From an uncultured virus (IMG/VR IMGVR_UViG_3300037258_000725) (Duplodnaviria > Heunggongvirae > Uroviricota > Caudoviricetes): DNA of 64,000 nucleotides. Below are positions 1 through 64,000 of the stretch, piece by piece (position 1 is the first letter of the stretch; the number at the start of each line of letters is the position of its first letter). The translations under genes and the position numbers were made by a program. Location: IMG/VR virus record IMGVR_UViG_3300037258_000725, one strand, 5' to 3'. The notes below the pieces were generated by a model, which saw nothing but the letters and a program-made list of their open reading frames with translations, was not told the DNA's origin and ran no database searches.

Positions 1-1
1 T

Positions 2-1765
2 ATGTTTTTCAGCGGGTACTTCCAAAAATGGCCCCAGCAGTGGGATGCGGAGACCCAGAGGGGCATTTCAGCGGCGAGCCTGGTGGACTCCTGGAATTAC
101 GTCAACGGCAACCTCCAGCCAATTTTGCTCCAGGAAATTCTGAACGACAACCCTTATTCCTACTGGCCGCTGACCGACGCTCAGGGGGTGACCCAAGGCT
201 CCAACCGGGCCCCCGGTAACAACATCCCGATGACCTCCACGCTGAGCAAGTATGGCTCCAGGGGGGCCGTGGCCCAGTTCGGGCAGAACAGTGATGCCCT
301 GCTGGGAGCTCAGGGCACCCTGATTGTCACCCAGTCGGTCCGTCTCCAGGCCCAGTCCGGCATGTGGCAGCAGACCCTTCCCTCCACCAGCGTGGGCCAG
401 TCTGGCGTCTACCTGACCGCCACTGATTCCAATTTTCCAGTGTCATCAGGCGGGGTCACGGTGGAGCTCTGGTTCCAGATCACCACGCCCTTGCAGACCA
501 ACACGGTGGTGCCGCTGTACTGGGCGAACAACACCCGAACCAGCGGGATCATCCTGGAGGTCAGTACTGCTGGGGACCTGAAGGTTTTTCAGCAACTGAA
601 CGGCACGACCGCGGATCTTGGCACGGTTGGCGGCGGATTCAATTACAACACCATTAACGCGCTCACCCACGTCGCCATTACATTCAATACCACCGCTTTC
701 ACCGTTTACATCAACGGCGTTTCGCAGATGACTGGCACGTTCTCCCCGGTCCTGAAGCACCTGACCGCCCTGAACTGCTGTGCTTTCCAGGGTGACCAGT
801 GGTTTTTCGCTGGCTATGTCGCCCACGTCGCCGTGTTCGGGTACCTTCTGGCACCTGGCCGGATTTACACCCATTATGTGGCTGGGGTCCAGGCCATGAC
901 CGGCGACACTGATTACGGCCGGATTGAGCGGCTAATTCAGGCCGGCGGCTACCAGGGCCGCAGAGTGATCTTGCAGAGCGATGAGGTCATTCAGCCCGAC
1001 TCCACCACCACCGTGGTCTCCTGCCAGGACATCTCCGGGCAGCCCGCGGCCACCTCGGTGCAGAACATCGTCACCAGCACGGCCCCCTCTGCCATGGTGG
1101 TGGCCCCCACTGGGGATGTGTTCTACCTCCAGCGGATGTGGGCATTCAATGAGCCAGTCAGATGGGTGCTGGGCGATGAGCCATGGCTGGGTGAGATTCC
1201 CTATGACCCTGATGACTTCATGGTTGACTATGACCCAACCCGGGTCATAAATGATGTCCAGTTGAGCCAGCTTGATAACCAGGACATTGTACTGCCCACG
1301 GTCAACCAGCTTCCCAGCCAGCAGCAATATGGAGACCTTACCTGGTGGCAAACGGGGTACCTCGAAGGTGACGTTCTCCAGCCGCTGACATTCGGCCCGG
1401 GGCTCCAGGACCTGGCGAACTGGGTCTTTGAAACCAACTCAAGACCATTCCTCAGGCCCTCCACGGTAACTATCGATGCCTCAGCTAATCCCTGGGCCTG
1501 GTCATTGGTCCTGGGCGTAGCACCAGGCGACATGATCACCTTGACCAGGAGGCCACCAACCCTCTCGGCCACGGCCAGCACCTCAGCCGTGATCTTCACC
1601 TTCACCGGCCGGGTCTCCCAGGTGCAGCGGGCGCTCACCTTCAATGACAGCCAGACCGCAGCCAAGGTGACCCTGACCATCGACCCTGCTCCTGAGCAGA
1701 ACGTCCTCACGGTCGGGGATGCCACCCGGGGCGTCCTGAATGGCACCAACGTCCTGGGCTGGTAG
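2..1765 (+). CDS. Minor tail protein with LamG/concanavalin-like domain (5' truncated)
   Basis: Long ORF; 'SYWPLTD', 'TVELWF', 'THVAITF...VYING' and 'G.VAHVAVF...L' motifs typical of LamG-containing actinophage tail proteins. Confidence 0.75.
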   Translation: MFFSGYFQKWPQQWDAETQRGISAASLVDSWNYVNGNLQPILLQEILNDNPYSYWPLTDAQGVTQGSNRAPGNNIPMTSTLSKYGSRGAVAQFGQNSDALLGAQGTLIVTQSVRLQAQSGMWQQTLPSTSVGQSGVYLTATDSNFPVSSGGVTVELWFQITTPLQTNTVVPLYWANNTRTSGIILEVSTAGDLKVFQQLNGTTADLGTVGGGFNYNTINALTHVAITFNTTAFTVYINGVSQMTGTFSPVLKHLTALNCCAFQGDQWFFAGYVAHVAVFGYLLAPGRIYTHYVAGVQAMTGDTDYGRIERLIQAGGYQGRRVILQSDEVIQPDSTTTVVSCQDISGQPAATSVQNIVTSTAPSAMVVAPTGDVFYLQRMWAFNEPVRWVLGDEPWLGEIPYDPDDFMVDYDPTRVINDVQLSQLDNQDIVLPTVNQLPSQQQYGDLTWWQTGYLEGDVLQPLTFGPGLQDLANWVFETNSRPFLRPSTVTIDASANPWAWSLVLGVAPGDMITLTRRPPTLSATASTSAVIFTFTGRVSQVQRALTFNDSQTAAKVTLTIDPAPEQNVLTVGDATRGVLNGTNVLGW

Positions 1766-1776
1766 GGGGTGGCCAG

Positions 1777-2937
1777 TTGACCTACCCAACCCTGCCTGAC
1801 CCCATCACCTGGGGCAATGGCGCGTTTATCACCGCACCCCAGTTGCGCGCCGACGTGAGCGACTCAGTAACCCTGCTGGCCGATCCGCCCATGTTTGTCG
1901 CCGCCCAGCAGACCACCGGCCAGACCCTCACCAGTGGCACAGGTGCCTCTGTCGTCCTGGATACCGAGTATTACGACAACTGGAAAGGGCACCTCGTCGC
2001 GCTGGCTGACAACCCGGATACGTATTATGCCCAGTTCGCTGGGTGGTATCTGTGCGAAGGCAGCGTACCATTGAATTACACCGGGGGTACGGGAAGTGTC
2101 TCGGCCGCAATTGGCGGGGTGCAGAATGGTGGCACCCTGACCGCCTATTACGGGCAGCGGATCAACAATAATGACACCACCAACTGCGCCGTTGTGGCCA
2201 AGCTCATGCGCATGGTCCACCTGGTCAACCAGGACTATATGCAGTTGTTTGGCTTCCAGGACACCGGGGCCAGCAGGACCCTGCAAAACACGGTAAGCAG
2301 CCCGCAGAATGCGTGGCCCTACCTTCAGTTGAAATGGGTGTGCGCCCTGTCAGGCACGGCAAACCTGAGCGTGCCCGTGAATGCATCCTGGCCAACTTCG
2401 CCAAGTGATATCACATCTACGTTCCTGGATATCAATATCCGGGACACGGTGAATTTCCTGATCTACCCGCCGACACTGGAGGCCACCTATAACGCGGGCA
2501 CGGCCACCCTTGCCTCGCAGGCGAGTATTCCCAGCACGACTGGCATCACCGTCCATCTAGACACAAAAACACTTGACAATTACAACGCCTACAGCACCTC
2601 TACGAATACCTGGACAGCCCCAGTGGGTGGCGTGTACTACTGCTACGGCCAACTGGGGCTTGTCACGGGAGCGAATACCAACTGCCTGTCCGCTGGCCTG
2701 ACGGTAACCAGCAGTAACTACTTCAGTGGCACCACCAACACCATCTGGGGCGGGGCACAGTCAGCAGTTCAGAGTGCGGCTGGGTGTGCCAATGTCGTGC
2801 GGCGCCGGCTTCGGCTAAATGCTGGGGACACCATCCAGCTAGCGGGCTACCAGACTGACAACGGCAGTGCGGCGGCCACCATCAACGGCAATAACTCCTG
2901 GTCCACCCGGCTCATCATTGTCTGGCAGGCGGCATGA
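1777..2937 (+). CDS. Minor tail/fiber protein with two C1q-like beta domains
   Basis: T/S/G/N-rich; 'NTWTAPVGGVYY' and 'LNAGDTIQL' C1q-like motifs; follows a tail gene. Confidence 0.65.
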   Translation: MTYPTLPDPITWGNGAFITAPQLRADVSDSVTLLADPPMFVAAQQTTGQTLTSGTGASVVLDTEYYDNWKGHLVALADNPDTYYAQFAGWYLCEGSVPLNYTGGTGSVSAAIGGVQNGGTLTAYYGQRINNNDTTNCAVVAKLMRMVHLVNQDYMQLFGFQDTGASRTLQNTVSSPQNAWPYLQLKWVCALSGTANLSVPVNASWPTSPSDITSTFLDINIRDTVNFLIYPPTLEATYNAGTATLASQASIPSTTGITVHLDTKTLDNYNAYSTSTNTWTAPVGGVYYCYGQLGLVTGANTNCLSAGLTVTSSNYFSGTTNTIWGGAQSAVQSAAGCANVVRRRLRLNAGDTIQLAGYQTDNGSAAATINGNNSWSTRLIIVWQAA

Positions 2938-3452
2938 CTCTCCAGCCCGCCGAGATCCCCGTCTTTCCTGCTGGGTATGCACCCAGTGCGACGGACTTTG
3001 ATGGCTGGGTTCAGGCACCCTTTGCCTTCTTGACCTCCCTGATCGTGTTCAGGGCTGAACAGCACACCGCTCAGGCCATTTCAGCCAACACCCACACCAC
3101 CATCACCTATGACACCGTGCTGGAGGACCCCTACGCGGGCTGGTCAGCCACCAACCACAGGTGGACCGCTCCCTTTACCGGCTGGTACAGCATCACAGTG
3201 ACGGCTGAGACCGCCACCCCATCCGGGACCATGGACCTGGCCGCGGCCATCAGCATCAGCGGCATCGTCCGTTACCAGTTGAGCTCCACTGTGGTCAGCA
3301 CCCATGCGGCAGGTGACTGCGTGGCCTTCACCGCAGCCATGGTGGGCGGCAGTGATTATGCCGCTGGGGAGGTCTGGGCTTCCTTGGCAACCACCTTGAA
3401 CAGCACGGCAGGGAAGTATTCAGCACTGGAAATTATCTTCGTTTCTGAATAG
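2934..3452 (+). CDS. Minor tail protein (C1q-like)
   Basis: ATGA overlap with upstream gene; 'ITYDTVLED...RWTAPFTGWY' motif. Confidence 0.6.
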   Translation: MTLQPAEIPVFPAGYAPSATDFDGWVQAPFAFLTSLIVFRAEQHTAQAISANTHTTITYDTVLEDPYAGWSATNHRWTAPFTGWYSITVTAETATPSGTMDLAAAISISGIVRYQLSSTVVSTHAAGDCVAFTAAMVGGSDYAAGEVWASLATTLNSTAGKYSALEIIFVSE

Positions 3453-3467
3453 TACGGAGGGCTGCCG

Positions 3468-3848
3468 GTGATCGGGGCACTGGCTGAAGCCGTTTCTCCC
3501 ATCGGCAATGCTGCCGGGGATCTCATCACTTATATTCTTGGCTTCGGTCCACTGGGCGTTGGCATAGTCCTTTTTGCCCTCCGGATTATCGTGCCAGGCA
3601 AAAGCGTGGATGATGCGGTGAAATCCGCTCGCGCTGACCTGGTGGCTGAAAACGAGCGATTGATCGAGGAGAAGCGCAGAGTTGAATCCCAGCGGGATGA
3701 GGCTGTGAAAGTGGCACAGGAAAAAATCGTCCCCCTTCTCACCACATTCCTGTCTACTACGGGCGCTTTGCTGCCACTGCTCCAGAACATGGTCGTTCGT
3801 GAACGTGATGACCAGTCTCGCAGTTACCGCAGGCGCGGGGGTGAATGA
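3468..3848 (+). CDS. Membrane protein with coiled coil (lysis-region, holin-like)
   Basis: GGAGG RBS; one TM segment followed by a charged coiled coil. Confidence 0.55.
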   Translation: MIGALAEAVSPIGNAAGDLITYILGFGPLGVGIVLFALRIIVPGKSVDDAVKSARADLVAENERLIEEKRRVESQRDEAVKVAQEKIVPLLTTFLSTTGALLPLLQNMVVRERDDQSRSYRRRGGE

Positions 3849-3851
3849 GGC

Positions 3852-4118
3852 ATGACCAGCGATTCGGCGGAGTCGTCTGAGCACCTGTCACCCCATGTCG
3901 CCGCACTCGTAGAGGCGGTGAGAGCCAGAGTGGCTGATGCTCCATCGGCCGATCAGATTCAGGACCTGGCCGACAAGGCAGCCGCCAGTGCCAAGGACAA
4001 TATGCTCACCATTTCTGAGATCAGTGAACTGGCCGAGCTCGCTATTGAGCGGGCGCGGAAGGTGGACCTTCTGGTGACCCGCCTCTCGGAATTGGTGGGC
4101 GGGGGCAGCGATGAGTGA
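3852..4118 (+). CDS. Hypothetical helical protein
   Basis: Tightly packed co-directional ORF with GAGG RBS. Confidence 0.55.
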   Translation: MTSDSAESSEHLSPHVAALVEAVRARVADAPSADQIQDLADKAAASAKDNMLTISEISELAELAIERARKVDLLVTRLSELVGGGSDE

Positions 4119-4293
4119 TAAGCCCCGCAAGGCCCTGGCCACTGAGGCCCAGATCCTGGCCATTGCCAAGGAACTTGATGGCCTCCTGAGCGACCTGAGC
4201 GCGAACGTCAGCGAGCTAACTGCCCGCCTGGCTGATGCCACGCAAGATCCGCCACCGGACACAGGCCCACAGGAAAGGCTGGTATTGCCGTGA
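4111..4293 (+). CDS. Small coiled-coil hypothetical protein
   Basis: Overlaps neighbours by 8 and 4 nt. Confidence 0.55.
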   Translation: MSDKPRKALATEAQILAIAKELDGLLSDLSANVSELTARLADATQDPPPDTGPQERLVLP

Positions 4294-4733
4294 CCGAGCG
4301 CCGGGAGACCATGGCCACAGCCGAGCGGCTGTCCACGCGGCTGGAGGGTGTCCGTGCTGAGCTTGAGCAAGTCAACAGGTATGGCCGCAGGTCCAGGCAC
4401 ATCATCTGGGGGCTGAGCATCTCCCTGGTGGTGGACATCCTGCTGACGGTCCTTATCTCTGTGGTGGCCGTCCAGGCCAACAATGCCAGCAACACGGCCG
4501 GGAATGCCTTCGCCTCCAACCAGGCGCTGTGCAAGGCGACCAACACATCCCGGCACCAGCAGGTCGCCCTGTGGACCTACCTGATTGACCTGTCCCTGTC
4601 CAGCAATCCCAAGCCCAGGACCGCCAAGCAGAAGGCCGCCCAGGCCAGGAGTGAAGCCCTGCTGGCCAAGTTTGAGCGGCACCTGAGGGCGGTCTTTGCA
4701 CCACGGAACTGTGCCAACCTAACCGGCAAGTAA
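4290..4733 (+). CDS. Single-TM membrane protein (lysis region)
   Basis: GTGA overlap; central hydrophobic helix and a two-Cys C-terminal part. Confidence 0.6.
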   Translation: MTERRETMATAERLSTRLEGVRAELEQVNRYGRRSRHIIWGLSISLVVDILLTVLISVVAVQANNASNTAGNAFASNQALCKATNTSRHQQVALWTYLIDLSLSSNPKPRTAKQKAAQARSEALLAKFERHLRAVFAPRNCANLTGK

Positions 4734-4744
4734 CAAGGGGGCAT

Positions 4745-5221
4745 GTGGCTGATGAGGTAGCCGCCCACCAGCAAGCCGAGACCCATCACTACCTCGTCCA
4801 TTTCCCGGCTCACCCTGCCCGCAAGGATGACCCGCACTATGTGGACTTCGAGCACTTCCACCGGGCCCACAGGGCAACAGCGAGGTGCTGGATTGGGGAG
4901 CGGATCGGCTACCAGGAATGCCGGGATGCCCATGGCCGCCCCTGCCCGCCACCAGAAGACGGCGGCGAGCAACCAGGACTGGAACTCCACCACAGCATCA
5001 TTGAGTTCAGCCTCCAGAACGGGGTGGACCTGGCTGCGCTGGAGCATGACTACCCAGGGGTGTCGGATGCCACCTGCGTTGGGGAGTGGGTGGAGTCTGC
5101 TGAGTCCAACCTCCGCTGGCTCTGCTGTATCCATCACCGTGGCGCCGCTGGAGCTCACACAGCCAGCCATTCGGACTGGTCGGCCAGTGCATATGTGCAC
5201 GGCCTGCTGAGCGGCTCCTGA
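4745..5221 (+). CDS. His/Cys-rich HNH-like protein
   Basis: 'C...ELHH...NLRWLCCIHH' resembles the HNH nuclease fold. Confidence 0.5.
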   Translation: MADEVAAHQQAETHHYLVHFPAHPARKDDPHYVDFEHFHRAHRATARCWIGERIGYQECRDAHGRPCPPPEDGGEQPGLELHHSIIEFSLQNGVDLAALEHDYPGVSDATCVGEWVESAESNLRWLCCIHHRGAAGAHTASHSDWSASAYVHGLLSGS

Positions 5222-5239
5222 CCGTTTAGGCTGGCTGGT

Positions 5240-5308
5240 GCCCGCGGAGGGGCCAACCTCCGACATGATCACCGGCCTGACGCCCGCAGGGGGGCAGCCT
5301 TCTCTGAC
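5240..5308 (+). CRISPR. Mini-array A: 2 Cas12m-type hairpin repeats with a 17-nt spacer
   Basis: GCCCG-CGGAGG-GGCCAA-CCTCCG-AC (5240-5264), spacer ATGATCACCGGCCTGAC, GCCCG-CAGGGG-GGCAGCCT-TCTCTG-AC (5282-5308; pairs only with G-U, which fixes the strand). Confidence 0.75.
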
Positions 5309-5339
5309 CTCCAGCCTTCCCAGTGAACGATGGGGGCAT

Positions 5340-5639
5340 GTGGGTGGCTTCTGGCACAGCCTCCTGCACCTCCTGGGCATCGATGATGAGTCAGGCCACT
5401 GGTATGCCTGGTGGTCTGGTGCTGGCTCCGACGTGGGTGAGCTCGCCATTCTGGGCGGCATCATCGGTGCCTGGCACAAGGTCAACTGCCATGTGAAGGG
5501 CTGCCCCAGGATCGGCCGCCACCACGTCGATGGCACCACCTATGTGGTCTGCCGCCACCACCACCCAGAAGACAAGCCCACCCACCATGACGTGCTGGCC
5601 GCTTACCGGCAGCACCAGGCCAAGAAGGATCATCATTGA
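5340..5639 (+). CDS. Small membrane protein with C-terminal Cys/His motif
   Basis: GTG start after GGGGG; 'WYAWWSG' then TM then 'CHVKGC...C.HHHP'. Confidence 0.55.
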   Translation: MGGFWHSLLHLLGIDDESGHWYAWWSGAGSDVGELAILGGIIGAWHKVNCHVKGCPRIGRHHVDGTTYVVCRHHHPEDKPTHHDVLAAYRQHQAKKDHH

Positions 5640-6100
5640 CCACCGTGCCAGCCCTGGCCCGCCAGCTAACTGAGATCAACCGGGAATATGCGCGGGGTGA
5701 GGCAGCCATCTGGGTGGCCGATCATTCCATCCGGCACGGGATCTCCCCCAAGGAGGCCCGGCACCTGGTGGAGGTGCTGGGGCTCACTGATGCCTGCTAC
5801 CGCTGGGATGTGGCCCGGGTGGTGTGCGTGGTGCTGGAGCACTGCCGCTACGGCCGGGAGTTCACGGCCTGCACCTTGTATGCCTGGGTGCCGCTGCGGG
5901 CCCGGGATCTGGTGCCCAGGGCCTTTCAGTGGCTGGCCAGGGAGGGCTGCATTCAGGCTGTGGGCAAGCAGCCATCCCGGGCCCCAGGAGCCCGGGGCAG
6001 GAAGATCACGGTCTGGCGGATGACTCATGCTGGTGAGGAGTTGTCCAGGAGCGTCTCACCCATCCCGGGCATGACACCGTTTTTGGCTGAGATCTTCTGA
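5636..6100 (+). CDS. Hypothetical protein, possible winged-helix
   Basis: TTGA overlap; C-terminal 'LAREGCI...VWRMT.AG' pattern. Confidence 0.45.
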   Translation: MTTVPALARQLTEINREYARGEAAIWVADHSIRHGISPKEARHLVEVLGLTDACYRWDVARVVCVVLEHCRYGREFTACTLYAWVPLRARDLVPRAFQWLAREGCIQAVGKQPSRAPGARGRKITVWRMTHAGEELSRSVSPIPGMTPFLAEIF

Positions 6101-6116
6101 GTGGGGGGATGACGGT

Positions 6117-7028
6117 ATGGGTTTGCCTGGCGTCGATGTCGCCAGCTATCAGGGACTGCCAGGACAGTGGAAGGGCTCCGCTGGGGCCATCCAGTGGGCA
6201 GCAGTGAAGCTCACTGAGTACGAGCCGGGCGGGCACAGCTACGTCAACCCCGATGCCCTGGCCGACTGGGAGTTCCTGAAGGCGGCGGGCCATGGGCGGA
6301 TTGCCTACCTGTTTGGCCACCCCTCCATGCCGGTGGCAGCCACCGTGAACCTGTTCACCAAGACCGTGAGCGCGTTCGGGGGCCTGCTGCCAGGTGATGG
6401 CATCATGCTCGATCACGAGACCACAGACGGCCGGTCAGCCGCCCAGGTGTCCACCTGGGCCCAGGATGTGCTCCAGTTGCTCAAGCGGAACCTGGGCCGC
6501 ACGCCGATGGTCTACACCTACCTGTCGTTTGCCTGGGAGGGCAACTGCAACGGGCTGGGGGCCTACCCGCTGTGGATCTCCGACCCGGACAGCCCAGCGG
6601 GCCGGCCCAGGGTGCCCTCACCGTGGAAGACCTGGGCCATCCATCAGTATTCGGTCACTGGCGGCATCGACCGTGACGTGACCACCTGGACCACCCGCAA
6701 GACCATGGCGGCGGTCATCGGCAAGCAGGCCACCTCAGGGGAGGCGGATGTGAAGGATCTCGGCGGGAGCTTTGGCGGGGATGCCCTGACCTCGGCCAGG
6801 TGGGACAACGGGGTGACGGTCGTGGCGGGCACCAATGCCAAGGGCCAGATCATGATGAACCGCTGGGCCTCAGGGGACTGGTCCGGCTGGAGCATAGTGG
6901 TGGCCGGGCCCGTCAAGAGCGCACCCAGCCTGACTGTCTGGCCCGGTCAGGGCCACCTGTACTACACGGCGGCTGACGGGCATGTGGTGCAGTTGGCCAG
7001 CACTGACCATGGCCAGACCTGGACCTGA
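6117..7028 (+). CDS. Endolysin, GH25 muramidase with C-terminal beta-repeat domain
   Basis: 'GVDVASYQG', 'VKLTE', 'LDHE', 'PMVYT', 'YPLWI', 'W.IHQYS...GIDRD' GH25 motifs. Confidence 0.9.
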   Translation: MGLPGVDVASYQGLPGQWKGSAGAIQWAAVKLTEYEPGGHSYVNPDALADWEFLKAAGHGRIAYLFGHPSMPVAATVNLFTKTVSAFGGLLPGDGIMLDHETTDGRSAAQVSTWAQDVLQLLKRNLGRTPMVYTYLSFAWEGNCNGLGAYPLWISDPDSPAGRPRVPSPWKTWAIHQYSVTGGIDRDVTTWTTRKTMAAVIGKQATSGEADVKDLGGSFGGDALTSARWDNGVTVVAGTNAKGQIMMNRWASGDWSGWSIVVAGPVKSAPSLTVWPGQGHLYYTAADGHVVQLASTDHGQTWT

Positions 7029-7046
7029 TGTTAGCCAGGGTTCGGT

Positions 7047-7334
7047 GTCGGAGGTCACCCCTCCGCGGGCCCTTGTGCCTTACCTACTTCGTCAGAGGTT
7101 TCAGGCCCCTCTGCGGGCCCTCATCGCGGTCGGGTTCTTCGTCGGAGGCCCTGGTGCCCCTCCGCGGGCTCTGGGATCATTCGCCCAATGTCGGGGATGA
7201 TGGCCTCCCCGCAGGCCTGAGGCTGGCGGATTTGTCGGAGACCCCTCTCCGCGACCGGATTTGTCGGAGACCCCCCTTCTCCGCGAGCGAAGCGTGGAGC
7301 TCACGCTCATGTCGGAGATCACTTCTCCGCGAGT
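7047..7334 (-). CRISPR. Mini-array B: 7 Cas12m-type hairpin repeats
   Basis: Units start at 7047, 7091, 7141, 7190, 7234, 7263 and 7311; intervening sequences are 20, 22, 20, 17, 6 and 22 nt; stems covary (CGGAGG/CAGAGG/CGGGGA/CGGAGA). Confidence 0.85.
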
Positions 7335-7351
7335 GCCCCTCAAGCTAACAC

Positions 7352-7388
7352 AGGGAACCCGCAGCCCTTGAGGGGCTGCGGGTTCCCT
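7352..7388. terminator. Long hairpin between convergent units
   Basis: AGGGAACCCGCAGCCC-TTGAG-GGGCTGCGGGTTCCCT perfect inverted repeat. Confidence 0.6.
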
Positions 7389-7425
7389 TGGCTCTGGCCT
7401 CCAGGCTGTCAACCTGGGTCAGAGG

Positions 7426-7632
7426 CTACACCCTGGCCGTGCGCCGGTCTGCCCGCCGAGGGCGCCGGATGAAGGTGACTTCATCGGGGTCCAGGTCGTC
7501 CGTCCACCGGCTGCGCCGCAGCCGCTGAGTGGCCACTGCTGCGGCCGAGAAGCTGGTCACGTCCGGGCTGGTGACGATCCCAGCATCCGGGCGGCCGACA
7601 CGGTTGGGCTTGCGGATCAGTGCTGCATACAT
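7426..7632 (-). CDS. Small basic hypothetical protein
   Basis: AAGGAG RBS before ATG; downstream of the predicted promoter at 7675-7704. Confidence 0.55.
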   Translation of the reverse strand: MYAALIRKPNRVGRPDAGIVTSPDVTSFSAAAVATQRLRRSRWTDDLDPDEVTFIRRPRRADRRTARV

Positions 7633-7674
7633 CGGGCTGTGCTCCTTCGGGTGTGGGTGGAACCAACAAGCACG

Positions 7675-7704
7675 ATGGTAATGCCATAAGCGATATGGCG
7701 TCAA
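7675..7704 (-). promoter_or_regulatory. Sigma70-type promoter with internal GCCATA-N5-TATGGC operator
   Basis: TTGACG-18 nt-TACCAT on the minus strand; the palindrome is shared with 14992, 25886 and 59635. Confidence 0.65.
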
Positions 7705-7722
7705 CTCAGACACGCTAGGAGT

Positions 7723-8580
7723 TTGCCCGTGCCGCATGCCCCCAGGCCAACCAGGTTCGGCCGTGTCCATGTCCCTGAGCCGCTGGAGAGCCTGGGCCAT
7801 TTGCATTTCGCCACGGCAGAGCCCAGGGCCCTGGAGCCAGTCAGCCATGAACTCCGGGTGCCTGTGCTGGACCAGGAAGACCTCCTGAAGCAGGGCATCG
7901 ACACGGCCACCCTGATCAAGGGCGCGAGCGAGGTGGATGCCCTGGGCTCCTGTGTGGCCAATGCCTCCACCGCAGCCCTGTCCTTCGGGCTGACCCCAGC
8001 CGAGCTCGACGGGATGCTTCCGCCTGGCTCACCGCGGCTGAGCCTGAGTGATGCCGTGGCCGATGAGGAGTTCGCCATCTGGCTCTACCACTGCCTGACG
8101 GACTCCAGCGGGGACTCAGCGGATGAGTGGCCACCCAGCGATGTGGGCTCCTCCGGGCTGACCGCGTGCAGGTTCCTGAAGCATCAGGGCCTGATCGAGG
8201 GCTCCAGGATCGCCCATGGGGGCATCAACATCCTGAGCCTGCTCCAGGCTGGCCCCCTGATCGTGGGCCAGCCCTGGTTCAACGCCTGGATGGACCCGGA
8301 CCGGGATGGGTTCATTGACGGGGACGGCTCCCCGGAACAGCTTCAGGCTGACATCGGCAGTGGTGTCGCCGGCGGGCACGAGACCTGCTGGTATGCCATC
8401 GACTCCCTTGGCTATGACCTGGCCGGGGGGATCGACCCAGAGAAGACCGTCATCAGGTTCAGGAACTCCTGGAGCTCAGCCTGGGCGCTGAACGGGGATG
8501 GAAGGGCCCACCTGTCCACGTTCCTGGCCCTGGGGTCCTACTGCGACTACAGGCAGTTCACCTTCAGGTCTGCTGCCTAG
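7723..8580 (+). CDS. Papain-like (C1) cysteine peptidase
   Basis: 'GSCVANA' (catalytic Cys), 'GGHE' (His), 'FRNSW...W...G' (Asn). Confidence 0.85.
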   Translation: MPVPHAPRPTRFGRVHVPEPLESLGHLHFATAEPRALEPVSHELRVPVLDQEDLLKQGIDTATLIKGASEVDALGSCVANASTAALSFGLTPAELDGMLPPGSPRLSLSDAVADEEFAIWLYHCLTDSSGDSADEWPPSDVGSSGLTACRFLKHQGLIEGSRIAHGGINILSLLQAGPLIVGQPWFNAWMDPDRDGFIDGDGSPEQLQADIGSGVAGGHETCWYAIDSLGYDLAGGIDPEKTVIRFRNSWSSAWALNGDGRAHLSTFLALGSYCDYRQFTFRSAA

Positions 8581-8759
8581 GTGGGCGGGTCCTGGTCATA
8601 CCAGCCATCCGGGGACACCCGCCAGGAGCGGTCCTGGTAGGCCCTGTCGGCTAGCTCGCACTGCCGGTCAAAGCAGCCACAGCCTGGGCCTGTGCAGTGG
8701 TCATGGTCATCTTCGGCACAGGCCGGGCAGGCATTCAGGTGGCGGCGCTTGCGGGCCAT
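8577..8759 (-). CDS. Small Cys-rich hypothetical protein
   Basis: GGAG RBS; CxxC...HxHC...CxC. Confidence 0.45.
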   Translation of the reverse strand: MARKRRHLNACPACAEDDHDHCTGPGCGCFDRQCELADRAYQDRSWRVSPDGWYDQDPPT

Positions 8760-8775
8760 GGCTCCAGCATAAGCC

Positions 8776-8812
8776 AGGAGCACCCTCACCAAGTGTGATG
8801 AGGGTGCTCCTG
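8776..8812. terminator. Intergenic hairpin
   Basis: CAGGAGCACCCTCA...TGAGGGTGCTCCTG inverted repeat. Confidence 0.5.
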
Positions 8813-8824
8813 AGCGTTACCCCT

Positions 8825-8983
8825 TCAGAAGAAATACAGAATCAGGAACATGATCAGCCAGGGCAGCACCCCGGCGATGGCAGTGAGCAGGATGATTACG
8901 GCCTCCTGGGCGACCGCTTTCCAGCTTGTCTCCTTTTCCAGAAGACTCTGCCTTTTCTTGGGAAGCCCTGATACCTTCGCCAT
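8825..8983 (-). CDS. Small membrane protein
   Basis: Basic N-terminus and hydrophobic C-terminus. Confidence 0.45.
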   Translation of the reverse strand: MAKVSGLPKKRQSLLEKETSWKAVAQEAVIILLTAIAGVLPWLIMFLILYFF

Positions 8984-9479
8984 GGTCTGTCCTTTTGGGA
9001 GAACCGGACGGGCCACCGTTGGACGGCCACCCTGGTGCTAGCAGGGTGGCCGTCGTCTTGCAGGGTGAGTTGACGGTCTCGATGTCCCGCTCTCACCCCG
9101 TTGAAGGCCCTTTTGCTGGGCCACACCGTAACGCTTTGTAAGCCCTCCCCGCACGGGAAATGGTGACTATCTTCTCACCTACCGGCCGGTACGGGTCGTC
9201 AGGGCTCTGACCTGCGCATATGCCGCTGTGATGTTCGCTATAGATGCATCTTGCGATTCACATTGCCGTCACTGGCTGCGCTCAAGTAGTCACTCTGAGC
9301 ACAGTTGATTAATCAATTCAGTTACAGCGTGTCAGTTTCCGCCTGGAAAGCACAAGGGCGCCCCGCGACGAGAGGGGATCTCGCACGGGACGCCCTTGTG
9401 CTGCCCGCCCGATCACGACAGGAGCCGGATTATCCCTCCCGCTCACAGGCAACCGAGAGTTTACACCCGTTGGAGGCAT

Positions 9480-9821
9480 ATGTCAGGAGTTCTCCGTATC
9501 CTCAAGGCTGAGCCAGCAGTGATCCTCTACGCCATCAACGCGGGCCTGGCTCTGGCCATAACCTTCGGGCTGGACCTGACCAAAACACAGGAGGCGGCCA
9601 CGCTGACCATCATCTCAGCGGTGCTGACCCTGGCCGCCGCTGCCCTGACCCGGCCGCTGACTGTCTCGGTCATCACCGGGGCCCTGGCCACGGGGCTGAC
9701 TGCGGCTGGCGCCTTCGGCCTTCACCTGACCAGCGACCAGGTTGGCTCGGTCGTGTCCGTGGTGTCCCTGCTCCTCATGCATGTCCTGCGTGCAAACGTG
9801 AGCCCTGCTGCCCAGGACTGA
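9480..9821 (+). CDS. Holin-like 4-TM protein
   Basis: GGAGG RBS; 'EPAVI...FGLDLT..Q' duplicated; ends 'RANVSP', as in actinophage holins. Confidence 0.7.
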   Translation: MSGVLRILKAEPAVILYAINAGLALAITFGLDLTKTQEAATLTIISAVLTLAAAALTRPLTVSVITGALATGLTAAGAFGLHLTSDQVGSVVSVVSLLLMHVLRANVSPAAQD

Positions 9822-9940
9822 CCTAGACTGCCTGCCCTACCCCTGAAATGGGGCAGGGCAGCAGAACGCCCCGGCTGGCTCGGGCATCCCTCCCCCAGGG
9901 GATGCCGGGCCGGCCGGGGCTGTTTTTGCGTGCCTGGAGC

Positions 9941-10564
9941 TCAGCCCGCCATGGCGGCGGGGGTGGCCTGGACTTCGGTGCTGGCGGAGGGCAGGTGGGA
10001 GCCGTTGCCCTTGCACCGGAAACTGCCCTCCGCGTTGGCCCATCGCAGGGACCCGCGGGGCAGGCAGATCCTGGCCTTGCACCTGGAGCACCGGGGCTGG
10101 AGGAAGACCGCGGCGGGAACCTCCTCGCCCACCAGGAGCCTGGTCAGGCTGAGCATGTCCTCATGGTGGCTGGAGACGTAGAAGTCCTGGGCGGTCTTCA
10201 GGACCCGCTCCAGCACCACATGGGGCAGGTCCCGGCCAGCTAGCCGTTCGAGCTCGGCGGCCTGGTGCTCATCGCACATCCGCAGGACGTGGTTCTCACC
10301 AGGGCCCGCCCACACCAGCGTGCCCACAGCGGCCAGGAGGCAGGCATCTTCCTGGCAGGGGATCGCATCGCAGAAGTATGAGCACGGCTGGTAGGCCGTG
10401 GCCAGGCCCAGCTTCAGCAGGTGCTTGTTCATCTCACTGAAGCTGGGCACCTGGACGGGTGCCTGGTCCTTGACCATGACCTCCAGGCCTGGTGAACCAT
10501 CCAGGGCCGGGTAGGCAATAACCATGGTGGCCTGGACAGGAACAAGCTCAGCGGGCTGAGTCAT
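9941..10564 (-). CDS. Cys-rich hypothetical protein
   Basis: Long ORF with several CxxC/CxxH motifs. Confidence 0.5.
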   Translation of the reverse strand: MTQPAELVPVQATMVIAYPALDGSPGLEVMVKDQAPVQVPSFSEMNKHLLKLGLATAYQPCSYFCDAIPCQEDACLLAAVGTLVWAGPGENHVLRMCDEHQAAELERLAGRDLPHVVLERVLKTAQDFYVSSHHEDMLSLTRLLVGEEVPAAVFLQPRCSRCKARICLPRGSLRWANAEGSFRCKGNGSHLPSASTEVQATPAAMAG

Positions 10565-10691
10565 TAATCATCTCTTTCCAGGGAGGCACCAGTACACCGC
10601 AGCACATCAGGGCTAAATGCCACAAGGGAGCGGAGAATAAGACTCATGCATCCCCCTTTCCCGTAAGTGAGTAACAGGCATCAAGAAGTTT

Positions 10692-10985
10692 TCAGGCTTC
10701 CATCCCAGGCCAGCCATAGCGTGGCCCAATGCCCTTGCCCGCGCCCCTGCGGTGGGCAAGATTACGCACGGTCACGCCTGCGGCCTGGCCTTCCGGGGCC
10801 AGTTTCCAGGCTTCCTGGATGTGCCTGATCTCCTCCTCGTAGAACCGCCTGTGACCACCTGGAGTGCGGGCCACCCGAATCCAGCCCTTGTTTGCCCAGC
10901 GAGTGACTGTTCGCTGGTCAACGTTCAGCAGGTCGGCCACTTCGGGCCCTTTGAGAAGCCGGGGACCAGAGATGGGCTGGGGCAC
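10692..10985 (-). CDS. BldC-family MerR-like/excisionase HTH regulator
   Basis: 'LL...EVA.LL.VD.RTVTRWA..G....RTPGGHRRF.E.EI' closely matches the BldC signature. Confidence 0.8.
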   Translation of the reverse strand: MPQPISGPRLLKGPEVADLLNVDQRTVTRWANKGWIRVARTPGGHRRFYEEEIRHIQEAWKLAPEGQAAGVTVRNLAHRRGAGKGIGPRYGWPGMEA

Positions 10986-11104
10986 GGGTGTTCCTTCACA
11001 GGATGCCCGGCATCAACCCTCCCGGGCGGTTACGGTGTGTGATGGTTACTGAATGCGACACACCATACACCTAGTGCGACCGTTTGCGAAGGAGCTTGTT
11101 TTCC

Positions 11105-11341
11105 TCAGTGCTCGTGCGTGTCCTTGAAATGCAGATAATCCGCCCGAATCTTCATCCCGAGTTCAGTGGATGTTGCCGCTTTGAGCACTATTGAGCGGTC
11201 ACGTTTCGCCTGGGCTATCCAGGTAGTTTTGCCCCGGCTTTCATCTCGCCTGATGTCATAGGCCCTATGCCAGTGGAGCTTGAGGTGAGCCAATTCAGGG
11301 TCATCACCCAGGGCTGGGTCCGTGCCCTCCGTCACCACCAT
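11105..11341 (-). CDS. Hypothetical protein
   Basis: Co-directional ORF in the par operon. Confidence 0.5.
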   Translation of the reverse strand: MVVTEGTDPALGDDPELAHLKLHWHRAYDIRRDESRGKTTWIAQAKRDRSIVLKAATSTELGMKIRADYLHFKDTHEH

Positions 11342-11987
11342 CTGTCCCCCCAGTCTCGGGGAGGCCGCTCAGCCTGGCCAGCAGGTTGGCCACAGCCATC
11401 GCCGCCACCTCCCAGGTTGAAATTCTGTCATCCAGCAATGGGAGCCGGTCAGATATTGACCCTAGCTTGGCCGCATTGTCCTGGTGCAGCCTCCTGCCTG
11501 ATCCGGTCGTCCGGGTCCGGCCAAAGCCATGCCCGGCCTGCCACTCCAGCCCCAGCTTGCCGGCTTCAGCCAGGCTGGCAGGCACGGAATCGATGGCCGC
11601 GTTGATCACATGGCAGGGGTTGAGGAGCCGGTCCTGGGTCTGGGCCTTCTGGACGGCCACCAGCCTGGTGACCTCCTCCCAGATCTCGGCGGGCAGCCTG
11701 AGGCCATAGACCACCCAGTCCCCAGGGCGGCGCCGGGCTGAGTCCCTGGCCGCCATGACCGCCGCCCAGGCCTCCTCCTGGCCCTGGGGCAGGGCCACGG
11801 CCTTGCGGGTCTTCCGGGGCCGCCTGGGCCCGCTGGGGCTCTGCTTCCTGGCCCGGTCGGTCACTGTCCGGACGGCCACGGCGGCCGGTGGGGCCAGTTC
11901 GGTGACTCCCGCACTGACAGCCTGGTCTGGGGTCTGGGTGAGTCGCTGATCCTGGACGTAAGCGGCCATGCCGCGCCTGGGGCTCAT
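11304..11987 (-). CDS. ParA-partner protein (candidate centromere-binding)
   Basis: ATGA overlap with parA; disordered basic N-terminus, RHH-like 'GLRLPAEIWEEV'. Confidence 0.5.
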   Translation of the reverse strand: MSPRRGMAAYVQDQRLTQTPDQAVSAGVTELAPPAAVAVRTVTDRARKQSPSGPRRPRKTRKAVALPQGQEEAWAAVMAARDSARRRPGDWVVYGLRLPAEIWEEVTRLVAVQKAQTQDRLLNPCHVINAAIDSVPASLAEAGKLGLEWQAGHGFGRTRTTGSGRRLHQDNAAKLGSISDRLPLLDDRISTWEVAAMAVANLLARLSGLPETGGTDGGDGGHGPSPG

Positions 11988-12748
11988 CGCAGACCCGAGA
12001 CGTAGGCATGCAGGGGCGGGCTCATCTTTACGAGCTCCAGGAAGACACGGAGCAGATCGGACCTGGCATTGCCCGCTCCCATGGCCTCGATGTCAGTGAT
12101 CGGGATGCCATCGCTAATGGCCTTGGCGTGGGCCACATACCGGCGCACCGTGGCCTGGAGGCATGGGATTCCAGTCTGGAGCATCGCGGAGCCCTCCTCA
12201 TCGCTGGCATGGACCTGGTAGCCGCTCAGGAACTGCCGGGCGTCAAGTTCCAGGCTCTTGTGCCCTGGGGCGATGCCGTTGAGCAGAACCTTGGCCCTGC
12301 TGCCGCGGCGGACCACAAAGTCAATGGTGTCCACGGTGGGCGGCAAGGGCAGCGGGCCCATGTCCGATGGCACGATAATCTCATCGGCGTAAGGGATGAC
12401 CTGCTCAACCACGCCCCCTTCAGCCAGGGAGCTCGGTGTGTCCACCAGGATGAGCGGGACTCCGGTCACGTCCCTGAGGTACCTCAGTTGGGTGGGGTCT
12501 GGCTCATGCACGCAGGCGTACTTGCTGGGGCTGAGCATGGCCTGGGTGGCCCGGAAGGTGCTGGCTTGCCGGTCGGCATCCACGACCAGGGTGTTGACCC
12601 CTACCTCGGCGCTCATGGCACCAAGTCCCATGGTGACCGCTGTCTTGCCTACGCCTCCCTTGCCGTTGATGAGTACCCAGATAACTGGCTGGTCGGGTGG
12701 TGCGGCCCTGGCTCTCCTGGCCGGCCGCTGGGCTGTGGGTGTAGTCAT
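11984..12748 (-). CDS. parA: ParA family partition ATPase
   Basis: Deviant Walker A 'KGGVGKT', 'LVVDADRQAS', 'ILVDTP'. Confidence 0.9.
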   Translation of the reverse strand: MTTPTAQRPARRARAAPPDQPVIWVLINGKGGVGKTAVTMGLGAMSAEVGVNTLVVDADRQASTFRATQAMLSPSKYACVHEPDPTQLRYLRDVTGVPLILVDTPSSLAEGGVVEQVIPYADEIIVPSDMGPLPLPPTVDTIDFVVRRGSRAKVLLNGIAPGHKSLELDARQFLSGYQVHASDEEGSAMLQTGIPCLQATVRRYVAHAKAISDGIPITDIEAMGAGNARSDLLRVFLELVKMSPPLHAYVSGLR

Positions 12749-12865
12749 GGTGCCGCATCATAGAACAGGTGGCCCAGTCCGCGATATATCCCTCAGGCCT
12801 ATTGGCGTGTCGCCATCTGGGCTCAATACCTGCCCGGTGGGTTAGCCCCCCATGTCCTGACTTGG

Positions 12866-12916
12866 TGTTCGTCTGTTCGTCTGCGTGTTCGTCTCAGTGT
12901 TCGTGTGGCTGTTCGT
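12866..12916. repeat. Five TGTTCGT direct repeats (parS/iteron-like)
   Basis: At 12866, 12874, 12886, 12898 and 12910; upstream of parA. Confidence 0.6.
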
Positions 12917-12928
12917 CCGGTCAAGCAC

Positions 12929-13153
12929 ATCAGAGATTGCCTCTCTGCGGGCGTTGACAGGCCATGGCACCTGTGTATCTCCATCTGAGGCAGCCCCTCA
13001 GCGGGCCCGCATGCTGCCACTCGGCTGGTGGTTTATCTCATCGGTGATGTGCCTCACCGCGAGCCTGTGACTGTGATCCGTTCGTCGGAGATCTACCTCT
13101 CCGCGGGTCCGTCCTGCTCAACTAGGAGGTCGGAGGGTGAGTCCTCCGCGAGC
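12929..13153 (-). CRISPR. Mini-array C: 5 Cas12m-type hairpin repeats
   Basis: Units 12929-12952, 12983-13006, 13040-13064, 13084-13108 and 13129-13153; spacers 30, 33, 19 and 20 nt; compensatory stems CAGAGA, CTGAGG, CGGTGA, CGGAGA, CGGAGG. Confidence 0.8.
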
Positions 13154-13443
13154 CTTATCCCGGCCGGGTCCAGTTCGATCCGGCCCGCCACCACATCATC
13201 CACGAACATGCTGACCGCGTGCGCGCCAGTCAGGCCCGCCCGGTTGCAGCGCTGGTAGTACTCCTGCCAGACCTCAGGGGTCTTGCGGAGGTGAAAGGAC
13301 CGAGGAATGGCCGCCATGGCCCCCGAGGGTACTACTGAGGCCGATGGGGCTGGGGCCCCCGGTTGCGCCACTTCGGGGGTGGGGGCCCCAGCCTGGGGAG
13401 TCGAGAGGGCGGCGAGGTAGTCCCCTCCTGGCCCTGAGGTCAA
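13093..13443 (-). CDS. Possible RHH/RelB-like small regulator; 3' end runs into array C
   Basis: 'FHLR..PEVWQEY...C...GLT...AVSMFV..VV' RHH-like; start uncertain (ATG at 13317 is an alternative). Confidence 0.4.
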   Translation of the reverse strand: MTSGPGGDYLAALSTPQAGAPTPEVAQPGAPAPSASVVPSGAMAAIPRSFHLRKTPEVWQEYYQRCNRAGLTGAHAVSMFVDDVVAGRIELDPAGIRLAEDSPSDLLVEQDGPAER

Positions 13444-13651
13444 TGCCCAATCCCCTGGGCAGCCAGGCAGGACATCCCCTCCAGCACGCGCTCTCTAAGG
13501 CAGGTGACCCACCCCTAGTTGGGGCCCTGCCCATGGGGCCTGAGCCTAACCCACGGTGACTACTGCGTCACAGGATTGGTTCAGAAGTCTTGCTGACTGC
13601 CAGTGACCAGGTGCTACGATCCGTGATCATGCCGTTGAGAAGGGCGGTCAT

Positions 13652-14140
13652 ATGCGGAAGCTCCTGAATGGCCCCGTGAAAAACGCGGCGCTGTACGCCC
13701 GCCTCCTTCAGTGGATCGATGAGACCAGGGCTGGTGAGCAGGTCACTGAGCCCAGGCTCCGGGGCATCCGCTGGCACCAGGGCACCTGGTACAGCGGGCC
13801 ACCAGGTGGCCGGGTGTGCTGCCTGGGCTCAGCCGCTGTCCTGGCCAGTGGCTACCGGCTCACCATCAAGCGTGGCTACGTCACCATCGTCCGGCCCTGG
13901 TACCGGCCAGGATGGACGGGCGGGACGGTCCTGGCCCGCAAGGTGCTGGGCCTGACCAGGTATGAGGCCAGCCTCCTGTTCGCGCCCAACATCACCAGGA
14001 GGGCCCTGGAGGCCGCCCGGAGGTGCTTTGACGAGGGCAGGCCCATCACGGGTGCCATCCTGACCGCCGCTGACGCACCCTCCATCCTGGTCAGGACGGC
14101 TCCCCAGCAGGCCCTGGATGACAGGCTCTGCGTCCGGTAG
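13652..14140 (+). CDS. Hypothetical phage protein
   Basis: 'WHQGTW...CCLG..AV...ARKVLGL...EA.LLF' pattern seen in actinophage proteins; followed by a hairpin at about 14150-14190. Confidence 0.55.
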   Translation: MRKLLNGPVKNAALYARLLQWIDETRAGEQVTEPRLRGIRWHQGTWYSGPPGGRVCCLGSAAVLASGYRLTIKRGYVTIVRPWYRPGWTGGTVLARKVLGLTRYEASLLFAPNITRRALEAARRCFDEGRPITGAILTAADAPSILVRTAPQQALDDRLCVR

Positions 14141-14198
14141 GAGCAATGCCAGAGGGCCGGCCACCAGCGGTCCTGGTGGCCGGCCCTCTGCTGTGCCT

Positions 14199-14924
14199 CT
14201 AACGCAGAGCCTGCTGGGTGTTCCTGACCCGGCCCTGGCCGATGTCAGCGCGCTGGCCCTGGGCATAGCCGTCCCGGTAGCCAGTGCCTGAGTAGGTGAT
14301 CCTGGCCGTGCGGGTCAGGGGATAGGCCCGCTCAGCCTCACCCTTGATGACCTGAGTCCGGTCAGCCAGCACCAGGGCCACACCAGTGGACCCAGCGGCC
14401 TGCTCCTGGGTGGCCTGCTGGGTAGCTGCCGCCTCTGCCTCCCGGACCCTGGCAGTGACCGAGGTGGCGAACCCCAGCATCCAGGACCGCCGCCAGGCCT
14501 TCAGGCTCCTGACCCAGAGCGGAATCTCGGCCGCGGCCAGGCCATGCCACATCTGGACCAGCAGGGATGTGTAGAGCACGTCCAGCCGCTCCAGGTCCGA
14601 CTCGTAGCCGAACACATGGACCTTGAGCCCGTCCGTGGTGTGCAGCATGATGGCCTGGCAGCGGAGGGCCGCGGCCAGCCCGCACAGCAGGTGGGCCTTG
14701 ACCCTGGCCCAGGGGTTGTCCACGTCCAGCATCCTGCTGGAGGGCCTGTCCGTGTCCGGCTTGGCCTGAGCCAGCAGGGCCCGGTCAATGCCGTACTTGG
14801 CCATGAGCTCAGCGGCCTTGGCGGTCAGGGCCTCGGCCTCGGGCGGGGTGACTGACTCATCCTCAGCCTTGGCCAGGAGCTTGCGCACTCGGTCCAGGAG
14901 CTTGCTTGATGCTTCCGTGCTCAT
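14199..14924 (-). CDS. DUF2786 domain protein
   Basis: 'LDRVRKLLAKAE...EAEAL..KAAELMAKYGID' and 'GY..G.RADIG'. Confidence 0.85.
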   Translation of the reverse strand: MSTEASSKLLDRVRKLLAKAEDESVTPPEAEALTAKAAELMAKYGIDRALLAQAKPDTDRPSSRMLDVDNPWARVKAHLLCGLAAALRCQAIMLHTTDGLKVHVFGYESDLERLDVLYTSLLVQMWHGLAAAEIPLWVRSLKAWRRSWMLGFATSVTARVREAEAAATQQATQEQAAGSTGVALVLADRTQVIKGEAERAYPLTRTARITYSGTGYRDGYAQGQRADIGQGRVRNTQQALR

Positions 14925-14991
14925 CTGTCTCCTCTGGGGGGTTGCCCGGGGCCGCCTGCCTGCGGAGATGTTCCCGGGGTGGGTGTCATGC

Positions 14992-15023
14992 TTGACACTA
15001 TGCCATACTGGATATAGCGTCAA
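14992..15023. promoter_or_regulatory. Overlapping divergent promoters with GCCATA-N5-TATRGC operator
   Basis: Minus: TTGACG-17-TAGTGT; plus: TTGACA-17-TAGCGT. Confidence 0.6.
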
Positions 15024-15062
15024 CCCATATTATCCAGATCGCCTACACAGGAGGAGCACGAT

Positions 15063-15521
15063 GTGAGCGGAGACAGTACCCAGGAAGACCTGGCCATCAC
15101 GGCGGTGGGAAGCATAGCCCTTCACCCCCAGTGGCTGACCGGCCTCCAGCTTGACCTGCTGGAGCGCACTTATGGGCTCGCCAGTGACCAGCGGTGCCGC
15201 CAGTGCGGTGCACCACTTCAGTTCGCCACCACGACCGGAGCCGGAAGTGAGTATGCCTGCTCCAGTGATGATGCCAGCCCCATCAAGAATGCGATCGGTG
15301 GGCATGCATGGCGGAGACGGCTTGACCACTACCAGAACAGCCGCTGGACTGACCGCGGGCTGGCCAATGCCGCAGTGATCCTGCTGATTCAGGAACTCCG
15401 CTGGTGGCGGGCCCAGGCCGAGGAGCCCGAGCAGGAGGAGCCCCCAGTGGAGGGCTATGACCCAGGGCCTGAGGTGGATGACATGGGCGGTCTGTCCGAG
15501 GTCAACCCACTCGATCCATGA
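15063..15521 (+). CDS. Hypothetical protein with CxxC
   Basis: AGGAG RBS; coherent ORF. Confidence 0.5.
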   Translation: MSGDSTQEDLAITAVGSIALHPQWLTGLQLDLLERTYGLASDQRCRQCGAPLQFATTTGAGSEYACSSDDASPIKNAIGGHAWRRRLDHYQNSRWTDRGLANAAVILLIQELRWWRAQAEEPEQEEPPVEGYDPGPEVDDMGGLSEVNPLDP

Positions 15522-15692
15522 GCGGCCACAGTCACGGCAGCCCCAGCCTGGCCTGCACCTATGAGGCCACCTGGGGCCGTCCATGCCCATTCGCCGGGCA
15601 GCAGTATTTCCCGGCCTGGGCCTGCTTCCGGTGCGGCCAGGAGCCCCCTGAGCACTTGCCTGGATGCCGCGGGCAGGCTAGAAACTGATCAC

Positions 15693-15968
15693 ATGAGTGG
15701 CGATGGCGGCACTTCCTCACTGGAGGATCTCCTGAAGCGGGAGGGGCTCGCTGACCAGGTGGGCCCTGACTTCGGGCCCAGGGTGCTGGAGCTCATCTGC
15801 ACCCTGACCCGGATGAATGCCTGGGACTGGCTGTCACACAGGCTCAGTGACTCTGACCGGGAGCTCCTGGCCGACCTGGTGGAGGCCCACAACCATCGCC
15901 TTGAGCAGGGCAAAACCCCGCCCCGAACCTACTGGGTCTTCTTCAGCCGCTGGTGGCGGCACCAGTAA
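15693..15968 (+). CDS. Hypothetical protein
   Basis: Coherent ORF ending 'RWWR' upstream of cas12m. Confidence 0.45.
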   Translation: MSGDGGTSSLEDLLKREGLADQVGPDFGPRVLELICTLTRMNAWDWLSHRLSDSDRELLADLVEAHNHRLEQGKTPPRTYWVFFSRWWRHQ

Positions 15969-16001
15969 AGACGGCGAATCTCCTGACACGCCCCGTGAGC
16001 A

Positions 16002-16018
16002 TGCGGTAACTTACCGCA
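16002..16018. promoter_or_regulatory. Perfect palindrome TGCGGTAA-C-TTACCGCA (candidate operator)
   Basis: 8-bp arms with a 1-nt centre, just upstream of the cas12m leader repeat. Confidence 0.4.
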
Positions 16019-16022
16019 ACGT

Positions 16023-16048
16023 GCCCGCGGAGGGGCAGCACCTCCGAC
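16023..16048 (+). CRISPR. Single Cas12m-type repeat in the effector's 5' leader
   Basis: GCCCG-CGGAGG-GGCAGCA-CCTCCG-AC ending 30 nt before the ATG at 16079. Confidence 0.75.
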
Positions 16049-16078
16049 CTGTCTGTCGATTTCCTGGGGGGCTGTCCC

Positions 16079-18058
16079 ATGCCCAAGCGTGTTTCCCGTG
16101 CTGAGCGCGAGAACCTGAGGGCCATCGTCTACAAGTATGAGCTCGCCCACTACGTCGAGCCTGAGATCACCGATGCCATCGTGGGCCAGCTTCACCTGGC
16201 CAATGACGCCTGGAACCTGCACACCCAGATTGAGCGGGAACGGGATGAGGGTGAACGCCAGTTCTGGGCCAGCCACAAGACCGTAGGCCCGCTCATGGCC
16301 GCCCGGGACGTGGCCCAGGATGAGGTTGACCGGCACTATGCGGCCATCAGGGAGCAGAAGCAGCACGACCGCTCCGCTACCCCTGACCCTGAACTGGTCA
16401 CCCAACTGAAGGAAGCCAGGGACAAGTCCACAGCCTCCCGGGAGGCCTTCAAGTCGGCCCGCAATGCGGCCAGGCCCCATGTCCGCGGTGACCTCATGAA
16501 GATCAGTGAGGTCAGGGATGCGGCCCGCAAGCATGCCTACAAGGTGGCCACCGAGAGCGGGCTGTACTGGGCCACGTTCAACATCGTGGCCGCCCACCAC
16601 AACATCGCCAACAAGCAGGTCATCAAGGCCCGGACCAGGGGAGCCCGGGCGGAGATGCAGTTCCACCGCTGGGATGGCACGGGCACGCTCAGGGTCCAGC
16701 TACAGCGCGAGGAAGGTGACCCGGCCCGGACCCTGGAAATGCTGTCCATGTGTGCTGGCTCCAGGCTGGTGGCCACAGGTGAGGTTGAGGTCAAGAAGAT
16801 GGCCGCGCCGGCGGGGGAGTTCCCCCGCCTGATCGAGGTCTGTTTTGCCAACTGCCCGCACTGTGACAGGCGGGTGCCCCTCGGGGAGGATGGCCTGACC
16901 TCTGACCACTACCAGCCTGGCAACAAGTGGCGGAACATGCTCAGCATCGAGCAGCCGTTCATGGACCCGGCCACCTGGGCAGCCACCCCGCGCAAGGACA
17001 GGATTCATGTCAACGTCAAGTTCCGGGTGGGCCAGGGCGACCAGGAGACCATCCTGACCCTGCCCATCAGGATGCACCGGCAGATTCCCCTCGATGCCGA
17101 TATCGCTGAGGTCCAGCTAACCCGCCGCCGCACCGGGCCAGACTTCAGGATGTTCATGGAGTTCATGATCCTGGTGCCCATGCCCCCGGCCAGGGCTGAG
17201 GGGGAGCTCGCGGCTGCCCACCTGGGCTGGCGGGTCCTGCCCAGCGGAGACATCAGGGTGGCGGTCACCACCACCCCCAGGGCCAGGATGCTGCCCATGG
17301 ACCTGGCCCGCAACGGGTACGTCCACTACCACGGTGACTGGGCTGAGGTGGTCATCCCTGTGGAGCGACGGGACCACCAGGCCAAGATGCAAGATCTCCA
17401 GTCCAAGCGGGACAAGCACACCGGGGAGACCAAAGCATGGCTCCAGGCCTGGGTCAGTGAGCACCCTGACCGCAAGGACGCCATTGACCCTGGGGGCAAG
17501 CTGCATGCCTGGAGGTCAGCCGGTGCGTTCTCCAACCTGCTGCGGGACCTCATGCTGGGCTACACCGATGACCCAGTGCTGTCTGAGGTGATCACCCACC
17601 TGGAGGAGTGGCAGGAGTACGACGAGCACCTGTGGCGCTGGGCAGCCTGGGGAGGGGCCCGGGACAACCGCAAGCGGCTGGATGCCTTCCGGCACTTCTC
17701 GGCCTGGCTGTGCCAGGACGCGGCCATGGTCATCGTGGACCAGTGGCAGATCACCAACCGCACCCCTGACATCACCGTGGCTGAGACCCCCCGGGAAGCC
17801 AGGGCCAGGGCCAATGCCCGCCTGGCCTCCCCGGGCAAGTTCAGGGAGGCCATGGAGAAGGCGGCCGGGAAGGTGGGTGCCCGGGTCATGGAGCCTGAGG
17901 AGCTCGCCTACGGCATCCACACTGGCTGTGGGGGAGAGCTCGCCCGCAACGACCGCACAAAGTCCGTCATGGTGATGTGTGGCGGGTGCGGGAACATGGT
18001 GGACCAGGACGTGAACGTGCTCAGGGCCCAGATCCTGGCTGCCACACAGTCCGCCTGA
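16079..18058 (+). CDS. cas12m: Cas12m-like (type V-M/V-U1) RNA-guided DNA-binding effector with inactivated RuvC
   Basis: Collinear with recalled MmCas12m motifs: 'GLYWATFN', 'HRWDGTGTLRVQLQR', 'KWRNML', 'MHRQIPLDADI', RuvC-I 'AAHLGWR' (His for Asp), RuvC-II 'VIVDQ', 'ASPGKFR', Zn finger 'HTGCG...CGGCG', RuvC-III 'DQDVN'. Confidence 0.88.
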   Translation: MPKRVSRAERENLRAIVYKYELAHYVEPEITDAIVGQLHLANDAWNLHTQIERERDEGERQFWASHKTVGPLMAARDVAQDEVDRHYAAIREQKQHDRSATPDPELVTQLKEARDKSTASREAFKSARNAARPHVRGDLMKISEVRDAARKHAYKVATESGLYWATFNIVAAHHNIANKQVIKARTRGARAEMQFHRWDGTGTLRVQLQREEGDPARTLEMLSMCAGSRLVATGEVEVKKMAAPAGEFPRLIEVCFANCPHCDRRVPLGEDGLTSDHYQPGNKWRNMLSIEQPFMDPATWAATPRKDRIHVNVKFRVGQGDQETILTLPIRMHRQIPLDADIAEVQLTRRRTGPDFRMFMEFMILVPMPPARAEGELAAAHLGWRVLPSGDIRVAVTTTPRARMLPMDLARNGYVHYHGDWAEVVIPVERRDHQAKMQDLQSKRDKHTGETKAWLQAWVSEHPDRKDAIDPGGKLHAWRSAGAFSNLLRDLMLGYTDDPVLSEVITHLEEWQEYDEHLWRWAAWGGARDNRKRLDAFRHFSAWLCQDAAMVIVDQWQITNRTPDITVAETPREARARANARLASPGKFREAMEKAAGKVGARVMEPEELAYGIHTGCGGELARNDRTKSVMVMCGGCGNMVDQDVNVLRAQILAATQSA

Positions 18059-18060
18059 AC

Positions 18061-18127
18061 GCCCGCAGAGAGGTCTTGTCTCTGACGCCGCTTGGCTGTT
18101 AAGCCCGCGGAGAGGCTGGTCTCCGAC
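18061..18127 (+). CRISPR. Mini-array directly downstream of cas12m: 2 repeats, 16-nt spacer
   Basis: Starts 2 nt after the stop: GCCCG-CAGAGA-GGTCTTG-TCTCTG-AC, GCCGCTTGGCTGTTAA, GCCCG-CGGAGA-GGCTGG-TCTCCG-AC. Confidence 0.85.
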
Positions 18128-18648
18128 CGCTCACCTTCACCCCGGCTGGGCATGACGAAGGCCCCGCCAGATCGTCACCCAGCAGGGCCCTCATCCACCC
18201 ACACCCAAGTGCGCAACCCAGTCAGTGTGTGCCGACCGTGTAGAGCACGGTGTATCGGGCACCCACCCGAGAGCGCCCGACTTCTGCATGGTAGCCCACG
18301 GGTCCACGCTGGCACCACTGAACAGGAGGCACTCCAGTAAATTCAGAGCCCTTTCCATGGCTGGTTTAAGCGGTTTATCTCACCCCGTGGCCTGATTACG
18401 CTACGTTATGGCTGAATTGCCACAGGGGCAAAAACTTCCTGTAAACCATCCCCAGGTCAAGGGCGTCATACAGGCGCGGGCCCGGAATCAATAAAGCCGT
18501 GACAGGTTTGTGACCTGTGGGAACTGCATAAATGCTCGAAATGCAGTTACCGAGAGTGCTAAGTTGCTTCCGGACTGCGACTGAGGTACCCAGTCACTTT
18601 CCGTGTTCGCCTGGGGGTCCAGGCACCACACCCAAGGAGGAAACTCAA

Positions 18649-19341
18649 GTGCGTTATCTCGCTCGGATTGCGGCTGGTGCAGCCGTGGCCGTGCTGTCCC
18701 TGTTTGGGGTCAGTGCTGCCGGTGCTAGCACCACGCTCGCGCATCCGAACTCCACGGCCCAGTGTGTGAGCACTGGCGGCCCGTGCATCGACGGCTACAG
18801 CCAGCTTTACGGCAACCAGAACGTCATCAACGGCGCGAACTCAGGCAAGGTCACGCTGCGGCTCAACTCAAACGGGTTCAGCAATGAGGATGTCGTGCTC
18901 GACTGGTTCGGCACCGTCCGCCAGGCCGTGCACGATGGCCTGCTCACCAAGAACTCCTATGCCAACGTGAACTACCCGAACTTCTTCGCCGGGGAGCTTG
19001 AGTTCTCCCCATTCGGCCGGGCCAGCCACAAGTGCATCGGCCTGCCCGGGCCAGCCACCGCTGGCCAGAAGGTCATCAAGGTGCCATGCGGCACGGTCAA
19101 CACCACCATCTGGGTCTGGGATCACAGCCACGGCACGGGTGGCAACTGCCTGACCGGGCACGGCATCATCACTGGTGTCTACTGCCCCCTGATCAACGCT
19201 TCGGACCAGAACTTCTCGACTCCGCAGGCGCTGACCACCTTCGGCCCGAACACCCAGCTTCAGGTTCGGCCCGAGAACAACAACGGCCAAGAGACCACCC
19301 CTGAGCAGCAGTGGTCTTTCCGGGTCAACTCCACCTTCTGA
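18649..19341 (+). CDS. Secreted protein, possible ricin-type beta-trefoil
   Basis: AAGGAGG RBS, signal peptide, 'KCIG...C...W', terminal 'QQW'. Confidence 0.6.
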   Translation: MRYLARIAAGAAVAVLSLFGVSAAGASTTLAHPNSTAQCVSTGGPCIDGYSQLYGNQNVINGANSGKVTLRLNSNGFSNEDVVLDWFGTVRQAVHDGLLTKNSYANVNYPNFFAGELEFSPFGRASHKCIGLPGPATAGQKVIKVPCGTVNTTIWVWDHSHGTGGNCLTGHGIITGVYCPLINASDQNFSTPQALTTFGPNTQLQVRPENNNGQETTPEQQWSFRVNSTF

Positions 19342-19423
19342 CCGTTCGCTCTGCACCCCCGGAGCTCTCCACTCAGGTGGAGGCCCCGGGGGTGCGGGCA
19401 TTAATGGGAAGGAACTCATACCA

Positions 19424-20170
19424 ATGAGACACAGGACCATTGCCTCACTGGCCGCCTCAGCCCTGGTACTCCTGGGGACCCTGGCTGGCCTGGGCACTTT
19501 CCTGGCCCCGGCCTCCCAGGCCAAGGTGGTGACCGCCACGGCCTCCACCAAGATCACCAACCGGCCTGATGGCGGCAACCATGACAACGCCACCCAAGGC
19601 AAAAACCAGACCTGGGCCAATGACAACTTCACCCGCACCGCCACGGTCACCCTGATTGGCGAGGTGGCCCGCTCGCACTGCCCGGTGACTGGCACCGGCC
19701 ACTGCTACCTGTGGGACGCCAGGATCACCGACAAGGGCACCTTCACCACGAACCCGACCACGGACAGCGGATCGAGCTCACCGCGGGCAGGCAAGCCCCT
19801 GGACACCCCCGCGCAGACTGGGGCCTTCAGCGGCGGCAGCCAGGATGTCCAGTTCTACTCGTCCTGGAAGACGCCCACCACCAGCACTGTGCCCAAGACG
19901 GAGAACGACGGGGGCCTGTTCCCCTCGGGCAAGAAGACCACCACGAACTGGGTGGAGCAATTCTTCGGCTCCGGGGCCCTGTTCTACTCTGCGGCCAACT
20001 CAGACGGGCCCGACCTGGGGGACTGGTCATGGACCTACACCCTTGGTTTCGGCACCAACACGGCCTGCCCGAACGATGCCTACCAGTGGGTGGATGCGGC
20101 GGCCAACAATGCTGGGCAGGACATCACGGCAGGTGACATCCTGACCCCCAGCGCTGCGGACTGCACCTGA
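19424..20170 (+). CDS. Secreted Thr/Gly-rich protein
   Basis: Signal peptide ending ASQA; paired cysteines. Confidence 0.65.
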   Translation: MRHRTIASLAASALVLLGTLAGLGTFLAPASQAKVVTATASTKITNRPDGGNHDNATQGKNQTWANDNFTRTATVTLIGEVARSHCPVTGTGHCYLWDARITDKGTFTTNPTTDSGSSSPRAGKPLDTPAQTGAFSGGSQDVQFYSSWKTPTTSTVPKTENDGGLFPSGKKTTTNWVEQFFGSGALFYSAANSDGPDLGDWSWTYTLGFGTNTACPNDAYQWVDAAANNAGQDITAGDILTPSAADCT

Positions 20171-20189
20171 CCCACAGGTGCCACATGCC

Positions 20190-20230
20190 CCCCTGGGTGC
20201 CTGCTAAGTCCCGTGGCAGGCACCCAGGGG
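20190..20230. terminator. Hairpin between convergent genes
   Basis: CCCCTGGGTGCCTGC...GCAGGCACCCAGGGG. Confidence 0.55.
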
Positions 20231-20249
20231 CTTTGCACTGCCTGTCCGC

Positions 20250-20324
20250 CTCGGAGAGCTCCTCTCCGCGAGCATTGCTGGGGCGTTTCAGGTGGTAGTC
20301 GGAGATCAATGCCTCTCCGCGAGC
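20250..20324 (-). CRISPR. Mini-array: 2 repeats, 24-nt spacer
   Basis: Units 20250-20273 and 20298-20324 with CGGAGA/TCTCCG stem and GCTCG leader. Confidence 0.75.
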
Positions 20325-20346
20325 GCTGTTCCCAGCCTTCCTGAGC

Positions 20347-20562
20347 TTATCCCCGGCGTGGCCACATCTTCCTCCAGGTGCTCACCACATCTGCCCACAG
20401 AATGGCCCTGGCCTCATCCCAGGAGGCACCAGCGGACATCATGACGGTGAGGACCGTGGTCACGAACACGGCTGCCACGATCACGACCAGGCTCACCGCG
20501 GTCAGGCCAACCAGCAGGAGATAGCGACCAGGCCCCGCGTTCACATGGCCCAGACCGCCCAT
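20347..20562 (-). CDS. Small membrane protein
   Basis: Long hydrophobic segment; start uncertain. Confidence 0.45.
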   Translation of the reverse strand: MGGLGHVNAGPGRYLLLVGLTAVSLVVIVAAVFVTTVLTVMMSAGASWDEARAILWADVVSTWRKMWPRRG

Positions 20563-20696
20563 ATCCGGAGCGTAACTCCATATGCAGAGAAGGCAAGAGG
20601 CCCGGGTCAACGGCGGCCTTCCCGGGCCTCTTGCTTTAGCACCCCGCTTTAAAGGTGGTGGAGGTGGCGGGGTGACTACGCCATCGTAACAGGCAC

Positions 20697-21308
20697 TCAG
20701 ACTGCTTCCCAGCGCCAGCCATTCTTATTCTCGCACCTGATCGTCTTGCCATCACCAGCCACGCCAGTCACGCCATGGTCAGCCCCTGGGCAGAACTCAC
20801 CAGGCTCATAGCACTTCCCGGTTGAGGTCTTCGGGTGGCATGACCCTGACGTGCCCGTTGGGCCTGGTGACGGGGAGGCTGCCCACTTCTGGTAGGTAAC
20901 CCAGGCCTTGATGTGAAGCATGGCCAGGGTGTTGTGGGCATTGGCATTAGCGGATATGAGGCAGTCATCTGGGCGGCTGAAGCCCTGGGGGAGTGAGTGA
21001 TTCACGGGCGTCCTGGCCGTGTAGGTGGCTGACCTGTCCGCGCTGCCAGAGCCCTTCGAGCAGAGCACGTCCCAGATGACATCAACCTTCTGGCGGGGTG
21101 TGGCCCGGACATGAAGGACGATGCTGACTGGGTGCCTGGGGTCGGCCTGCACCGAGCACCCCGCGAGCTCGCCAGATGCTGAGCATGATCCCACCTGGTA
21201 AACCTTGGCGGCTGATGCCCGGGCAGCAGTGAATGCGGCCACGGAGGCCAGGACCATCACCAGGCTGATGGCGGCAGCAACCGGCCGCCACGTTCCGTTA
21301 TGAGTCAT
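20697..21308 (-). CDS. Secreted protein with C-terminal Cys-rich module
   Basis: Signal peptide; 'CHP.T..G.CYEPGEFC...C....GWRW'. Confidence 0.65.
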   Translation of the reverse strand: MTHNGTWRPVAAAISLVMVLASVAAFTAARASAAKVYQVGSCSASGELAGCSVQADPRHPVSIVLHVRATPRQKVDVIWDVLCSKGSGSADRSATYTARTPVNHSLPQGFSRPDDCLISANANAHNTLAMLHIKAWVTYQKWAASPSPGPTGTSGSCHPKTSTGKCYEPGEFCPGADHGVTGVAGDGKTIRCENKNGWRWEAV

Positions 21309-21379
21309 GTGCCGAGCGTAACGTACCTGGAAATTCGGCACCATTGAGTTAGGGTTATGACTGGAGGAGGGATTGGCCT

Positions 21380-21595
21380 GTGAAATTTGTGAAAACCCTG
21401 TTCAGTTGGGTCGGGCTTGGTATAGCTCTCTACATTCTGGTGGGGGTTTTCTTTAATACCGCCTCGCCCCATTTGCCCACTACGCCCGGAAGTCTGGGGT
21501 CTTTGCATTCCTGGGTTCAGTACGCGATCTCAGTCATCTTCTGGCCGCTGTCCCTGTGGACCCCCAACTTCACCGTGGGGAAGTGGACCCCCTAG
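21380..21595 (+). CDS. Small membrane protein
   Basis: GGAGG RBS; 2 TM segments. Confidence 0.55.
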   Translation: MKFVKTLFSWVGLGIALYILVGVFFNTASPHLPTTPGSLGSLHSWVQYAISVIFWPLSLWTPNFTVGKWTP

Positions 21596-21649
21596 CAGAA
21601 CGTCACCAGTCATGTGCTGAGCGTGATCACGGCGGGTAGCCTTGCCTGA

Positions 21650-22309
21650 GTGGCTGAGGACTCCCATCATCTCCGTGACAAAGCACCTGCCATCATCGCC
21701 TCATCCCTGGCCGCCGTGACCGTAGCCTGGGTCTCGAGTTTTTTCGGGGTCTCTGGCACCCTCATCGGCATCGCGGGTGGCAGTGCCCTGTCTGGAGTCT
21801 CAGCCTCCCTGTACGAGCGCTGGCTCAGGCACTCCCGCACCGCCGTAGCCCGCCGCAGGAAAGCCCAGCACCTCCGGGACCCATGGGAGCACTACTACCG
21901 GCCAGCCAAAGCCCTCCAGCGCAAAGACATCCCCTGGAGGCGTGCGGGGGTGTTCGCTGCGGTGTTCCTGGCCCTGTCGGCCGGGTCCATCACCGTGGCT
22001 GAGGCCATTGCCCACAAGCCTGTGGCCGCCATCGTCACAAACTCCAGCGGCAGTGGGTGCTCTTTGTGCGGGGGGACGGTGCGGCGGCCACCAGCCCAGC
22101 CCACCATTCAGCCGGTGACGCCACCAGCCACGGTGATGCCGGTGATCACCGTCACACCATCCCCGTCGCTGTCGCCCAGCCCTACAGTGTCGCCTTCTGG
22201 GAGTTCGGTGACGGTGACGCCAACTCCCTCTGTGAGTCCGTCCCCATCGCCCACGGTGACACCTGCACCTCTGCCGAGCTATCCGGGGCCGGGGTCCAGC
22301 CACGCTTGA
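21650..22309 (+). CDS. Membrane protein with Pro/Ser/Thr-rich tail
   Basis: 'SSFFGVSGTLIG' actinobacterial membrane motif; SPSPT repeats. Confidence 0.65.
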   Translation: MAEDSHHLRDKAPAIIASSLAAVTVAWVSSFFGVSGTLIGIAGGSALSGVSASLYERWLRHSRTAVARRRKAQHLRDPWEHYYRPAKALQRKDIPWRRAGVFAAVFLALSAGSITVAEAIAHKPVAAIVTNSSGSGCSLCGGTVRRPPAQPTIQPVTPPATVMPVITVTPSPSLSPSPTVSPSGSSVTVTPTPSVSPSPSPTVTPAPLPSYPGPGSSHA

Positions 22310-23054
22310 GGAGCTCCTCCCGCATGGCCTTGCTGGCATCCCGCCAGCCCATGGCGTACTGCACCGCGGCCTGGACAACCCGGTCGCTGACCCCATACTT
22401 GGCCGCCACCAGGCCCCTGGGCACGGGGCGTCCCTGGTTGACCATCTGCTGGATCTCCACCAGCATCCTGGGCGGCGCACTCGTCTGCCGGTCCATGTGC
22501 TGGGCTGGCCGGTCCGGAACGGCCGGGGCCAGGAGGGCGATGCTCTCCTCCCTCCAGCCCAGCACATGGGCCCGCAAGGTCTTGGCGGCATCGGGGCCAT
22601 GCATCCCGGCCAGGGTGTCCACCACTTCCTTGATCTCCATGAGGAGGGCCTCCCACCTGCCCAGCCAGACCTCATCACCAGCCCGGAGTGCGGCGATGAC
22701 GGCATTGGCATGGCTGGAGGCCCACCGGACCTCACGGAGTTCAGCCAGGGCCGAGAGCAGGATGTCAGCCGGCCGGTCCACCGTGGCCTTGGCCACCGCT
22801 GGAGGGTGGAGCCAGTCACAGGGCTCCAGTGGCGGCTCTTTGTGCTTGATCCGCTTCCTCCGCCCTTCGCTGGGCGGGAGCACGGCATCGAGGTCATTGC
22901 GGACTGTGCCCTCATTGACCATGGGCCGGTAGGCGGCTGCGATCTGGGGGATGGTGTAGCCGGCCCTCCAGCGCTCCAGGCTGGTGCTCTCCCGGAAGGC
23001 CTGCTGTGCGTCACTGGGCTTGAAGCCCCGGCTCAGTTGCCCGTGGACGGTCAC
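22182..23054 (-). CDS. Hypothetical protein with two HTH-like segments
   Basis: 'GYTIPQIAAAY...EGTVRNDL' and 'VAAKYGVSDRVVQ'. Confidence 0.5.
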   Translation of the reverse strand: MTVHGQLSRGFKPSDAQQAFRESTSLERWRAGYTIPQIAAAYRPMVNEGTVRNDLDAVLPPSEGRRKRIKHKEPPLEPCDWLHPPAVAKATVDRPADILLSALAELREVRWASSHANAVIAALRAGDEVWLGRWEALLMEIKEVVDTLAGMHGPDAAKTLRAHVLGWREESIALLAPAVPDRPAQHMDRQTSAPPRMLVEIQQMVNQGRPVPRGLVAAKYGVSDRVVQAAVQYAMGWRDASKAMREELLKRGWTPAPDSSAEVQVSPWAMGTDSQRELASPSPNSQKATL

Positions 23055-24235
23055 GACCAGCGAGCCCTCTTGCTCTCCGACTTGATGCCCTTGTTATAGG
23101 CCTTGACTAGCTGCAACCGCAGGAACTCAGCCGAGCCATTGCGGCCCGGGTCGGCATAGATCACCCAGTCCTCAACCGTCTTGGAGGCCACGTTGAGAGC
23201 GAACCTGGCCGGGTCCATCGGCAGGTCTTCGTTCTGCCCGTAGATATCCGCGATGCCCTTGAGAATCCGGTTGGAGTAGCGGCCCAGGTCATCAGACCCG
23301 GGAGTGGGCCGGAATGCTGCCGCGACGTTCAGGACGTTCTCCAGGTCCCGTGCGCCTTCCTGGGGGTCCTTGGCGGGGTGCTCAGCCCGGGTCAGGGTCG
23401 GGATGCCGATGATGGTGAGGAGCACCTTGGCCGCGGCGATGGCACCTGTCCCGGCCGTGGAGCCGATGTGCAGGCCCTTCTTGCGCAGCAGGGCATCGGC
23501 GGTCACCACGTTGGGGTTGCCCGACCGGACCAGGGCATGCCAGGTCTCGATCCACCTGAACGCACTGCGGGTGGTGGCCATGGTCAGGGCCGTGGCGCTC
23601 TCCTCGACCTGGGTCTCCAGGGGCAGGATCTTGCATAGCTGGTTGAGGTGCGGGACATCCTTCTGCCCGAGGATGGCCCGGTGCTGGCCTTCTACTACCC
23701 GGTAGCCCAGCAGGGGGTAGGTGGTGCCGCCTTCTCCATCCTCCTCGCCCGGGCCATAGACCGGGACGACATCCAGGGCCTCGGTGAGGTTGGGGTCCAG
23801 CTTGGCGTCACGCCGCAGGAGCTTGTGACCCTTCACCATGTCCCGCTGGACTGAGGGGTCAACCAGGAGCTCCTCAAACGTCAGGTAGACGGCTGGCCGG
23901 AGCTCATCATCGGGCGGGAACCACAGGACATGGCCGAGCTCATCGAAGTCCCAGCGGACGCCTTCGGGGCCGATGGTGGCCAGCTTCTGGGTTAGCTGGT
24001 CAACCTCCTTCTCCATGGCCTTCATCTCTGCGGCGGCATGGCGGCCGGTGTTGGAGGGGTCGATTCGCTGGCCGCACCGGGGGCATCCCCAGCCGCCGAT
24101 GACCTCCTCATCACGTTCCCGGGCGGCGGCGCGGCGATTCCTGGGCCTGATGGTGGATGGCTTGGGCCGGGCGGAGCCATCAATGGCTCCATCCTGGGGG
24201 CTGAGTGCGGATACCTGGCCGGACAACTCTGGCAT
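23051..24235 (-). CDS. ParB/Srx-like (DUF6551-like) domain protein
   Basis: 'LLVDPSVQR' and 'VVEGQHR'. Confidence 0.6.
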   Translation of the reverse strand: MPELSGQVSALSPQDGAIDGSARPKPSTIRPRNRRAAARERDEEVIGGWGCPRCGQRIDPSNTGRHAAAEMKAMEKEVDQLTQKLATIGPEGVRWDFDELGHVLWFPPDDELRPAVYLTFEELLVDPSVQRDMVKGHKLLRRDAKLDPNLTEALDVVPVYGPGEEDGEGGTTYPLLGYRVVEGQHRAILGQKDVPHLNQLCKILPLETQVEESATALTMATTRSAFRWIETWHALVRSGNPNVVTADALLRKKGLHIGSTAGTGAIAAAKVLLTIIGIPTLTRAEHPAKDPQEGARDLENVLNVAAAFRPTPGSDDLGRYSNRILKGIADIYGQNEDLPMDPARFALNVASKTVEDWVIYADPGRNGSAEFLRLQLVKAYNKGIKSESKRARWS

Positions 24236-24323
24236 GGGGGGCCTTTCAGGGTGTGGTGGACTTTGCCCTCGTGGTCGCAGCGTAGACGCTACTCCTGAGA
24301 CAAGCTAGCATTTCGCGTTTAGC

Positions 24324-24590
24324 ATGTTCGACATGCCGTTCACCCTCTTGCTTCTGGCTGCCTGGATGGGTGTGTTCATTGGCGGGATTCTCCTCGCAAT
24401 GGCGGTGTTTATCCCATCTGAGCGCTACCTTGGCTGGCCTGGTATCTGGTTCGCCCTGGCTGGCTGGGTACTGGGCACAGTATGGGGCTATCTGGCCAGG
24501 AACTGGGCTGAGCTTGGAGTTTGTGCCGCCTCACCAGTAGTCACAGTGATCACCGTCTGGGTCTGCCAGCGGCGGTCAGCTAGCGGCTAG
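24324..24590 (+). CDS. Small multi-TM protein
   Basis: Three hydrophobic segments. Confidence 0.45.
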   Translation: MFDMPFTLLLLAAWMGVFIGGILLAMAVFIPSERYLGWPGIWFALAGWVLGTVWGYLARNWAELGVCAASPVVTVITVWVCQRRSASG

Positions 24591-24798
24591 TAGCAGGATC
24601 ATGCCGGGGCCGGTAAAACACTGAGCGGCACCCTGGATACTCGCAGGACACTGTTCTGTGGCCTGGCCCACGGGGCCGGGCTTTCCTGGCCGGGCCGCAC
24701 TGGCATGGCAGCCAGCCCACCAGTACTTTGCCTGGGCCCCAGGAGTGTCCATAGGCACACTGGGCCGGGTAAGGCCACCACTCTGGGAGCTCATCCAC
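24580..24798 (-). CDS. Small Zn-binding hypothetical protein
   Basis: 'P.QC..GH...PG.VLVGW.PC.C...GH...C...C'. Confidence 0.5.
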   Translation of the reverse strand: MDELPEWWPYPAQCAYGHSWGPGKVLVGWLPCQCGPARKARPRGPGHRTVSCEYPGCRSVFYRPRHDPATSR

Positions 24799-24881
24799 TG
24801 GAATGCCGCGATATTGGCCACCAGCCAGCCTGAGCGTGTCGCTGGCCAGATACACCTGATCCTGCGGTTACCTTGCCAGCC

Positions 24882-25475
24882 ATGGCACAAGATGTCCCAA
24901 CTATCACCCGCCCAGTTCCCCTGGATGGCCAGTCTGTCACCCTGTGGGACAAGGACCGGGGCGCCGCGTCCGTCATGATCTCCGGGCCCATGGCCAGTGG
25001 CAAGACCACCCTGCTGAACCAGATCCGCCGCCACGTCGTCGCCTGCCCGGATGCCCGGCTGGCCCAGGCCAGTGTTGGCAAGGATGCCCGCGGCGATGAG
25101 GCATGGGATGACTTCTCCGTCCTCGACGGGAACGGCACCCCAGCCGGGGCCCTGGATGCGCTGGCCTCCGTCAGGGACATCATCTATGCCCGGGTGGGCC
25201 TGAGCATCGCCACCCGCACTGGCGGCATCCTGACCCCCGACTATGCGCACCCGCTGTGGGTGCTGGTAGTCGATGGCCTGGAGACCCTGCTCCATGAGGT
25301 CCCTGATGCTGCCGGGCTCCTCCAGTGGATCACCTTCCACGGCCGGGCAGAGGGGGTCTGCCTGATCGGCACCACCCTCCGCGCCATCTCCGCCCGGTCG
25401 GTCATGCGGGACCAGGTGATTATCACGGCATCCCCAGGTGACTTCAGGGTCATCAGGGACCCAGAAGGGCAATAA
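24882..25475 (+). CDS. FtsK-like P-loop NTPase fragment
   Basis: Walker A 'GPMASGKT', Walker B 'VLVVD', 'GRAEGV'. Confidence 0.6.
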   Translation: MAQDVPTITRPVPLDGQSVTLWDKDRGAASVMISGPMASGKTTLLNQIRRHVVACPDARLAQASVGKDARGDEAWDDFSVLDGNGTPAGALDALASVRDIIYARVGLSIATRTGGILTPDYAHPLWVLVVDGLETLLHEVPDAAGLLQWITFHGRAEGVCLIGTTLRAISARSVMRDQVIITASPGDFRVIRDPEGQ

Positions 25476-25479
25476 CCTC

Positions 25480-25881
25480 ATGCTCCACCTCGCTGCCACC
25501 AACGCCGGTTCTGCTCCCTCGTCCTCCAGCCCGGTGGGTGGAATCCTGGCCCTGGTCTTCGTGGCCGGGGTGCTGTTCATCATCTTTGGCGGCCGGGCCA
25601 AGCGTGGCACAGCCACGCCCAGGGATGGCTACGGCTGGTTCGCCTTCCTGGTTGCCGTTGCCGCCATCGCCGCCGTGTGGAACGGGAACTCACCACCCAA
25701 GCCGGCCGCCGTGGCCAGGCCCCACCCTGTGCCCACCAAGACCCAGATCGTGGTCCACACGGTGGTGCAGCACACCTCCTGGTGGCCGATGTCTGGCTGG
25801 GAGACCATGTTCTCCTGCTTTGGGGTCTGTGTGGCCCTGGTTGGCTGTGTCTACTGGTTCCGGCGATTCGCCCACAACTGA
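25480..25881 (+). CDS. Membrane protein
   Basis: Three TM segments. Confidence 0.5.
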   Translation: MLHLAATNAGSAPSSSSPVGGILALVFVAGVLFIIFGGRAKRGTATPRDGYGWFAFLVAVAAIAAVWNGNSPPKPAAVARPHPVPTKTQIVVHTVVQHTSWWPMSGWETMFSCFGVCVALVGCVYWFRRFAHN

Positions 25882-25885
25882 CACA

Positions 25886-25933
25886 CGCCATAGGCACTAT
25901 GGTGTTGCGTAGTCAAATCCGCCGTGTTATCTT
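25886..25933 (+). promoter_or_regulatory. Operator variant plus adjacent promoter
   Basis: CGCCATA-GGCAC-TATGGTG then TTGCGT-17-TATCTT upstream of the long + operon. Confidence 0.5.
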
Positions 25934-25971
25934 GCTTGTGTTAGTGAAACTTTCACGGAGGATCATGCGGC

Positions 25972-26256
25972 ATGGACCGACCTGACCTGAACTCCCTTGA
26001 CCTGGATGGCCTGCGGCAATACGCCGAAGCCGAGGCCCAGCGCCACGGTATGGCCACCATCATCGTGGTCAAGCTGGGGGAGGAGTCGGTCCATGAGTTC
26101 GTGGTCACCAGGGAGGCCCGGGAGCGCTACACCAGGCACGGGGCCGATGAGATAAGTGCGGCCCTGGTTGAGGGCCTCCGCCAGCAAGCGGAGATCAATG
26201 CCCAGGTCGGCCTGTGGCAGGAAGGGGTGAACCGCCGTGGCAAAGAAGGCCCTTGA
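25972..26256 (+). CDS. Hypothetical protein
   Basis: GGAGG RBS; first gene of the + operon. Confidence 0.5.
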   Translation: MDRPDLNSLDLDGLRQYAEAEAQRHGMATIIVVKLGEESVHEFVVTREARERYTRHGADEISAALVEGLRQQAEINAQVGLWQEGVNRRGKEGP

Positions 26257-26833
26257 GCTCCCAGGCCGCCTGCTGGCCGGCCAGATCAAGCCTGGCATGG
26301 GCCAGACCCCAGCGGTTGCCCTGGTCAACCCCAAGTTCGGCCACAATGCAGGCGCGGCCCTCAGGGCCTGTGCCGCCTTTGGTGCCAGGCAGTTGTGGAT
26401 CACTGGAGAGCGGGCCCTGGAGGAATGGCAAGACCGTGGCCGGCTGCCCCGTGAGGAGCGCATGCGGGCCTACGCCAATGTGGATGTGTTCCTGGGTGAC
26501 TACTTCTTCGATGCGTTCACTCCTGATGTGGTGCCCGTGGCCGTGGAGATCCGGCGCTCTGCTGAGATCCTGACCACCTTCGTGCACCCAGGGAGGGCCC
26601 TGTACGTGTTCGGGCCTGAGGATGGCAGCCTGGGCTCAGCCACCCTGCATAAGTGCCACCGGGTGGTGATGATCCCCAGCGACCACTGCCTCAACCTGGC
26701 CACCGCGGTCACCCTGGTCCTGGGCCACCGCCGCATGCAGCGCCAGATGCTGAACCTGGAGCCTCTGTACCCCAGTGACCAGACCCTGGATGAGCAGCGG
26801 GGCTGGCTCGACTGCGATAAGCCGCTGAGGTGA
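26237..26833 (+). CDS. SpoU/TrmH-family SPOUT RNA methyltransferase
   Basis: 'NAGAALRACAAFG', 'VFGPEDGSL', 'IP...CLNLATAV'. Confidence 0.88.
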   Translation: MAKKALELPGRLLAGQIKPGMGQTPAVALVNPKFGHNAGAALRACAAFGARQLWITGERALEEWQDRGRLPREERMRAYANVDVFLGDYFFDAFTPDVVPVAVEIRRSAEILTTFVHPGRALYVFGPEDGSLGSATLHKCHRVVMIPSDHCLNLATAVTLVLGHRRMQRQMLNLEPLYPSDQTLDEQRGWLDCDKPLR

Positions 26834-27372
26834 TGACCATGACCATCCTGACCATCCTCATCGGTGCCGCGGGCTCAGGCAAGTCCACTGTCGCGGCCGA
26901 GGGGTGGAAGCCCACCCAGATCGTGAGCTCAGACAGCATCCGGGCCATGATCTGTGACAACCCCAGTGACCAGAGCGCCAGCAGGGTGGCTTTCAGGCTC
27001 CTCCACATCATCGTCACAGCCCGGCTCCAGCGTGGGCTTGACACCGTGGTCGATGCCACCAGTGCCCACGAAAACGACAGGGCCCAGTTGCTGGACATCG
27101 CCCGGGAGACCGGGATGGGGGTCACGCCCGTGGCCGTAGTGATGCGCACCAGCCTGGAGGAGTGCCTGAGGCGCAACCGGCTGCGGCCTGAGGCTGCCCC
27201 AGGCCAGGCGTATGGCCGCAGGGTGCCAGAGGTGGCCCTGACCCGGCAATTCGACCGGATTCAGCGGGACCTGCCAGGCCTGAAGGCTGAAGGTTTCGCT
27301 GAGGTGATCTTTGTTGATTCCAGGCTGCCCGAGGTGGCCGCTGCTAGTGGAGAGAGGCAACGTCATGGCTGA
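26830..27372 (+). CDS. AAA_33 / polynucleotide-kinase-like kinase
   Basis: 'GAAGSGKST', 'VSSDSIR', 'TVVDAT', 'CLRRN..R...RRVP'. Confidence 0.85.
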   Translation: MMTMTILTILIGAAGSGKSTVAAEGWKPTQIVSSDSIRAMICDNPSDQSASRVAFRLLHIIVTARLQRGLDTVVDATSAHENDRAQLLDIARETGMGVTPVAVVMRTSLEECLRRNRLRPEAAPGQAYGRRVPEVALTRQFDRIQRDLPGLKAEGFAEVIFVDSRLPEVAAASGERQRHG

Positions 27373-27955
27373 TTCCGGCCGATGGGAGCTCCAGACTGCC
27401 GCCGAGGAAACTGAGGCTGGCAGCCCAGGCCACTACCTGGACCACAAGGAGACCCGCGTCCTGTGGGGCCTGTTCTCCAGCAGGCACCACCGCGAGCACA
27501 CTGAACCCGCTCCGGGTGCCACCAGGCGCCAGGTGACGGCCCTCTCGGTTGAGACTGGCAGCCCAGCTACAGCCCTGCCACTGGCCCCGCCATCAGCACC
27601 TGCGCTGCCTGCCCCTGAGCCCCAGGCTGAGCTTGGCGTGCGGCGGTTCGCGGCGGCCCGTGCCATCGCTGGCCCGGCCATGACTGCTGCCAGCTACAGG
27701 GCCTTGCCTGCCGCTGAGGAACTGGAGCGGCCACGGGGCCGTGGGTGGTATCAGCCGCGCACCCAGACGGCCGAGCAGATCAACGCTGAGGTCCAGCACG
27801 CTGCCTGGGTCCGGAGCCAGGTGCTCAAGCACAAGCCGCAGAGCGGCCCCCCGGCTCAGCGCGAACTGGCTGACCCGGCTCGGCGGGCACTGCCTGCCGC
27901 CCGGTCTCAGCCGCCGCTGTCCATCCAGGCCCCTGGCAAACTGCTGGCCGGCTGA
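27365..27955 (+). CDS. Pro/Ala-rich hypothetical protein
   Basis: Overlapping co-directional ORF. Confidence 0.45.
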   Translation: MADSGRWELQTAAEETEAGSPGHYLDHKETRVLWGLFSSRHHREHTEPAPGATRRQVTALSVETGSPATALPLAPPSAPALPAPEPQAELGVRRFAAARAIAGPAMTAASYRALPAAEELERPRGRGWYQPRTQTAEQINAEVQHAAWVRSQVLKHKPQSGPPAQRELADPARRALPAARSQPPLSIQAPGKLLAG

Positions 27956-28011
27956 TGGACCCGAGGAATACCGAGCCTGGGATGCCAAGAAGCAGAGGAG
28001 CTCCGGTAGCC

Positions 28012-28293
28012 ATGACCAACTGGGTACGCACCTACGATGACCAGGCCCACTCCAGCTTTGTCGAGTCTCTCGATGGCATGGACTGGCCTGGCCCGGTGCG
28101 GCCTGGCTGGTTCCACCTCTGCTCACCCCAGACCAGGGGATTCGATGGCCTGGACCTCGCAGAGCGCTGTGCCTGCGGGGGGGAGCGTGTCAACCGTGGC
28201 CGGTGGACCAGGCGCAACCAGACTCGCCGGATGCGGCTCCTGGCCAGCTTGAGGCCACAGCCACGAGGAGGTGCCCATGCCCGCCGAACCTGA
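28012..28293 (+). CDS. Hypothetical protein with HxC/CxCG motifs
   Basis: 'HLC.PQTRG...ERCACG'. Confidence 0.45.
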   Translation: MTNWVRTYDDQAHSSFVESLDGMDWPGPVRPGWFHLCSPQTRGFDGLDLAERCACGGERVNRGRWTRRNQTRRMRLLASLRPQPRGGAHARRT

Positions 28294-28789
28294 GCTCCTC
28301 AAGGGTGATGACTGGGATGCCGTCCTGGATGATCACCCTGATGCCAAGCAGTACGAGTGGCGGGTGGAGGGTACCCAGCACCGCCTCAGTCCTGGAGCGA
28401 TGGCCCGGGAGTTCGACGTGAACGGGGTCATCCAGGCGGAGGGAGCCGGGGAGGCACTGCACTGGCTGGTGGTCCACGGTCCCATGTGGGATGGCCTGGA
28501 CCTTGGTGAGCAGTTCACGGTCTCCATCTACCCGGTGTCACCTCAGGGGGAGGCCCTGGTCCAGGAGATCGCCAACAGCAGGCCACCAGCCGGGCGGGTT
28601 CGCCACCCCGGCCGCGTGGCCCCGTGGGGGTACTGCCCGGAGTGCAAGCGGCGCATCGCTGGCGGGAGACCATTCGGCCGACCCTATGAGGTGCGGCTGC
28701 GCAGGCACGGCCGGTTCCAGGAGGACTGCATTGGCTCCGGGCAGATCGTGGCCAAGGGGCATGACGATGGCCCGCCCAGGAGGCGATGA
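28277..28789 (+). CDS. Hypothetical protein with C-terminal Zn ribbon
   Basis: GAGGAGG RBS; 'CPEC...RRH...CIGSG'. Confidence 0.5.
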   Translation: MPAEPELLKGDDWDAVLDDHPDAKQYEWRVEGTQHRLSPGAMAREFDVNGVIQAEGAGEALHWLVVHGPMWDGLDLGEQFTVSIYPVSPQGEALVQEIANSRPPAGRVRHPGRVAPWGYCPECKRRIAGGRPFGRPYEVRLRRHGRFQEDCIGSGQIVAKGHDDGPPRRR

Positions 28790-29064
28790 CCATGGCTGAC
28801 CGGACCCAGCCCGCGTACCGGGAACGGAACGCCCTCAAGTGGATCAGCCTCATCGCGGGCCTGCACTACTTCGGTGACGCCTTCAACCCGGAGCACATGC
28901 GGACCCTGGCCAACGTCGCCGCAGACGCGCTTGCCGGGCAACGTGACCTGCCGGACTTCGAGGAGTCGCAGGCCGAGGGCAAGCGCTGGGCCCGGGAGAT
29001 GGCTGACGGGCTCGGGTTCAGCCTGATCGGTGATGACGACACGGGCGGCGAGGATCATGGCTAG
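28786..29064 (+). CDS. Hypothetical protein
   Basis: ATGA overlap. Confidence 0.5.
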   Translation: MTMADRTQPAYRERNALKWISLIAGLHYFGDAFNPEHMRTLANVAADALAGQRDLPDFEESQAEGKRWAREMADGLGFSLIGDDDTGGEDHG

Positions 29065-29320
29065 GGATGGGCTGACCAGACGGCAGGCGACGGTCTTGCG
29101 TGCGCTGTCGGGCGGGGATTCCATGAGCGCCCGCGACATCGGCGTCCGCTCCGATGTCTTGTGGCGGCTTGAGGAACGCGGCATGGTCGGCCGCAGCGTC
29201 CACCACCAGTGGCGCATCCGGCTAACCGGGAAGCAGGCGCTTGACGCCTACACCGAACACCAGGTGGAGCGGATGCTTCCCCGGCCCCGGGGGAGCCCCT
29301 TCTCATACCGGGGCAAATGA
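29057..29320 (+). CDS. Small winged-helix-like protein
   Basis: 'LT.RQ..VL.AL...L.RLEERGMV...W..LTG'. Confidence 0.5.
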   Translation: MARDGLTRRQATVLRALSGGDSMSARDIGVRSDVLWRLEERGMVGRSVHHQWRIRLTGKQALDAYTEHQVERMLPRPRGSPFSYRGK

Positions 29321-29325
29321 CTCCA

Positions 29326-29353
29326 ACTTTACATAACGTAGATTATCGGCACA
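29326..29353 (-). other. dif: XerCD dif-like recombination site
   Basis: Minus strand TGTGCCGATAA-TCTACG-TTATGTAAAGT: 11-bp XerC arm, 6-bp core, 11-bp XerD arm; intergenic and AT-rich. Confidence 0.85.
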
Positions 29354-29375
29354 TTACGGGAAGGGGTTGGTGATC

Positions 29376-31855
29376 ATGACCAGAGGCCAGGCCAGCGGTG
29401 ATCCCGTGGCCAGCTTCCCGTGGATTGTGCTCGCGGCCGGGCTTATCTGCATCGCCGTCGCGGTGTACCGGCTGGCCACCGGCACGGTCAACTACCTGGA
29501 GTTCGGGGCACTCGCGCTTGGCCTGTTCGCTATCGCAGTCTGCGTGGTGCTGAAATGGCCCACCGGAAAGGGCCGGTGACCATGACGGAAGCCATCGCTG
29601 ACTGGCAGATCAACCCGCCACCGATAGGCACCCCTGCGGGGCTGCTGCTGGCCGGGGTCGTGTGCCTGGTCATGGTCACCATCGGGGGCTGGCTCGGCAG
29701 CGGCGGCCTCGCGCGGTTCCGCGAAAGCCGGGCCGGGAATGCCGCTGGGGCAGCCTTCCTCGCCGCAGTGCTCATCTTCATCTGGAAAGGTTAATGATCA
29801 TGAACGGAAGTCAGGCGGGACCACCACCAAGCGTGCAGATGTGCACCGTCGATGACCTGACCGGAGGCAGGCCATGCCTCCGCGCAGCGCGATGGGTGTG
29901 GCAGCCCGATCCCGGCAGTCACCCGGTGTTCCTGTGCAACGCCGATGCTGAGCCGTTCTGGCCGCTGCCCGCCATTCAAGGGAGTTGATGATGGACCCAG
30001 GCCTGGCCCTGTTCCTGGGCACTCTGCTGGCCTGCGGTGCTGCGTGGGTGGTCCTGGTTGCCTTCAGCGTGCGGCGGCTGTGCCGGGCGCTCATCAAGTC
30101 CAGGCAAGAGGAGGCCCTGTGGGCGGCTTTCCAGGACGACCTGGACCGGAATGGATACGGGTGATGATCATGCCAGATGAGGTGACCAAGGTCTTTAACC
30201 AGCAAGCCATTGCCGCTGTCCGCAAGATCCGGGCTGGGGGTGGCACCCAGGATGACGCCCGGGCGGAGCTCAGACGGCGGCTGAAGCTCTATTCGGGAAT
30301 GCCTGATAACTGGCTGGGCCGGGTGTTCCTCGCGGTCTCTGTGCGCCGTTTCACGCCCTGGGTCTGGGAGCAGTCAGGAAGGAGCCAGTCATGAGAGAGG
30401 CAGCGCCGGAAGTCCTCTGGGATGGCCATGACCTGGCCAGCATCCAGATGCTGGGCATGGAGGTGCCCCGCCGTCATGGCATTCCCGCTGTCCAGGTGGA
30501 TGCCGACTGGAATCTGCTGGTCATGACCGGCCATGTGCTGGTGTCCGTGCCAGTGGGCTGGCTGGTCTCGGTTGAGGATGACCACCTAGCGGCCCGCCCG
30601 ATTGGAGGGCCAGACATTGAGGCCCTGATCGATGCCTCCTCTCTTGGCACACCGGGGGCCAGGTCCCTGCGGGCCCGCGGGCACGGGGGCTGGCCAAGGG
30701 GGGAAAATTCATGAGCAGGCCCGGCCAGCGGCGGCACAGCCTGGGTGACATCACCCTGGGCGCCATCGGTGCCGCGTTCATCTTCCTCGGTGTGTTCCTG
30801 GCCCAGATAACCCGTGCCCCGGGCCTGACCGGGGTGGCCAGCGTCATGGCCACCATGGTCGGCACGCTGGCCATGGTGGCCGGCATCCTCCCGGGAAGGG
30901 GCCAGGGATCATGAAGCGAGCTTTGCTCTTTGTGCTGGCCATCATGGCCATCCTGGCTTTCGCCGGGGCTGCCCTGGGGTCACAGATTGCCGCCATCGTC
31001 TTTGCCCTGCTGGCCCTGGCCCTGCTTGTGCTCACGGTGGTGAGGCACTGAGCTCAGCCCCCCATGTGCCAGGCAGCCCGCCTTGCACGACTCAAAGGAG
31101 TGATGACCATGACCCGTTCAGACACCCCCACCCAGGCCCCTGTCCAGCGTTCCTTCAGTGCCCGGGTCCGCAAGGCCATGTTCCTGTGCGCCGTGCTCAA
31201 CGCCCTGGCCATCGCCATCTTCGTCGTGGGCCTGGGCCGGGTGGACCTGGTGACGGCCGGGGCCATCTGGGTGGCCTCCACGATCATCAGCTACCTGTTC
31301 TGGAGGCCCCGCCGTTGAGGTACCTGGCCCGAGCTCATCCTCATCCTCGCGGTCTGCCTGGTGGTCTACGCGGCCACAGTCCGCTACCTGGGTGCGCCCC
31401 AGTTGACCTGTGGGACTTCCTGCCCGTCGCCATCGTCATCGTGGTCGTGGTCGCTGGGCCCACAGCCAGGGGCAGCAGGAGGCGGTCACGGTGAAGCGGG
31501 ATGAGTTCCTGGTCAAGTCCGCCCGGGACACCTTGCGTGAGGTCCGCTCAGGCGAGGACCCAGACACCCGCAGACTCCTGCTCCTGGCCTGCGCCGCCAT
31601 CCTGGTGGCCACAGGCTTTGTCATCCTGATCATCGCTGCGAACTGGAGATAGCCATGACCGGAAGCAAGCACGCGGGGACCCGGAAAGGGTCCAGGGGCC
31701 TGTGGATCGTGGGCTGGGTCCTGGCCGCCCTGGGGCTGGTCAGTTTCCTGCTGGCCCTGCAACTGCCCTGGCTCAGGCCCAGCGGCGCGCTGTACCTGGG
31801 GCCCGTCCTGGTGGTGCTGGCCATCATCATCATTGGCCTGGAGCGACCCCGGTGA
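29376..31855 (+). other. Run of about a dozen tiny genes, mostly 1-2 TM membrane proteins
   Basis: e.g. 29376-29579, 29582-29794, 29988-30164, 30170-30394, 30391-30714, 30711-30914, 30911-31051, 31102-31318, 31491-31652, 31655-31855; abutting or overlapping starts and stops. Confidence 0.6.
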
Positions 31856-32814
31856 ACCAGCCCATACCCATCCAGCCAGTCACCGCCCGAACCCCCCGGC
31901 CTGGTGCCCCCCGGCCATCCCGGCCGCCAGCCAGTCACCGCCCTGTCATCCGGCGCGATGGCGAGAGCAACCCTGTGCTGGCCCGATGGGATCTGGCCCT
32001 CAGGCTGTATGACCTGCGGCGGCGGGCCGGGCTGAAGGGTGACCAGGCAGCCAAGCTCCTCAAGGTGAGCCCATCCATGGTCAGCCGGGCCGAGAACCCC
32101 GCCCGGCAGTTCAGTATCACCCATGCCGGGGACATGGCTGAGCTCTACGGCAGGCACATCAGCCGCAAGCCTGGCGGGACCATGCCCCGGGACGAGATAC
32201 AACTGGTCAAGGCCCTGATCCAGGGGGCATCAGCGCCAGCCTGGTGGGATGCCTATGTGCTGCCAGACACCCTGCCTGATGACCATGACTCCGTAGGCCT
32301 GGAGCAGGGGGCCACCTCCATTGGGCATTTCGCCGTGAACATGCCCCAGTTGCTGCAAACCGCTGTTTTTGCCGAGGTGGCTGTTGGGGTGTCCAATTTC
32401 GGCCCGGGGGCCACCAAGGATTGGGTCAAGCGGCTCATGGTCCGGCAGCTTGCGCTCAACACCCTGGACTATCAGGTAGTGCTGGATGAGTCCGTGCTGT
32501 ACCGCGGGCACCCGGCTATCATGCGGGACCAGCTAGGGCATCTGCTCGCCCTGAGCCGGGCCCATAAGGTGCTGCTTCAGGTGCTCCCCTTTGAGGCCGG
32601 GCTCATGGTGCCCGGGGATATCCAGTACCTGCGGCTGCCCGACGAGATGCCCAGCCTAGTGGTTTTGTCGTCACCCCTTGAGATAAAGGTAGTCGATGAA
32701 GTTGCCCCACTGCGGGCCTACGGAACCGTTCTGGCCCAGGCCCAGGCCCAGGCTTTTGATTCCGAGGAGTCGGCCCGCCTTATTGAGGAGCGAGTCAAGC
32801 AGCTAGATGATTGA
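31852..32814 (+). CDS. XRE HTH + DUF5753 (Scr1-type) transcriptional regulator
   Basis: 'LRRRAGL..DQAAKLL.VSPSMVSRAEN', 'P.LLQT', 'VVLDESVL', 'MRDQL.HL', 'QVLPF'. Confidence 0.85.
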   Translation: MNQPIPIQPVTARTPRPGAPRPSRPPASHRPVIRRDGESNPVLARWDLALRLYDLRRRAGLKGDQAAKLLKVSPSMVSRAENPARQFSITHAGDMAELYGRHISRKPGGTMPRDEIQLVKALIQGASAPAWWDAYVLPDTLPDDHDSVGLEQGATSIGHFAVNMPQLLQTAVFAEVAVGVSNFGPGATKDWVKRLMVRQLALNTLDYQVVLDESVLYRGHPAIMRDQLGHLLALSRAHKVLLQVLPFEAGLMVPGDIQYLRLPDEMPSLVVLSSPLEIKVVDEVAPLRAYGTVLAQAQAQAFDSEESARLIEERVKQLDD

Positions 32815-32851
32815 GTAAGCCCCGCACCCGAGAGGAACCACCGACTGCCCA

Positions 32852-33331
32852 ATGACCACTCTCGAGACTTCCACTCCGCCAATCCTGGTCTTCACCGGCC
32901 GGTACGGGTTCCTGCACAACTTCCACCGATCCTCCATCCTGATGGGCGATGGGATTCGCTACCGGCATGGTGAGGGCGCATTCCACGGCCAGAAGTCCAG
33001 TGACATGGCGTGGCGGCAGAAGGTGGCCAGGATGGAGCCCTGGGATGCCAAGGCAGCCGGGCGGGCTGTCCACCTGGATGATGTGGCGGCCTGGGATGCC
33101 CGGGCCAAGCTGGTCATGCTGCGGGTGGAGCTCAACAAGTTCCTTCAGCACCCAAGGCTGCGGGAAGACCTGGTAGCCACTGGGGATGCCCTGCTGGTCG
33201 AAGGCAACCGCCACCATGACAACCGCTGGGGCGACTGCCACTGTGGCGACGTGGACCACCCTGAGTGTGAGCCACCAGGGACCAACTGGCTGGGCCAGAT
33301 CCTGATGCATGTCAGGTTCGTGCTGACATGA
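32852..33331 (+). CDS. NADAR family protein (YbiA-like)
   Basis: 'FLHNF', 'AK..GR', 'KF.QHP.LR..L.ATGD..LVEGN..HD..WG', 'G.NWLG.ILM.VR'. Confidence 0.9.
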   Translation: MTTLETSTPPILVFTGRYGFLHNFHRSSILMGDGIRYRHGEGAFHGQKSSDMAWRQKVARMEPWDAKAAGRAVHLDDVAAWDARAKLVMLRVELNKFLQHPRLREDLVATGDALLVEGNRHHDNRWGDCHCGDVDHPECEPPGTNWLGQILMHVRFVLT

Positions 33332-33702
33332 GGGAGTGTGGCTGGTGCGGCAAGTCCTTTGAGCCCAGCAACGAGGAGCAGAAGTACTGCAACCCCAACC
33401 ACACCAGGAAAGCGCGCCAGGTCAGGCACAAGGCCAAGGTGCTGGCCGGGGAGATAGCCGAGCTCACTGAGGAGGAGAAGGCCAGGCTGGAGGCCAGGCT
33501 GGCCAATCTGGAGAAGCAGAGGGTCATCTGTGCCACCAAGGCCATCTACGGCAGCCCCAAGGCGGCCCTGGCTGCGATCAGTGCCAAGCGGCTGGCTGGG
33601 ATGGATGTCCGTAGCTGGTATCAGTGCCCGGTGTGCGGCTGGCTGCACCTGACCTCCAAGCCCTGGCCGGCCGTGGATGAGCCCCTGGTGCTCAGGCGAT
33701 GA
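33328..33702 (+). CDS. Zn-finger hypothetical protein
   Basis: 'C.WCGK.F...QKYC' and 'YQCPVCGWLHLTS'. Confidence 0.6.
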   Translation: MRECGWCGKSFEPSNEEQKYCNPNHTRKARQVRHKAKVLAGEIAELTEEEKARLEARLANLEKQRVICATKAIYGSPKAALAAISAKRLAGMDVRSWYQCPVCGWLHLTSKPWPAVDEPLVLRR

Positions 33703-34304
33703 ACCAGGGCGGCCTCCCACCCAACGGGCAATGCCCAGGCTGTGGTGTGGCCCGGGGCGAGACCTGCCGCCTCCGCTGCCTGGCCCCAGTGCCTGCCTAT
33801 GACGGGGTGGTCCTGACCCAGCGGCACATCAAGGGCCTGCTGGGTTACACCATGGCCATCTGGCCTGAGGAGCAGATACGCCGGGAGGTCCTGCGGGCGA
33901 TGCTGCCCCGAGGTGAGCGGAAAACCAGGCCCGGCCGGGTCGGGATACCCACCCCTCAGGGCCGCACCAAGAACGTGATGACCGGCTACTTCACGTTCTG
34001 GCTCAAGCACTTCCATGACTGGGGCCTGATCGAGCGCCACCCTGAGCATGTGGTGATCCTGGCCCCCCGGGCCTACCTGTACCAGCGGGCAGAGCAGTGG
34101 CTGGCCCGGGACTGGGCCCTGCATGAGGGAGTTCACCAGGCCATCCGGGTCATGGTGGACCACCCGCCCAGTGAGCTCAGGCTGGCTGAGGCCCGCTATC
34201 AGGAACTGGTGAGCCTGCGTAAGCTCATGGAGGCCTATCCTGCGGGCGGCCCGCACAAGGACAAGGGCTATGTGCGAATCTGGCCGCGGCCGGGCACAAT
34301 GTAG
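33699..34304 (+). CDS. Hypothetical protein, N-terminal Zn finger
   Basis: 'CPGCG...GETC'; ATGA overlap. Confidence 0.5.
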   Translation: MNQGGLPPNGQCPGCGVARGETCRLRCLAPVPAYDGVVLTQRHIKGLLGYTMAIWPEEQIRREVLRAMLPRGERKTRPGRVGIPTPQGRTKNVMTGYFTFWLKHFHDWGLIERHPEHVVILAPRAYLYQRAEQWLARDWALHEGVHQAIRVMVDHPPSELRLAEARYQELVSLRKLMEAYPAGGPHKDKGYVRIWPRPGTM

Positions 34305-34306
34305 GA

Positions 34307-34561
34307 ATGGGACTCATGCGGGTTCGGCGTTCACCCCTGCCTCCCCCAGAGCCGGTGCGGAAGGCCGTCTGGTATTCGGTGGAGATGTGGCTGGCCCACA
34401 AAGGCCACTGGTGGTGTTCAGGTACGCGCTATGACTCCCCTGAGGAAGCTGAGGACCGTGCGGCTGAGGTGATTCACCCCACTCGCCTTATCAAGGTAAC
34501 CCAGACCATTGAGGTGGTCCGGCCAGCTAGGATGCTTGAGGATGCTATAAGCCATATGTAA
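34307..34561 (+). CDS. Hypothetical protein
   Basis: Co-directional ORF. Confidence 0.45.
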   Translation: MGLMRVRRSPLPPPEPVRKAVWYSVEMWLAHKGHWWCSGTRYDSPEEAEDRAAEVIHPTRLIKVTQTIEVVRPARMLEDAISHM

Positions 34562-34600
34562 TATGCTGTGTAGCACACCCGCTCCCGAAAGGGGGCTCAC

Positions 34601-34924
34601 ATGGCGGCCGACCTGATCGGTACTGGCTGGGCCATCATCATCCTGGGCATGGCTTGCCTGCTGGCCCGGCTCCTCCTGAAGACTCCCACTCTCAAGCTGG
34701 GCCTGGCCCTGATCACCGCGGGCGGGGTACTGGTGATGACGGTGGTCCTGGTCTGGGCCCTCCTGATCCCCAACTGGGCTGAAGCAGGGATGGCGGCTGT
34801 GGCCCTGGTCAGCACGGGCTCCCTGTTCGTGGCGATCAGTGTCTACCGGACTGCCCGGCGACTCCAGCAGGAACTTGAACAGCCACAGCCACCAGGCAGG
34901 GTGGAGGAGCAATGCCCCCGCTGA
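34601..34924 (+). CDS. Membrane protein
   Basis: Three TM segments. Confidence 0.55.
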   Translation: MAADLIGTGWAIIILGMACLLARLLLKTPTLKLGLALITAGGVLVMTVVLVWALLIPNWAEAGMAAVALVSTGSLFVAISVYRTARRLQQELEQPQPPGRVEEQCPR

Positions 34925-35211
34925 TTGGGGCCAGCGCAGTGCTGGCCATCGCGCCCACGGTGGGCTTGCTGGCCTTCTGGCTCGGGCCCGGGTTCCCCCG
35001 GTCATTCATAGCCGTTGCGGGAGTGCTGGCTGCGGCTGGATGGGCTGGATGGTTCTGGTATACGGCTGTCAGAGGGCCCTGGTACCTTGCGGTTACGTGC
35101 GGGCTTGCGGTGTTGGTAGTCATCTGTGTAGCTTGGTCCGCAATGCGGCGGACTCAGAGGTTCCCTGATGCACAGGTTCACACTCCTCAATCCCAAAGAC
35201 GTGCCCGGTGA
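34912..35211 (+). CDS. Membrane protein
   Basis: GGAGGAG RBS; three TM segments. Confidence 0.5.
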   Translation: MPPLIGASAVLAIAPTVGLLAFWLGPGFPRSFIAVAGVLAAAGWAGWFWYTAVRGPWYLAVTCGLAVLVVICVAWSAMRRTQRFPDAQVHTPQSQRRAR

Positions 35212-35425
35212 TCTGCCCAATGGCATCTATGGCTTGCGGGTTATCGGGGCTCATTGGGTCACTGGTCGTATCATTGACATCGAGGTGCTTTATGTGCCAG
35301 GGCTGGAGCCATCTGAATGCTTGTTCAAGATGGTGAAGGAGATTGGCCAGGCTGAGCTTGGGGTGAAGGACGATGCCGGTTTATGTGGACGACATGAGGA
35401 TGGAAGCGAAGGTAGGGCGGCTTAA
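35168..35425 (+). CDS. Hypothetical protein
   Basis: GAGG RBS; overlaps neighbours. Confidence 0.4.
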   Translation: MHRFTLLNPKDVPGDLPNGIYGLRVIGAHWVTGRIIDIEVLYVPGLEPSECLFKMVKEIGQAELGVKDDAGLCGRHEDGSEGRAA

Positions 35426-35831
35426 CGCGCGCTGGTCTCACCTGTTCGCCGGGCCTGATGATGACCTGGGTGACCTTCACGACCTGGCTGAGCGGATTGG
35501 CCTGAGGCGGGCCTGGTTTCAGGACAAGCAGTGGCCCATGCAGCACTACGACGTGACCGACCCCAAGCGGCTGGCCGCCATCGGCCAGGGAGCTCAGCCC
35601 ATCACCTGGCGGCAGACTGGGGAGATGATGCACCAGGCCATCACGGCCCGCTACACCCAGACTGCCCGGGCCGCCGAGCTCCAGGGCCATGACATTGATG
35701 TGCGGCCAGGCTGCATGACCTGCCGGGCCTGCGGGCTCGCGGCCCTGGAGCAGGGCCTGGCTGTCGGCCCGGCCACCAGGTCGCGCTGCACAGGCAAGCC
35801 TGAGCTCGTCCAGGTCTCCCTGTTCGCCTAG
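35373..35831 (+). CDS. DUF4031 domain protein
   Basis: 'VYVDD...WSHL...DLH..A..IGL.R.WFQ...HYDVT..KR..AI..GA'. Confidence 0.85.
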   Translation: MPVYVDDMRMEAKVGRLNARWSHLFAGPDDDLGDLHDLAERIGLRRAWFQDKQWPMQHYDVTDPKRLAAIGQGAQPITWRQTGEMMHQAITARYTQTARAAELQGHDIDVRPGCMTCRACGLAALEQGLAVGPATRSRCTGKPELVQVSLFA

Positions 35832-36421
35832 GCAGGGCCAGTGGCCATGAACCGCTGGATCATTGTGGGCACCGACTCCTCATCCTCGCAGGGCATCGGG
35901 ATGCCACCATGGCAGTTGGCCACCCGCAGGAACGCGGCCTCGTCGGTGACCAGGATGCGGGCCTGGGTCAGCCAGGCTGAGGGGTCAGGCACATGGCCGA
36001 ATGGGTGGGCACAGTAGATGGCCTGGTTGCTGCCATCGGGGTAGAGCAGTGCCACGTTCCCTGACTGGCCATAGCACATGATCCGCCACATGTTGCCCTC
36101 GCTGGACAGCACGTCAAAGTGCCTGGAGCTCGCCAGGGTGACCTTCTGCTCCTCCGACAAGTGCCGCTTCAGCAAGGCCAGGGCCTGGTCATAGGCCTCC
36201 TGCCGCCGCTCGGCTGCCTCGTTGTCCCGCTGGGCGATGGCCCTGTGAAGCGCATCGAGACCGGCCAGGTCCAGCCGCGGGCGCAGCCTGAGACGCCGGG
36301 TTCGGGGTGCCGGGACATGGGTGACTAGCTGAGGTTGCTGCACCGTATCCCACCGCCCAGTCGGCAGCAGGGGGATGAATCCTGGGCCGGCTGGGGTGTG
36401 GGTCAGCATGGGTATGGGCAT
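35828..36421 (-). CDS. Hypothetical protein
   Basis: 'A..LL..HLS.EQ...F.V....G...YC.HP...Q...L..DE..FLRVAN'. Confidence 0.55.
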   Translation of the reverse strand: MPIPMLTHTPAGPGFIPLLPTGRWDTVQQPQLVTHVPAPRTRRLRLRPRLDLAGLDALHRAIAQRDNEAAERRQEAYDQALALLKRHLSEEQKVTLASSRHFDVLSSEGNMWRIMCYGQSGNVALLYPDGSNQAIYCAHPFGHVPDPSAWLTQARILVTDEAAFLRVANCHGGIPMPCEDEESVPTMIQRFMATGPA

Positions 36422-36426
36422 GGAGC

Positions 36427-36669
36427 TCAGCCGCCTGCCAGTGGCCCCGTGGCGGTGTACTCCCCCACCATCGCGGAGAACTCGCCTGCCTGCACCGGGT
36501 CATTGACGGGCCCGGTGTGGATCACATGATGCCGCCTGAGGTCAGCGAACACCTTCGCTGCCCTGGCCACGGTCGCTGGCTTGTCACTGGTCCAGCGGAC
36601 GGCTGGCTCTGGCTGGCCATCGACATAAATCGCGCCATCCACAACCTTGGTGTCCATGAGCACTGTCAT
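36427..36669 (-). CDS. Hypothetical protein
   Basis: Co-directional ORF with RBS. Confidence 0.45.
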   Translation of the reverse strand: MTVLMDTKVVDGAIYVDGQPEPAVRWTSDKPATVARAAKVFADLRRHHVIHTGPVNDPVQAGEFSAMVGEYTATGPLAGG

Positions 36670-36769
36670 TGTCCGGATAGCCCCCTTCTTTGTTAGCCCC
36701 CTCTGGCCTTCATTGCCAGATTGTTTTCCGAAGGTAGCACCTACGTGTTCCCGCTACTATGCCGTTTTC

Positions 36770-37126
36770 ATGAGAACACAAAACATGGACAGGGACCAGT
36801 TGCTCGACAAAGTACGAGAGAACCGGGCAAATCACGAAAGTGCATACCAGGAAGCCTCCAGAATTTACCGGCAGGAGGCTGCCCAGTGGTACCGGGGGGA
36901 GGCTGAGCGGATCGAGCAGGACAGCGACCTTGCCCCCCGGAAGCACTGCCCACTGCCGGTGCCCCAGTCCTACGTGAGCCACTATGACCGGGCCATCAGG
37001 ATGCTGGAATGGTCGATTGACTCAGCCGTGCCCGTGGATGAGCAGACTTTCGCCCAGCTTGTCCTGGATGACTGGGATTGGTCTGGGGAGTGGCGGCGCA
37101 CCATGAGCAATTACGGCACGCGGTGA
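36770..37126 (+). CDS. Hypothetical phage protein
   Basis: 'LL..V.ENR..H...Y.EA...P.SY...YDRAI.MLEW...F.QLVLDDWDW'. Confidence 0.6.
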   Translation: MRTQNMDRDQLLDKVRENRANHESAYQEASRIYRQEAAQWYRGEAERIEQDSDLAPRKHCPLPVPQSYVSHYDRAIRMLEWSIDSAVPVDEQTFAQLVLDDWDWSGEWRRTMSNYGTR

Positions 37127-37242
37127 ACCTTGTGACCACCCTGGTACGTGTGTAGCTTTGTCCGCAAGCTGCCGGGCGGGCCTCTCCCCCGGCTGGCCCG
37201 CATGGGCCGGGGCTCCCGCGGAGCCCCGGTTCCGTGCTCCAG

Positions 37243-37782
37243 CTAGTCCCACATGTCCGGCAGGTTGCGGGCTAAGACCCGGACCGACTCCTGGGCCTGC
37301 TGACAGTGCAGGCAGGGCAGCACATCAGCCAGGAGGCTGAGCGACCCCTCAGCGGCTCCCATGTAGCCCTCCTGCCGGTCCTGCCACTCTGCGGGGGTCT
37401 CACCATCCACATGCTCCCAGTGGCCCTCATAGGCCAGCAGGGGCCCGCTGATGTGGCCAAGGAGCTCATCCCACTCCTCCGAGGTCATGCCGTTGGGGAA
37501 GCCGTGGCCATAGCGGCGCAGGTGCTCGATGCTCTCCCCGATGAGCCTGGCCAGGTAGCCATCCAGGCTCCAGGTGTCCGGGTCGGCCCAGCCCCGCCTG
37601 GACCGCTGCCAGCGCCACCTCAGCCGGTGCCAGGGCCGGGGCCTGACCAGGTTCCGGGCCGTGAACCTGAGTTTCCGCCAGCCGGTGATGGCGGCCCGCA
37701 CTGGCAGTGGCCTGCCCGCATGCCGCTGCTTGCGTTCCTCACACTCCGCCAGGAACGCCTGCCAGGAATGGTGGCCGCTCAC
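37243..37782 (-). CDS. Hypothetical phage protein
   Basis: 'WQR..RGW...DTWSLD.YL...EEW...L...WD'. Confidence 0.6.
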   Translation of the reverse strand: MSGHHSWQAFLAECEERKQRHAGRPLPVRAAITGWRKLRFTARNLVRPRPWHRLRWRWQRSRRGWADPDTWSLDGYLARLIGESIEHLRRYGHGFPNGMTSEEWDELLGHISGPLLAYEGHWEHVDGETPAEWQDRQEGYMGAAEGSLSLLADVLPCLHCQQAQESVRVLARNLPDMWD

Positions 37783-37999
37783 CGTCTCCCCCCTGCCTGC
37801 CGGGATACACGCGCCTGGGCTCGGTGCCATAGTGGGCCTGGACTTGATCCAGGGTCCAGCCAATGACCCCCGCCCGCTCCATTATCGGGGCTGCGGCGAC
37901 CACTTGGCCGTCCAGGACCATGAATCCGTAAACGGCCCGGGGCTTGACTATGGCGAACAATTCCGCATTGTCAGGAATGCGCCGGGCATGCTGGGGCAT
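37739..37999 (-). CDS. Hypothetical protein
   Basis: Abuts the dcd stop; 'DGQVVAAAPI...IGW'. Confidence 0.4.
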   Translation of the reverse strand: MPQHARRIPDNAELFAIVKPRAVYGFMVLDGQVVAAAPIMERAGVIGWTLDQVQAHYGTEPRRVYPGRQGGDGERPPFLAGVPGGV

Positions 38000-38595
38000 T
38001 AGAGGGCGGTTTCAGGGAGCTTGTCAATTGTTTTTGGCACACGCCGGGCCTCGGTGGGTCCCCGCTGCCACTGGTAGCTGGACCTGAGGGCAGGTGAGCC
38101 ATAGGGGTTGCGGGCCTGGCTGGTTAGCTGGATGAAGCAGATCTGGGCGATCTGCATGCCCGCGGTCAGGTCGATGGTGTACGGGCTCACATTCACTAGC
38201 TCCAGGGTGATCTCCCCCTGAAACCCAGGGTCGATAAACCCGGCCGTGTGCGGCAGCAGGCCCAGCCGGCCCAGGGAAGACTTGCCTTCCACGTAGGCGG
38301 CCACCTCATCGGAGACGGTGATCCACTCCATGGTGGAGCCCAGCACGAACTGGCGTGGCCGCAGCGGGAACACCTGGCCTTCAGCCAGGGTCACCAGCCT
38401 GGTCGAGGGCAGGTCCCCGGCCAGGGGGTTGATGTGCTTGCGTCGGTGCCACCAGTGGGGCCGGGGGAAGATCCGGAGCTCATGGCTGAGCCGAACGTCG
38501 ATGCTGGAGGGCTGGAGGCAGTCCTCCCCAACCGGGCCGACCCACAGCCGCCCGGATTCCATTCCGGCAGTGATCTCATTGTCCGCAAGGAGCAT
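37999..38595 (-). CDS. dcd: dCTP deaminase
   Basis: 'QPSSIDVRL', 'EGKSSLGRLGL', 'TAGFIDPGFQGEITLEL', 'YGS...Y..Q.GPT'. Confidence 0.93.
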   Translation of the reverse strand: MLLADNEITAGMESGRLWVGPVGEDCLQPSSIDVRLSHELRIFPRPHWWHRRKHINPLAGDLPSTRLVTLAEGQVFPLRPRQFVLGSTMEWITVSDEVAAYVEGKSSLGRLGLLPHTAGFIDPGFQGEITLELVNVSPYTIDLTAGMQIAQICFIQLTSQARNPYGSPALRSSYQWQRGPTEARRVPKTIDKLPETAL

Positions 38596-38649
38596 GCCAG
38601 AATGCTAGATGCCAGCCAGCCCTGGGCTGACTAGAACACGCCCAGCAGG

Positions 38650-38726
38650 GCCCGCAGAGAGGTTTGCCTGAATCTCTGACATCAGGACCGACCGAGGAAG
38701 CCTCGCGGAGAAGGGGATTCTCCGAC
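38650..38726 (+). CRISPR. Mini-array: 2 repeats, 20-nt spacer
   Basis: GCCCG-CAGAGA-12 nt-TCTCTG-AC, ATCAGGACCGACCGAGGAAG, CCTCG-CGGAGA-AGGGGAT-TCTCCG-AC. Confidence 0.8.
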
Positions 38727-38738
38727 AGTTTAGCCGGA

Positions 38739-38779
38739 ATTGCAGAAGCCCCTGACACCTGTTCAGGGGCTTCTGCAAT
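38739..38779. terminator. 17-bp hairpin
   Basis: ATTGCAGAAGCCCCTGA-7 nt-TCAGGGGCTTCTGCAAT. Confidence 0.6.
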
Positions 38780-38797
38780 GGGCCGCTCACAATTTCG

Positions 38798-38871
38798 TAG
38801 CGGAGGCAGGATTTGAACCTGCGACCTCTGGGTTATGAGCCCAGCGGGCTACCGAACTGCCCCACTCCGCG
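38798..38871 (-). tRNA. tRNA-fMet(CAT), initiator
   Basis: Cloverleaf; unpaired C1, GGG/CCC anticodon stem. Confidence 0.9.
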
Positions 38872-38875
38872 GCTT

Positions 38876-39115
38876 TCAGCATACCAGGCGGCGGGCCATG
38901 GCAGGGCTACTCAGCGGATTTGACTGCTGACCGGCTGTGATCCCGCTGGGCGGGGCGAAGCAGGGCGGCTGGATGTTGCTGGCCAGGGACAGCCACAGCA
39001 CCAGGGCCATGGCCGCCACGGCAGCGAACGCGAACAGGAGCCGGGCCGCAGCGGGCAGCCTGCCAGGACGCCGGGCAGGGATCTGGGCCGTGTAGGCAGG
39101 GTCTGGGATTCTCAT
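38876..39115 (-). CDS. Small membrane protein
   Basis: One TM; ATGA overlap. Confidence 0.45.
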   Translation of the reverse strand: MRIPDPAYTAQIPARRPGRLPAAARLLFAFAAVAAMALVLWLSLASNIQPPCFAPPSGITAGQQSNPLSSPAMARRLVC

Positions 39116-39966
39116 GGGGCAGGCCTCGGGTGCGGGACTGGGTGGCTGGTGATGAGCGGGACTGGCTCTGGCTGGTGCACATGCACACTGAGCACCCTCC
39201 AGCCCGTTACTATCACGCCTGCCAGTATGGCGGTGGCGGTACTGATGCTCAGCATGGCTCGCCGGGCAGGTGGCGGCAGCTTGTGCAGGCCGATGGCGGT
39301 CAGGACCACGGCGGCGGCCACCACCCCCTCCACCGGGTACAGATACAGCACCTTGCCCTGACTGGCGTCCACGGCAGGGATGGCCAGCAGGACCGAGACC
39401 GCATACAGCACCCAGGACAGGGTTGGCTCATCACCTTCCCAGTAGGTCTTGTGCGCGGTCAGCCAGGCTGCGGTCAGGTCCACGCTCACGGCCAGGATGA
39501 TGGTCCAGGTGCTGCCATTGGGCACCAGCAGGAGGGCCACCAGTGCCACGGCAACCCCGGCCAGGGTGAGCAGGAGGGCCCAGTTGACCCCGGCCGTGGC
39601 CCAGCAGGCCACCCGCTGGTACCCATGGCGGGACCGGGGCCGCTTGTGGCGGACATCGAAACCGCCCGTGCCATGCCTGATGGACAGGATGGCGATGGTG
39701 GTGCAGCCAATGGCCTCCCCCACGTACACAGTGATGGAGGCCCCGGCGTGGTGGCGGTACTCAGCCAGCGCGAGCTCCACGTACAGCACCGAGAAGATGA
39801 ACCAGGATGCCCGCTCAGGCCGGGCCTTGCCCTGGACCACGCTGCCGACGTAAGGCACGAAGGACAGCAGATTGACCAGGCCAGAGGCACCCCCCCAGGC
39901 GATGGCTGTGGTGAGCAGTGGTGCCAGGTAGACCAGTTGGCTAACTGGGCCCCATTTACCACCCAT
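39112..39966 (-). CDS. Multi-pass membrane protein
   Basis: About 7-8 TM segments; 'PY...V..G.ARP..ASW.I' and 'T..KTY...EP..SW' repeats. Confidence 0.7.
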   Translation of the reverse strand: MGGKWGPVSQLVYLAPLLTTAIAWGGASGLVNLLSFVPYVGSVVQGKARPERASWFIFSVLYVELALAEYRHHAGASITVYVGEAIGCTTIAILSIRHGTGGFDVRHKRPRSRHGYQRVACWATAGVNWALLLTLAGVAVALVALLLVPNGSTWTIILAVSVDLTAAWLTAHKTYWEGDEPTLSWVLYAVSVLLAIPAVDASQGKVLYLYPVEGVVAAAVVLTAIGLHKLPPPARRAMLSISTATAILAGVIVTGWRVLSVHVHQPEPVPLITSHPVPHPRPAP

Positions 39967-39978
39967 GGGTCTCCGGAG

Positions 39979-40953
39979 TCAGGCTTTGACCTCGGCCCAG
40001 CGCTGCCAGTGCCCCCGGGTGGCCCCTTCCCACTCAGGCAGGGCCAGGCTGGCCAGGGCGTTGGTGTCCCCGTTGGGCACGGCTTGCTCGGGGAGGGTCA
40101 GGTACTTGGCAGCGAACCAGGCCCCTGCTGTGTAGTCGGCGGGGGCGATCTCCTCCACCAGGCCCACCAGGATGGCCTCATACGCCACCCCGCGGCGCTG
40201 GCCAATCGCTGCCACTGACCGGGCCAGGGCATGCCGCCGTGGGTCATCTCCAGGCTTCACCCTGCCGAACTGGGAGCGGCCAGGGCCGGAATGGCCAGTG
40301 CCCTCCATCATCAGGCAGGGCCTGATGGCACGCTCCTCAGCCATGGGGATGCCGATGGCGATGCCAGCCCACACCTGCGCAGCCCTGGCCGTGGCCGGGA
40401 CCTCCAGCTTGGCCTGGGCGCAATGCACGAAGGCCCCGGGCTTGACCGGGAAGTGCCCCACGGCTGGGTCACTGGGGCCCAGCAGGGTCCGGCCCGCCTG
40501 AACCAGCGGCTCGAGACTGAAGACGGGGGTATGGCCCATCAGGAACAGGGCCCTGGACTTGGCCGGGTCATCCAGGTCGGGGTGGCGGGCGAAGTCCAGG
40601 CCCCAGATCCGGGCATAGTCCTCAGTGCCGCAGAAGGAGGAGACCGGGGAGACATTGATGCCTCCAGTGCCAGCCTTCCGCTCCGCCTCATCGAATGCGG
40701 TGATGCCGTCGAGTTCCTCACCTGAGTTGCCTTTTACCGAAGCGGCCCCGGCCACGAAGGTGAGCACATGAGCTCCCATTGGCGCGGCGGCCCCGCCACA
40801 GTAGTCAGGCCAGGGTGAAATCATCGATCCGGCCTCGGCTACGCCCAGCCGGGCCTGGGAGGCCAGGGGCGGAATCAGGGTGCTGTCGGGGTCAAGGGTG
40901 AGGGTGAATGGGTCAGCGGTGCGGGCCGTAGTCATGACGGCAGGATAGGTCAC
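39979..40953 (-). CDS. hdcA: Pyruvoyl-dependent histidine decarboxylase homolog (proenzyme)
   Basis: End-to-end similarity to recalled Lactobacillus HdcA: 'ISP', 'LDGI.AFD.AE', 'IN...SSF.G' cleavage site, 'PGAFV.CA', 'VWAGIAI', 'MMEG.G', 'YLTLP...P', 'LPEW'. Confidence 0.8.
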   Translation of the reverse strand: MTYPAVMTTARTADPFTLTLDPDSTLIPPLASQARLGVAEAGSMISPWPDYCGGAAAPMGAHVLTFVAGAASVKGNSGEELDGITAFDEAERKAGTGGINVSPVSSFCGTEDYARIWGLDFARHPDLDDPAKSRALFLMGHTPVFSLEPLVQAGRTLLGPSDPAVGHFPVKPGAFVHCAQAKLEVPATARAAQVWAGIAIGIPMAEERAIRPCLMMEGTGHSGPGRSQFGRVKPGDDPRRHALARSVAAIGQRRGVAYEAILVGLVEEIAPADYTAGAWFAAKYLTLPEQAVPNGDTNALASLALPEWEGATRGHWQRWAEVKA

Positions 40954-41079
40954 TATGGTTCACACTGCCACAACCATGCCGCAACTGGCATTCATGGCCT
41001 CAGGGCATGACACAGGGCAACTTGCTTGCGGCCAGGGCGGCGCGACTTTCAGCCGGTGAGGCCGGTAGCATCTCCTTGC

Positions 41080-41307
41080 ATGACGATCAGGCAGCCCCAG
41101 GCCCCGGCCTTCAGGCCATGGGACCGGGTTCAACTCAAGACCACTGATGAGGTTCAGGGAACCGTCACCCAGACCGAGCCGGACGGCAGGTTCAGTGTGC
41201 GTTTCGACGGCTCCAGGGACCCCTCAGGCCGCCGCAAGCCAGGCGGGCTCTACCACTACCCCTGGCACTGCGCTGAGGGCTTCACGATCACCCACGGCTC
41301 CAGGTAG
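41080..41307 (+). CDS. Small SH3-like hypothetical protein
   Basis: 'F.PWDRV....GTV......VRFD'. Confidence 0.4.
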   Translation: MTIRQPQAPAFRPWDRVQLKTTDEVQGTVTQTEPDGRFSVRFDGSRDPSGRRKPGGLYHYPWHCAEGFTITHGSR

Positions 41308-41790
41308 CTACTCCTGGCGGGGCCGGCGGTAGCCCCTGATCTCCCACCGTCGCCGGGGGCTGAATGTCCTGGACTCATAGCGGGCCTGGGTCTTGACCGC
41401 ATCAGCGATGGCGGCCCGGTGCTGTTCCCCGTGGCCCGGGTAGTCCGGGCAGCCGGTGAGGCTGGCCAGCTTGTGGGCCATCACCTTGCCGCAGCCGCGG
41501 CACCTGACCTCGTGGTAACAGGCCCAGCGGGCCCCTTCCCAGCGCTTGAGCTCACGGTGGAAGTCGGCCACCCACTTGCACTGCCACGAGCCATCCCGGC
41601 GTTCGGCTACGCCCTCATGGGGGCCATGGAGCTTCTTGCAGAAGGCCTTCCGGTCATGCTTCCCGCGGCCATGCCTGACTGGCCCTAGCTCAGCCTCAAC
41701 GGCAGCCCGGTCCAGATCTGACCGGGCTGGCTGGGAGTCCCCCCAGTCCCACCGTGATGCCCTGCCATGCCGCACATGCTGGCCAGGCAC
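41308..41790 (-). CDS. Cys/His-rich hypothetical protein
   Basis: Several C/H motifs. Confidence 0.45.
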   Translation of the reverse strand: MPGQHVRHGRASRWDWGDSQPARSDLDRAAVEAELGPVRHGRGKHDRKAFCKKLHGPHEGVAERRDGSWQCKWVADFHRELKRWEGARWACYHEVRCRGCGKVMAHKLASLTGCPDYPGHGEQHRAAIADAVKTQARYESRTFSPRRRWEIRGYRRPRQE

Positions 41791-41843
41791 AAGTCCCCCC
41801 TTGAGTCACTGAATGAGCTCATCCAGATCTTAATGAGCCAGGG

Positions 41844-42185
41844 TTATGGCCGCTCGCTGAACCGGCGTGTTGCCCTGATGTTGGCCCTGTCCTGGGCGGC
41901 TTCTGCCCTGATCCGGGGCTGCCCATACCTGGCTGCCCCAGCCCGTACCACCCGGCCATTCCCGCAGCCGCACATGCGGAACATCCAGTTGAAAAAGCGG
42001 TTATAGATGCGGCCTGTGCCGTTGCAGGGCCCATGGTTGTGCCGAGGGTGGGTGACACACAGGATGCGGTAGCCCACACCAGCCATGAAGGCCCAGCAGA
42101 ACTCGCCCAGGATGCCCCAGCGGGACCAGATGATGACCGTGATGATCAGGCCCATGATGCTGGCCGCCAGTCTCCCCATGGCCAT
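41844..42185 (-). CDS. Membrane protein with C-terminal Zn-finger-like motif
   Basis: 2 TM segments then 'CNGTG...C.CGNGR..R.GA'. Confidence 0.55.
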   Translation of the reverse strand: MAMGRLAASIMGLIITVIIWSRWGILGEFCWAFMAGVGYRILCVTHPRHNHGPCNGTGRIYNRFFNWMFRMCGCGNGRVVRAGAARYGQPRIRAEAAQDRANIRATRRFSERP

Positions 42186-42409
42186 GACGATACGCCGGAC
42201 TGCACAAGCGTGAATACCTCTGCTGGCCTGACCCGATTCGAACGGGCGATCTTGCGCTTAGGAGGCGCCTGCTCTGTCCTGGCTGAGCTACAGGCCATCG
42301 GAATGGCAACTGGAGGCCCCTGCTCTGACCGGGGGGCCTCCAGTGCCTGGGGGACCAACCGGAGTTAACGGACTCTGCTGGTCACCTCGACATGAAGTGT
42401 TGCACAATC

Positions 42410-42485
42410 TGGAGGCCGCGGCGGGAATTGAACCCGCGCACACTTGCTTTGCAGGCAAGCACCTTAGCCATTCGGTCACGCGGCC
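42410..42485 (-). tRNA. tRNA-Cys(GCA)
   Basis: Cloverleaf, encoded CCA. Confidence 0.9.
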
Positions 42486-42554
42486 AGGCAGGGCAGGCTG
42501 ACAGCCGCGCGTCCGCGGTCCAGTAGCGCTGTACGGACTCCCACCGTAATGCCC

Positions 42555-42631
42555 TGGTGCCCTCGGTCGGATTCGAACCGACGACCCCCTGCTCCGGAGG
42601 CAGGTGCGCTATCCAACTGCGCTACGAGGAC
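42555..42631 (-). tRNA. tRNA-Arg(CCG)
   Basis: Cloverleaf, encoded CCA. Confidence 0.9.
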
Positions 42632-42855
42632 AGGTCTTGCTGGCCAGGCCCAAGGGCCTGGTTGATCTTTGACCAGGTGCCGATGATGTCCCTGGCCACT
42701 CCCGGGGGGAGCTCAGTGACCTCTCCCACCTCGACGGGCACCCCGTGCTGGTCTTCAACCTGCCGCATGGTGCCAGCCAGGACCTCCTGGGCCACGGCTG
42801 AGTTGGGGGCCTCCACGAAACCCCACATCTGCGCTCGGTAGAACGGCATGGTCAC
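42622..42855 (-). CDS. Hypothetical protein between tRNAs
   Basis: Fills the inter-tRNA gap. Confidence 0.4.
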   Translation of the reverse strand: MTMPFYRAQMWGFVEAPNSAVAQEVLAGTMRQVEDQHGVPVEVGEVTELPPGVARDIIGTWSKINQALGPGQQDLSS

Positions 42856-42864
42856 TCATCGTAG

Positions 42865-42950
42865 TGGTGCCAGGTGCTGGGTTCGAACCAGCGTAGGACA
42901 AGCCGGCGGTTTTACAGACCGCTCCCTTTGACCAACTCGGGCAACCTGGC
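42865..42950 (-). tRNA. tRNA-Tyr(GTA)
   Basis: Cloverleaf with long variable arm, CCA. Confidence 0.9.
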
Positions 42951-42958
42951 TTGAGGGG

Positions 42959-43033
42959 TGCCGGGGGGCGGATTCGATACCGCCATCTCTATCCCGTTAT
43001 ATAGGGTTGCCTCTGCTGTTGGGCTACCCCGGC
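42959..43033 (-). tRNA. Atypical/pseudo tRNA, anticodon ambiguous (ATA or TAT)
   Basis: Intact GCCGGGG/CCCCGGC acceptor and T stem; irregular anticodon arm (loop TATATAAC) and 8-nt T loop. Confidence 0.5.
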
Positions 43034-43037
43034 ACAG

Positions 43038-43112
43038 GGTGAGTGATGGGACTCGAACCCACGGCATCCAGGACCACAACCTGGCGCTCTAACCAACTGA
43101 GCTACACCCACC
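43038..43112 (-). tRNA. tRNA-His(GTG)
   Basis: Cloverleaf with G-1:C73. Confidence 0.9.
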
Positions 43113-43132
43113 ATGATCTACACTCCCAGTCC

Positions 43133-43381
43133 ATGACCGGAGCGCAGAAGCTATGCACCTGCGGGCACCCTGAGAGCCCGCACATCCTGGTCTGCTACGA
43201 CAAGGGCAACCCGTTCATGGGCGGGCTGATGTTCTGCCAGGAGCTCGCCACCTGCCGGTGTGTCCACACCTGGGGACCTGAGGCTGGCGGAGTCCCGCTC
43301 AACCCTGATGCGGACATTATGCCCCCACCTTCAGTCATTGAGGAGTGGCGTCAGGCCCTGCTGGAGGAGCGGCAGGGCTGA
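43133..43381 (+). CDS. Small Cys-rich hypothetical protein
   Basis: 'CTCGHP...H...C....C.C'. Confidence 0.45.
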   Translation: MTGAQKLCTCGHPESPHILVCYDKGNPFMGGLMFCQELATCRCVHTWGPEAGGVPLNPDADIMPPPSVIEEWRQALLEERQG

Positions 43382-43545
43382 GCTACACGAAGTACCACCA
43401 GTGCTCTCCCTGGAGCCTGATACCAGTGATCAGGATGCCCGCAGGGCCAGATCCACCAGACTCAACACCACTCTCAGAGTTGCCAGCGCTGAAGGCATTG
43501 CCGCGCTTGTCCATGGAGCTCTCCTGCCTGCTGGACTGCTGAACG

Positions 43546-43617
43546 TGGGCGATGATGGGATCGAACCATCGGCTTCTTCGGTGTGAACGAAGCACTCTGC
43601 CGCTGAGTTAATCGCCC
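43546..43617 (-). tRNA. tRNA-Val(CAC)
   Basis: Cloverleaf. Confidence 0.9.
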
Positions 43618-43785
43618 TGGGGTGGCGGAGCGCCGTGCCCGTGCCCTGGGTACCTTCAGGGCCGGTGCATCGCATTGGGCCGCTTACCGCCCCACCCAGC
43701 GTCCCGGGTGGCCGGGTTGATTCCCGGTACGGTCGCACCTACTTATCAGTATCCAGCTTTCCCAGAACCCGTGCGGGTCAAGCCT

Positions 43786-43956
43786 TCACCTGTCCTCCTG
43801 CTGGTCGCGGATCTCACGCCGCCCCGACCGGCGCTCCTTCTTGTGATACCGGCGCTTGGCTTTCCGCAGTACACCAGCCTGCCAGTGGAGCACATGCCGC
43901 CAGCCGGTAAAGACATCCTGCTCAGGAAAGCCCTGCAAGATCCGCTTGGTTGCCAC
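43786..43956 (-). CDS. 56-aa basic protein (below the ORF-track cutoff)
   Basis: MATKRILQGFPEQDVFTGWRHVLHW...KAKRRYHKKERR read from the sequence. Confidence 0.5.
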   Translation of the reverse strand: MATKRILQGFPEQDVFTGWRHVLHWQAGVLRKAKRRYHKKERRSGRREIRDQQEDR

Positions 43957-43957
43957 G

Positions 43958-44030
43958 CGCGCCCAGAGGGACTCGAACCCCCAGCCCTCTGATCCGTAAT
44001 CAGAAGCTCTATCCGTTGAGCTATGGGCGC
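43958..44030 (-). tRNA. tRNA-Arg(ACG)
   Basis: Cloverleaf. Confidence 0.9.
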
Positions 44031-44038
44031 TTGGTTAA

Positions 44039-44596
44039 TCAGGTTCCGTCGTCTTCGCCGTCGTCATCCTCCTCATGGCCCACCTGGTTGATGAGCTCCA
44101 TGACCTCGATGTAAAGCTGGTCTGGGAATGGCACGAACTGAATCCTGCTCAGGGCCTGGTCCTGCCCGGCTGACTCAAGAATCCAGGTAGCATAGCGCAG
44201 CCTCTTGGCCACCCAGGACTGGTCCACCCCCATGTCCGTCACCCTGTTAATGGGCATCAGCCTGACCCGTGCGCCAAAGACCCCACCCACCTCGATGAAC
44301 TTGAACGGGGTGATGGTGAAGTAGGTCACCATCCAGTTCAGGATCTTCCAGGTGGCCCTCAGGGCCAGCAGGACCCAGCCAATCCAGATCAGGTCCACCA
44401 GCACTGTGGCCCCGTTGGCCACTGCGGCAGCAGTCAGCACGCAGGCCACGATGAAGCCCAGCACGGCCGACCCGACTGGGCCCACCAGGGAGATCGGGTG
44501 GTACCTGACCACCGCAATGGGCGGGATCTCCGCATGGGTCAGCCATCTGACCACCTTGGCTGGCACCAGGTTGTCTTTGGGGATGGTGGCTGGCAT
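44039..44596 (-). CDS. Bacterial PH-domain (bPH_2) membrane protein
   Basis: 2 TM segments, 'W....F.IT...G......MP..RVTD...Q.......Y....ESAGQDQAL'. Confidence 0.8.
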   Translation of the reverse strand: MPATIPKDNLVPAKVVRWLTHAEIPPIAVVRYHPISLVGPVGSAVLGFIVACVLTAAAVANGATVLVDLIWIGWVLLALRATWKILNWMVTYFTITPFKFIEVGGVFGARVRLMPINRVTDMGVDQSWVAKRLRYATWILESAGQDQALSRIQFVPFPDQLYIEVMELINQVGHEEDDDGEDDGT

Positions 44597-44614
44597 GGCA
44601 TAACCATAACGCTG

Positions 44615-44687
44615 TGGGCGATGAGAGACTTGAACTCCCGGCCTCCTCCGTGTCAGGAAGGCGCTCTCCCAACTGAGCTAACCGCCC
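44615..44687 (-). tRNA. tRNA-Val(GAC)
   Basis: Cloverleaf. Confidence 0.9.
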
Positions 44688-44731
44688 AGGTGGGGGGAGC
44701 ACTGCCGGTGTTTCAGGCTGCCTACCCCCCG

Positions 44732-44806
44732 CGGTCCTGACGGGATTTGAACCCGCGGCCTGCACCTTGACAGGGTGCCGAGCACTCCAGGCTGCTCTAC
44801 AGGACC
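44732..44806 (-). tRNA. tRNA-Asp(GTC)
   Basis: Cloverleaf. Confidence 0.9.
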
Positions 44807-44830
44807 ATGTAATGGTGTTACGTTCAGTTC

Positions 44831-45130
44831 ATGCTAGTTGCCGAGACGGTCTTCGAGTGGCTGATGCTCGGCATCGGTGCCGCTGCCCTGGCCTTCCTGG
44901 GCGTCTGGGCGGTCTTTAACGCGGCCCTGGCTGTCGTGGAGCACCACAGGGTCCGCACCGGCTACAGGTGGATGCGCCTGCCTGACGGCAGCTTCGGCCC
45001 GGTCCGCAAGCCCCCGCCAGCCCGGCGCAGTGTCCAGGTGGTGGTGTTCGGCGTCAGCCGGGTCACGCCGCCACCAAGTGCACCGTCATCGTCAGCATCG
45101 ACGTGGACATCATACTGGGACCGAGAATAG
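44831..45130 (+). CDS. Small membrane protein
   Basis: N-terminal TM segment. Confidence 0.4.
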   Translation: MLVAETVFEWLMLGIGAAALAFLGVWAVFNAALAVVEHHRVRTGYRWMRLPDGSFGPVRKPPPARRSVQVVVFGVSRVTPPPSAPSSSASTWTSYWDRE

Positions 45131-45428
45131 GGGCTCCCAGGGTGGCGCCATATCACAATGGCGTTAAAACGTGCTACCTTGTGCCTCATGTTTGCCGTGC
45201 TGAACGCCGTTCTCGTCGTCATTGCCGGCGGGGCCTACACCTACCTGGCCAGGTTCATGACCCAGCACCCTCACCCCGCTGAGGGCCCACGGCCAGCCCC
45301 GGAGCGTGAGCTCAGCCTGGCCCGGCTGTGAGTGGCTTCTTTGTGATCCTCGGCGTGGCCGTGGTTCTGGCTGGCCTGGCCCTGCTTGGGGCCATCCTGG
45401 ACTGGCTGAGCAGGCCAGCCAGGTAGAG

Positions 45429-45501
45429 CTCCCGCATTTGGACTCGAACCAAAAACCTGCCGGTTAACAGCCGGACGCTCTGCCTATTGAGCTATGCGGG
45501 A
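45429..45501 (-). tRNA. tRNA-Asn(GTT)
   Basis: Cloverleaf. Confidence 0.9.
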
Positions 45502-45502
45502 T

Positions 45503-45578
45503 TGGTTCCCCCAACGAGATTCGAACTCGCGCCGACGCCTTGAAAGGGCGTTGTCCTGGGCCACTAGACGATGGGGGA
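45503..45578 (-). tRNA. tRNA-Glu(TTC)
   Basis: Cloverleaf, CCA. Confidence 0.9.
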
Positions 45579-45579
45579 A

Positions 45580-45655
45580 TGGTAGCCGGTACGAGATTTG
45601 AACTCGCGCCGCCGCCTTGAGAGGGCGGTGTCCTGGGCCACTAGACGAACCGGCC
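45580..45655 (-). tRNA. tRNA-Glu(CTC)
   Basis: Cloverleaf, CCA. Confidence 0.9.
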
Positions 45656-45667
45656 ATTGGTGGTGCG

Positions 45668-45741
45668 TGCGCCTGGAGGGATTCGAACCCCCGGCCGACT
45701 GCTTAGAAGGCAGTAGCTCTATCCGACTGAGCTACAGGCGC
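45668..45741 (-). tRNA. tRNA-Arg(TCT)
   Basis: Cloverleaf. Confidence 0.9.
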
Positions 45742-45750
45742 TTGACAGAG

Positions 45751-45822
45751 TGGGCCGCCAGGGGCTCGAACCCTGAACCCGAAGATTAAAAGTCTCCTGC
45801 TCTGCCATTGAGCTAACGGCCC
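45751..45822 (-). tRNA. tRNA-Lys(TTT)
   Basis: Cloverleaf. Confidence 0.9.
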
Positions 45823-45874
45823 GTGGTGGTTTATGGGCCGCGCGTTTACTGGTCATTGGTTCTCCCCGAGCGTA

Positions 45875-45959
45875 GTCGGAGATGTCTTCTCCGCGAGTGT
45901 GCGCCTGCCAGATGACTGCTTCTGGCCATGAGCGTTTCCGGAGATACCTCTCCATGGGT
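45875..45959 (-). CRISPR. One intact (45875-45898) and one degenerate (45937-45959) repeat within the tRNA operon
   Basis: ACTCG-CGGAGA-AGACA-TCTCCG-AC; the degenerate copy ACCCA-TGGAGA-GGTA-TCTCCG-GA keeps ACC/GGT complementarity. Confidence 0.6.
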
Positions 45960-46060
45960 GCAGTGTGGTAGTCTCGCCGTTGCGCACCTGGCGTGGGCCA
46001 CGAGCCCGACCGGCATAGCCAACGGGGTGGAGTGATACTCCCTGCCAGGTGTGTTTTGCG

Positions 46061-46134
46061 TAGCGGTGACGGGACTTGAACCTGTGACCTGCGGATTATG
46101 AGTCCGCTGCTCTATCCGACTGAGCTACACCGCC
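46061..46134 (-). tRNA. tRNA-Met(CAT), elongator (Ile2 not excluded)
   Basis: Cloverleaf. Confidence 0.85.
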
Positions 46135-46135
46135 G

Positions 46136-46209
46136 TGGGCCTAGATGGACTTGAACCATCGCCCTCTGCCTTATCAGGACAGCGCTCTAACCTTCTGAGC
46201 TACAGGCCC
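46136..46209 (-). tRNA. tRNA-Ile(GAT)
   Basis: Cloverleaf. Confidence 0.9.
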
Positions 46210-46220
46210 GGGGGGCCCAG

Positions 46221-46445
46221 CTAATGCCGGGCCCAGTTCTGGTAGGCACGCCAGCTTCGCGCGGCGGCCTGGTCTTCCTCGATCATCTGGTGCTGTTCCT
46301 GCACCCGCTTGAGGTGCTTGCCCTGCCGCTTGGCTGCGGCCAGGATCTTAGTGTTCCGCTTGGTGGATGCCACGTTATAGGTGGCGTACATCATGACACC
46401 CCAGAGGCGTCGTTCTTCAGCTACCCATTCCTGATCACGACTCAT
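46221..46445 (-). CDS. Small hypothetical protein
   Basis: Fills the inter-tRNA gap. Confidence 0.4.
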   Translation of the reverse strand: MSRDQEWVAEERRLWGVMMYATYNVASTKRNTKILAAAKRQGKHLKRVQEQHQMIEEDQAAARSWRAYQNWARH

Positions 46446-46497
46446 TTCCAGCCCAGCTAACGTGTGGGCGGCCCGGTGAGATGGATATTGCCGTGCG

Positions 46498-46583
46498 CGG
46501 CGGGGGTGAGATTCGAACTCACGGGGCCCATAAGACCCAACTGCTTTCAAGGCAGTCGCACTAGGCCACTATGCGACCCCGCC
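46498..46583 (-). tRNA. tRNA-Ser(TGA)
   Basis: Cloverleaf with long variable arm. Confidence 0.9.
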
Positions 46584-46625
46584 ATTACCGAAACCTACCA
46601 GGTCGGAGACTGATTCTCCGCGAAC
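46584..46625 (-). CRISPR. Single repeat plus 18-nt spacer sandwiched between two tRNA-Ser genes
   Basis: GTTCG-CGGAGA-ATCAG-TCTCCG-AC then CTGGTAGGTTTCGGTAAT, then the 5' G of tRNA-Ser(TGA). Confidence 0.65.
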
Positions 46626-46626
46626 G

Positions 46627-46715
46627 CGGTGAGGGAGGGATTTGAACCCCCGAGCCCCTTGGGGGGCTAGCTGCTTTCGAAACAGCCGCAATCATCCAGG
46701 CTCTGCCACCCCACC
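46627..46715 (-). tRNA. tRNA-Ser(CGA)
   Basis: Cloverleaf with long variable arm. Confidence 0.9.
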
Positions 46716-46733
46716 ATGGGTGCTTCATAAAAG

Positions 46734-46820
46734 CGGAGGGTGAGAGATTCGAACTCCCGAGGACTTGCGCCCAACCGGCATTCCAGGCCGGCGCCATAAA
46801 CCAGACTAGGCGAACCCTCC
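46734..46820 (-). tRNA. tRNA-Ser(GGA)
   Basis: Cloverleaf with long variable arm. Confidence 0.9.
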
Positions 46821-46993
46821 ATGTTCAGAACTGTTCAGAACTGTTAAAGATCGTTCCTCCCATTGCCGGGCCATCCAGTGTGGTGCTTACATGGGTGGTG
46901 GTAGCTGGCATCTGTGGGCCCCTTCAGGTGCGGCTGTGGTGAGGAACGGGAAGAAGCAGGGTGCTGTTGCCGCGGCACCCTGCCTCACCAATG

Positions 46994-47085
46994 CGGAGCC
47001 TGAGAGATTCGAACTCTCGACGGTGGTATAACCCCCGAACCTGATTAGCAGTCAGGCGCCATAGACCGGACTAGGCGAAGGCTCC
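46994..47085 (-). tRNA. tRNA-Ser(GCT)
   Basis: Cloverleaf with long variable arm. Confidence 0.9.
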
Positions 47086-47141
47086 ATGCAGGTGGTACGA
47101 TCCGGACTTGGCGGCACCAACCCAGACAGGAGCATCCACCC

Positions 47142-47330
47142 ATGACCGGCACTCTCAGTCTCATCCGTCTGGCTAGGCCCCGGACCAAGCTCCTCGTCCT
47201 GCTGTTCCTGGCGCTCGCGGCCCTGTTCCTGGCTGTGAGCATCGTGCACCCCGAGTTCCTGGGGATGGCCCAGACAGCCCAGGACCACGCGGTCCTGGCG
47301 GCAGGCAGCAACGTCCGATACCACTCGTGA
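47142..47330 (+). CDS. Small membrane/secreted peptide
   Basis: AGGAG RBS; one hydrophobic helix. Confidence 0.45.
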   Translation: MTGTLSLIRLARPRTKLLVLLFLALAALFLAVSIVHPEFLGMAQTAQDHAVLAAGSNVRYHS

Positions 47331-47415
47331 CCCGCTGGTACGAGTGGGTCATAGTCAACCTGGCGGCAACGATTGCCCTGATCATCGGGGTGATCGGTGC
47401 CGCTGGTGTCTTAGG

Positions 47416-47500
47416 TGCCCCAGGAGAGATTTGAACTCTCACACCCTTGCGGGCACACGGGCCTGAACCGTGCGCGTCTGCCTGGTTTCGCCACCGGGGC
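47416..47500 (-). tRNA. tRNA-Leu(CAG)
   Basis: Cloverleaf with long variable arm. Confidence 0.9.
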
Positions 47501-47543
47501 TAGGCGGGGCAGGTGGGCTGTTTCCAGCCCAGACCCGCCCCAG

Positions 47544-47616
47544 AGCGGACGACCGGCCTCGAACCGGCGATCTCCTGCATGGCAAGCAGGTGCGTTACCA
47601 ACTACGCCACGTCCGC
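47544..47616 (-). tRNA. tRNA-Gly(GCC)
   Basis: Cloverleaf. Confidence 0.9.
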
Positions 47617-47756
47617 ATGGAGCTCTCCCACTCCCCCAGTTTCCCCCCATGTCCTCACAGGTTGGGGGAGTGGGAGCTCAAGCCACCGCTCTAGGCCAGG
47701 GCTTATTATCGGCCTGGTCCAGCAGGAACGCGGTAGCCACTGCCCTGCTGTTTCTG

Positions 47757-47829
47757 AGCCGCCACACGGGATCGAACCGTGGACCTTCTCCTTACCATGG
47801 AGATACTCTGCCGACTGAGCTATGGCGGC
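47757..47829 (-). tRNA. tRNA-Thr(GGT)
   Basis: Cloverleaf. Confidence 0.9.
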
Positions 47830-47862
47830 AAGGGTCAGAGGAATGCCCCTCTGTGGGCCTAG

Positions 47863-47936
47863 CTGGCCGCCCTGGGTTCGAACCAGGACAATTCCAGGGC
47901 CAAAACCTGGTGGGCTGCCAATTACCCTAGCGGCCA
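47863..47936 (-). tRNA. tRNA-Gln(TTG)
   Basis: Cloverleaf. Confidence 0.9.
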
Positions 47937-48259
47937 TCCTCCCGTGCCTTGCGGCACGGGTCACACAATGTCTTGATCCATCCGCCCGGGTGGCCAGACT
48001 TGCACACTCCAGGCTTGCCGCAGGTCTCACACACCTCCGCAGACAGGGCCTCGTAGCGGCCCAGAACCGCCCAGAGCTCCTCAGTGCCACGCACCAGGTA
48101 CACGACCAGCCTGCCGAACTTCTCCTTGACCTGGGCGGTCTCATAGCCGGGGTCGATGGTCATGAGCTCGATGTGGAGGCCGCGGAGCAGGCCCAGCCAG
48201 CCAGGGCCAATGTCATGGGCGTGGTCAGTGACTGGGCCACCCTGAGCGAATGGCATCAC
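47927..48259 (-). CDS. Conserved phage hypothetical protein
   Basis: 'GPGW..L...QVKEKFG.L..Y...E..S...CETCGKPG...GWIKTLC'. Confidence 0.7.
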   Translation of the reverse strand: MMPFAQGGPVTDHAHDIGPGWLGLLRGLHIELMTIDPGYETAQVKEKFGRLVVYLVRGTEELWAVLGRYEALSAEVCETCGKPGVCKSGHPGGWIKTLCDPCRKAREDGR

Positions 48260-48272
48260 TTCCCCTTCCCAC

Positions 48273-48350
48273 TGGAGCCGCCTACCCGGGTCGAACGGGT
48301 CACCTGCCGCTTACAAGGCGGCTGCTCTGCCTGCCATGAGCTAAGGCGGC
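48273..48350 (-). tRNA. tRNA-Thr(TGT)
   Basis: Cloverleaf, CCA. Confidence 0.9.
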
Positions 48351-48537
48351 TAGATCCTGCGCTCCTGCGTGACTGAGGCTGGACAGTGCTGGGTGTGCCA
48401 GGAACACAGCCCGCCGCGGCCGACTCGTCGGCGCAGGCAGCCCAGCCGCATCCAGCCATGAGACCTGTGGCGGCATCGCCCCTGGTGCCTGATCACGTTC
48501 CGCTCCCCCATGTTCACGTTCCGCATTCATCCTAGCG

Positions 48538-48621
48538 TGCGCCCACCCGGATTTGAACCGGGACACCCTTGCGGGCACGGCCCCCTCAAGACCGCGCGTC
48601 TGCCTGTTCCGCCATGGGCGC
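48538..48621 (-). tRNA. tRNA-Leu(GAG)
   Basis: Cloverleaf with long variable arm. Confidence 0.9.
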
Positions 48622-48629
48622 GCGTTGAG

Positions 48630-48702
48630 AGCCCGGGAGCGGCCTCGAACCGCTGGCCTCTCGTTTACGAGACGAGTGCTCTGCCGACTGAGCTACCCGG
48701 GC
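48630..48702 (-). tRNA. tRNA-Thr(CGT)
   Basis: Cloverleaf. Confidence 0.9.
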
Positions 48703-48806
48703 ATGGGCGGCAATTGCAGGGATTCCTCCCAGCGTCACCTGGGCATCGGTTTATGGCCGCTGAGGTACCTGACACAGCCCTCTACTAAAACCCTGCAATT
48801 GCCTAG

Positions 48807-48878
48807 CTGAGGTACCAGGACTCGAACCTGGATCGAAGGGACCAGAACCCATCGGGCTGCCAATTACCCCATACCCCA
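48807..48878 (-). tRNA. tRNA-Gln(CTG)
   Basis: Cloverleaf. Confidence 0.88.
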
Positions 48879-48879
48879 T

Positions 48880-48958
48880 TGGTGCGGACGGTGAGATTCG
48901 AACTCACACTGTGCAGTTTTTGAGACTGCCGTCTCCTGCCAGGTTGGACTACGCCCGC
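48880..48958 (-). tRNA. tRNA-Leu(CAA), short variable arm
   Basis: Cloverleaf, CCA. Confidence 0.85.
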
Positions 48959-49177
48959 AGAACCGGAAAGAGAACGCAAGCCTCTTTCCGGACTGGCACA
49001 CGCCGTTGACCGGGGGTGCTCCCCCGATGCCGGTCACCCGCGCTTACAGCACTCTCACGCGGGCTCACGCCTCCTGTGCCGGGAGGTGGCAGGGCGCTCC
49101 TAATGCCAGGCAACGTGCGCACATTGCAAGGCCGGGACACCGTTTAAAACCGATACCGCAGCATCGGTTCCCTAGCG

Positions 49178-49249
49178 TACGCCGTGAGAATTACGATATC
49201 TCAACCCCCCGGTTAAGAGCCGGGTGCTCTGCCTTTGAGCTAACGGCGC
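49178..49249 (-). tRNA. tRNA-Lys(CTT), non-canonical T loop
   Basis: Cloverleaf; T arm GAGAT-ATCGTAA-TTCTC. Confidence 0.8.
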
Positions 49250-49338
49250 TTGGTTCACTCACTGTTGAACGGTCGGAGACAACTCTCCGCGAGTGGCTGC
49301 CTGACTGAATGCCTCGTCGGAGACAACTCTCCGCGATA
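49250..49338 (-). CRISPR. Mini-array: 2 repeats with 21- and 22-nt spacers between tRNA-Gly and tRNA-Lys
   Basis: GTCGGAGACAACTCTCCGCGA at 49272 and 49316. Confidence 0.75.
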
Positions 49339-49339
49339 G

Positions 49340-49410
49340 AGCGGACGAAGGGAATCGAACCCTCGTGACCAGCTTGGAAGGCTGGAGCCCTGCCACTGGG
49401 CCACGTCCGC
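49340..49410 (-). tRNA. tRNA-Gly(TCC)
   Basis: Cloverleaf. Confidence 0.9.
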
Positions 49411-49514
49411 ATGATCAATAGTGCGCGTGTCGTTGCGAGCCAATTTCAGCCGCCTACCGCTCGGACAGGTCACCTGCTTTGGGCTGGCCGTCTCTGGCGT
49501 AGCAGGGCCCACAG

Positions 49515-49583
49515 TGACACGCCTGGATTCGAACCAGGGGCCTCCCCGGTTAGGGGCGAGTCAGCCACCGACTCTCCGTGCCG
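49515..49583 (-). tRNA. Degenerate tRNA-like element
   Basis: Perfect T arm CCTGG-TTCGAAT-CCAGG, GGCACG/CGTGTC acceptor, shrunken anticodon arm. Confidence 0.45.
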
Positions 49584-49642
49584 CACACAGGCTGCGCACT
49601 TCCTGTGCTCCAGAATGCAGGCCGATCATTCCTGCATTCCCG

Positions 49643-49716
49643 TGGTGCCGGGTGGGATCGAACCACCGTCCTCATGCTTTTCAGGCAAGCGCTCATACCG
49701 ACTGAGCTACAGCACC
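49643..49716 (-). tRNA. tRNA-Phe(GAA)
   Basis: Cloverleaf. Confidence 0.9.
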
Positions 49717-49918
49717 ATGTCGGGGGTTCGCTTATCCCAGGACAGCCCCCAAATTCGGGCCCTGCATGCGTGCAGTCAGTGGGCCCACTGACTGCTTGAG
49801 TTCACCGCCCGGCTTGAGGTGCCTACCGCTTGCCCTATGAGCAGGCCAAGGAGTTGCACCCAGGCCACGGACCTCAATACCAGCAACGGATCACTGGGCA
49901 GCACACCAGCTACCCAAG

Positions 49919-49992
49919 TCGGGATGACTGGATTCGAACCAGCGGCCTCCTGCTCCCGAAGCAGGCGCCCTGCCAAGCTGGGCCACATCCCG
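49919..49992 (-). tRNA. tRNA-Pro(CGG)
   Basis: Cloverleaf. Confidence 0.9.
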
Positions 49993-50079
49993 AAAGGTGC
50001 CAGGGCTTCCTCTCAACTGCCAGTTGACGGTGACAGGCATCGCCTGGCCGTCCCACTACCCTGGCCGGGTAGTCTTCTG

Positions 50080-50153
50080 TCGGGATATTCGGATTCGAAC
50101 CGAAGACCTCCTGCTCCCAAAGCAGGCGCCCTGCCAAGCTGGGCCATATCCCG
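50080..50153 (-). tRNA. tRNA-Pro(TGG)
   Basis: Cloverleaf. Confidence 0.9.
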
Positions 50154-50155
50154 TC

Positions 50156-50596
50156 CATGCTGGGAAGGGTGGACCGGGAGTTAACGTGATCCCGGCTTTA
50201 CTCCAAAGGGCGAACCTCACCCTTTCCAGCAATGAGCATTGCTACTCTGCCATCTCATACAGGCAGTTCCTGTCGGCCGAATCCTCGCTGCCCAAGCCAG
50301 CGCCCATTCGGGCGTCGAGACCCAAGACGCGGCAGCAATGCCGCTTTAGTGCCTGCTCCCATCAGATGCCAGGACGCCATTTACCAGGCGCTGGGCCTGG
50401 CATTGCGCTCAACCTGTCCCGGACGGCATTCCCTTAACCCCGTCCTGGCCGTGGTGCCATTCGCAGGCAAAGTGCTGAGTGGGCTTGATATCCAGGGCTA
50501 TCACACACCCTGGCTTTCGCAACATGTATCCGGCCACCCCACGCCGCCCTTTCCTAGGATGACGACGCACAATGCCGGGGCCTCTCGGCGCCCACC
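50156..50596 (-). ncRNA. Candidate large structured ncRNA
   Basis: About 440 nt between tRNAs, no convincing ORF, many adjacent hairpins. Confidence 0.4.
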
Positions 50597-50598
50597 CG

Positions 50599-50672
50599 TG
50601 GACCGCTCCGGGCTCGAACCGGAAACCTTCTCCTTGCAAAGGAGTTGCTCTGCCAATTGGAGCTAGCAGCCC
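50599..50672 (-). tRNA. tRNA-Ala(TGC)
   Basis: Cloverleaf, G3-U70. Confidence 0.9.
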
Positions 50673-50854
50673 TTAGAGCCGGGGTGGCGCCGCCAGTGGG
50701 ATTCCCGGCGACAATTTCAGCGGGTCGGCCCCATGAAGCCTGCCCGCCACCTGTGCTCCATGGAGCACCCCCGGACGTAAATGCGGGCCTCTGCCAATTG
50801 AGGTACCAGCCCAGGAGTGGACTGGACGAGACTCGAACTCGCAACTTCCCGCTG
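50673..50854 (-). ncRNA. Circularly permuted tRNA-like element with structured extension
   Basis: 3' half (50818-50854) precedes a complementary 5' half (starting at 50812) in transcript order. Confidence 0.5.
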
Positions 50855-50927
50855 TGGAGCTACACGGAATTGAACCGTGGACCCCCTCCATGCCATGGAG
50901 GTGCTCTACCAACTGAGCTACAGCCCC
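50855..50927 (-). tRNA. tRNA-Ala(GGC)
   Basis: Cloverleaf, G3-U70. Confidence 0.9.
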
Positions 50928-51067
50928 GAGCTACCAGGCCTGAGCTCAGGGACCCCTCCCTGAAACTCAGCCTGGCCAGCCCTCCTGCCGCCCACCGCGG
51001 GGGGGTCCCGCTACCCGGTGTTACCCGGGGCGGGCCCGCAGCCGGCAGGACGCTTTAATTTGGACAC

Positions 51068-51120
51068 AAAAAAAGCCGTGCAGTCCGGGCCGAATGGGAA
51101 ATTGGCCAGACTGCACGGCT
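51068..51120 (-). terminator. Rho-independent terminator
   Basis: AGCCGTGCAGTC...GACTGCACGGCT followed by a T-run on the minus strand. Confidence 0.7.
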
Positions 51121-51253
51121 GTCTCATGTTGAAAGCAGGGGTGTGCCAAGGTGCTGGGCATCCCTGCCTTGAGCTAACCGCGGAGTCTAACCGCAGGCCC
51201 CACTGGCCTCCTGGATGACAGCTATTTTTGGGTGGTCTGCTGCCGTGACCAAG

Positions 51254-51326
51254 TGGAGCTAGCGCGACTTGAACGCGCGGCCCCCTCGTTGCGAACGAGG
51301 TGCTCTACCTGCTGAGCTATAGCCCC
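51254..51326 (-). tRNA. tRNA-Ala(CGC)
   Basis: Cloverleaf, G3-U70. Confidence 0.9.
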
Positions 51327-51500
51327 ATGTCGGGGACTCCTGCCTGCACCCAGCGGGCGCAGGCAGGAGTCCCCTGCTAAATGGTGTTCACGCTGTGCAG
51401 TTGTGCCCGGGCGACCCATGCTCGTGGTGAGCTCGTTGGCCTTCTGCTACCCGGGGGCCGGTCACGGGACCATCCACGCGCTTAGCCCGGCACCCTTTCG

Positions 51501-51573
51501 CAGGGACGGAGGGGTTCGAACCCGCAACCTCCGGTTTTGGAGACCGGCGCTCTGCCAGTTGAGCTACATCCCT
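51501..51573 (-). tRNA. tRNA-Trp(CCA)
   Basis: Cloverleaf. Confidence 0.9.
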
Positions 51574-51786
51574 ATGGGTGGGTAGTGCTATTCAGTTGTT
51601 CCTGGATAAGCGGAACCGCCCGCCTGGAGGGGTTCTCCTGGCGGGCGGCCGGCTGGCTCTGCCTTCTACGGCTTACCCGCCGACCTCCAGGGAGGTCCCC
51701 TGCTCGCGCGACACACACGGCTGGGCATCTTTGTGCCAGGCCGCAATCGCGGGGTTAAGGAACCTCTGACTGTACGTCATGCCCCC

Positions 51787-51816
51787 ATGGTAAACCGGGC
51801 CTGGTGAGTTTGGCAA
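51787..51816 (-). promoter_or_regulatory. Candidate promoter for the tRNA region
   Basis: TTGCCA-18 nt-TACCAT with an AT-rich upstream tract. Confidence 0.4.
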
Positions 51817-51875
51817 CGATATTTTCGTGCAACTTTCACCAGACCCGGTTTCCCCCTGGTTGGCGGCCCAGGGAG

Positions 51876-53084
51876 TCAGGTGGTGGCGAGCTCCAGCAGG
51901 GGGCCCAGCTTGGCCAGCAGGGCCTCATGCTTGCTCCGGAGAACCTCCCTGGCCCGCCGCTCCTCCTGGAGCTCACCCCGGAGCCGCTCGACCTCAGCGG
52001 TGTCCCCGGTGCCCTGGGCCAGGAACGCGCCCAGGAGGTCATGAGCCTGGCTGGCCGCGGCCACAGTGATCCGGCCATCCTCGATGACCAGCTTGGCGGG
52101 CACATGGTGCGGGGCATGCTGGTGCGGCTGTGGCCGTGCCAGGGGTGGCGGAGTGGGGGGCCGGAACATCGGGCCCGAAGGTGCAGCCTCAGCCCTGAGG
52201 GCCACAGCCGGGGCTGCGGCGGGTACTGGGGGCACGGCCGGGGCCGGGGGCTCAGGGGCATCAGCCACCTGGGCAACGGCATCGGTGAGCTCACCAGCGG
52301 CCAGGGCTTCCCTGGCCTGGCGGGCACGCTCACGGCCAGCATTGGCCACGGTCCTGCGTTCGGGCGGGGAGGTCAGGGAGTGAGTGAACCTGAGGTGCTT
52401 GGAGAACCCGTTCAGGTCAATGGCCGGGTAGCCGCACTCCCCGCTGGGGGTCTCCAGCGGACACAGATACTCAGCCTTCTCCAGGAACTGCTGAGGATGC
52501 TCTTTGCGCTCATGCTTGTAGCGGGAGTGCGGGTCCGCGAACGGAGGATGAGAGCAGTAGTGGCAGGGATGGATGCCTGGGGTCTCCCTGGAATCCAGGG
52601 CCTGCCTGGCCGTCAGGCCCGCTGGAGCCGACGAACGGGCGGGCCTGGGTGTGGCTGCCCCTGCCGACCGGACGGCCCGCTGGTAGGTGTCTGGCCGGAT
52701 GTTGCTCCACTCGGCCGGGAACCACCACTTTGCGCCAATCCCGGCCGTGCCGATGTTGACCGCATTGCCGGTGGAGGTGAGCCACCCAGCCACTGAGTTG
52801 CGGAAGTACTGGGCCCCCGAGCGCTCTTTGTACTTCATCTCAATGGCGGACTTCATGGAGCCGGTCCACACATACCCGGGCACACCGTTATGGTCTTGCC
52901 CGGTAAATTCATCCCGGCCCACAGGGGTGGTGCGCCGCCGCTCGATGAGCAGGCGCCACACCTCCCATGCCTCATACCCGAACTTGTAATCGTTGAGGCC
53001 AGGGGGCGCAGGACCATCGTTGACCGAGGTGATGGTGGCCATTTCCCTGACTGATGCGGTCAGTGTTGCTTGTGCTGGTGACAT
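51876..53084 (-). CDS. Protein with two C2H2-like Zn fingers and a C-terminal coiled coil
   Basis: 'CHYC...HERKEH' and 'CP....C...HLRFTH'. Confidence 0.65.
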   Translation of the reverse strand: MSPAQATLTASVREMATITSVNDGPAPPGLNDYKFGYEAWEVWRLLIERRRTTPVGRDEFTGQDHNGVPGYVWTGSMKSAIEMKYKERSGAQYFRNSVAGWLTSTGNAVNIGTAGIGAKWWFPAEWSNIRPDTYQRAVRSAGAATPRPARSSAPAGLTARQALDSRETPGIHPCHYCSHPPFADPHSRYKHERKEHPQQFLEKAEYLCPLETPSGECGYPAIDLNGFSKHLRFTHSLTSPPERRTVANAGRERARQAREALAAGELTDAVAQVADAPEPPAPAVPPVPAAAPAVALRAEAAPSGPMFRPPTPPPLARPQPHQHAPHHVPAKLVIEDGRITVAAASQAHDLLGAFLAQGTGDTAEVERLRGELQEERRAREVLRSKHEALLAKLGPLLELATT

Positions 53085-53143
53085 GCGAGACTGCCCCCTG
53101 GCGTTGAGAGTGGTGCTTATCGAGAAGGAGTGGAGCTCAGGCC

Positions 53144-53488
53144 TCAGGCCACGTTCGCTTCATAGAGCGCAACCACATCCCGGGGGATGCGGCCCCGCTC
53201 AGCCACATGGCGGCCATTCAGGGCGTGCTGGCCCGCTGGGGACCTGATCCAGTCACGGATGCTGGCCGTCTCAGCCCTTGGGGTCCTGCGGCCGGCACCC
53301 CTCCTGGCGGTCTTCCGGGTGGCCCGGGCGACATTGGTCCACCTCACCTGAGCGGCGGTGAACTCCTCGTCATGCTTCCCGCACAAGTCCACCTCGTACT
53401 CAGTGCCATCGATGGAGAATCGGCGGGTGAACTCTGCCTCAGTCCCATCGTCATCGCATGTTAGGAGGACATGAACCTTTTGAACCAT
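53144..53488 (-). CDS. lsr2: Lsr2 nucleoid-associated protein
   Basis: 'QKV...L..D.DG...F.IDG.EYEVDL', 'IRDW...G..V..RGRIP..V...YE'. Confidence 0.92.
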   Translation of the reverse strand: MVQKVHVLLTCDDDGTEAEFTRRFSIDGTEYEVDLCGKHDEEFTAAQVRWTNVARATRKTARRGAGRRTPRAETASIRDWIRSPAGQHALNGRHVAERGRIPRDVVALYEANVA

Positions 53489-53602
53489 GTGTGATCCCTG
53501 TGATTGCGGCTATTCAAGACGGTGCCGATCCTACACTCGCATTCCAGACCGTCAAGCCATCTTGTAATATCCACCCTACTTGACCTGACCTGGGAGGTTG
53601 CG

Positions 53603-53821
53603 ATGGCTACTGATGACCCAATCAGGGTTGGCGGCATGGGTGAGTGCTGCGTGACTGCTATTTACTCAGCCAAACCCGGCCGTGAGAACGACATGATCAC
53701 CTGCACTGCCCACGATGGCATGGGTGAGCCTGTCCTCAGGTACCGGAATGGGGCCTGGGAACGCCTCACAGAGCGCCTGGAGAACGGCGGGACGTTACGG
53801 AGGGGCCCAGCCAGGGGCTAG
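53603..53821 (+). CDS. Hypothetical protein
   Basis: GGAGG RBS. Confidence 0.4.
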   Translation: MATDDPIRVGGMGECCVTAIYSAKPGRENDMITCTAHDGMGEPVLRYRNGAWERLTERLENGGTLRRGPARG

Positions 53822-54357
53822 AACGCCAGCCTGCCCTGGACCGGCTGAGGCCGTGAGCCCCTGGGCTGAGGCAGCGCCACCCCATGCTCATAGTCCTGGA
53901 CCGGGATGCCAACCTTCCGGGCATAGCTGGCACAGTCCCAGGTGCCGCCCTGGTTGACCGCACCCTTCCGGTAGAAGGCATGCCCCTCTTTGATCAGGCC
54001 CCGCCGCTTGCTGACCATGGCCTTGTTGCGGTAGTTCCCCTGGGCCCGGCAGATGGTGCCACCTCGGTAGCTCCTGGGCCGTGGCCCATGGCGGCACTCA
54101 GGACGGCAGGGAGCTCCCCAGTCGGCTGGGTGCCGGTCCTGCTCAACACAGAAGCCCTGGGCTTTCCTGGACTCCACCCACTCCCGGGCGAATCGGTCAA
54201 CCCCATTCTCGTTGCGGTTATCCCCATGAACTACCACAAGGCTTTGGTAGTTGGCCAGAAGGTCATCTAATACTGACCAGACATGCTCTTTCAGCCTATA
54301 GTGACGGCTACCTGTCACTAACACCCATGTTGGCTCAGGCTGAGCACTGCCGATCAC
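53818..54357 (-). CDS. SLOG family (DUF2493/YspA-like) protein
   Basis: 'VLVTGSR', 'VVHGD', 'G.DR.A', 'PADW', 'G..RN..MV', 'GT.DC...A...GIPV'. Confidence 0.85.
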   Translation of the reverse strand: MIGSAQPEPTWVLVTGSRHYRLKEHVWSVLDDLLANYQSLVVVHGDNRNENGVDRFAREWVESRKAQGFCVEQDRHPADWGAPCRPECRHGPRPRSYRGGTICRAQGNYRNKAMVSKRRGLIKEGHAFYRKGAVNQGGTWDCASYARKVGIPVQDYEHGVALPQPRGSRPQPVQGRLAF

Positions 54358-54435
54358 GTTTCCTCCTGAGTGGCCCTGTGCACTGGATAGTGCCGCCTAT
54401 GGCCAGGGCTGGTCAACCACCAACGCACCATGTGG

Positions 54436-54804
54436 TCACAGGTCTTCGGCCGCGGTTGCCCAGTCAGCGGGTAGCTGGGCATCGCAGCCAGTCTTCAGGC
54501 ACAGCCAGCCAACGATCTCCTCATCCCCTGACCCGTCTGACTTCCTGGCCATGATCCGCTGCACGTTCCGGTGTTTGCATGGGCCAGGGGTCTTGTGGTC
54601 CGGGGCCTGGATCACGCCCGATGCATAGAGTGCGGCCAGTGGCTGGAATCCCTGATTGGCCTGAGCCAGGGCCTTGGCCTGAGCTCGCTTGGCCAGGCCC
54701 TTGCTGATGTGCTTGGCTGACTCCCTGATGCAGCCACAGACCACGATGATGGCCACGATGACAGCGAACAGGTTATGGCTGGCAGCGGTCAGGAGTGCAT
54801 TCAT
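54436..54804 (-). CDS. Membrane-anchored protein with C-terminal Cys motif
   Basis: N-terminal TM; 'CKH...WLC...C..QLPADW'. Confidence 0.5.
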   Translation of the reverse strand: MNALLTAASHNLFAVIVAIIVVCGCIRESAKHISKGLAKRAQAKALAQANQGFQPLAALYASGVIQAPDHKTPGPCKHRNVQRIMARKSDGSGDEEIVGWLCLKTGCDAQLPADWATAAEDL

Positions 54805-55238
54805 GATCCCGCCCTCTCTGGCACTTCGGTGATGACCCACCCGTGCCGGCTCAGGATGGCAGCGATCTGGGGCCGCTCATAGGACGGGCCCTTGATGATC
54901 TTGCCGTCCTGGTTGATCACCACGCCGCCGATCATCTTGGTCATGTTGGAGCGGTGGATCTCGCGCATGATGGCATCCACTGGCAGGCCATAACTGACCA
55001 TGGTCCCGGCCAGGACGTAGATCATGTCCCCCAGCGCGTCCGCGATCTCCACCAGGTCCCCGGCCTCAATCGCGGCACCGAGCTCCTTCAGTTCGCTCAG
55101 GAACATCGCCTCCCGGAGCTCTGCGGAGGAGAAGGTGTCCGGGACCTGGAGGGTGGGGTGGTCAGGTACCTGGAGGCCAGCCCGGCCATGGAACTCCAGG
55201 AGCATTCCCCCGAGGGTGCGGGCGGTCGGCATGGTCAT
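54801..55238 (-). CDS. MazG-like/PRA-PH nucleoside triphosphate pyrophosphohydrolase
   Basis: 'E..EL..A....DLVEIADALGD..YV..G', 'EIHRSNMTK', 'DGKI.KGP.Y..P'. Confidence 0.88.
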   Translation of the reverse strand: MTMPTARTLGGMLLEFHGRAGLQVPDHPTLQVPDTFSSAELREAMFLSELKELGAAIEAGDLVEIADALGDMIYVLAGTMVSYGLPVDAIMREIHRSNMTKMIGGVVINQDGKIIKGPSYERPQIAAILSRHGWVITEVPERAGS

Positions 55239-57051
55239 GAGTCCTCCCTGAGCAGGTCACTGGAGATCACGCGGTAGTCATAGCAGGGCCAGATGGACCC
55301 GCACCCTGCACAGACCGGATTGCCCTCCACCTCGGCCCCGGGCCGGTGGTGGGCCAGCAGGGCCTCCAGGGCCGATGCGGCACGGCGGGCATGGTGGGCC
55401 AGGACTGGCAGCATGGCGGCTGTGGCAACCCTGGCTGGGTGGTCCAGCACGGCATCACTCAAGGCCCGCAAGGCTGAGCACTGCCGTGCTGTGCCAGCAG
55501 GGTCCAGGGGGGCATCGGGCAGCAGGGGGATGCGCATGTGCCGTTTGAACGCCTCGGTGGCCACCACGGCGTCATAGATCAGGGTGTCCACTTCCCGCTG
55601 TTCAGCAGGCAGGGCTGAGTCATCCCATTCCACCAGCCAGGAGGCTTTGGGGCTGGCCAGGGTGCGGGCCCACCGGGTGAACGCGGTGCGGACCACCTTG
55701 CCGCGGTCTTCTTCGCCCATCATCCACCAGCCTCCTGGGCCTGCCGGGCTTTGCGCCTGCGTTCCCGCTGGATGCCATAGGCCCGCATCGAGCGGATGAA
55801 TGACTCATACTTGTGCTCGGAGCCAAACAACGTCCGTGCACAAAGGCCGCAGAACAGATTCGGGCCAGACCGCCGTGGCCGGAAGCACTCACCGCAGTAG
55901 TGGGTACCCTCACTGGGCTTGTGCTTGATCCGGTCAGGGTCTGTCCGGGGTGTGCCTGGCTGACCGGGGGCCTTGCCAGCATTGCTGGCCGTGCTCATCC
56001 TCAGCCGGGGCATCAGGCAGCACCCGCCTGGGCCTGGTGGTCCCCATCGCAGTCCCCCGCCAGGTTCGGGCAGGAGCAGGGCTGGCCGGCTGGGCCAGCG
56101 GTCAGGATGTCAGTGTGCGAGAACAGGGACCCGGCCTGGATGACCTCCGGGGCTCTCCGGACCCGGGTGACAGTGACCTTGGGGCCCCGGGCCTGGGTGA
56201 TCTGCTCAACCCAGGCGTCCTGGCTGTCCCGGGTCTGGTCAATGGCCTGCTGCCGGCCCACGCCATGGTTGGCTCCCCCGCACACGCATTTGCAGACCCG
56301 GCATGTCGCGTCATAGCACCGCTTGGTGCAGGCGATGACCTCCTCGGCCCCGGAGTCTTCGTCCTTGAGGTGGACGGCGATGAGGGTGCTCATGCCATCT
56401 CCTCAGCCTCATCGAGAACTTCCTCGATCTTGGTCTCGTCGTAACCCAGCCAGGCTGGGTCATGGTTGCGGAGGGTGCCAGGGCCCTGGTGCTCATGGGC
56501 GTGCTGGGCCACATTGTCCGGAACTGTCCGGCAGATGGCCATGGGGTCCCAATGCGTGCTGACCAGGTGCAGGGCCAGGTCTTCCCCGGGCTGGCCCAGG
56601 TGCCACTGGACGTGGAGCACCTCCTCAGGCTTGCCACCTGAGGCCACTTCCCTGGCCAGGGCATGCGCTGAGCGGTAGGGCAGGATGGTCATGGTGAACC
56701 AGGGCTGGTCATTCAGCCTGATCAGGTACCGCTCAATCTGGCTCACCCTGGGTCACCTTCCGGAGTGCTGAATGCCTTGACCCAGGCATCGGTGATGATC
56801 TTGACCCGGGCCCAGAGGGATTCAGGCTTGGCCTGTGGCATGGCATTCCCGAACCGCTCGATCACCCAGGCATCCCAGTAGAAGCGGTCAGGGCCCACGC
56901 TGAAAGGGTTGCGCTGGCCAAAGTAAACCTCCTGGAGTGTGCCAGTCCCCTTCAGGGCGCTGGCCCATTCCAGGGCGGCAGTAAGGGCCTCAGCCGGTGA
57001 GGTGTAGTCATCAGCCGGTGAGGTGTAGCCATCATGCTTGGTCTCAGGCAT
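55235..57051 (-). other. Five abutting hypothetical genes (55235-55723, 55720-56013, 56013-56393, 56390-56746, 56743-57051)
   Basis: 1-4 nt start/stop overlaps; several Cys-rich, e.g. 'CYDA....CKCVCGGANHG'. Confidence 0.55.
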
Positions 57052-57835
57052 TGGTGAGCTCCGTCCAGTAGTGGCCGAACGGTGCGCCCGCCCGGTAGGC
57101 GATCAGGCCGAGCAGCACGGCCAGGGAGACCGGCAGCACGGCCCAGGTCTCGAACCACTCCCCTTCGTGGAACCACAGCGGGATGAGGGGTGGCAGGTGA
57201 AAATGATGCATGTACGGGAACAGCCAGGGATCACCCTCGACGGTCATCGAGTCGCCGATGATGTGAGCGAGCATGCCGACTCCGACCGCGGGCGCGGCCA
57301 GGGCGATGTCATAGTGCTTCCACACCATGAGCGTGGCCAGGCCAGCGGCGATCAGGTCGCGCTGCCAGCCGGGGATCTGCACGAACAGGTCGGCGGGCCG
57401 GTGGTGGCCCTTCTTGAGCTCCACGCTGATGATGGCCAGGGCACAGGACACCAGCACGGCCAGCATGAACCACAGCCAGGCCCGGCCCAGGAACACCAGC
57501 CAGGATGGGCCAGCCCAGCCCTCCCAGCAGGCCACCCCAGCCTGGGTGGCTGCCGTGAAGATGGCCACGGCCAGCAGGGAGTGGGTGAAGGTGCGGTGCG
57601 GGAAGGGCCTGAGGAGCCAGTGGAAGGCCCCGGTCAGGAAGCCCAGGGACCGGGCCACGGTGGAGCGGGGCTGGTCGATGTCAGACAATGGTCCCGCGCC
57701 GAAAGCCAGGCAGGTGCCCGTGGCCAGGATGACGCCGGTCCCGCCGATGGTGGCGTGAGTGAAGGGCAGCACCGTGGTCGCAACGGCCAGGTAGGCGGCT
57801 GCGGCATGGGTGGCGTGGGTGCGGCCTTCACACAT
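57044..57835 (-). CDS. YdjM-like membrane-bound metal-dependent hydrolase
   Basis: 'G.TH', 'DID.P.S', 'HRTFTHSL', 'HIIGD.MT..G.P.L.P'. Confidence 0.85.
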   Translation of the reverse strand: MCEGRTHATHAAAAYLAVATTVLPFTHATIGGTGVILATGTCLAFGAGPLSDIDQPRSTVARSLGFLTGAFHWLLRPFPHRTFTHSLLAVAIFTAATQAGVACWEGWAGPSWLVFLGRAWLWFMLAVLVSCALAIISVELKKGHHRPADLFVQIPGWQRDLIAAGLATLMVWKHYDIALAAPAVGVGMLAHIIGDSMTVEGDPWLFPYMHHFHLPPLIPLWFHEGEWFETWAVLPVSLAVLLGLIAYRAGAPFGHYWTELTNA

Positions 57836-58124
57836 CGCTGGCCTTCACCACCAGCCTGAGCTTCCCGGCAGCCATCTCCCGGCCCGCTGGTGTCAGCGAG
57901 TAGAACCGGCGCGGGCCCGGCTGGCATGCGGGCGGGTTCTCCTCCGCGCGGCCAGTGACCAGGCCCTGGCGCTCCAGCCGGGCCAGGATGATGAGTGCCC
58001 GGCCAGACCTCACCTGGGCGGCCCGGGCCAGCGGGTAGCTGGACAGGTTGGTGGCACCAGACAGGAGTGCCAGCAAGACGCGCCGCTCGGCCCGGGATGG
58101 CTTGTGCTTCTTCCGGTTCCCCAT
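57828..58124 (-). CDS. PadR-like winged-helix regulator
   Basis: 'L.RLE..GLV....E......PRRFYSLT..G'. Confidence 0.8.
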   Translation of the reverse strand: MGNRKKHKPSRAERRVLLALLSGATNLSSYPLARAAQVRSGRALIILARLERQGLVTGRAEENPPACQPGPRRFYSLTPAGREMAAGKLRLVVKASDV

Positions 58125-58137
58125 GGGGAGTGCCTCC

Positions 58138-58491
58138 TCAGGCTGCCAGGTCGAGGTCGTAGGTCACGGTCATGAACCCGCCGACGCCGGGGTGCCCGGA
58201 CAGGGTGCTCCGGGTGACCATGGCCCGCTGGCATCGGTTGTGCCCGAACACGGCTGGCTCAGCCTCACAGCCACAGGGACGGCCAGGCAGCGGGTGGCAG
58301 CGGGCCTTGGCGCAGTGCCAGCACTCGCGGTGCCTGACCCAGCGGGAGAAGCTGCCGAAGTCATACTCCCCCGGTGCGACCACATGCTCGTTGTAAAGCT
58401 GGCCGGGCCGGATCATGCCGTCACCTGAGCAGTAGCGGCTGCACTCGTGCAGCTTGCGGGCCCGGTGGGTGGTGGTCCGGTAGTAGCTCAC
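58138..58491 (-). CDS. Cys-rich hypothetical protein
   Basis: 'RARK.HEC...C...IRPGQ.Y'. Confidence 0.55.
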   Translation of the reverse strand: MSYYRTTTHRARKLHECSRYCSGDGMIRPGQLYNEHVVAPGEYDFGSFSRWVRHRECWHCAKARCHPLPGRPCGCEAEPAVFGHNRCQRAMVTRSTLSGHPGVGGFMTVTYDLDLAA

Positions 58492-59183
58492 TCCTGGCCA
58501 CCACCATCCCGGGCGATCAGTTCCTGCTCCAGCCGGGTCAGAGTGGACTGAACGCCGCCCAGGTCCCGCTTGGCCGTGGTGGTCCAGGCCAGCAATCTGC
58601 GGGTGCCCCCCTTGGCCCACTCGCCGGGCGGGACGAACCCACGGGACATCCAGGAGTCAAGCCGCCGCACCAGATCCGGGGGCACAGGCTCCCCAGGCCC
58701 AGTGTGAGCACGGATGCGGTCCAGCAAGGTGTTCACATCCATGCCGATCAGGTCATTGTCCTGCCGGGACTGGTCGGGCCGGTAGGGGCGGCCGGGCAGC
58801 CGCTTGCGGGACGGGATGACACGGACGGGCACCTTCATCTGGCGCTCGTAGGGTGGGGCCATGCGGTCCAGGCCATCCAGGGTGCGCATGGGCACCCGCA
58901 GCATCTCCACCCGCATTTCCTCGGGGTGCCACGGCTCGCCGTCGATGATGTGACGTTCCCCCATGATGTACGCCACGTCACCAGGCTGGAGGTTGGCGAT
59001 GGGGAGGAGTTCCCACGTCTCGGCAGGGCCCTCTCCCCCCTCCCTGAGGGCATCCCGGGCCTGGGCCAGGAGCCCGATCAGGCCCTCACTGGCTCCGGCC
59101 AGGTCCTGGTCCACCTCTGTGGGTCCATGGCCGGTGAGGGCGTTCTCCAGGTCCTGGGCCACCATGGCCTGGTGTGGGGTCAT
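58488..59183 (-). CDS. Hypothetical protein
   Basis: Overlapping starts and stops; 'LDSWMSRGF.PP..W'. Confidence 0.55.
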   Translation of the reverse strand: MTPHQAMVAQDLENALTGHGPTEVDQDLAGASEGLIGLLAQARDALREGGEGPAETWELLPIANLQPGDVAYIMGERHIIDGEPWHPEEMRVEMLRVPMRTLDGLDRMAPPYERQMKVPVRVIPSRKRLPGRPYRPDQSRQDNDLIGMDVNTLLDRIRAHTGPGEPVPPDLVRRLDSWMSRGFVPPGEWAKGGTRRLLAWTTTAKRDLGGVQSTLTRLEQELIARDGGGQE

Positions 59184-59602
59184 GATCCGACGCCTTCTGG
59201 GTGCGGGATCTTCACGCACGTCATCAGGTCGGGGTAGTTGCTGGACAGATGCTGCCGCTCCCCATGGACCTGGCAGCGGTAGGTGGCTCCGACCTGGAGC
59301 TCATTGAACAGGTCGGAGCTATTGAACTTGCCCCGCCAGAAGTTGTCCGTGTCCTTGAACACGCCCTGGGGGGTGAAGATCAGGTACTGGTGGCCGTTGT
59401 TGCCGGTGGCCTGGTCGTCCAGCCGGGTGATGGTGATGGTCTCGCTGTAGTTGTTCATCTGCGACGTGACGAAGCTGATAAGTGGGTAGGCGATCAGGGC
59501 GATCAGGGCCAGCGCTCCCCCGATCCATGAGCCGGGGTGCATGCTGTCGTCGCTGCGGTAGTTGCGCGGGCGCGGCATGTAGTAAGTGCCGGGTCTCGGC
59601 AT
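59180..59602 (-). CDS. Membrane-anchored OB-fold-like phage protein
   Basis: TM then 'Y.IFT..GVF...D....GKFNSSD....L..G.TY...V.G.R'. Confidence 0.65.
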   Translation of the reverse strand: MPRPGTYYMPRPRNYRSDDSMHPGSWIGGALALIALIAYPLISFVTSQMNNYSETITITRLDDQATGNNGHQYLIFTPQGVFKDTDNFWRGKFNSSDLFNELQVGATYRCQVHGERQHLSSNYPDLMTCVKIPHPEGVGS

Positions 59603-59634
59603 GTGGTCTCCTCCGGGTGCGGGTAGTCGTACTA

Positions 59635-59663
59635 ACAGTATGCCATAAGCAGTATGGCGTCAA
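59635..59663 (-). promoter_or_regulatory. Promoter with internal GCCATA-N5-TATGGC operator
   Basis: TTGACG-17 nt-TACTGT; nearly identical to the 7675-7704 element. Confidence 0.65.
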
Positions 59664-60164
59664 TCAGGCTGCGATGTCCCTGCGGACCATTTCCTTGCTC
59701 AGCCCGAACACCTCACCAATCTCAGCCAGGGAGCATCCCTGGTCGGCCAGGAACCGCTCCCAGGAGCGCCTGGTGGGCAGGTCACAGCCGGGGGAGCACT
59801 GCCTCCGGACAGTGGCGATGGCTGAGGCCTTGCGGGCCCGCTCCTTGGCTGCCTCGGCCGCGGCGGCCTGCTTGTCAGCCACAGCCTGGAGGGCAGCCTG
59901 GTGGGCTGCCAGCCACTGCCGGCCAGCCTCGGTCAGGGCCCAGATGACGGCCCGGCCGACACGGCGGGAGCCTGGGGTCCAGCCCTTCCGCTCCACCCGC
60001 CCAGCGGCCTCGTGGTAGCGCAGGGCCTCGCCGTAGCGGAGCAGGCTTGCCCCATCCCCGATGGCGGCCCGGAGCTCCGGAGTGGAGGCCTGGCCGGCCC
60101 GGGCGAGCTCAGCGAAGATCTGGGTTGCTCTGGTGGTGGCCACTCGGCCGTGGGATTCGGTCAT
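59664..60164 (-). CDS. DNA-binding protein (wHTH plus sigma-region-4-like HTH)
   Basis: 'W.LT.AG' and 'SLAEIGEVFGLSKEMVR'. Confidence 0.6.
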   Translation of the reverse strand: MTESHGRVATTRATQIFAELARAGQASTPELRAAIGDGASLLRYGEALRYHEAAGRVERKGWTPGSRRVGRAVIWALTEAGRQWLAAHQAALQAVADKQAAAAEAAKERARKASAIATVRRQCSPGCDLPTRRSWERFLADQGCSLAEIGEVFGLSKEMVRRDIAA

Positions 60165-60646
60165 GCCTTGGTTCCTCTCTGGGATCGGCGGGGGTGGGCG
60201 GCCCGCCACTTCTCGCCCTCGGCCCGGGCACAGGTGGTGCAGATGCAATGCTGGCCATCGCAGCACCGCAGGGCCCCGATGGAGAAGCCGCAGCACCAGC
60301 ACTGCCTGGAGGGGTCCGGGTTGGGGCACTGGGGGCCATAGGCCCTGATGTCGATGGAGTGAGTTTCGCCCCGCTCCTCCTTGCGGAGGTGGTCAGCGCA
60401 CACCTCGTACTCGCCGCCGTTGATGATGGCTGTGGGCATGCCGCCGGCCTCACCCAGCGGGTCAAGCTCATAGAGCGCATCCACGATCAGGGGCGGGTCC
60501 ATGCCGCCAGTCAGGTAGCCACCATCGGGCCCGCGCCATGAGGGGTTTTCGTAGGTCACATGGTCACCAGGCTTGATGCCATTCCGCTCCTCCAGGGCCA
60601 CGGGGGCGTCTGGGTCGTCGGGGTCGGTGCGGTAGAACTCGGTCAT
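60161..60646 (-). CDS. Hypothetical protein with C-terminal Cys cluster
   Basis: ATGA overlaps on both sides. Confidence 0.5.
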   Translation of the reverse strand: MTEFYRTDPDDPDAPVALEERNGIKPGDHVTYENPSWRGPDGGYLTGGMDPPLIVDALYELDPLGEAGGMPTAIINGGEYEVCADHLRKEERGETHSIDIRAYGPQCPNPDPSRQCWCCGFSIGALRCCDGQHCICTTCARAEGEKWRAAHPRRSQRGTKA

Positions 60647-62547
60647 GCTGCTAGCTCCAGTTGGGTGTTGGTGATCACTTCGACCAGGGCGCTGATGAGC
60701 ACCTCGGCCACGGGCGGGGTGACGGCATTGCCTAGCTGGCGGATCTGTTCCCGCTGGTTGCCCAGCACGATGTAGTCCTCGCCAAAGGCCATGGCCGCGT
60801 GGATCTCAGGCACCTTGAGCATCCTGAACAGGATCTCGCTGGGGTCGATGATGAGGTTCCCGCGCTCATCAATGACCTTGTGCCAGTCCTGGCTGGCCAT
60901 GCCGAAGCGCTGCAAGCTGGTCACTGCCCCCATGGGCCCGCCCACTGTCCGGGCCACCCCAGTGCCGTAGTAGGGGATGAGCAGGGACTGGTGCCCGGCC
61001 GAAGTCAGGGTCCGCATCGGCTCCCCCACCGGGGTGCACATCTCCGCTCCGCCCGCGTTGTTGCGCATGAGCAGGGGCGCGGGGATGGCCAGGGCATGGT
61101 TGGACCCATCGGCCACGATGGTGGCGGTGGGGTCGGTGACGGGAATGGAGCGGTTGCGGCCTGAGCGCAGCGGCAGCAGGATCGGCGGGCAGGCCATGCC
61201 ATGGTGGCCACCTGAGGTGGTCAGGGTGGCCATCGGGTCAGCCACGGAGTGGCCGGTGTTCCCGTCCCGCATCTCCACCATGAACGGGGGGACCACCAGG
61301 GCATCGTTTTCCCGGGTGGTGCGGGCCCGGAATGGCTCGGTGGCCAGCATGGCCGTGTCATTCCAGGTGCCGCCGGCCGGGGCGATCAGTGGGGGACAGG
61401 CCAGGGCATGCTGGCTGGTGGCCATCTGGGTGGGCGCTGGCCGCCCCACCGGCCAGGTCCGCACCCCAGGGGTCCGCTCATAGGTGTTGCCCGCGGCGGC
61501 CAGCAGGATGGGCAGCCAGTGCCGCTGGGCCCCGGCCATGATCCGGGCCATGGTCTTGGGGGCCAGCGGCCTGGGCCTGTCCCCGATCCTGGTACCCAGG
61601 TCACCCCAGTCGATGGCGGCGATGGCGGGCAGGACGTAGGGCTCCACCCGCTGGCCCTGGCAGGAGACCTTGGGGCACAGGTAGTCGTACTGCTGGTGGT
61701 AGCGGCCCATGGTGGTGCCTGGCTTGCGCCACACCTGGACAGCCTTGATGTTCTGCTCACAGGCGGGGCACCAGGCAGTTGGCCGCAGCCACTTGTCAAA
61801 GTCAGGATTGCGGCCCAGCTTCTCGTGCCAGTACACCAGGTAGAAGCGGTCCCGGGACTGGGGAGCTCTGGGGGTGCGCTGCGACTGGGCATGCATGGAG
61901 TTGAGGGCCACCAGGTGGGTCTTGTAACCCAGCCGCTCGATGGACCTGCGCCACTCCCCGAAGTGGACCCACTTGCACACATCGGTGACGTTCTCCACCA
62001 CCCCGCACAGCACGGGCTGGCCCCTGGTCACCATGGCATCCAGGTACCGGGCCACATCCCACATCAGGGCCCGGGACCGCTCGGCTGCCTCCGGGGGCAG
62101 CGGCCCGTCGCCGTCGAACAGGCTGGCCTGGTGGCTGAAGGTCTGGGTCTTGCCCTGGCCCTGAGACCAGTACGGGCACTCCGGGGATGACCAGAAAATC
62201 ATGCACGGGGGGATTCTGGTCAGGTCCATTTCCCTGATGTCGCCGTGCTTGTGCACGGCCTCGGGGAAGTTTCGCTCATGGGTTTCGATGGCCCTGGCCC
62301 AGTGGTTGGCCGCGGCCTTGATGAACACCCCGGGCACGGACTCAGCGCCCTGTGAGGAGCCGCCTCCGCCGCAGAACCAGTCATGGTAGGTGATGTCCCC
62401 GGTCAGGTCCCGCTGGGCGGGAGCCACTGTCCAGATGGCCTTGAGCACCTCTGTGAGGTTGCGGCGGGACAGCCGCTGCCAGGCCATCAGGTCAGCCGGG
62501 GTGGCTGGCATCCACTGGCCTGTTATCGGGTCCAGAACTGCGGGCAT
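60643..62547 (-). CDS. DNA (cytosine-5) methyltransferase
   Basis: 'DWFCGGGG', 'SPEC', 'VENV', 'QSRDR', 'QLGNAV'; repeated 'P..TL.T' TRD units. Confidence 0.92.
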   Translation of the reverse strand: MPAVLDPITGQWMPATPADLMAWQRLSRRNLTEVLKAIWTVAPAQRDLTGDITYHDWFCGGGGSSQGAESVPGVFIKAAANHWARAIETHERNFPEAVHKHGDIREMDLTRIPPCMIFWSSPECPYWSQGQGKTQTFSHQASLFDGDGPLPPEAAERSRALMWDVARYLDAMVTRGQPVLCGVVENVTDVCKWVHFGEWRRSIERLGYKTHLVALNSMHAQSQRTPRAPQSRDRFYLVYWHEKLGRNPDFDKWLRPTAWCPACEQNIKAVQVWRKPGTTMGRYHQQYDYLCPKVSCQGQRVEPYVLPAIAAIDWGDLGTRIGDRPRPLAPKTMARIMAGAQRHWLPILLAAAGNTYERTPGVRTWPVGRPAPTQMATSQHALACPPLIAPAGGTWNDTAMLATEPFRARTTRENDALVVPPFMVEMRDGNTGHSVADPMATLTTSGGHHGMACPPILLPLRSGRNRSIPVTDPTATIVADGSNHALAIPAPLLMRNNAGGAEMCTPVGEPMRTLTSAGHQSLLIPYYGTGVARTVGGPMGAVTSLQRFGMASQDWHKVIDERGNLIIDPSEILFRMLKVPEIHAAMAFGEDYIVLGNQREQIRQLGNAVTPPVAEVLISALVEVITNTQLELAA

Positions 62548-62561
62548 AGGTCCCCCTCCTG

Positions 62562-64000
62562 TCAGGCTGCCTGGGCGGCAGGCTCGTCGTGTGGCTGAGC
62601 ACGCTCATTGGCCAGCCGGGCGAGCTCGGCATTGATCTCCTCCACCAGTTGCCGGGCGGCGGCGAGCTCGGCGGCCTGGGCGAACTCACCAGACTCAGCC
62701 AGGCCCTTGCTGGCGTGCTCGATCTCCCGGCTGGCCCGCTCAATGACGTGGCGGGCTTCAGTGACGTGGCCCTCCATGCCGGTGAGCCTGTTCTCCAGCC
62801 GGGTGATGAGCTTGCCGGTCCAGATCTCGGTCAGGTTCAGGCCCCTCAGTTCCCCGAACGGCATCTCATCCAGCACCAGGTCAGCCAGGACGCTGCCCTG
62901 CTGGGCCACCCAGAAGTGGGCCTTGACCTGGAATCCGCCCAGCCAGCCCAGGGGCACGAACCCGTGGGACTGGCCAGCCCGCACCCCAGGCTTGGCGTCG
63001 GAGTACTCCTGGTGCAGGACCTGGCGGAAGGCCTCATGGGCCTCGGCCCGGTCGGTGAACTCCTGGGCCCCGATGATGATGCGGAAGTCTTCCCCGGCCA
63101 CGGGCTCACGGCGGCCCATGGCTTCCTGAACCCGGGCGATCACGCTCTCCTGCCAGGTGATCTCGTCCTGGTTGGCTGTGACCGCATACCGGAATGACTC
63201 CAGGGTCCGCTCCCAGGCCCGTTCCGCCCGGTCCAGCCGCACGAACTCTGAGTCGGCCACGGCCTTCTCCAGCAGGAGCGGGTTGTCGGTGGCCAGGGCC
63301 TGGATCTCGGAGAAGGACAGGGCCACATCCCCGATGTCCTTGACTGACCTGGTGTCGAACCTGCCCCGGATCAACTGGCCGATGAAGGTTGCCTTGCGGG
63401 CCAGGGCCTGCCACATGTAGGCATCGAAGGAGCGGGAGGTGATGTACCGCAGCAGGCGCACCTCAGCGTTGAGGTTCCCCTGCCGGATGGCCCGGCCGAT
63501 CCGCTGGGCCACATCCGCTGGCCGCCAGGGGGCATCCAGTTCGTGCAGGGCCACCAGCCGGTCCTGGACATTGACCCCGACGCCCATCTTCTCGGTGGAG
63601 CCCACCAGGACGGCCACAGCCCCGGCCCGGCAGGCTGCGAACAACTGGGCCTTGGCCCGGTCATTGGTGGCCTCATGCACGAACCTGACCCGGTTGGCCG
63701 GCATGCCCCGGAACACCAGTTCGGTCCGCAGCGTGTCGTAGACGTTCCACTTCTCCGAGGGGGTGCCCAGGTCACAGAACACGAGTTGGAGGGAGCCTGG
63801 CACCAGTGAGTCTGGGTAGACGTGATCCCGGTTGGCCTGCCAGATCTCGTAGATCTTGCCGGCCGCGGCCTCGATCTTGCTGGGGGTGGTCTGGGGCTGG
63901 CCCACCAGTTCCATGCTGATGGCGGCTTTGCGGCCATCCAGGCAGACGTTGAGCATGTTGTCCTCGTCGGGCTTGACCGCCCGGCTGCGGATCTTCTCGG
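62562..64000 (-). CDS. C-terminal part of a large SNF2-type helicase (DarB-like methylase-helicase); start lies beyond the window
   Basis: 'QLVFCDLGTP', 'GSTEKMGVGVNVQ.RL.ALH.LD.PWRP.D..QR.GR..RQGN', 'SFDAYMWQ'; the frame stays open to the window edge. Confidence 0.85.
   Translation of the reverse strand, partial: EKIRSRAVKPDEDNMLNVCLDGRKAAISMELVGQPQTTPSKIEAAAGKIYEIWQANRDHVYPDSLVPGSLQLVFCDLGTPSEKWNVYDTLRTELVFRGMPANRVRFVHEATNDRAKAQLFAACRAGAVAVLVGSTEKMGVGVNVQDRLVALHELDAPWRPADVAQRIGRAIRQGNLNAEVRLLRYITSRSFDAYMWQALARKATFIGQLIRGRFDTRSVKDIGDVALSFSEIQALATDNPLLLEKAVADSEFVRLDRAERAWERTLESFRYAVTANQDEITWQESVIARVQEAMGRREPVAGEDFRIIIGAQEFTDRAEAHEAFRQVLHQEYSDAKPGVRAGQSHGFVPLGWLGGFQVKAHFWVAQQGSVLADLVLDEMPFGELRGLNLTEIWTGKLITRLENRLTGMEGHVTEARHVIERASREIEHASKGLAESGEFAQAAELAAARQLVEEINAELARLANERAQPHDEPAAQAA

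Follow-up and report, generated by a model that had tools for sequence, protein, structure and literature searches.

Scattered, divergent repeats of an uncultured phage are kept as an RNA pseudoknot and are probably cut-down crRNA handles of its own Cas12m

The small repeats dispersed through this uncultured soil phage of the Caudoviricetes are probably cut-down crRNA handles that serve the phage's own Cas12m, which they would equip for guide-directed blocking of DNA. In the window (the whole 64-kb stretch of DNA that was analyzed), 26 copies of a unit of ~26 nt occur in nine places from 5240 to 49338, a span of ~44 kb. The sequence of the unit has drifted while its RNA fold has been kept. Each copy consists, in order, of a 3-nt leader, C, G, a 6-bp stem with its loop, and AC, and the initial 3 nt of the loop pair with the leader; most copies are followed by 15–24 nt of unique sequence. 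The units and the effector gene are located as follows.

5240..5308, plus strand: two units (5240-5264 and 5282-5308) between two plus-strand genes; the second has two stem G-U pairs
7047..7334, minus strand: cluster A, seven units (7047-7070, 7091-7118, 7141-7169, 7190-7216, 7234-7256, 7263-7288 and 7311-7334), a stand-alone block between two plus-strand genes
12929..13153, minus strand: cluster B, five units (12929-12952, 12983-13006, 13040-13064, 13084-13108 and 13129-13153), upstream of parA (11984-12748) and running in its direction
16023..16048, plus strand: single unit, its AC 30 nt before the cas12m start codon, same strand
16079..18058, plus strand: cas12m gene (P0001, 659 aa), type V-M effector, assigned by PDB sequence search and PADLOC
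18061..18127, plus strand: two units (18061-18086 and 18103-18127) beginning 3 nt past the cas12m stop codon, same strand
20250..20324, minus strand: two units downstream of the minus-strand ORF 20347-20610: 20298-20324 and 20250-20273, the latter with AG at its end
38650..38726, plus strand: two units antisense to the neighbors on both sides, a dCTP deaminase gene and tRNA-Met: 38650-38680 (loop of 12 nt) and 38701-38726 (CCT leader, AGG loop)
45875..45898, minus strand: single unit in tRNA sense, 161 nt after tRNA-Met and 52 nt before tRNA-Lys
46584..46625, minus strand: unit 46602-46625 plus 18 nt of unique sequence, the entire gap between two tRNA-Ser genes
47834..47858, minus strand: degenerate unit (25.5 bits) with A for the otherwise invariant G, 4 nt before tRNA-Thr
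49250..49338, minus strand: two units with identical handles (49316-49338 and 49272-49294), which with their 21 and 22 nt of unique sequence make up the entire gap from tRNA-Gly to tRNA-Lys

A strict pattern recovered 23 family members among 30 hairpins, a looser scan added the copies at 5286 and 7190, and an unfiltered covariance-model search returned 26 matches scoring at least 25.3 bits, with 13.5 bits for the next best. The motif CGCGGAG-N5-14-CTCCGAC was observed 16 times, compared with 0.00 expected from 100 shuffles. All copies named in a preliminary description of this DNA are present and read as stated there; the family reaches past the range given there (7047..38726), to 5240 on one side and 49338 on the other. 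Within one cluster, repeats vary in stem, loop length and spacing. Loops measure 4–12 nt across the family, and the gaps between neighboring units 6–33 nt, of which 12 of 15 fall at 15–24 nt. The unique stretches of cluster A are 22, 6, 17, 20, 22 and 20 nt long; those of cluster B are 20, 19, 33 and 30 nt, and three units of this cluster end in AT instead of AC. A promoter-like site lies near cluster A (minus strand, 7704-7675), such sites being no commoner than in shuffled sequence.

The compensatory stem changes claimed in the preliminary description were all recovered: CGGAGA/TCTCCG occurs 12 times, CGGAGG/CCTCCG five times, CAGAGA/TCTCTG three times, and CTGAGG/CCTCAG, CGGTGA/TCACCG and CGGGGA/TCCCCG once each, to which CAGAGG/CCTCTG (two copies) and CAGGGG/TCTCTG (one copy, with two G-U pairs) can be added. 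All 156 stem cells of the 26 units are paired, a completeness that is partly the result of selection, because a 6-bp stem was required when copies were sought. The leader-loop helix, which played no part in finding the copies, therefore provides the sole unbiased test of pairing. In this helix 69 of 78 cells are paired and 18 of the 26 units pair fully, a result reached by 2 of 20,000 shuffles; this and the other shuffle counts given here are not probabilities, since the units have a common ancestry. In a 25-unit alignment (A3), 96.0% of the 225 cells of the whole pseudoknot are paired, versus 86.6% after shuffling (reached in 0 of 500), and sliding the partner by 1–3 columns lowers pairing to 34–53%. 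The leader-loop helix of A3 taken alone pairs in 66 of 75 cells, versus 78.0 ± 2.6% in shuffles (0 of 500), while its three pairs that change on both sides are not significant, being matched by 92 of 500 shuffles. A larger alignment, covering 84 units from nine sources, gave 226 paired leader-loop cells of 252, versus 194 after shuffling, a value that none of 20,000 shuffles attained. A fourth pair in the 5′ stem is unsupported (10 of 22 cells), leaving this stem at 3 bp.

The individual leader/loop combinations GCC/GGC, ACT/AGT, CCT/AGG, ACC/GGT and, via G-U, GCT/GGC were confirmed, and the RNA sense deduced earlier, from leader to AC, is supported by the ten G-U cells and zero A-C cells of the helix in the 26 units. 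Copies 7234, 13129 and 49272 do misfit as had been reported, but they are not the only ones: eight of 26 units pair incompletely between leader and loop (7234, 7263, 13129, 20250, 45875, 46602, 49272 and 49316).

The effector, left unnamed in the preliminary description, is the Cas12m (type V-M) encoded at 16079-18058, with units on both sides: three flank the gene on its own strand, one 30 nt upstream and two directly downstream. Its product matches PDB chain 8pm4_A (deposited as "Transposase"; E 1.9e-53), Cas12m2 (8hhl/8hio; E 4e-36, residues 28–656), 23vw ("DNA-binding protein Cas12m"; E 4e-24) and PADLOC Cas12u1 (E 5.2e-91), and is ~25–30% identical to the studied enzymes. The H, D and D of the PDB chains have their counterparts in H381, D554 and D642/D644, which are conserved in homologues, so that by alignment the RuvC site appears to be of the H-D-D kind that does not cut double-stranded DNA; Cas12m enzymes with this pattern have been shown to bind DNA and leave it uncut (PMC11013384). 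Cas1, Cas2 and Cas4 were not found by NCBIfam search among the 76 called ORFs of the window, outside of which ~7.8 kb of the contig lies.

The unit corresponds part for part to the ordered portion of the solved Cas12m2 crRNA scaffold, in which a short 5′ stem stacks on the pseudoknot, G(-23) pairs with A(-2), the pseudoknot stem has 6 bp, C(-1) is read by its base and one base stays unpaired (PMC10442227). The pseudoknot itself is thus already known. The 5′ portion absent from the units is that which is disordered in Cas12m2, G(-36)-U(-30) (PMC10442227). G(-22) is found in 25 of 26 units, A(-2) in all 26 and C(-1) in 22; His269 and Arg270, which read C(-1) in Cas12m2 (PMC10442227), align with H333 and R334 of the phage protein, and these are invariant or nearly so in 16 homologues. 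The loop bases that touch Cas12m2 in the solved structure are not conserved in the units. Together with the adjacent gene, the match to the Cas12m2 scaffold supports the earlier proposal that selection acts on a type V crRNA scaffold. We regard it as very likely that the units are Cas12m handles, and from sequence this divergent phage Cas12m is predicted to bind them. Relatives point the same way: the repeats of canonical arrays beside Cas12m homologues (loci L001/L016, L002, L003, L005/L007, L008 and L012) end in the architecture of the unit, with stems of unrelated letters (CGTGGA, CTCGGG, CGCGGG, CTCGAT and CTCGTT).

The unusual feature is the layout, a phage genome dotted with cut-down, mutually different handles. 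The type V-M systems MmCas12m/Cas12m2 and GoCas12m (PMC10442227, PMC11013384) share with this phage a homologous H-D-D effector, the handle just described, a guide of ~17–20 nt and the lack of adaptation genes. In known V-M systems, however, near-identical 36-nt repeats form a single regular array with a period of 71–73 nt, and 37 of 38 canonical repeats have a 9-nt loop, compared with 26 differing units in nine places here, some of them inside operons and the tRNA array. The scattered-handle layout recurs at L004 (an actinophage) and L009, distant Cas12m loci that belong to two other clades. The myxophage MV-1 (bioRxiv 10.64898/2026.09.14.751636) likewise carries a Cas12m without cas1, cas2 or cas4, and no target was found; as far as the accessible part of that account goes, its eight spacers lie in one array whose repeats follow a single consensus, the triad is D-E-D, and scattered or divergent repeats are not described there. 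Mini-CRISPR arrays and solitary repeat units of viruses (PMC11656645, PMC10651486) are also short or lone repeats without adaptation genes, but those in the portions available mostly use or inhibit a host Cas protein and copy the host repeat, whereas this phage brings its own effector and its repeats have diverged mutually by compensatory change. Assignment of the units to the solitary repeat unit or RNA anti-CRISPR class, which is defined by the lack of a matching phage effector, was rejected, as Cas12m is encoded beside them. VIPR (bioRxiv 10.64898/2026.10.15.759431, 10.64898/2026.04.26.720920) and TldR are alike in concept, being phage RNA-guided DNA binders that do not cut and whose fixed guides are in part encoded at a distance from the protein gene; their proteins and guide RNAs are unrelated or distantly related to those found here, VIPR using GGY/NN tracts with non-contiguous pairing and TldR a long TnpB-type RNA.

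Whether the sequences downstream of AC are true DNA-targeting guides is, in our judgment, evenly balanced. Their common length is close to the 17-bp heteroduplex of Cas12m2 (PMC10442227). Target searches within the 64-kb window found none, the best match being a 13-nt seed and the few seed matches lacking a common flanking motif, and searches outside the window also found none. Among RNA runs, none was found to contain this DNA. Not every unit can carry a guide, since a mere 6 nt separate unit 7263 from its neighbor and the 4 nt after unit 47834 leave it no usable guide. The earlier view, by which the guides are of old date or arose through recombination and not through Cas1-Cas2, is compatible with the data. 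Two pairs of units, 7234/7263 and 49272/49316, resemble local duplications, which means that units get copied and is silent on the origin of the guides.

Five units lie within an array of 39 tRNA genes, and three of them are bounded exactly by tRNA ends. Unit 46602-46625 begins 0 nt from the upstream tRNA 3′ end and its 18-mer stops at the downstream tRNA 5′ end; units 49316-49338 and 49272-49294 are trailed by 21 and 22 nt, and the unique stretches that reach tRNA 5′ ends are thus 18 and 22 nt long. Engineered polycistronic tRNA-gRNA arrays use tRNA-flanked gRNAs that are freed by RNase P and tRNA 3′ end enzymes. Whereas these are a laboratory design, the arrangement in the phage is natural, and it is the exact abutment that points to processing by tRNA enzymes.

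Under the explanation that we favor, each unit retains just that part of the V-M repeat which is ordered in the solved complex: a 3-bp leader/loop stem on the 6-bp pseudoknot stem, the G:A closure and the final C read by the protein. Because Cas12m would read shape plus a few fixed bases, the stems would be free to drift by compensation and the remaining loop to vary in length. Some units would be transcribed as part of phage operons or of the tRNA array, and others in two stand-alone blocks; Cas12m would bind each handle and help to excise it, with tRNA-processing enzymes setting the RNA ends in the tRNA array. The 15–24 nt past AC would then steer the nuclease-inactive (H-D-D) Cas12m to matching DNA beside a PAM, where it may keep host genes or rival mobile elements from being transcribed or replicated. 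Drifted, scattered handles next to the phage's own Cas12m suggest a built-in, fixed guide set. A more elaborate version, which we offer tentatively and consider rather doubtful, is hard-wired silencing by about two dozen fixed guides in operons, two stand-alone blocks and the tRNA array, allowing stage-specific shutdown of host or rival genes. In place of a Cas protein, RNase P and tRNA 3′ end enzymes would release some of the guides, a natural equivalent of the engineered tRNA-gRNA array, and the handles would have been driven apart by compensatory mutation because identical repeats over 44 kb would invite recombinational deletions; the layout would be recurrent in mobile-element Cas12m (L004, L009) and not a sign of array decay.

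The handles might instead act mainly in cis, as sites that Cas12m binds or cuts to process, stabilize or time phage transcripts or the tRNA precursor, the post-AC sequences being linkers. Co-directionality of 15 of the 26 units with the adjacent upstream gene or tRNA is consistent with this, as are units just before a start codon (16023-16048), just after a stop codon (18061) and flush with tRNA ends, the two units without room for a guide, the empty target searches, and the cleavage of pre-crRNA by Cas12m inside the repeat, as given in the accessible part of PMC11013384. However, clusters of five to seven units with unique 17–22 nt spacers would be odd if one cut site sufficed, and spacer lengths match the known Cas12m heteroduplex length. 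In addition, the genes on either side of cluster A, like those beside the pair at 38650-38726, lie on the opposite strand, which leaves these units outside any mRNA. We consider a mainly cis function unlikely.

Still less probable is that the units are RNA decoys (solitary repeat units or RNA anti-CRISPRs) titrating the Cas12m of a host or rival element: phage lone repeats are known to mimic CRISPR repeats and inhibit Cas proteins (PMC10651486, from the portion available), and some units lack a usable guide, but the phage has its own Cas12m with units on either side, a guide-length stretch follows most units, and mutually different handles would be poor mimics of a single host repeat. Generic hairpins outside CRISPR, whether REP-like elements, terminators or structures hiding a ribosome binding site, are the least credible source. 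The units are intergenic, their stems hold GGAG or GGAGG, with CGGAGG/CCTCCG resembling a Shine-Dalgarno sequence and its complement, and an Rfam scan of 4500-21000 with a cutoff of E 1 assigned them to no family. Against this, relatives keep the architecture with unrelated stems beside Cas12m genes, a terminator would have no use for the invariant G...AC frame or for covariation between leader and loop, the terminator-like sites listed for 4500-21000 all fall outside the units, and five units lie in a tRNA array, where a ribosome binding site is not needed.

CRISPR arrays are usually spotted by their identical repeats; what the present repeats conserve is a fold, so that standard array finders would overlook them, and Cas12m genes carried by phages would look guide-less or nearly so. 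Should cis-processing alone prove true, a Cas protein would have been recruited to phage RNA maturation. If the units are functional, they would constitute a natural mutational scan of the Cas12m scaffold that reveals the extent to which the handle can vary, which could help in the design of minimal guides and of guide sets whose members do not recombine with each other. Guide release via tRNA processing would then have a precedent in nature, the tRNA-flanked units. A CRISPR effector could then be run as a fixed regulatory program without adaptation, as in the phage VIPR and TldR systems.

The repeats singled out in the preliminary description are real, all copies named there being present and reading as stated. 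In RNA sense, each unit consists of a 3-nt leader, C (T in one unit), G, a 6-nt stem strand, a loop of 4-12 nt, the second 6-nt stem strand and a terminal AC, which is replaced by AT in three units and by AG in one. A strict hairpin pattern gave 30 matches, 23 of them family members, and a looser scan yielded two further units; a covariance model (R1), trained on 25 units and applied with filters off, gave 26 hits scoring 25.3-37 bits, and the best of the remaining matches reached 13.5 bits. The core motif occurs 16 times in the window, compared with none expected from 100 shuffles. The 26 units fall in nine places.

Places of the repeat units in the window (coordinates, strand, content)
5240-5308, + strand, two units
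7047-7334, - strand, seven units (cluster A)
12929-13153, - strand, five units (cluster B)
16023-16048, + strand, one unit
18061-18127, + strand, two units
20250-20324, - strand, two units
38650-38726, + strand, two units
45875, 46602 and 47834, - strand, three single units in a tRNA array
49272-49338, - strand, two units in the tRNA array

Pairing between the leader and the first three loop nucleotides, the leader-loop helix, had no part in finding the copies. In the alignment of 25 units (A3), 66 of the 75 cells of this helix pair, against 78.0 +/- 2.6% in shuffles, and none of 500 shuffles reached the observed value; with the 26th unit included, 69 of 78 cells are paired and 18 units are fully paired, a result reached by 2 of 20,000 shuffles, although such counts are not probabilities, because the units share ancestry. 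Sliding the partner by 1-3 columns lowered pairing to 27-55%. A coarser measure, which counts pairs altered on both sides, was not significant for this helix in A3 (92 of 500 shuffles reached it), and a fourth leader-loop pair was not supported. Every cell of the 6-bp stem is paired in A3 and three of its six positions vary on both sides, figures that are biased by selection because the copies were found by requiring the stem. For the full pseudoknot, 96.0% of 225 cells pair in A3, versus 86.6% in shuffles, none of the 500 matching the observed value, and 34-53% in controls with a slid partner. G-U occupies ten cells of the leader-loop helix, where A-C never occurs, and two cells of the stem, a pattern consistent with selection acting on an RNA in the leader-to-AC direction. 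Both the RNA sense and the leader-loop covariation proposed in the preliminary description are borne out by the aligned units.

In the Cas12m2 crRNA, base pairs join G(-23) to A(-2) and C(-22..-17) to G(-8..-3), A(-24) flips outwards, a 5' stem is stacked on the pseudoknot, His269 and Arg270 of the protein read C(-1), and G(-36)-U(-30) is disordered in the complex (PMC10442227). The window units possess every ordered part of this scaffold and lack the disordered part, and His269 and Arg270 align with H333 and R334 of the window's Cas12m (P0001), residues conserved among homologues. Because of this match, the fold proposed earlier can be equated with the known Cas12m handle, a pseudoknot that is already published, and the core idea of selection on a crRNA scaffold was right.

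P0001 (659 aa, ORF 16079-18058) matches PDB Cas12m chains over almost its whole length (8pm4, 1.9e-53; Cas12m2, 4e-36; 'DNA-binding protein Cas12m', 4e-24) and the PADLOC Cas12u1 model at 5e-91; type V-M was formerly named V-U1 (PMC11013384). Alignment places its RuvC positions at H381, D554 and D642/D644, so that it appears to share the H-D-D pattern of enzymes that bind DNA without cutting it (PMC11013384). The gene is flanked by units on its own strand, one of them 30 nt upstream and two immediately downstream. Cas1, Cas2 and Cas4 are absent from the 76 ORFs scanned. The closest proteins are P0002 (50% identity) and P0003 (40%); P0001 as a single query gave no match in IMG/VR, alignment-based scans found only relatives of at most 31% identity, and a plasmid search returned only Cas12m genes, at about 25%. 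Residues ~226-281 of P0001 form an insertion carrying clustered Cys residues (C-x4-C-x2-C), which is absent from P0002 and P0003 and takes a longer form in the relatives P0004 and P0005.

Regular V-M arrays adjoin distant Cas12m genes at loci L001/L016, L002, L003, L005/L007, L008 and L012, with periods of 71-73 nt and repeats ending GCC-N-G-stem-GGC...-stem-AC; within one array at L012 the leader and loop co-vary (GCT/AGC, GCC/GGC). Among 84 distinct units from nine sources, hand-picked from a noisy scan by clustering and position with leader-loop pairing ignored, 226 of 252 leader-loop cells pair, against 194 in shuffles (0 of 20,000 reached this count), and six are A-C. The unusual layout of the window recurs in two loci, the actinophage L004 (terminase, portal and Lsr2 genes), with at least 11 units and eight different compensated stems, and L009, whose ~20 units have 3-8 nt loops and recur every 35-45 nt. 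Since the proteins of the window, L004 and L009 belong to three separate, well-supported clades in a quick tree, the layout is not a one-off. An even more compact run of four consecutive units, with periods of only 35-40 nt, occurs at L009:7373-7508, its leader/loop pairs being CTC/GAG or ACG/CGA, the latter with 2 of 3 cells paired. No units were seen at L006, L010/L011, L013, L014 and L017. R1 proved too specific for most relatives' units. Matches to the handle pattern in IMG/VR (at least 119 stretches) were taken as chance because each of the 80 loci listed held a single match, and no sister phage was among the matches listed.

The first three bases are the sole conserved part of the loop in the window units, whose loops measure 4-12 nt, whereas 37 of 38 canonical repeats have 9 nt. 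Of the 15 distances from AC to the next leader, 12 fall within 15-24 nt, near the 17-bp heteroduplex of Cas12m2, and the remaining three are 6, 30 and 33 nt. These candidate guides have a GC content of 56.6%, versus 63.5% in other non-genic DNA, a difference too weak to interpret. The downstream sequences of units 7234 and 7263 begin alike, and neither unit has full leader-loop pairing; the handles of units 49272 and 49316 are the same, their downstream sequences different. Both pairs look like local duplications. Fifteen units are co-directional with the upstream gene or tRNA; cluster A and the 38650-38726 pair run antisense to their neighbours on both sides and must be separate transcription units. 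Promoter-like and terminator-like sites were no commoner than in shuffles. A perfect inverted repeat of ~15 bp (~7354-7388) lies between cluster A and a promoter-like site at 7704-7675 and, in RNA sense, immediately precedes the cluster. In the unit starting at 5240 (unit 5244; 5246-5267), the stem CGGAGG holds GGAGG, and an in-frame ATG directly follows the AC (predicted ORF 5238-5639).

ARAGORN predicted 40 tRNA genes in the window, 39 of them on the minus strand at 38797-51573. This array, large for a contig of ~72 kb, covers nearly all amino acids, and several of its genes are only 0-2 nt apart. The remaining prediction, an 82-nt tRNA-Gly(tcc) at 11777-11858 (+) inside a minus-strand ORF, is probably false, because Rfam detected no tRNA within 4500-21000 up to an E of 1. 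Within the array, the 42-nt gap between two tRNA-Ser genes (46584-46625) is exactly filled by unit 46602 plus 18 nt, and the 89-nt tRNA-Gly/tRNA-Lys gap (49250-49338) by unit 49316 plus 21 nt and unit 49272 plus 22 nt. Because a unit plus 18-22 nt fills the whole space between tRNAs, we infer from position that the enzymes trimming tRNA ends would release RNAs of crRNA size, and these two stretches possibly constitute a natural tRNA-guide array. Unit 47834, in which A replaces the invariant G and only 4 nt separate the unit from tRNA-Thr, is probably defunct.

Searches for targets bear on whether the units serve as guides. In the window, 17-mers with up to 4 mismatches revealed no target, the best match having 2 mismatches. 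Exact 11-mers of the guides gave four matches, taken as chance because they share no common flanking motif; the longest are 13 nt of the guide of unit 20250 at 2681-2693 and 12 nt of the guide of the unit starting at 5282 (unit 5286) in the tRNA-Gly anticodon arm at 49376-49387. Cluster A matched 373 of 401 sampled Actinomycetota genomes at E up to 10 (best 2e-4); the six best loci differed from the 24-nt guide at 2-9 positions and their flanks were unrelated, which marks them as chance matches to GC-rich coding DNA, and no target was found in this sample, a negative that rests partly on 15 unpublished genomes (G228, G050, G090, G270, G176, G241, G003, G345, G020, G150, G084, G393, G338, G320 and G122). 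Among GenBank phages, cluster A gave two matches at E = 4 and cluster B none, with no target found, and exact patterns for two of the ~24 usable guides gave 0 matches in IMG/VR. With no target found in any of these searches, that the handles belong to working guides is what we infer; alternatively, the handles may act in cis on phage RNAs.

The window covers 64 kb of a 71.8-kb contig and has a G+C content of ~65% and phage-like gene content, including a tail-fibre-like protein, a DarB-like antirestriction protein, a cytosine methyltransferase and the following genes.

Phage genes in the window (coordinates, product)
6117-7028, endolysin
9396-9821, holin
11984-12748, ParA

Two further genes, one for an Lsr2-like protein and one for a regulator of the Sco1979 family, indicate an actinobacterial host. 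Soil metagenome runs contain window DNA, no RNA run being among the runs that carry it, and comparison of the units with contigs of two such runs gave no informative differences. The stretch 52000-64000 had no DNA match among GenBank phages and one weak match by protein search. A SpoU-type RNA methyltransferase adjoins a protein with a polynucleotide kinase (Pnkp-like) domain (26237-27372), and the two may work together in RNA or tRNA repair in this many-tRNA phage. ORF 39979-40953 (-) carries a pyruvoyl-type histidine decarboxylase domain, unusual for a phage.

A review notes the presence of Cas12m in prophages (PMC11656645), and a myxophage Cas12m with one regular array has been described (bioRxiv 10.64898/2026.09.14.751636). 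In the literature, supplements aside, we found no description of natural tRNA-flanked crRNAs or of dispersed or orphan, mutually divergent Cas12m handles. What appears to be new is the layout of compensated, cut-down handles scattered through a phage genome.

Follow-up and report, generated by a model that had tools for sequence, protein, structure and literature searches.

A phage-borne Cas12m with 26 shortened crRNA units, some of them in tRNA gaps and probably matured by tRNA-processing enzymes

Introduction

Can a phage tRNA operon carry CRISPR guides whose ends are set by the enzymes that trim the flanking tRNAs? This question is raised by two gaps between tRNA genes in a 64-kb stretch of DNA from an uncultured virus (IMG/VR record IMGVR_UViG_3300037258_000725; hereafter, the window), which is part of a high-GC, actinophage-like element from soil, possibly a phage-plasmid. 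A first-pass annotation interpreted these gaps, which contain repeats and short spacers, as a natural tRNA-crRNA polycistron. RNase P cuts at tRNA 5' ends, and engineered tRNA-gRNA arrays use this activity; polycistronic arrays of this kind were reportedly engineered by Xie et al. in 2015. Our literature search for tRNA-guide arrays yielded engineered examples only.

Repeat-spacer units fill two gaps between tRNA genes

The first gap contains a single unit (H), which reads GUUCG-CGGAGA-AUCAG-UCUCCG-AC on the minus strand, followed by an 18-nt spacer (46625 to 46584), and the second gap (J) contains two units, in the order UAUCG, handle, 21 nt, ACUCG, handle, 22 nt (minus strand, 49338 to 49250). 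The components are as follows (bit scores are those of the covariance model R2, described below):

46626..46715, minus strand: tRNA-Ser(CGA), upstream of unit H (ARAGORN; 46627-46715 in Rfam)
46602..46625, minus strand: handle of unit H, with 5-nt prefix GUUCG, stem CGGAGA/UCUCCG, loop AUCAG and AC; 28.9 bits
46584..46601, minus strand: guide of unit H, 18 nt; its last base adjoins the 5' nucleotide of tRNA-Ser(UGA)
46497..46583, minus strand: tRNA-Ser(UGA), downstream of unit H (ARAGORN and Rfam)
49339..49410, minus strand: tRNA-Gly(UCC), upstream of gap J (ARAGORN and Rfam)
49316..49338, minus strand: handle of unit J1, with prefix UAUCG and loop GUUG; 22.1 bits
49295..49315, minus strand: guide of unit J1, 21 nt
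49272..49294, minus strand: handle of unit J2, with prefix ACUCG and a stem-loop identical to that of J1; 25.3 bits
49250..49271, minus strand: guide of unit J2, 22 nt; its last base adjoins the 5' nucleotide of tRNA-Lys(CUU)
49177..49249, minus strand: tRNA-Lys(CUU), downstream of gap J (ARAGORN and Rfam)

As annotated at first, the units fill both gaps on the strand of the tRNAs, and each gap's final spacer stops at the 5' nucleotide of the next tRNA: the sequence and the tRNA coordinates from ARAGORN and Rfam agree, all five units of the tRNA array are on the minus strand, like the 39 tRNAs, and the junctions fall between 46584 and 46583 and between 49250 and 49249. The Rfam tRNA model gives the same 5' ends for the downstream tRNAs (46583 and 49249) and has the upstream tRNAs finish one base earlier (3' ends at 46627 and 49340), which leaves a prefix of 5-6 nt before the stem. 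Because the upstream tRNA ends 5-6 nt from the stem and the guide abuts the next tRNA, neither gap has space for a promoter of its own. The hairpin of unit H is its centroid fold; in the minimum-energy fold of gap J, the two repeats pair with each other rather than forming two separate handles.

Identity of the repeat: a type V-M 3' handle

By its sequence, the repeat is identified as a type V-M (Cas12m) repeat's 3' handle, composed of a G, a stem of 6 bp, a loop and AC. According to the structural reports (PMC10442227, PMC11013384), the MmCas12m2 crRNA has G(-23) paired with A(-2), six Watson-Crick pairs, A(-2)C(-1) and a 17-bp heteroduplex, the crRNA loop contacts the scaffold, the GoCas12m heteroduplex is 18 bp, and Cas12m cleaves pre-crRNA upstream of the scaffold. 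The window units share the exact frame of the MmCas12m2 handle, and guides of 18 and 22 nt fit a heteroduplex of 17-18 bp. The repeats at eight other cas12m loci share the 3' end ...GCCYG-CG-NNNN-loop-NNNN-CG-AC.

Exact-motif searches gave five matches against 0.12 expected and three against 0.11. A general pattern (C-N-G-N-G-R stem, loop of 4-12 nt, perfect complement of the stem, then A followed by C, T or G) matched 28 times, whereas 100 dinucleotide shuffles gave 2.33 matches on average and no more than 6; 25 of the 28 matches were preceded by a YCG or CCCG prefix, although the pattern did not require one. A covariance model built from ten foreign Cas12m repeats and no window sequence (R1) placed window units at its top 12 ranks (27.5-13.5 bits), including stem variants that had not been searched for beforehand; this model missed H, J1, J2 and G, all of them in tRNA gaps, even at E 10. 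The second model (R2), with 25 training units, all from the window, detected 26 units at 21.5-37.6 bits, with the next match at 12.9 bits, and the reverse search matched the canonical repeats in L051 at 25 bits. The lowest scores among its training units were those of J1, J2 and the array unit at 7234 (25.5 bits). Least canonical of all are H, J1, J2 and G, which lack the GCCCG prefix and have loops of 4-5 nt.

These results bear on the reading of the motif as a generic phage repeat (a terminator, a protein operator or a REP-like element) unrelated to CRISPR. Such a repeat would account for the variable loop length, which is unusual for CRISPR repeats, for the scattered copies and for the resemblance of GGAG in the stem to a ribosome-binding site, but it is largely refuted by the recovery of units with the foreign-only R1 and by the success of the R2 reverse search. 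Furthermore, units lie on both sides of cas12m, and bona fide Cas12m repeats show the same 6-bp stem, G...AC frame and GCCCG prefix. A non-CRISPR nature of the motif is thus highly improbable.

The element encodes a Cas12m effector

The effector gene is as follows:

16079..18058, plus strand: cas12m (P0001, 659 aa), with an HDD-type RuvC and an HCCC zinc finger; PDB and PADLOC matches

The PDB matches of P0001 are GoCas12m (8pm4, E 1.9e-53), MmCas12m2 (8hhl, E 4.2e-36) and 23vw (E 4.2e-24), and the PADLOC match is Cas12u1 (E 5.2e-91). The H381/D554/D644 triad is invariant in an alignment of 11 homologues (A1), where H381 is aligned to His317 of MmCas12m2; D554 and D644 correspond to Asp485 and Asp579 by motif position. 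In the zinc finger, H614, C617 and C634 are invariant in the same alignment, and C637 was read from the sequence. By manual mapping from the alignment, the scaffold-contacting residues are kept (H333/R334, equivalent to His269/Arg270 of MmCas12m2), as are those contacting the TT PAM (Y154/W164/N168/Q209, equivalent to Tyr141/Trp152/Asn156/Gln197). The gene is intact, and its product is predicted to be a nuclease-dead effector that only binds DNA.

The proteins closest to P0001 are P0002 (50%) and P0003 (40%); no relatives of this Cas12m were found in IMG/VR, and none with more than 31% identity in genome or metagenome contigs. The neighbouring 402-aa ORF has no IMG/VR relative either, and no adaptation genes were found among the 78 ORFs. 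The cas12m gene is flanked by units, C on its 5' side and D on its 3' side. Near other cas12m loci, two tRNAs were found in 17 loci, neither of which abuts a unit.

Twenty-six units are scattered over at least 45 kb

Altogether, 26 units were counted in the window, where about two would be expected by chance; they occupy 11 sites across at least 45 kb. The two gaps noticed at first are a small part of this system. The sites outside the tRNA array are:

5237..5308, plus strand: mini-array K, two units, the second scoring 21.5 bits with R2
7047..7337, minus strand: array A, seven units; stems CGGAGA, CGGAGG, CGGGGA and CAGAGG
12929..13156, minus strand: array B, five units; stems CGGAGG, CGGAGA, CGGUGA, CUGAGG and CAGAGA
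16020..16048, plus strand: unit C, a single handle that ends 30 nt ahead of the cas12m start codon
18058..18127, plus strand: mini-array D, two units, immediately 3' of the cas12m stop codon
20250..20327, minus strand: mini-array E, two units, found with the pattern and R2
38647..38776, plus strand: mini-array F, two units, on the strand opposite to the neighbours and followed by a 13-bp hairpin (38742-38776)

The AC-to-AC spacing in array A is 44-50 nt, with one exception of 29 nt, and the final three units of array B end in AU, not AC. Across the units, the prefix measures about 5 nt, loops vary from 4 to 12 nt and the period from 41 to 50 nt; 12 of the 15 internal spacers measure 16-24 nt, with a median of 20 (from unit coordinates). 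There are seven stem versions, which differ by compensatory pairs and are all perfectly matched, although for the 25 pattern-selected units perfect pairing follows in part from the search pattern itself. The stem of the second unit of mini-array K (CAGGGG/UCUCUG) can pair only through two G-U pairs, which points to an RNA on the plus strand. Given the compensatory stem changes, the 4-12-nt loops and the ~16-24-nt spacers, the units form scattered mini-arrays of reduced size rather than canonical 36+36 arrays.

According to rough gene calls, 24 of the 26 units are intergenic and run in the same direction as the adjacent genes, and several are located at operon ends beside terminator-like hairpins. 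This placement, along with the cleavage of pre-crRNA by Cas12m upstream of the scaffold, would suit hairpins that punctuate operons for RNA processing or stability, with or without Cas12m cleavage, and guide nothing. However, tRNAs require no additional signals, and most of the gaps between them lack such hairpins; the conserved G...AC frame, like the prefix, is a Cas12m recognition feature rather than one of a generic hairpin, and the regular 44-50-nt spacing in arrays A and B is array behaviour. We consider such punctuation improbable and continue to interpret the units as crRNA units.

Further units in the tRNA operon

The tRNA operon contains two more units, and a promoter-like site lies upstream of it:

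38797..51573, minus strand: tRNA array of 39 genes (ARAGORN), which holds units G, H, I and J
45823..45898, minus strand: unit G, with the handle at 45875-45898, then 52 nt to tRNA-Lys(UUU); 30.9 bits with R2
47830..47861, minus strand: unit I, in the gap between tRNA-Gln(UUG) and tRNA-Thr(GGU), with prefix UAGGCCCA, stem CAGAGG/CCUCUG, AC and 4 nt (CCUU)
51787..51816, minus strand: TTGCCA-18-TACCAT, a promoter-like site ahead of the first tRNA; a consensus match only, one found against 2.0 expected

ARAGORN predicts the 39 tRNAs on the minus strand and one elsewhere, of which Rfam confirms 36 of 40 at the gathering score; tRNA-Thr(GGU) beside unit I is called by ARAGORN only and is absent from the Rfam list. 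The Rfam scan detected tRNAs and no other RNA family, and promoter and terminator consensus scans gave counts at the shuffle level. The operon carries 5 of the 26 units, and most tRNA gaps are without any unit.

Unit I scores 13.5 bits with the foreign model R1 and 31.8 bits with R2. Comparison with contigs of two soil runs yielded mostly unrelated tRNA look-alikes and a single informative record (X2, over 47756-47937), from the second run, in which the changes G47841>A and C47848>T in unit I compensate each other and the prefix G is restored. Among RNA runs, none was found to contain this DNA. Because unit I has a 4-nt spacer, yet is conserved in this relative, not every unit is a guide.

If tRNA genes had entered an ageing, decaying CRISPR array by insertion or recombination, the gap units would be dead, neutral leftovers. 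The mutual divergence of the units, the lack of adaptation genes in the 78 ORFs and the fact that the tRNA-gap units are the least canonical ones and have no targets found would all be compatible with this origin. Yet, the relative's unit I stayed paired through a double change and regained its prefix G, and the 25 pattern-selected stems, over seven versions, are all perfectly paired (partly an effect of the pattern). The cas12m gene has retained all key residues, and the exact filling of gaps H and J with 18- and 22-nt guides would have to be a coincidence. We therefore give little credence to decay and regard the gap units as probably functional.

Searches for targets

No protospacers were found for the guides searched in the window itself, cultured phages, IMG/VR and Actinomycetota genomes. 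Within the window, the 17-nt guide heads gave only chance matches at up to three mismatches, and the three exact seed matches of at least 11 nt (12, 12 and 13 nt) had no T-rich flank and were judged to be chance. In a BLAST search of gap J and array A against cultured phages, the only matches, at E 4-10, were across spacer-repeat borders or in tail genes. IMG/VR was searched with exact 18-mers of guides H, J1 and J2, that is, 3 of about 24 guides. The J2 18-mer had no matches; that of J1 occurs in two related contigs, where the match stops at 18 nt and the flank is GGT; and that of H occurs in three related contigs (~49% GC), where the flank is TCT, not TTN. Both sets of matches were judged to be chance, given the expected rate of about 1-2 per 18-mer. 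The H matches lie within a small ORF in a different kind of element; the product of this ORF presumably resembles DpnD/PcfM proteins. Allowing one mismatch, the H guide had no match in any of 401 sampled Actinomycetota genomes.

Cross-targeting among the window, G402-G406 and L060 was not detected at up to two mismatches; a mutual match of G403 and G404 involves the same spacers directly behind the same units, which indicates shared arrays rather than targets. The same unit family is present in G402, a 33-kb IMG/VR contig that is otherwise unrelated, with 13-14 members at three sites; this contig has no cas12m within its 33 kb (an estimated 31% of the genome). Thus, units can occur without a nearby effector.

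The units of this fragment, the lack of a target for any guide searched and the compensatory conservation of unit I, with 4 nt after its handle, would be expected if the tRNA-gap handles were guide-less ligands of Cas12m and the flanking 18-22 nt a linker. Such ligands might be decoys, similar to RNA anti-CRISPRs, for the Cas12m of the host or a rival, or regulators that titrate or position the element's own Cas12m. Viral solitary repeat units are known as Racrs (PMC10651486, PMC11656645). A Racr is a solitary repeat that lacks a usable spacer and mimics host repeats, in a virus without a matching effector; here, the handle is followed by 4 nt in unit I and by 18-22 nt in H, J1 and J2, and the element encodes its own matching Cas12m, flanked by units. 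Moreover, the H and J spacers fall inside the 16-24-nt range of the array spacers, and gap J, with two identical handles and two differing spacers, is array-like rather than decoy-like. Guide-less ligands are accordingly an unlikely explanation of the gap units, and we prefer to read H, J1 and J2 as guides.

Comparison with known systems

The system is a type V-M CRISPR of a new variant form. It shares with MmCas12m2 and GoCas12m (PMC10442227, PMC11013384) a homologous HDD effector with the zinc finger and contact residues, the handle frame of G, 6-bp stem, loop and AC, the absence of adaptation genes and, as predicted from sequence, PAM-dependent DNA binding without cleavage. Canonical V-M loci have a single array of 36-nt repeats and ~36-nt spacers, with a period of 72-76 nt in the foreign Cas12m arrays, whereas the window has ~24-30-nt repeats, ~16-24-nt spacers and variable stems and loops at 11 sites, some of them between tRNA genes; it contains no regular array of near-identical 36-nt repeats beside the effector. 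The Cas12m of myxophage MV-1 is called the first phage Cas12m by its authors (bioRxiv 10.64898/2026.09.14.751636). MV-1 likewise carries a V-M system that lacks adaptation genes and has no identified targets, but its effector is of the DED type and its array is a canonical one with eight spacers, whereas the present element combines an HDD-type effector with shrunken units that are scattered and partly embedded among tRNAs.

Diverged repeats off the main array are also a feature of cr-like RNAs, regulatory mini-arrays and the delocalized crRNAs of CAST (10.1101/2023.03.03.530964, PMC11656645). They often lie just upstream of a cas gene, as unit C does, or form two-repeat mini-arrays; they belong mainly to types I and V-A, are located inside the cas locus and have spacers in part matching the promoters of cas or cargo genes. 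The window differs in having 26 units over at least 45 kb, no self-match found and units in tRNA gaps. Racrs and virus mini-arrays (PMC10651486, PMC11656645) are viral solitary repeats or arrays with 1-2 spacers that depend on or inhibit host Cas proteins, whereas here the element has its own matching effector and most units have spacers.

In its anatomy, and in this respect only, the locus appears to be a natural equivalent of the engineered tRNA-gRNA arrays: a guide unit is bounded directly by tRNAs of the same strand in gaps H and J. In the engineered arrays, cuts by RNase Z and RNase P set both ends, as is predicted here. Unlike those arrays, the locus is natural and phage-borne, and its crRNA is of the Cas12 type, with the handle 5' of the guide. 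Two further analogies concern the proposed function. TldRs are nuclease-dead, TnpB-like repressors of prophages, and would resemble the system proposed here as nuclease-dead RNA-guided DNA binders that serve a mobile element as repressors; the tRNA-miRNAs of MHV68 are viral small RNAs freed by tRNA-processing enzymes, as would be the gap crRNAs. Both belong to other protein or RNA families and, to our knowledge, neither joins a CRISPR effector with tRNA-defined guides.

Proposed mechanism and implications

The broader claim of the first-pass annotation, a natural tRNA-crRNA polycistron, holds in part. It is supported by the Cas12m-type handles, the matching effector gene in the same element, the common strand, the promoter-less gaps and the guides of 18 and 22 nt; the third gap, with 4 nt after the handle, and the target searches without a find speak against it in its simplest form.

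Because three units exactly fill tRNA gaps, ordinary tRNA trimming could free ready-made guides. We propose that the five units of the tRNA operon are transcribed together with the tRNAs. In gaps H and J, cleavage by RNase Z, or an equivalent enzyme, at the 3' end of the upstream tRNA would generate the crRNA's 5' end, and cleavage by RNase P at the 5' end of the next tRNA would generate the 3' end of the guide, producing crRNAs of ~42-45 nt for which neither a full repeat nor processing by Cas12m itself would be needed. The guide-loaded Cas12m would bind DNA beside TTN and block transcription or replication of the target, which is most likely the host or a competing mobile element. The 26 minimal units, placed in differently timed transcription units, could provide programmable repression for host takeover or for silencing rivals.

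Overall, the window encodes a phage Cas12m with 26 shrunken crRNA units, and those in gaps H and J are probably matured by tRNA enzymes. The effector, the handle structure, the exact tRNA junctions, the common strand and the compensated stem changes are observed, and from these we infer transcription, cutting by tRNA enzymes, loading into Cas12m, the PAM and a target. The more specific proposal that the tRNA operon expresses and matures ~42-nt crRNAs, and that the 26 dispersed units are a multi-target repressor set rather than an adaptive array, is plausible but distinctly more tentative.

If this interpretation is correct, the tRNA-gRNA polycistron would have existed in nature before engineers devised it, and housekeeping tRNA enzymes alone would be able to mature CRISPR guides. 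The minimal Cas12m crRNA would consist of a ~24-nt handle, with loops of 4-12 nt tolerated, and an 18-nt guide, and would be useful for compact CRISPRi and base-editing tools. The element would be another example of a mobile element that regulates through fixed, scattered guides and a CRISPR effector incapable of cleavage. These observations suggest that it would be worthwhile to screen the intervals between tRNA genes in phage arrays for further hidden small RNAs.

Cas12m effector and the element that encodes it

The open reading frame at 16079-18058 encodes a 659 aa protein identified by sequence comparison as Cas12m. It matches GoCas12m (8pm4, E 1.9e-53), MmCas12m2 (8hhl, E 4.2e-36) and the PADLOC Cas12u1 family (E 5.2e-91), and the nearest Cas12m proteins share 50% and 40% identity with it. 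H381, D554 and D644 do not vary across an alignment of 11 homologues; H381 occupies the position of His317 of MmCas12m2 in the printed alignment, and D554 and D644 correspond by motif position to Asp485 and Asp579. These three residues make up the HDD triad, the type that binds DNA without cutting it. Counterparts of His269 and Arg270, which contact the crRNA scaffold in MmCas12m2, and of the TT-PAM contacts Tyr141, Trp152, Asn156 and Gln197 are retained, according to a manual mapping onto the printed alignment.

The DNA, of 59-68% GC, comes from a soil metagenome. Phage-type genes in the window encode a GH25 endolysin, a holin and a tail-fibre-like Laminin_G_3 protein; others encode Lsr2, DUF2786, ParA and a DarB-like methylase-helicase. 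No capsid or terminase genes are present within the window, and no Cas1, Cas2 or Cas4 was found among its 78 ORFs. We take the window to belong to an actinophage-like element that may be a phage-plasmid. Its unusual cargo comprises:

39979-40953, pyruvoyl-type histidine decarboxylase-like gene
32852-33331, NADAR domain protein
53818-54357, SLOG (YAcAr)
60643-63956, DarB-like cytosine methylase and helicase

ARAGORN places 39 tRNA genes, all on the minus strand, at 38797-51573, and the Rfam tRNA model supports 36 of 40 ARAGORN calls. A lone 82-nt tRNA-Gly(UCC) called by ARAGORN far outside this array (11777-11858, plus strand) is absent from the Rfam list at gathering score.

Cas12m-type handle units across the window

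The crRNA of MmCas12m2 consists of a G(-23)-A(-2) pair, six Watson-Crick pairs, a loop and A(-2)C(-1), with a heteroduplex of 17 bp, and GoCas12m reads 18 bp, according to PMC10442227 and PMC11013384. The window motif G-CGGAGA-loop-UCUCCG-AC has exactly the same frame, and at all eight other cas12m loci compared (a Mycobacterium plasmid, three genomes and four metagenome contigs) the adjoining repeats end in GCCYG-CG-NNNN-loop-NNNN-CG-AC. Exact motifs were observed 5 times against 0.12 expected and 3 times against 0.11 expected. A general stem pattern (C-N-G-N-G-R, a loop of 4-12 nt, the perfect complement, then A and C, T or G) yielded 28 matches, whereas 100 dinucleotide shuffles gave 2.33 on average and never more than 6, and 25 of the 28 carry a YCG/CCCG prefix that lies outside the pattern's requirements. 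These 25, together with one added by a covariance model trained on them (R2), make up the 26 units.

Units of the Cas12m handle type in the window
K, 5237-5308, plus strand, 2 units
Array A, 7047-7337, minus strand, 7 units
Array B, 12929-13156, minus strand, 5 units
C, 16020-16048, plus strand, 1 unit, ending 30 nt 5' of the cas12m start codon
D, 18058-18127, plus strand, 2 units, immediately 3' of the cas12m stop codon
E, 20250-20327, minus strand, 2 units
F, 38647-38726, plus strand, 2 units, followed by a hairpin
G, 45875; H, 46602; I, 47834; J, 49316 and 49272, minus (tRNA) strand, tRNA-array units

Seven stem versions occur, each of them compensated (CGGAGA, CGGAGG, CAGAGA, CAGAGG, CGGGGA, CGGUGA and CUGAGG), and the loops span 4-12 nt; because the search pattern demanded perfect pairing, it is the number of versions, not the pairing, that is informative. 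The stem of unit K2 pairs only via two G-U pairs, consistent with an RNA on that strand. A covariance model built from 10 foreign Cas12m repeats, with no window sequence (R1), was run with filters off; all 12 of its top window matches (27.5-13.5 bits) are units, and it also picks up unsought stem variants at 7091-7126 and 7190-7224. Units H, J1, J2 and G, the least canonical ones, lie below its reach in the window even at E 10. R2 scores the 26 units at 21.5-37.6 bits, with the next-best window match at 12.9 bits, and recovers canonical Cas12m repeats outside the window (L051) at 25 bits. Taken together, the units are very probably Cas12m crRNA handles.

The 15 internal spacers, measured by hand from coordinates, are 22, 6, 17, 20, 22, 20, 20, 19, 33, 30, 16, 24, 20, 21 and 17 nt long (median 20). 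Since canonical Cas12m arrays have 36-nt repeats with a period of 72-76, whereas units and spacers here are short, the window sites are shrunken, diverged and scattered mini-arrays. By rough GC3-based gene calls, 24 of the 26 units are co-oriented with neighbouring genes; F, with its two units, appears to form a small transcription unit of its own. Unit C resembles the standalone repeats 5' of cas12a, proposed as autoregulatory; such upstream repeats are described as common and regulatory for cas12a (10.1101/2023.03.03.530964).

Around array B, a small ORF (~13093-13316, minus strand), which gives the impression of a ribbon-helix-helix protein, runs through unit 1 into unit 2. Directly downstream of the array and upstream of a ParA-like gene (11984-12748, minus strand), ACGAACA occurs five times within ~60 nt (12860-12925, minus strand); these copies may be partition or operator iterons.

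Units between tRNA genes

The first-pass annotation had described repeats with spacers filling two tRNA gaps, and this anatomy holds. Between tRNA-Ser(CGA) and tRNA-Ser(UGA), the gap 46625->46584 (minus strand) reads GUUCG-CGGAGA-AUCAG-UCUCCG-AC plus 18 nt, the repeat and 18-nt spacer of unit H; between tRNA-Gly(UCC) and tRNA-Lys(CUU), the gap 49338->49250 (minus strand) reads UAUCG-handle-21 nt-ACUCG-handle-22 nt, the repeat-21-repeat-22 arrangement of J1 and J2. All five tRNA-array units lie on the tRNA strand, and the last spacer indeed runs up to the first base of the downstream tRNA, with 5' ends at 46583 and 49249 in both ARAGORN and Rfam. The upstream tRNA 3' ends fall one base earlier by Rfam than by ARAGORN, so that the prefix of H and J is 5-6 nt.

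From this anatomy, H and J would be transcribable only together with the tRNAs, and the usual cuts at the two tRNA ends would set free a full crRNA whose guide, of 18 nt (H) or 22 nt (J), reaches the next tRNA. We lean towards H and J being working guides matured by tRNA enzymes; on a rival account, the same units would serve as processing punctuation.

Unit G leaves 52 nt ahead of the next tRNA, and unit I only 4 nt, so that the latter is not an ordinary guide. The tRNA-gap units could instead be guide-less ligands or decoys; in viruses, single repeat units serve as RNA anti-CRISPRs, according to PMC11656645. A third alternative would make them neutral remnants. A second soil run supplies a record covering unit I, in which the stem shows a compensatory change (G47841>A with C47848>T); in addition, T47854>C brings back the G of the prefix and G47834>A converts AC to the AU seen in array B. 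The adjoining tRNA-Thr is an ARAGORN call absent from the Rfam list.

Three other structures were seen in the tRNA array. A degenerate handle-like hairpin (GGAGA-GGUA-UCUCC, 45937-45955, minus strand), ~60 nt upstream of unit G and devoid of the closing C-G pair and AC, may be a decayed unit. A near-perfect inverted repeat (47620-47679; arms ~19 bp, loop ~23 nt) between tRNA-Gly(GCC) and tRNA-Thr(GGU), and a different GC-rich hairpin in the 42-nt gap from tRNA-Leu(CAG) to tRNA-Gly(GCC) (47501-47542), are not Cas12m units.

Relatives and targets

One of 49 IMG/VR single-motif matches proved to carry four units; its 33-kb record (G402) accounts for 13 of 17 R2 matches, at three sites (L072 13956-14306, L072 17565-17636 and L073 4042-4236), and the stem pattern gives 14, including one opposite-strand overlapping pair. 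Apart from the units, G402 is unrelated to the window, with a single 80-nt blastn match and a top tblastx score of 41.8 bits. No tRNA or Cas12m match was detected in these 33 kb, estimated to be 31% complete. A 26-kb metagenome contig (L060) encodes a Cas12m 29% identical to that of the window, with diverged handle units flanking cas12m and farther off (3666-3808, 5830-6069 and 8842-9151), some just ~10 nt apart; its tRNA-Val lies ~800 nt from the closest unit.

No protospacers were found in a self-search of the window, for exact 18-mers of three of the ~24 guides (H, J1 and J2) in IMG/VR, or for gap J and array A against cultured phages. The H guide had no target in 401 sampled Actinomycetota genomes at up to 1 mismatch, and no cross-targets were detected among the window, G402-G406 and L060 at up to 2 mismatches. 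The array's own flank is GAC, not TTN, which prevents self-binding, a feature of arrays in general.

Relation to known systems

Type V-M systems are enriched on plasmids and present in some prophages, host Cas proteins serve viral mini-arrays, and CASTs use delocalized crRNAs, as PMC11656645 describes. A September 2026 preprint (bioRxiv 10.64898/2026.09.14.751636) presents a phage Cas12m, the "first" according to its authors, of the DED type and with one canonical array. For a natural tRNA-crRNA arrangement, our literature search, which is not proof of absence, returned no report, only engineered tRNA-gRNA systems. The window system is a variant form of type V-M CRISPR that differs from canonical V-M loci in lacking the regular 36+36 array, and it would work like an engineered tRNA-gRNA array.
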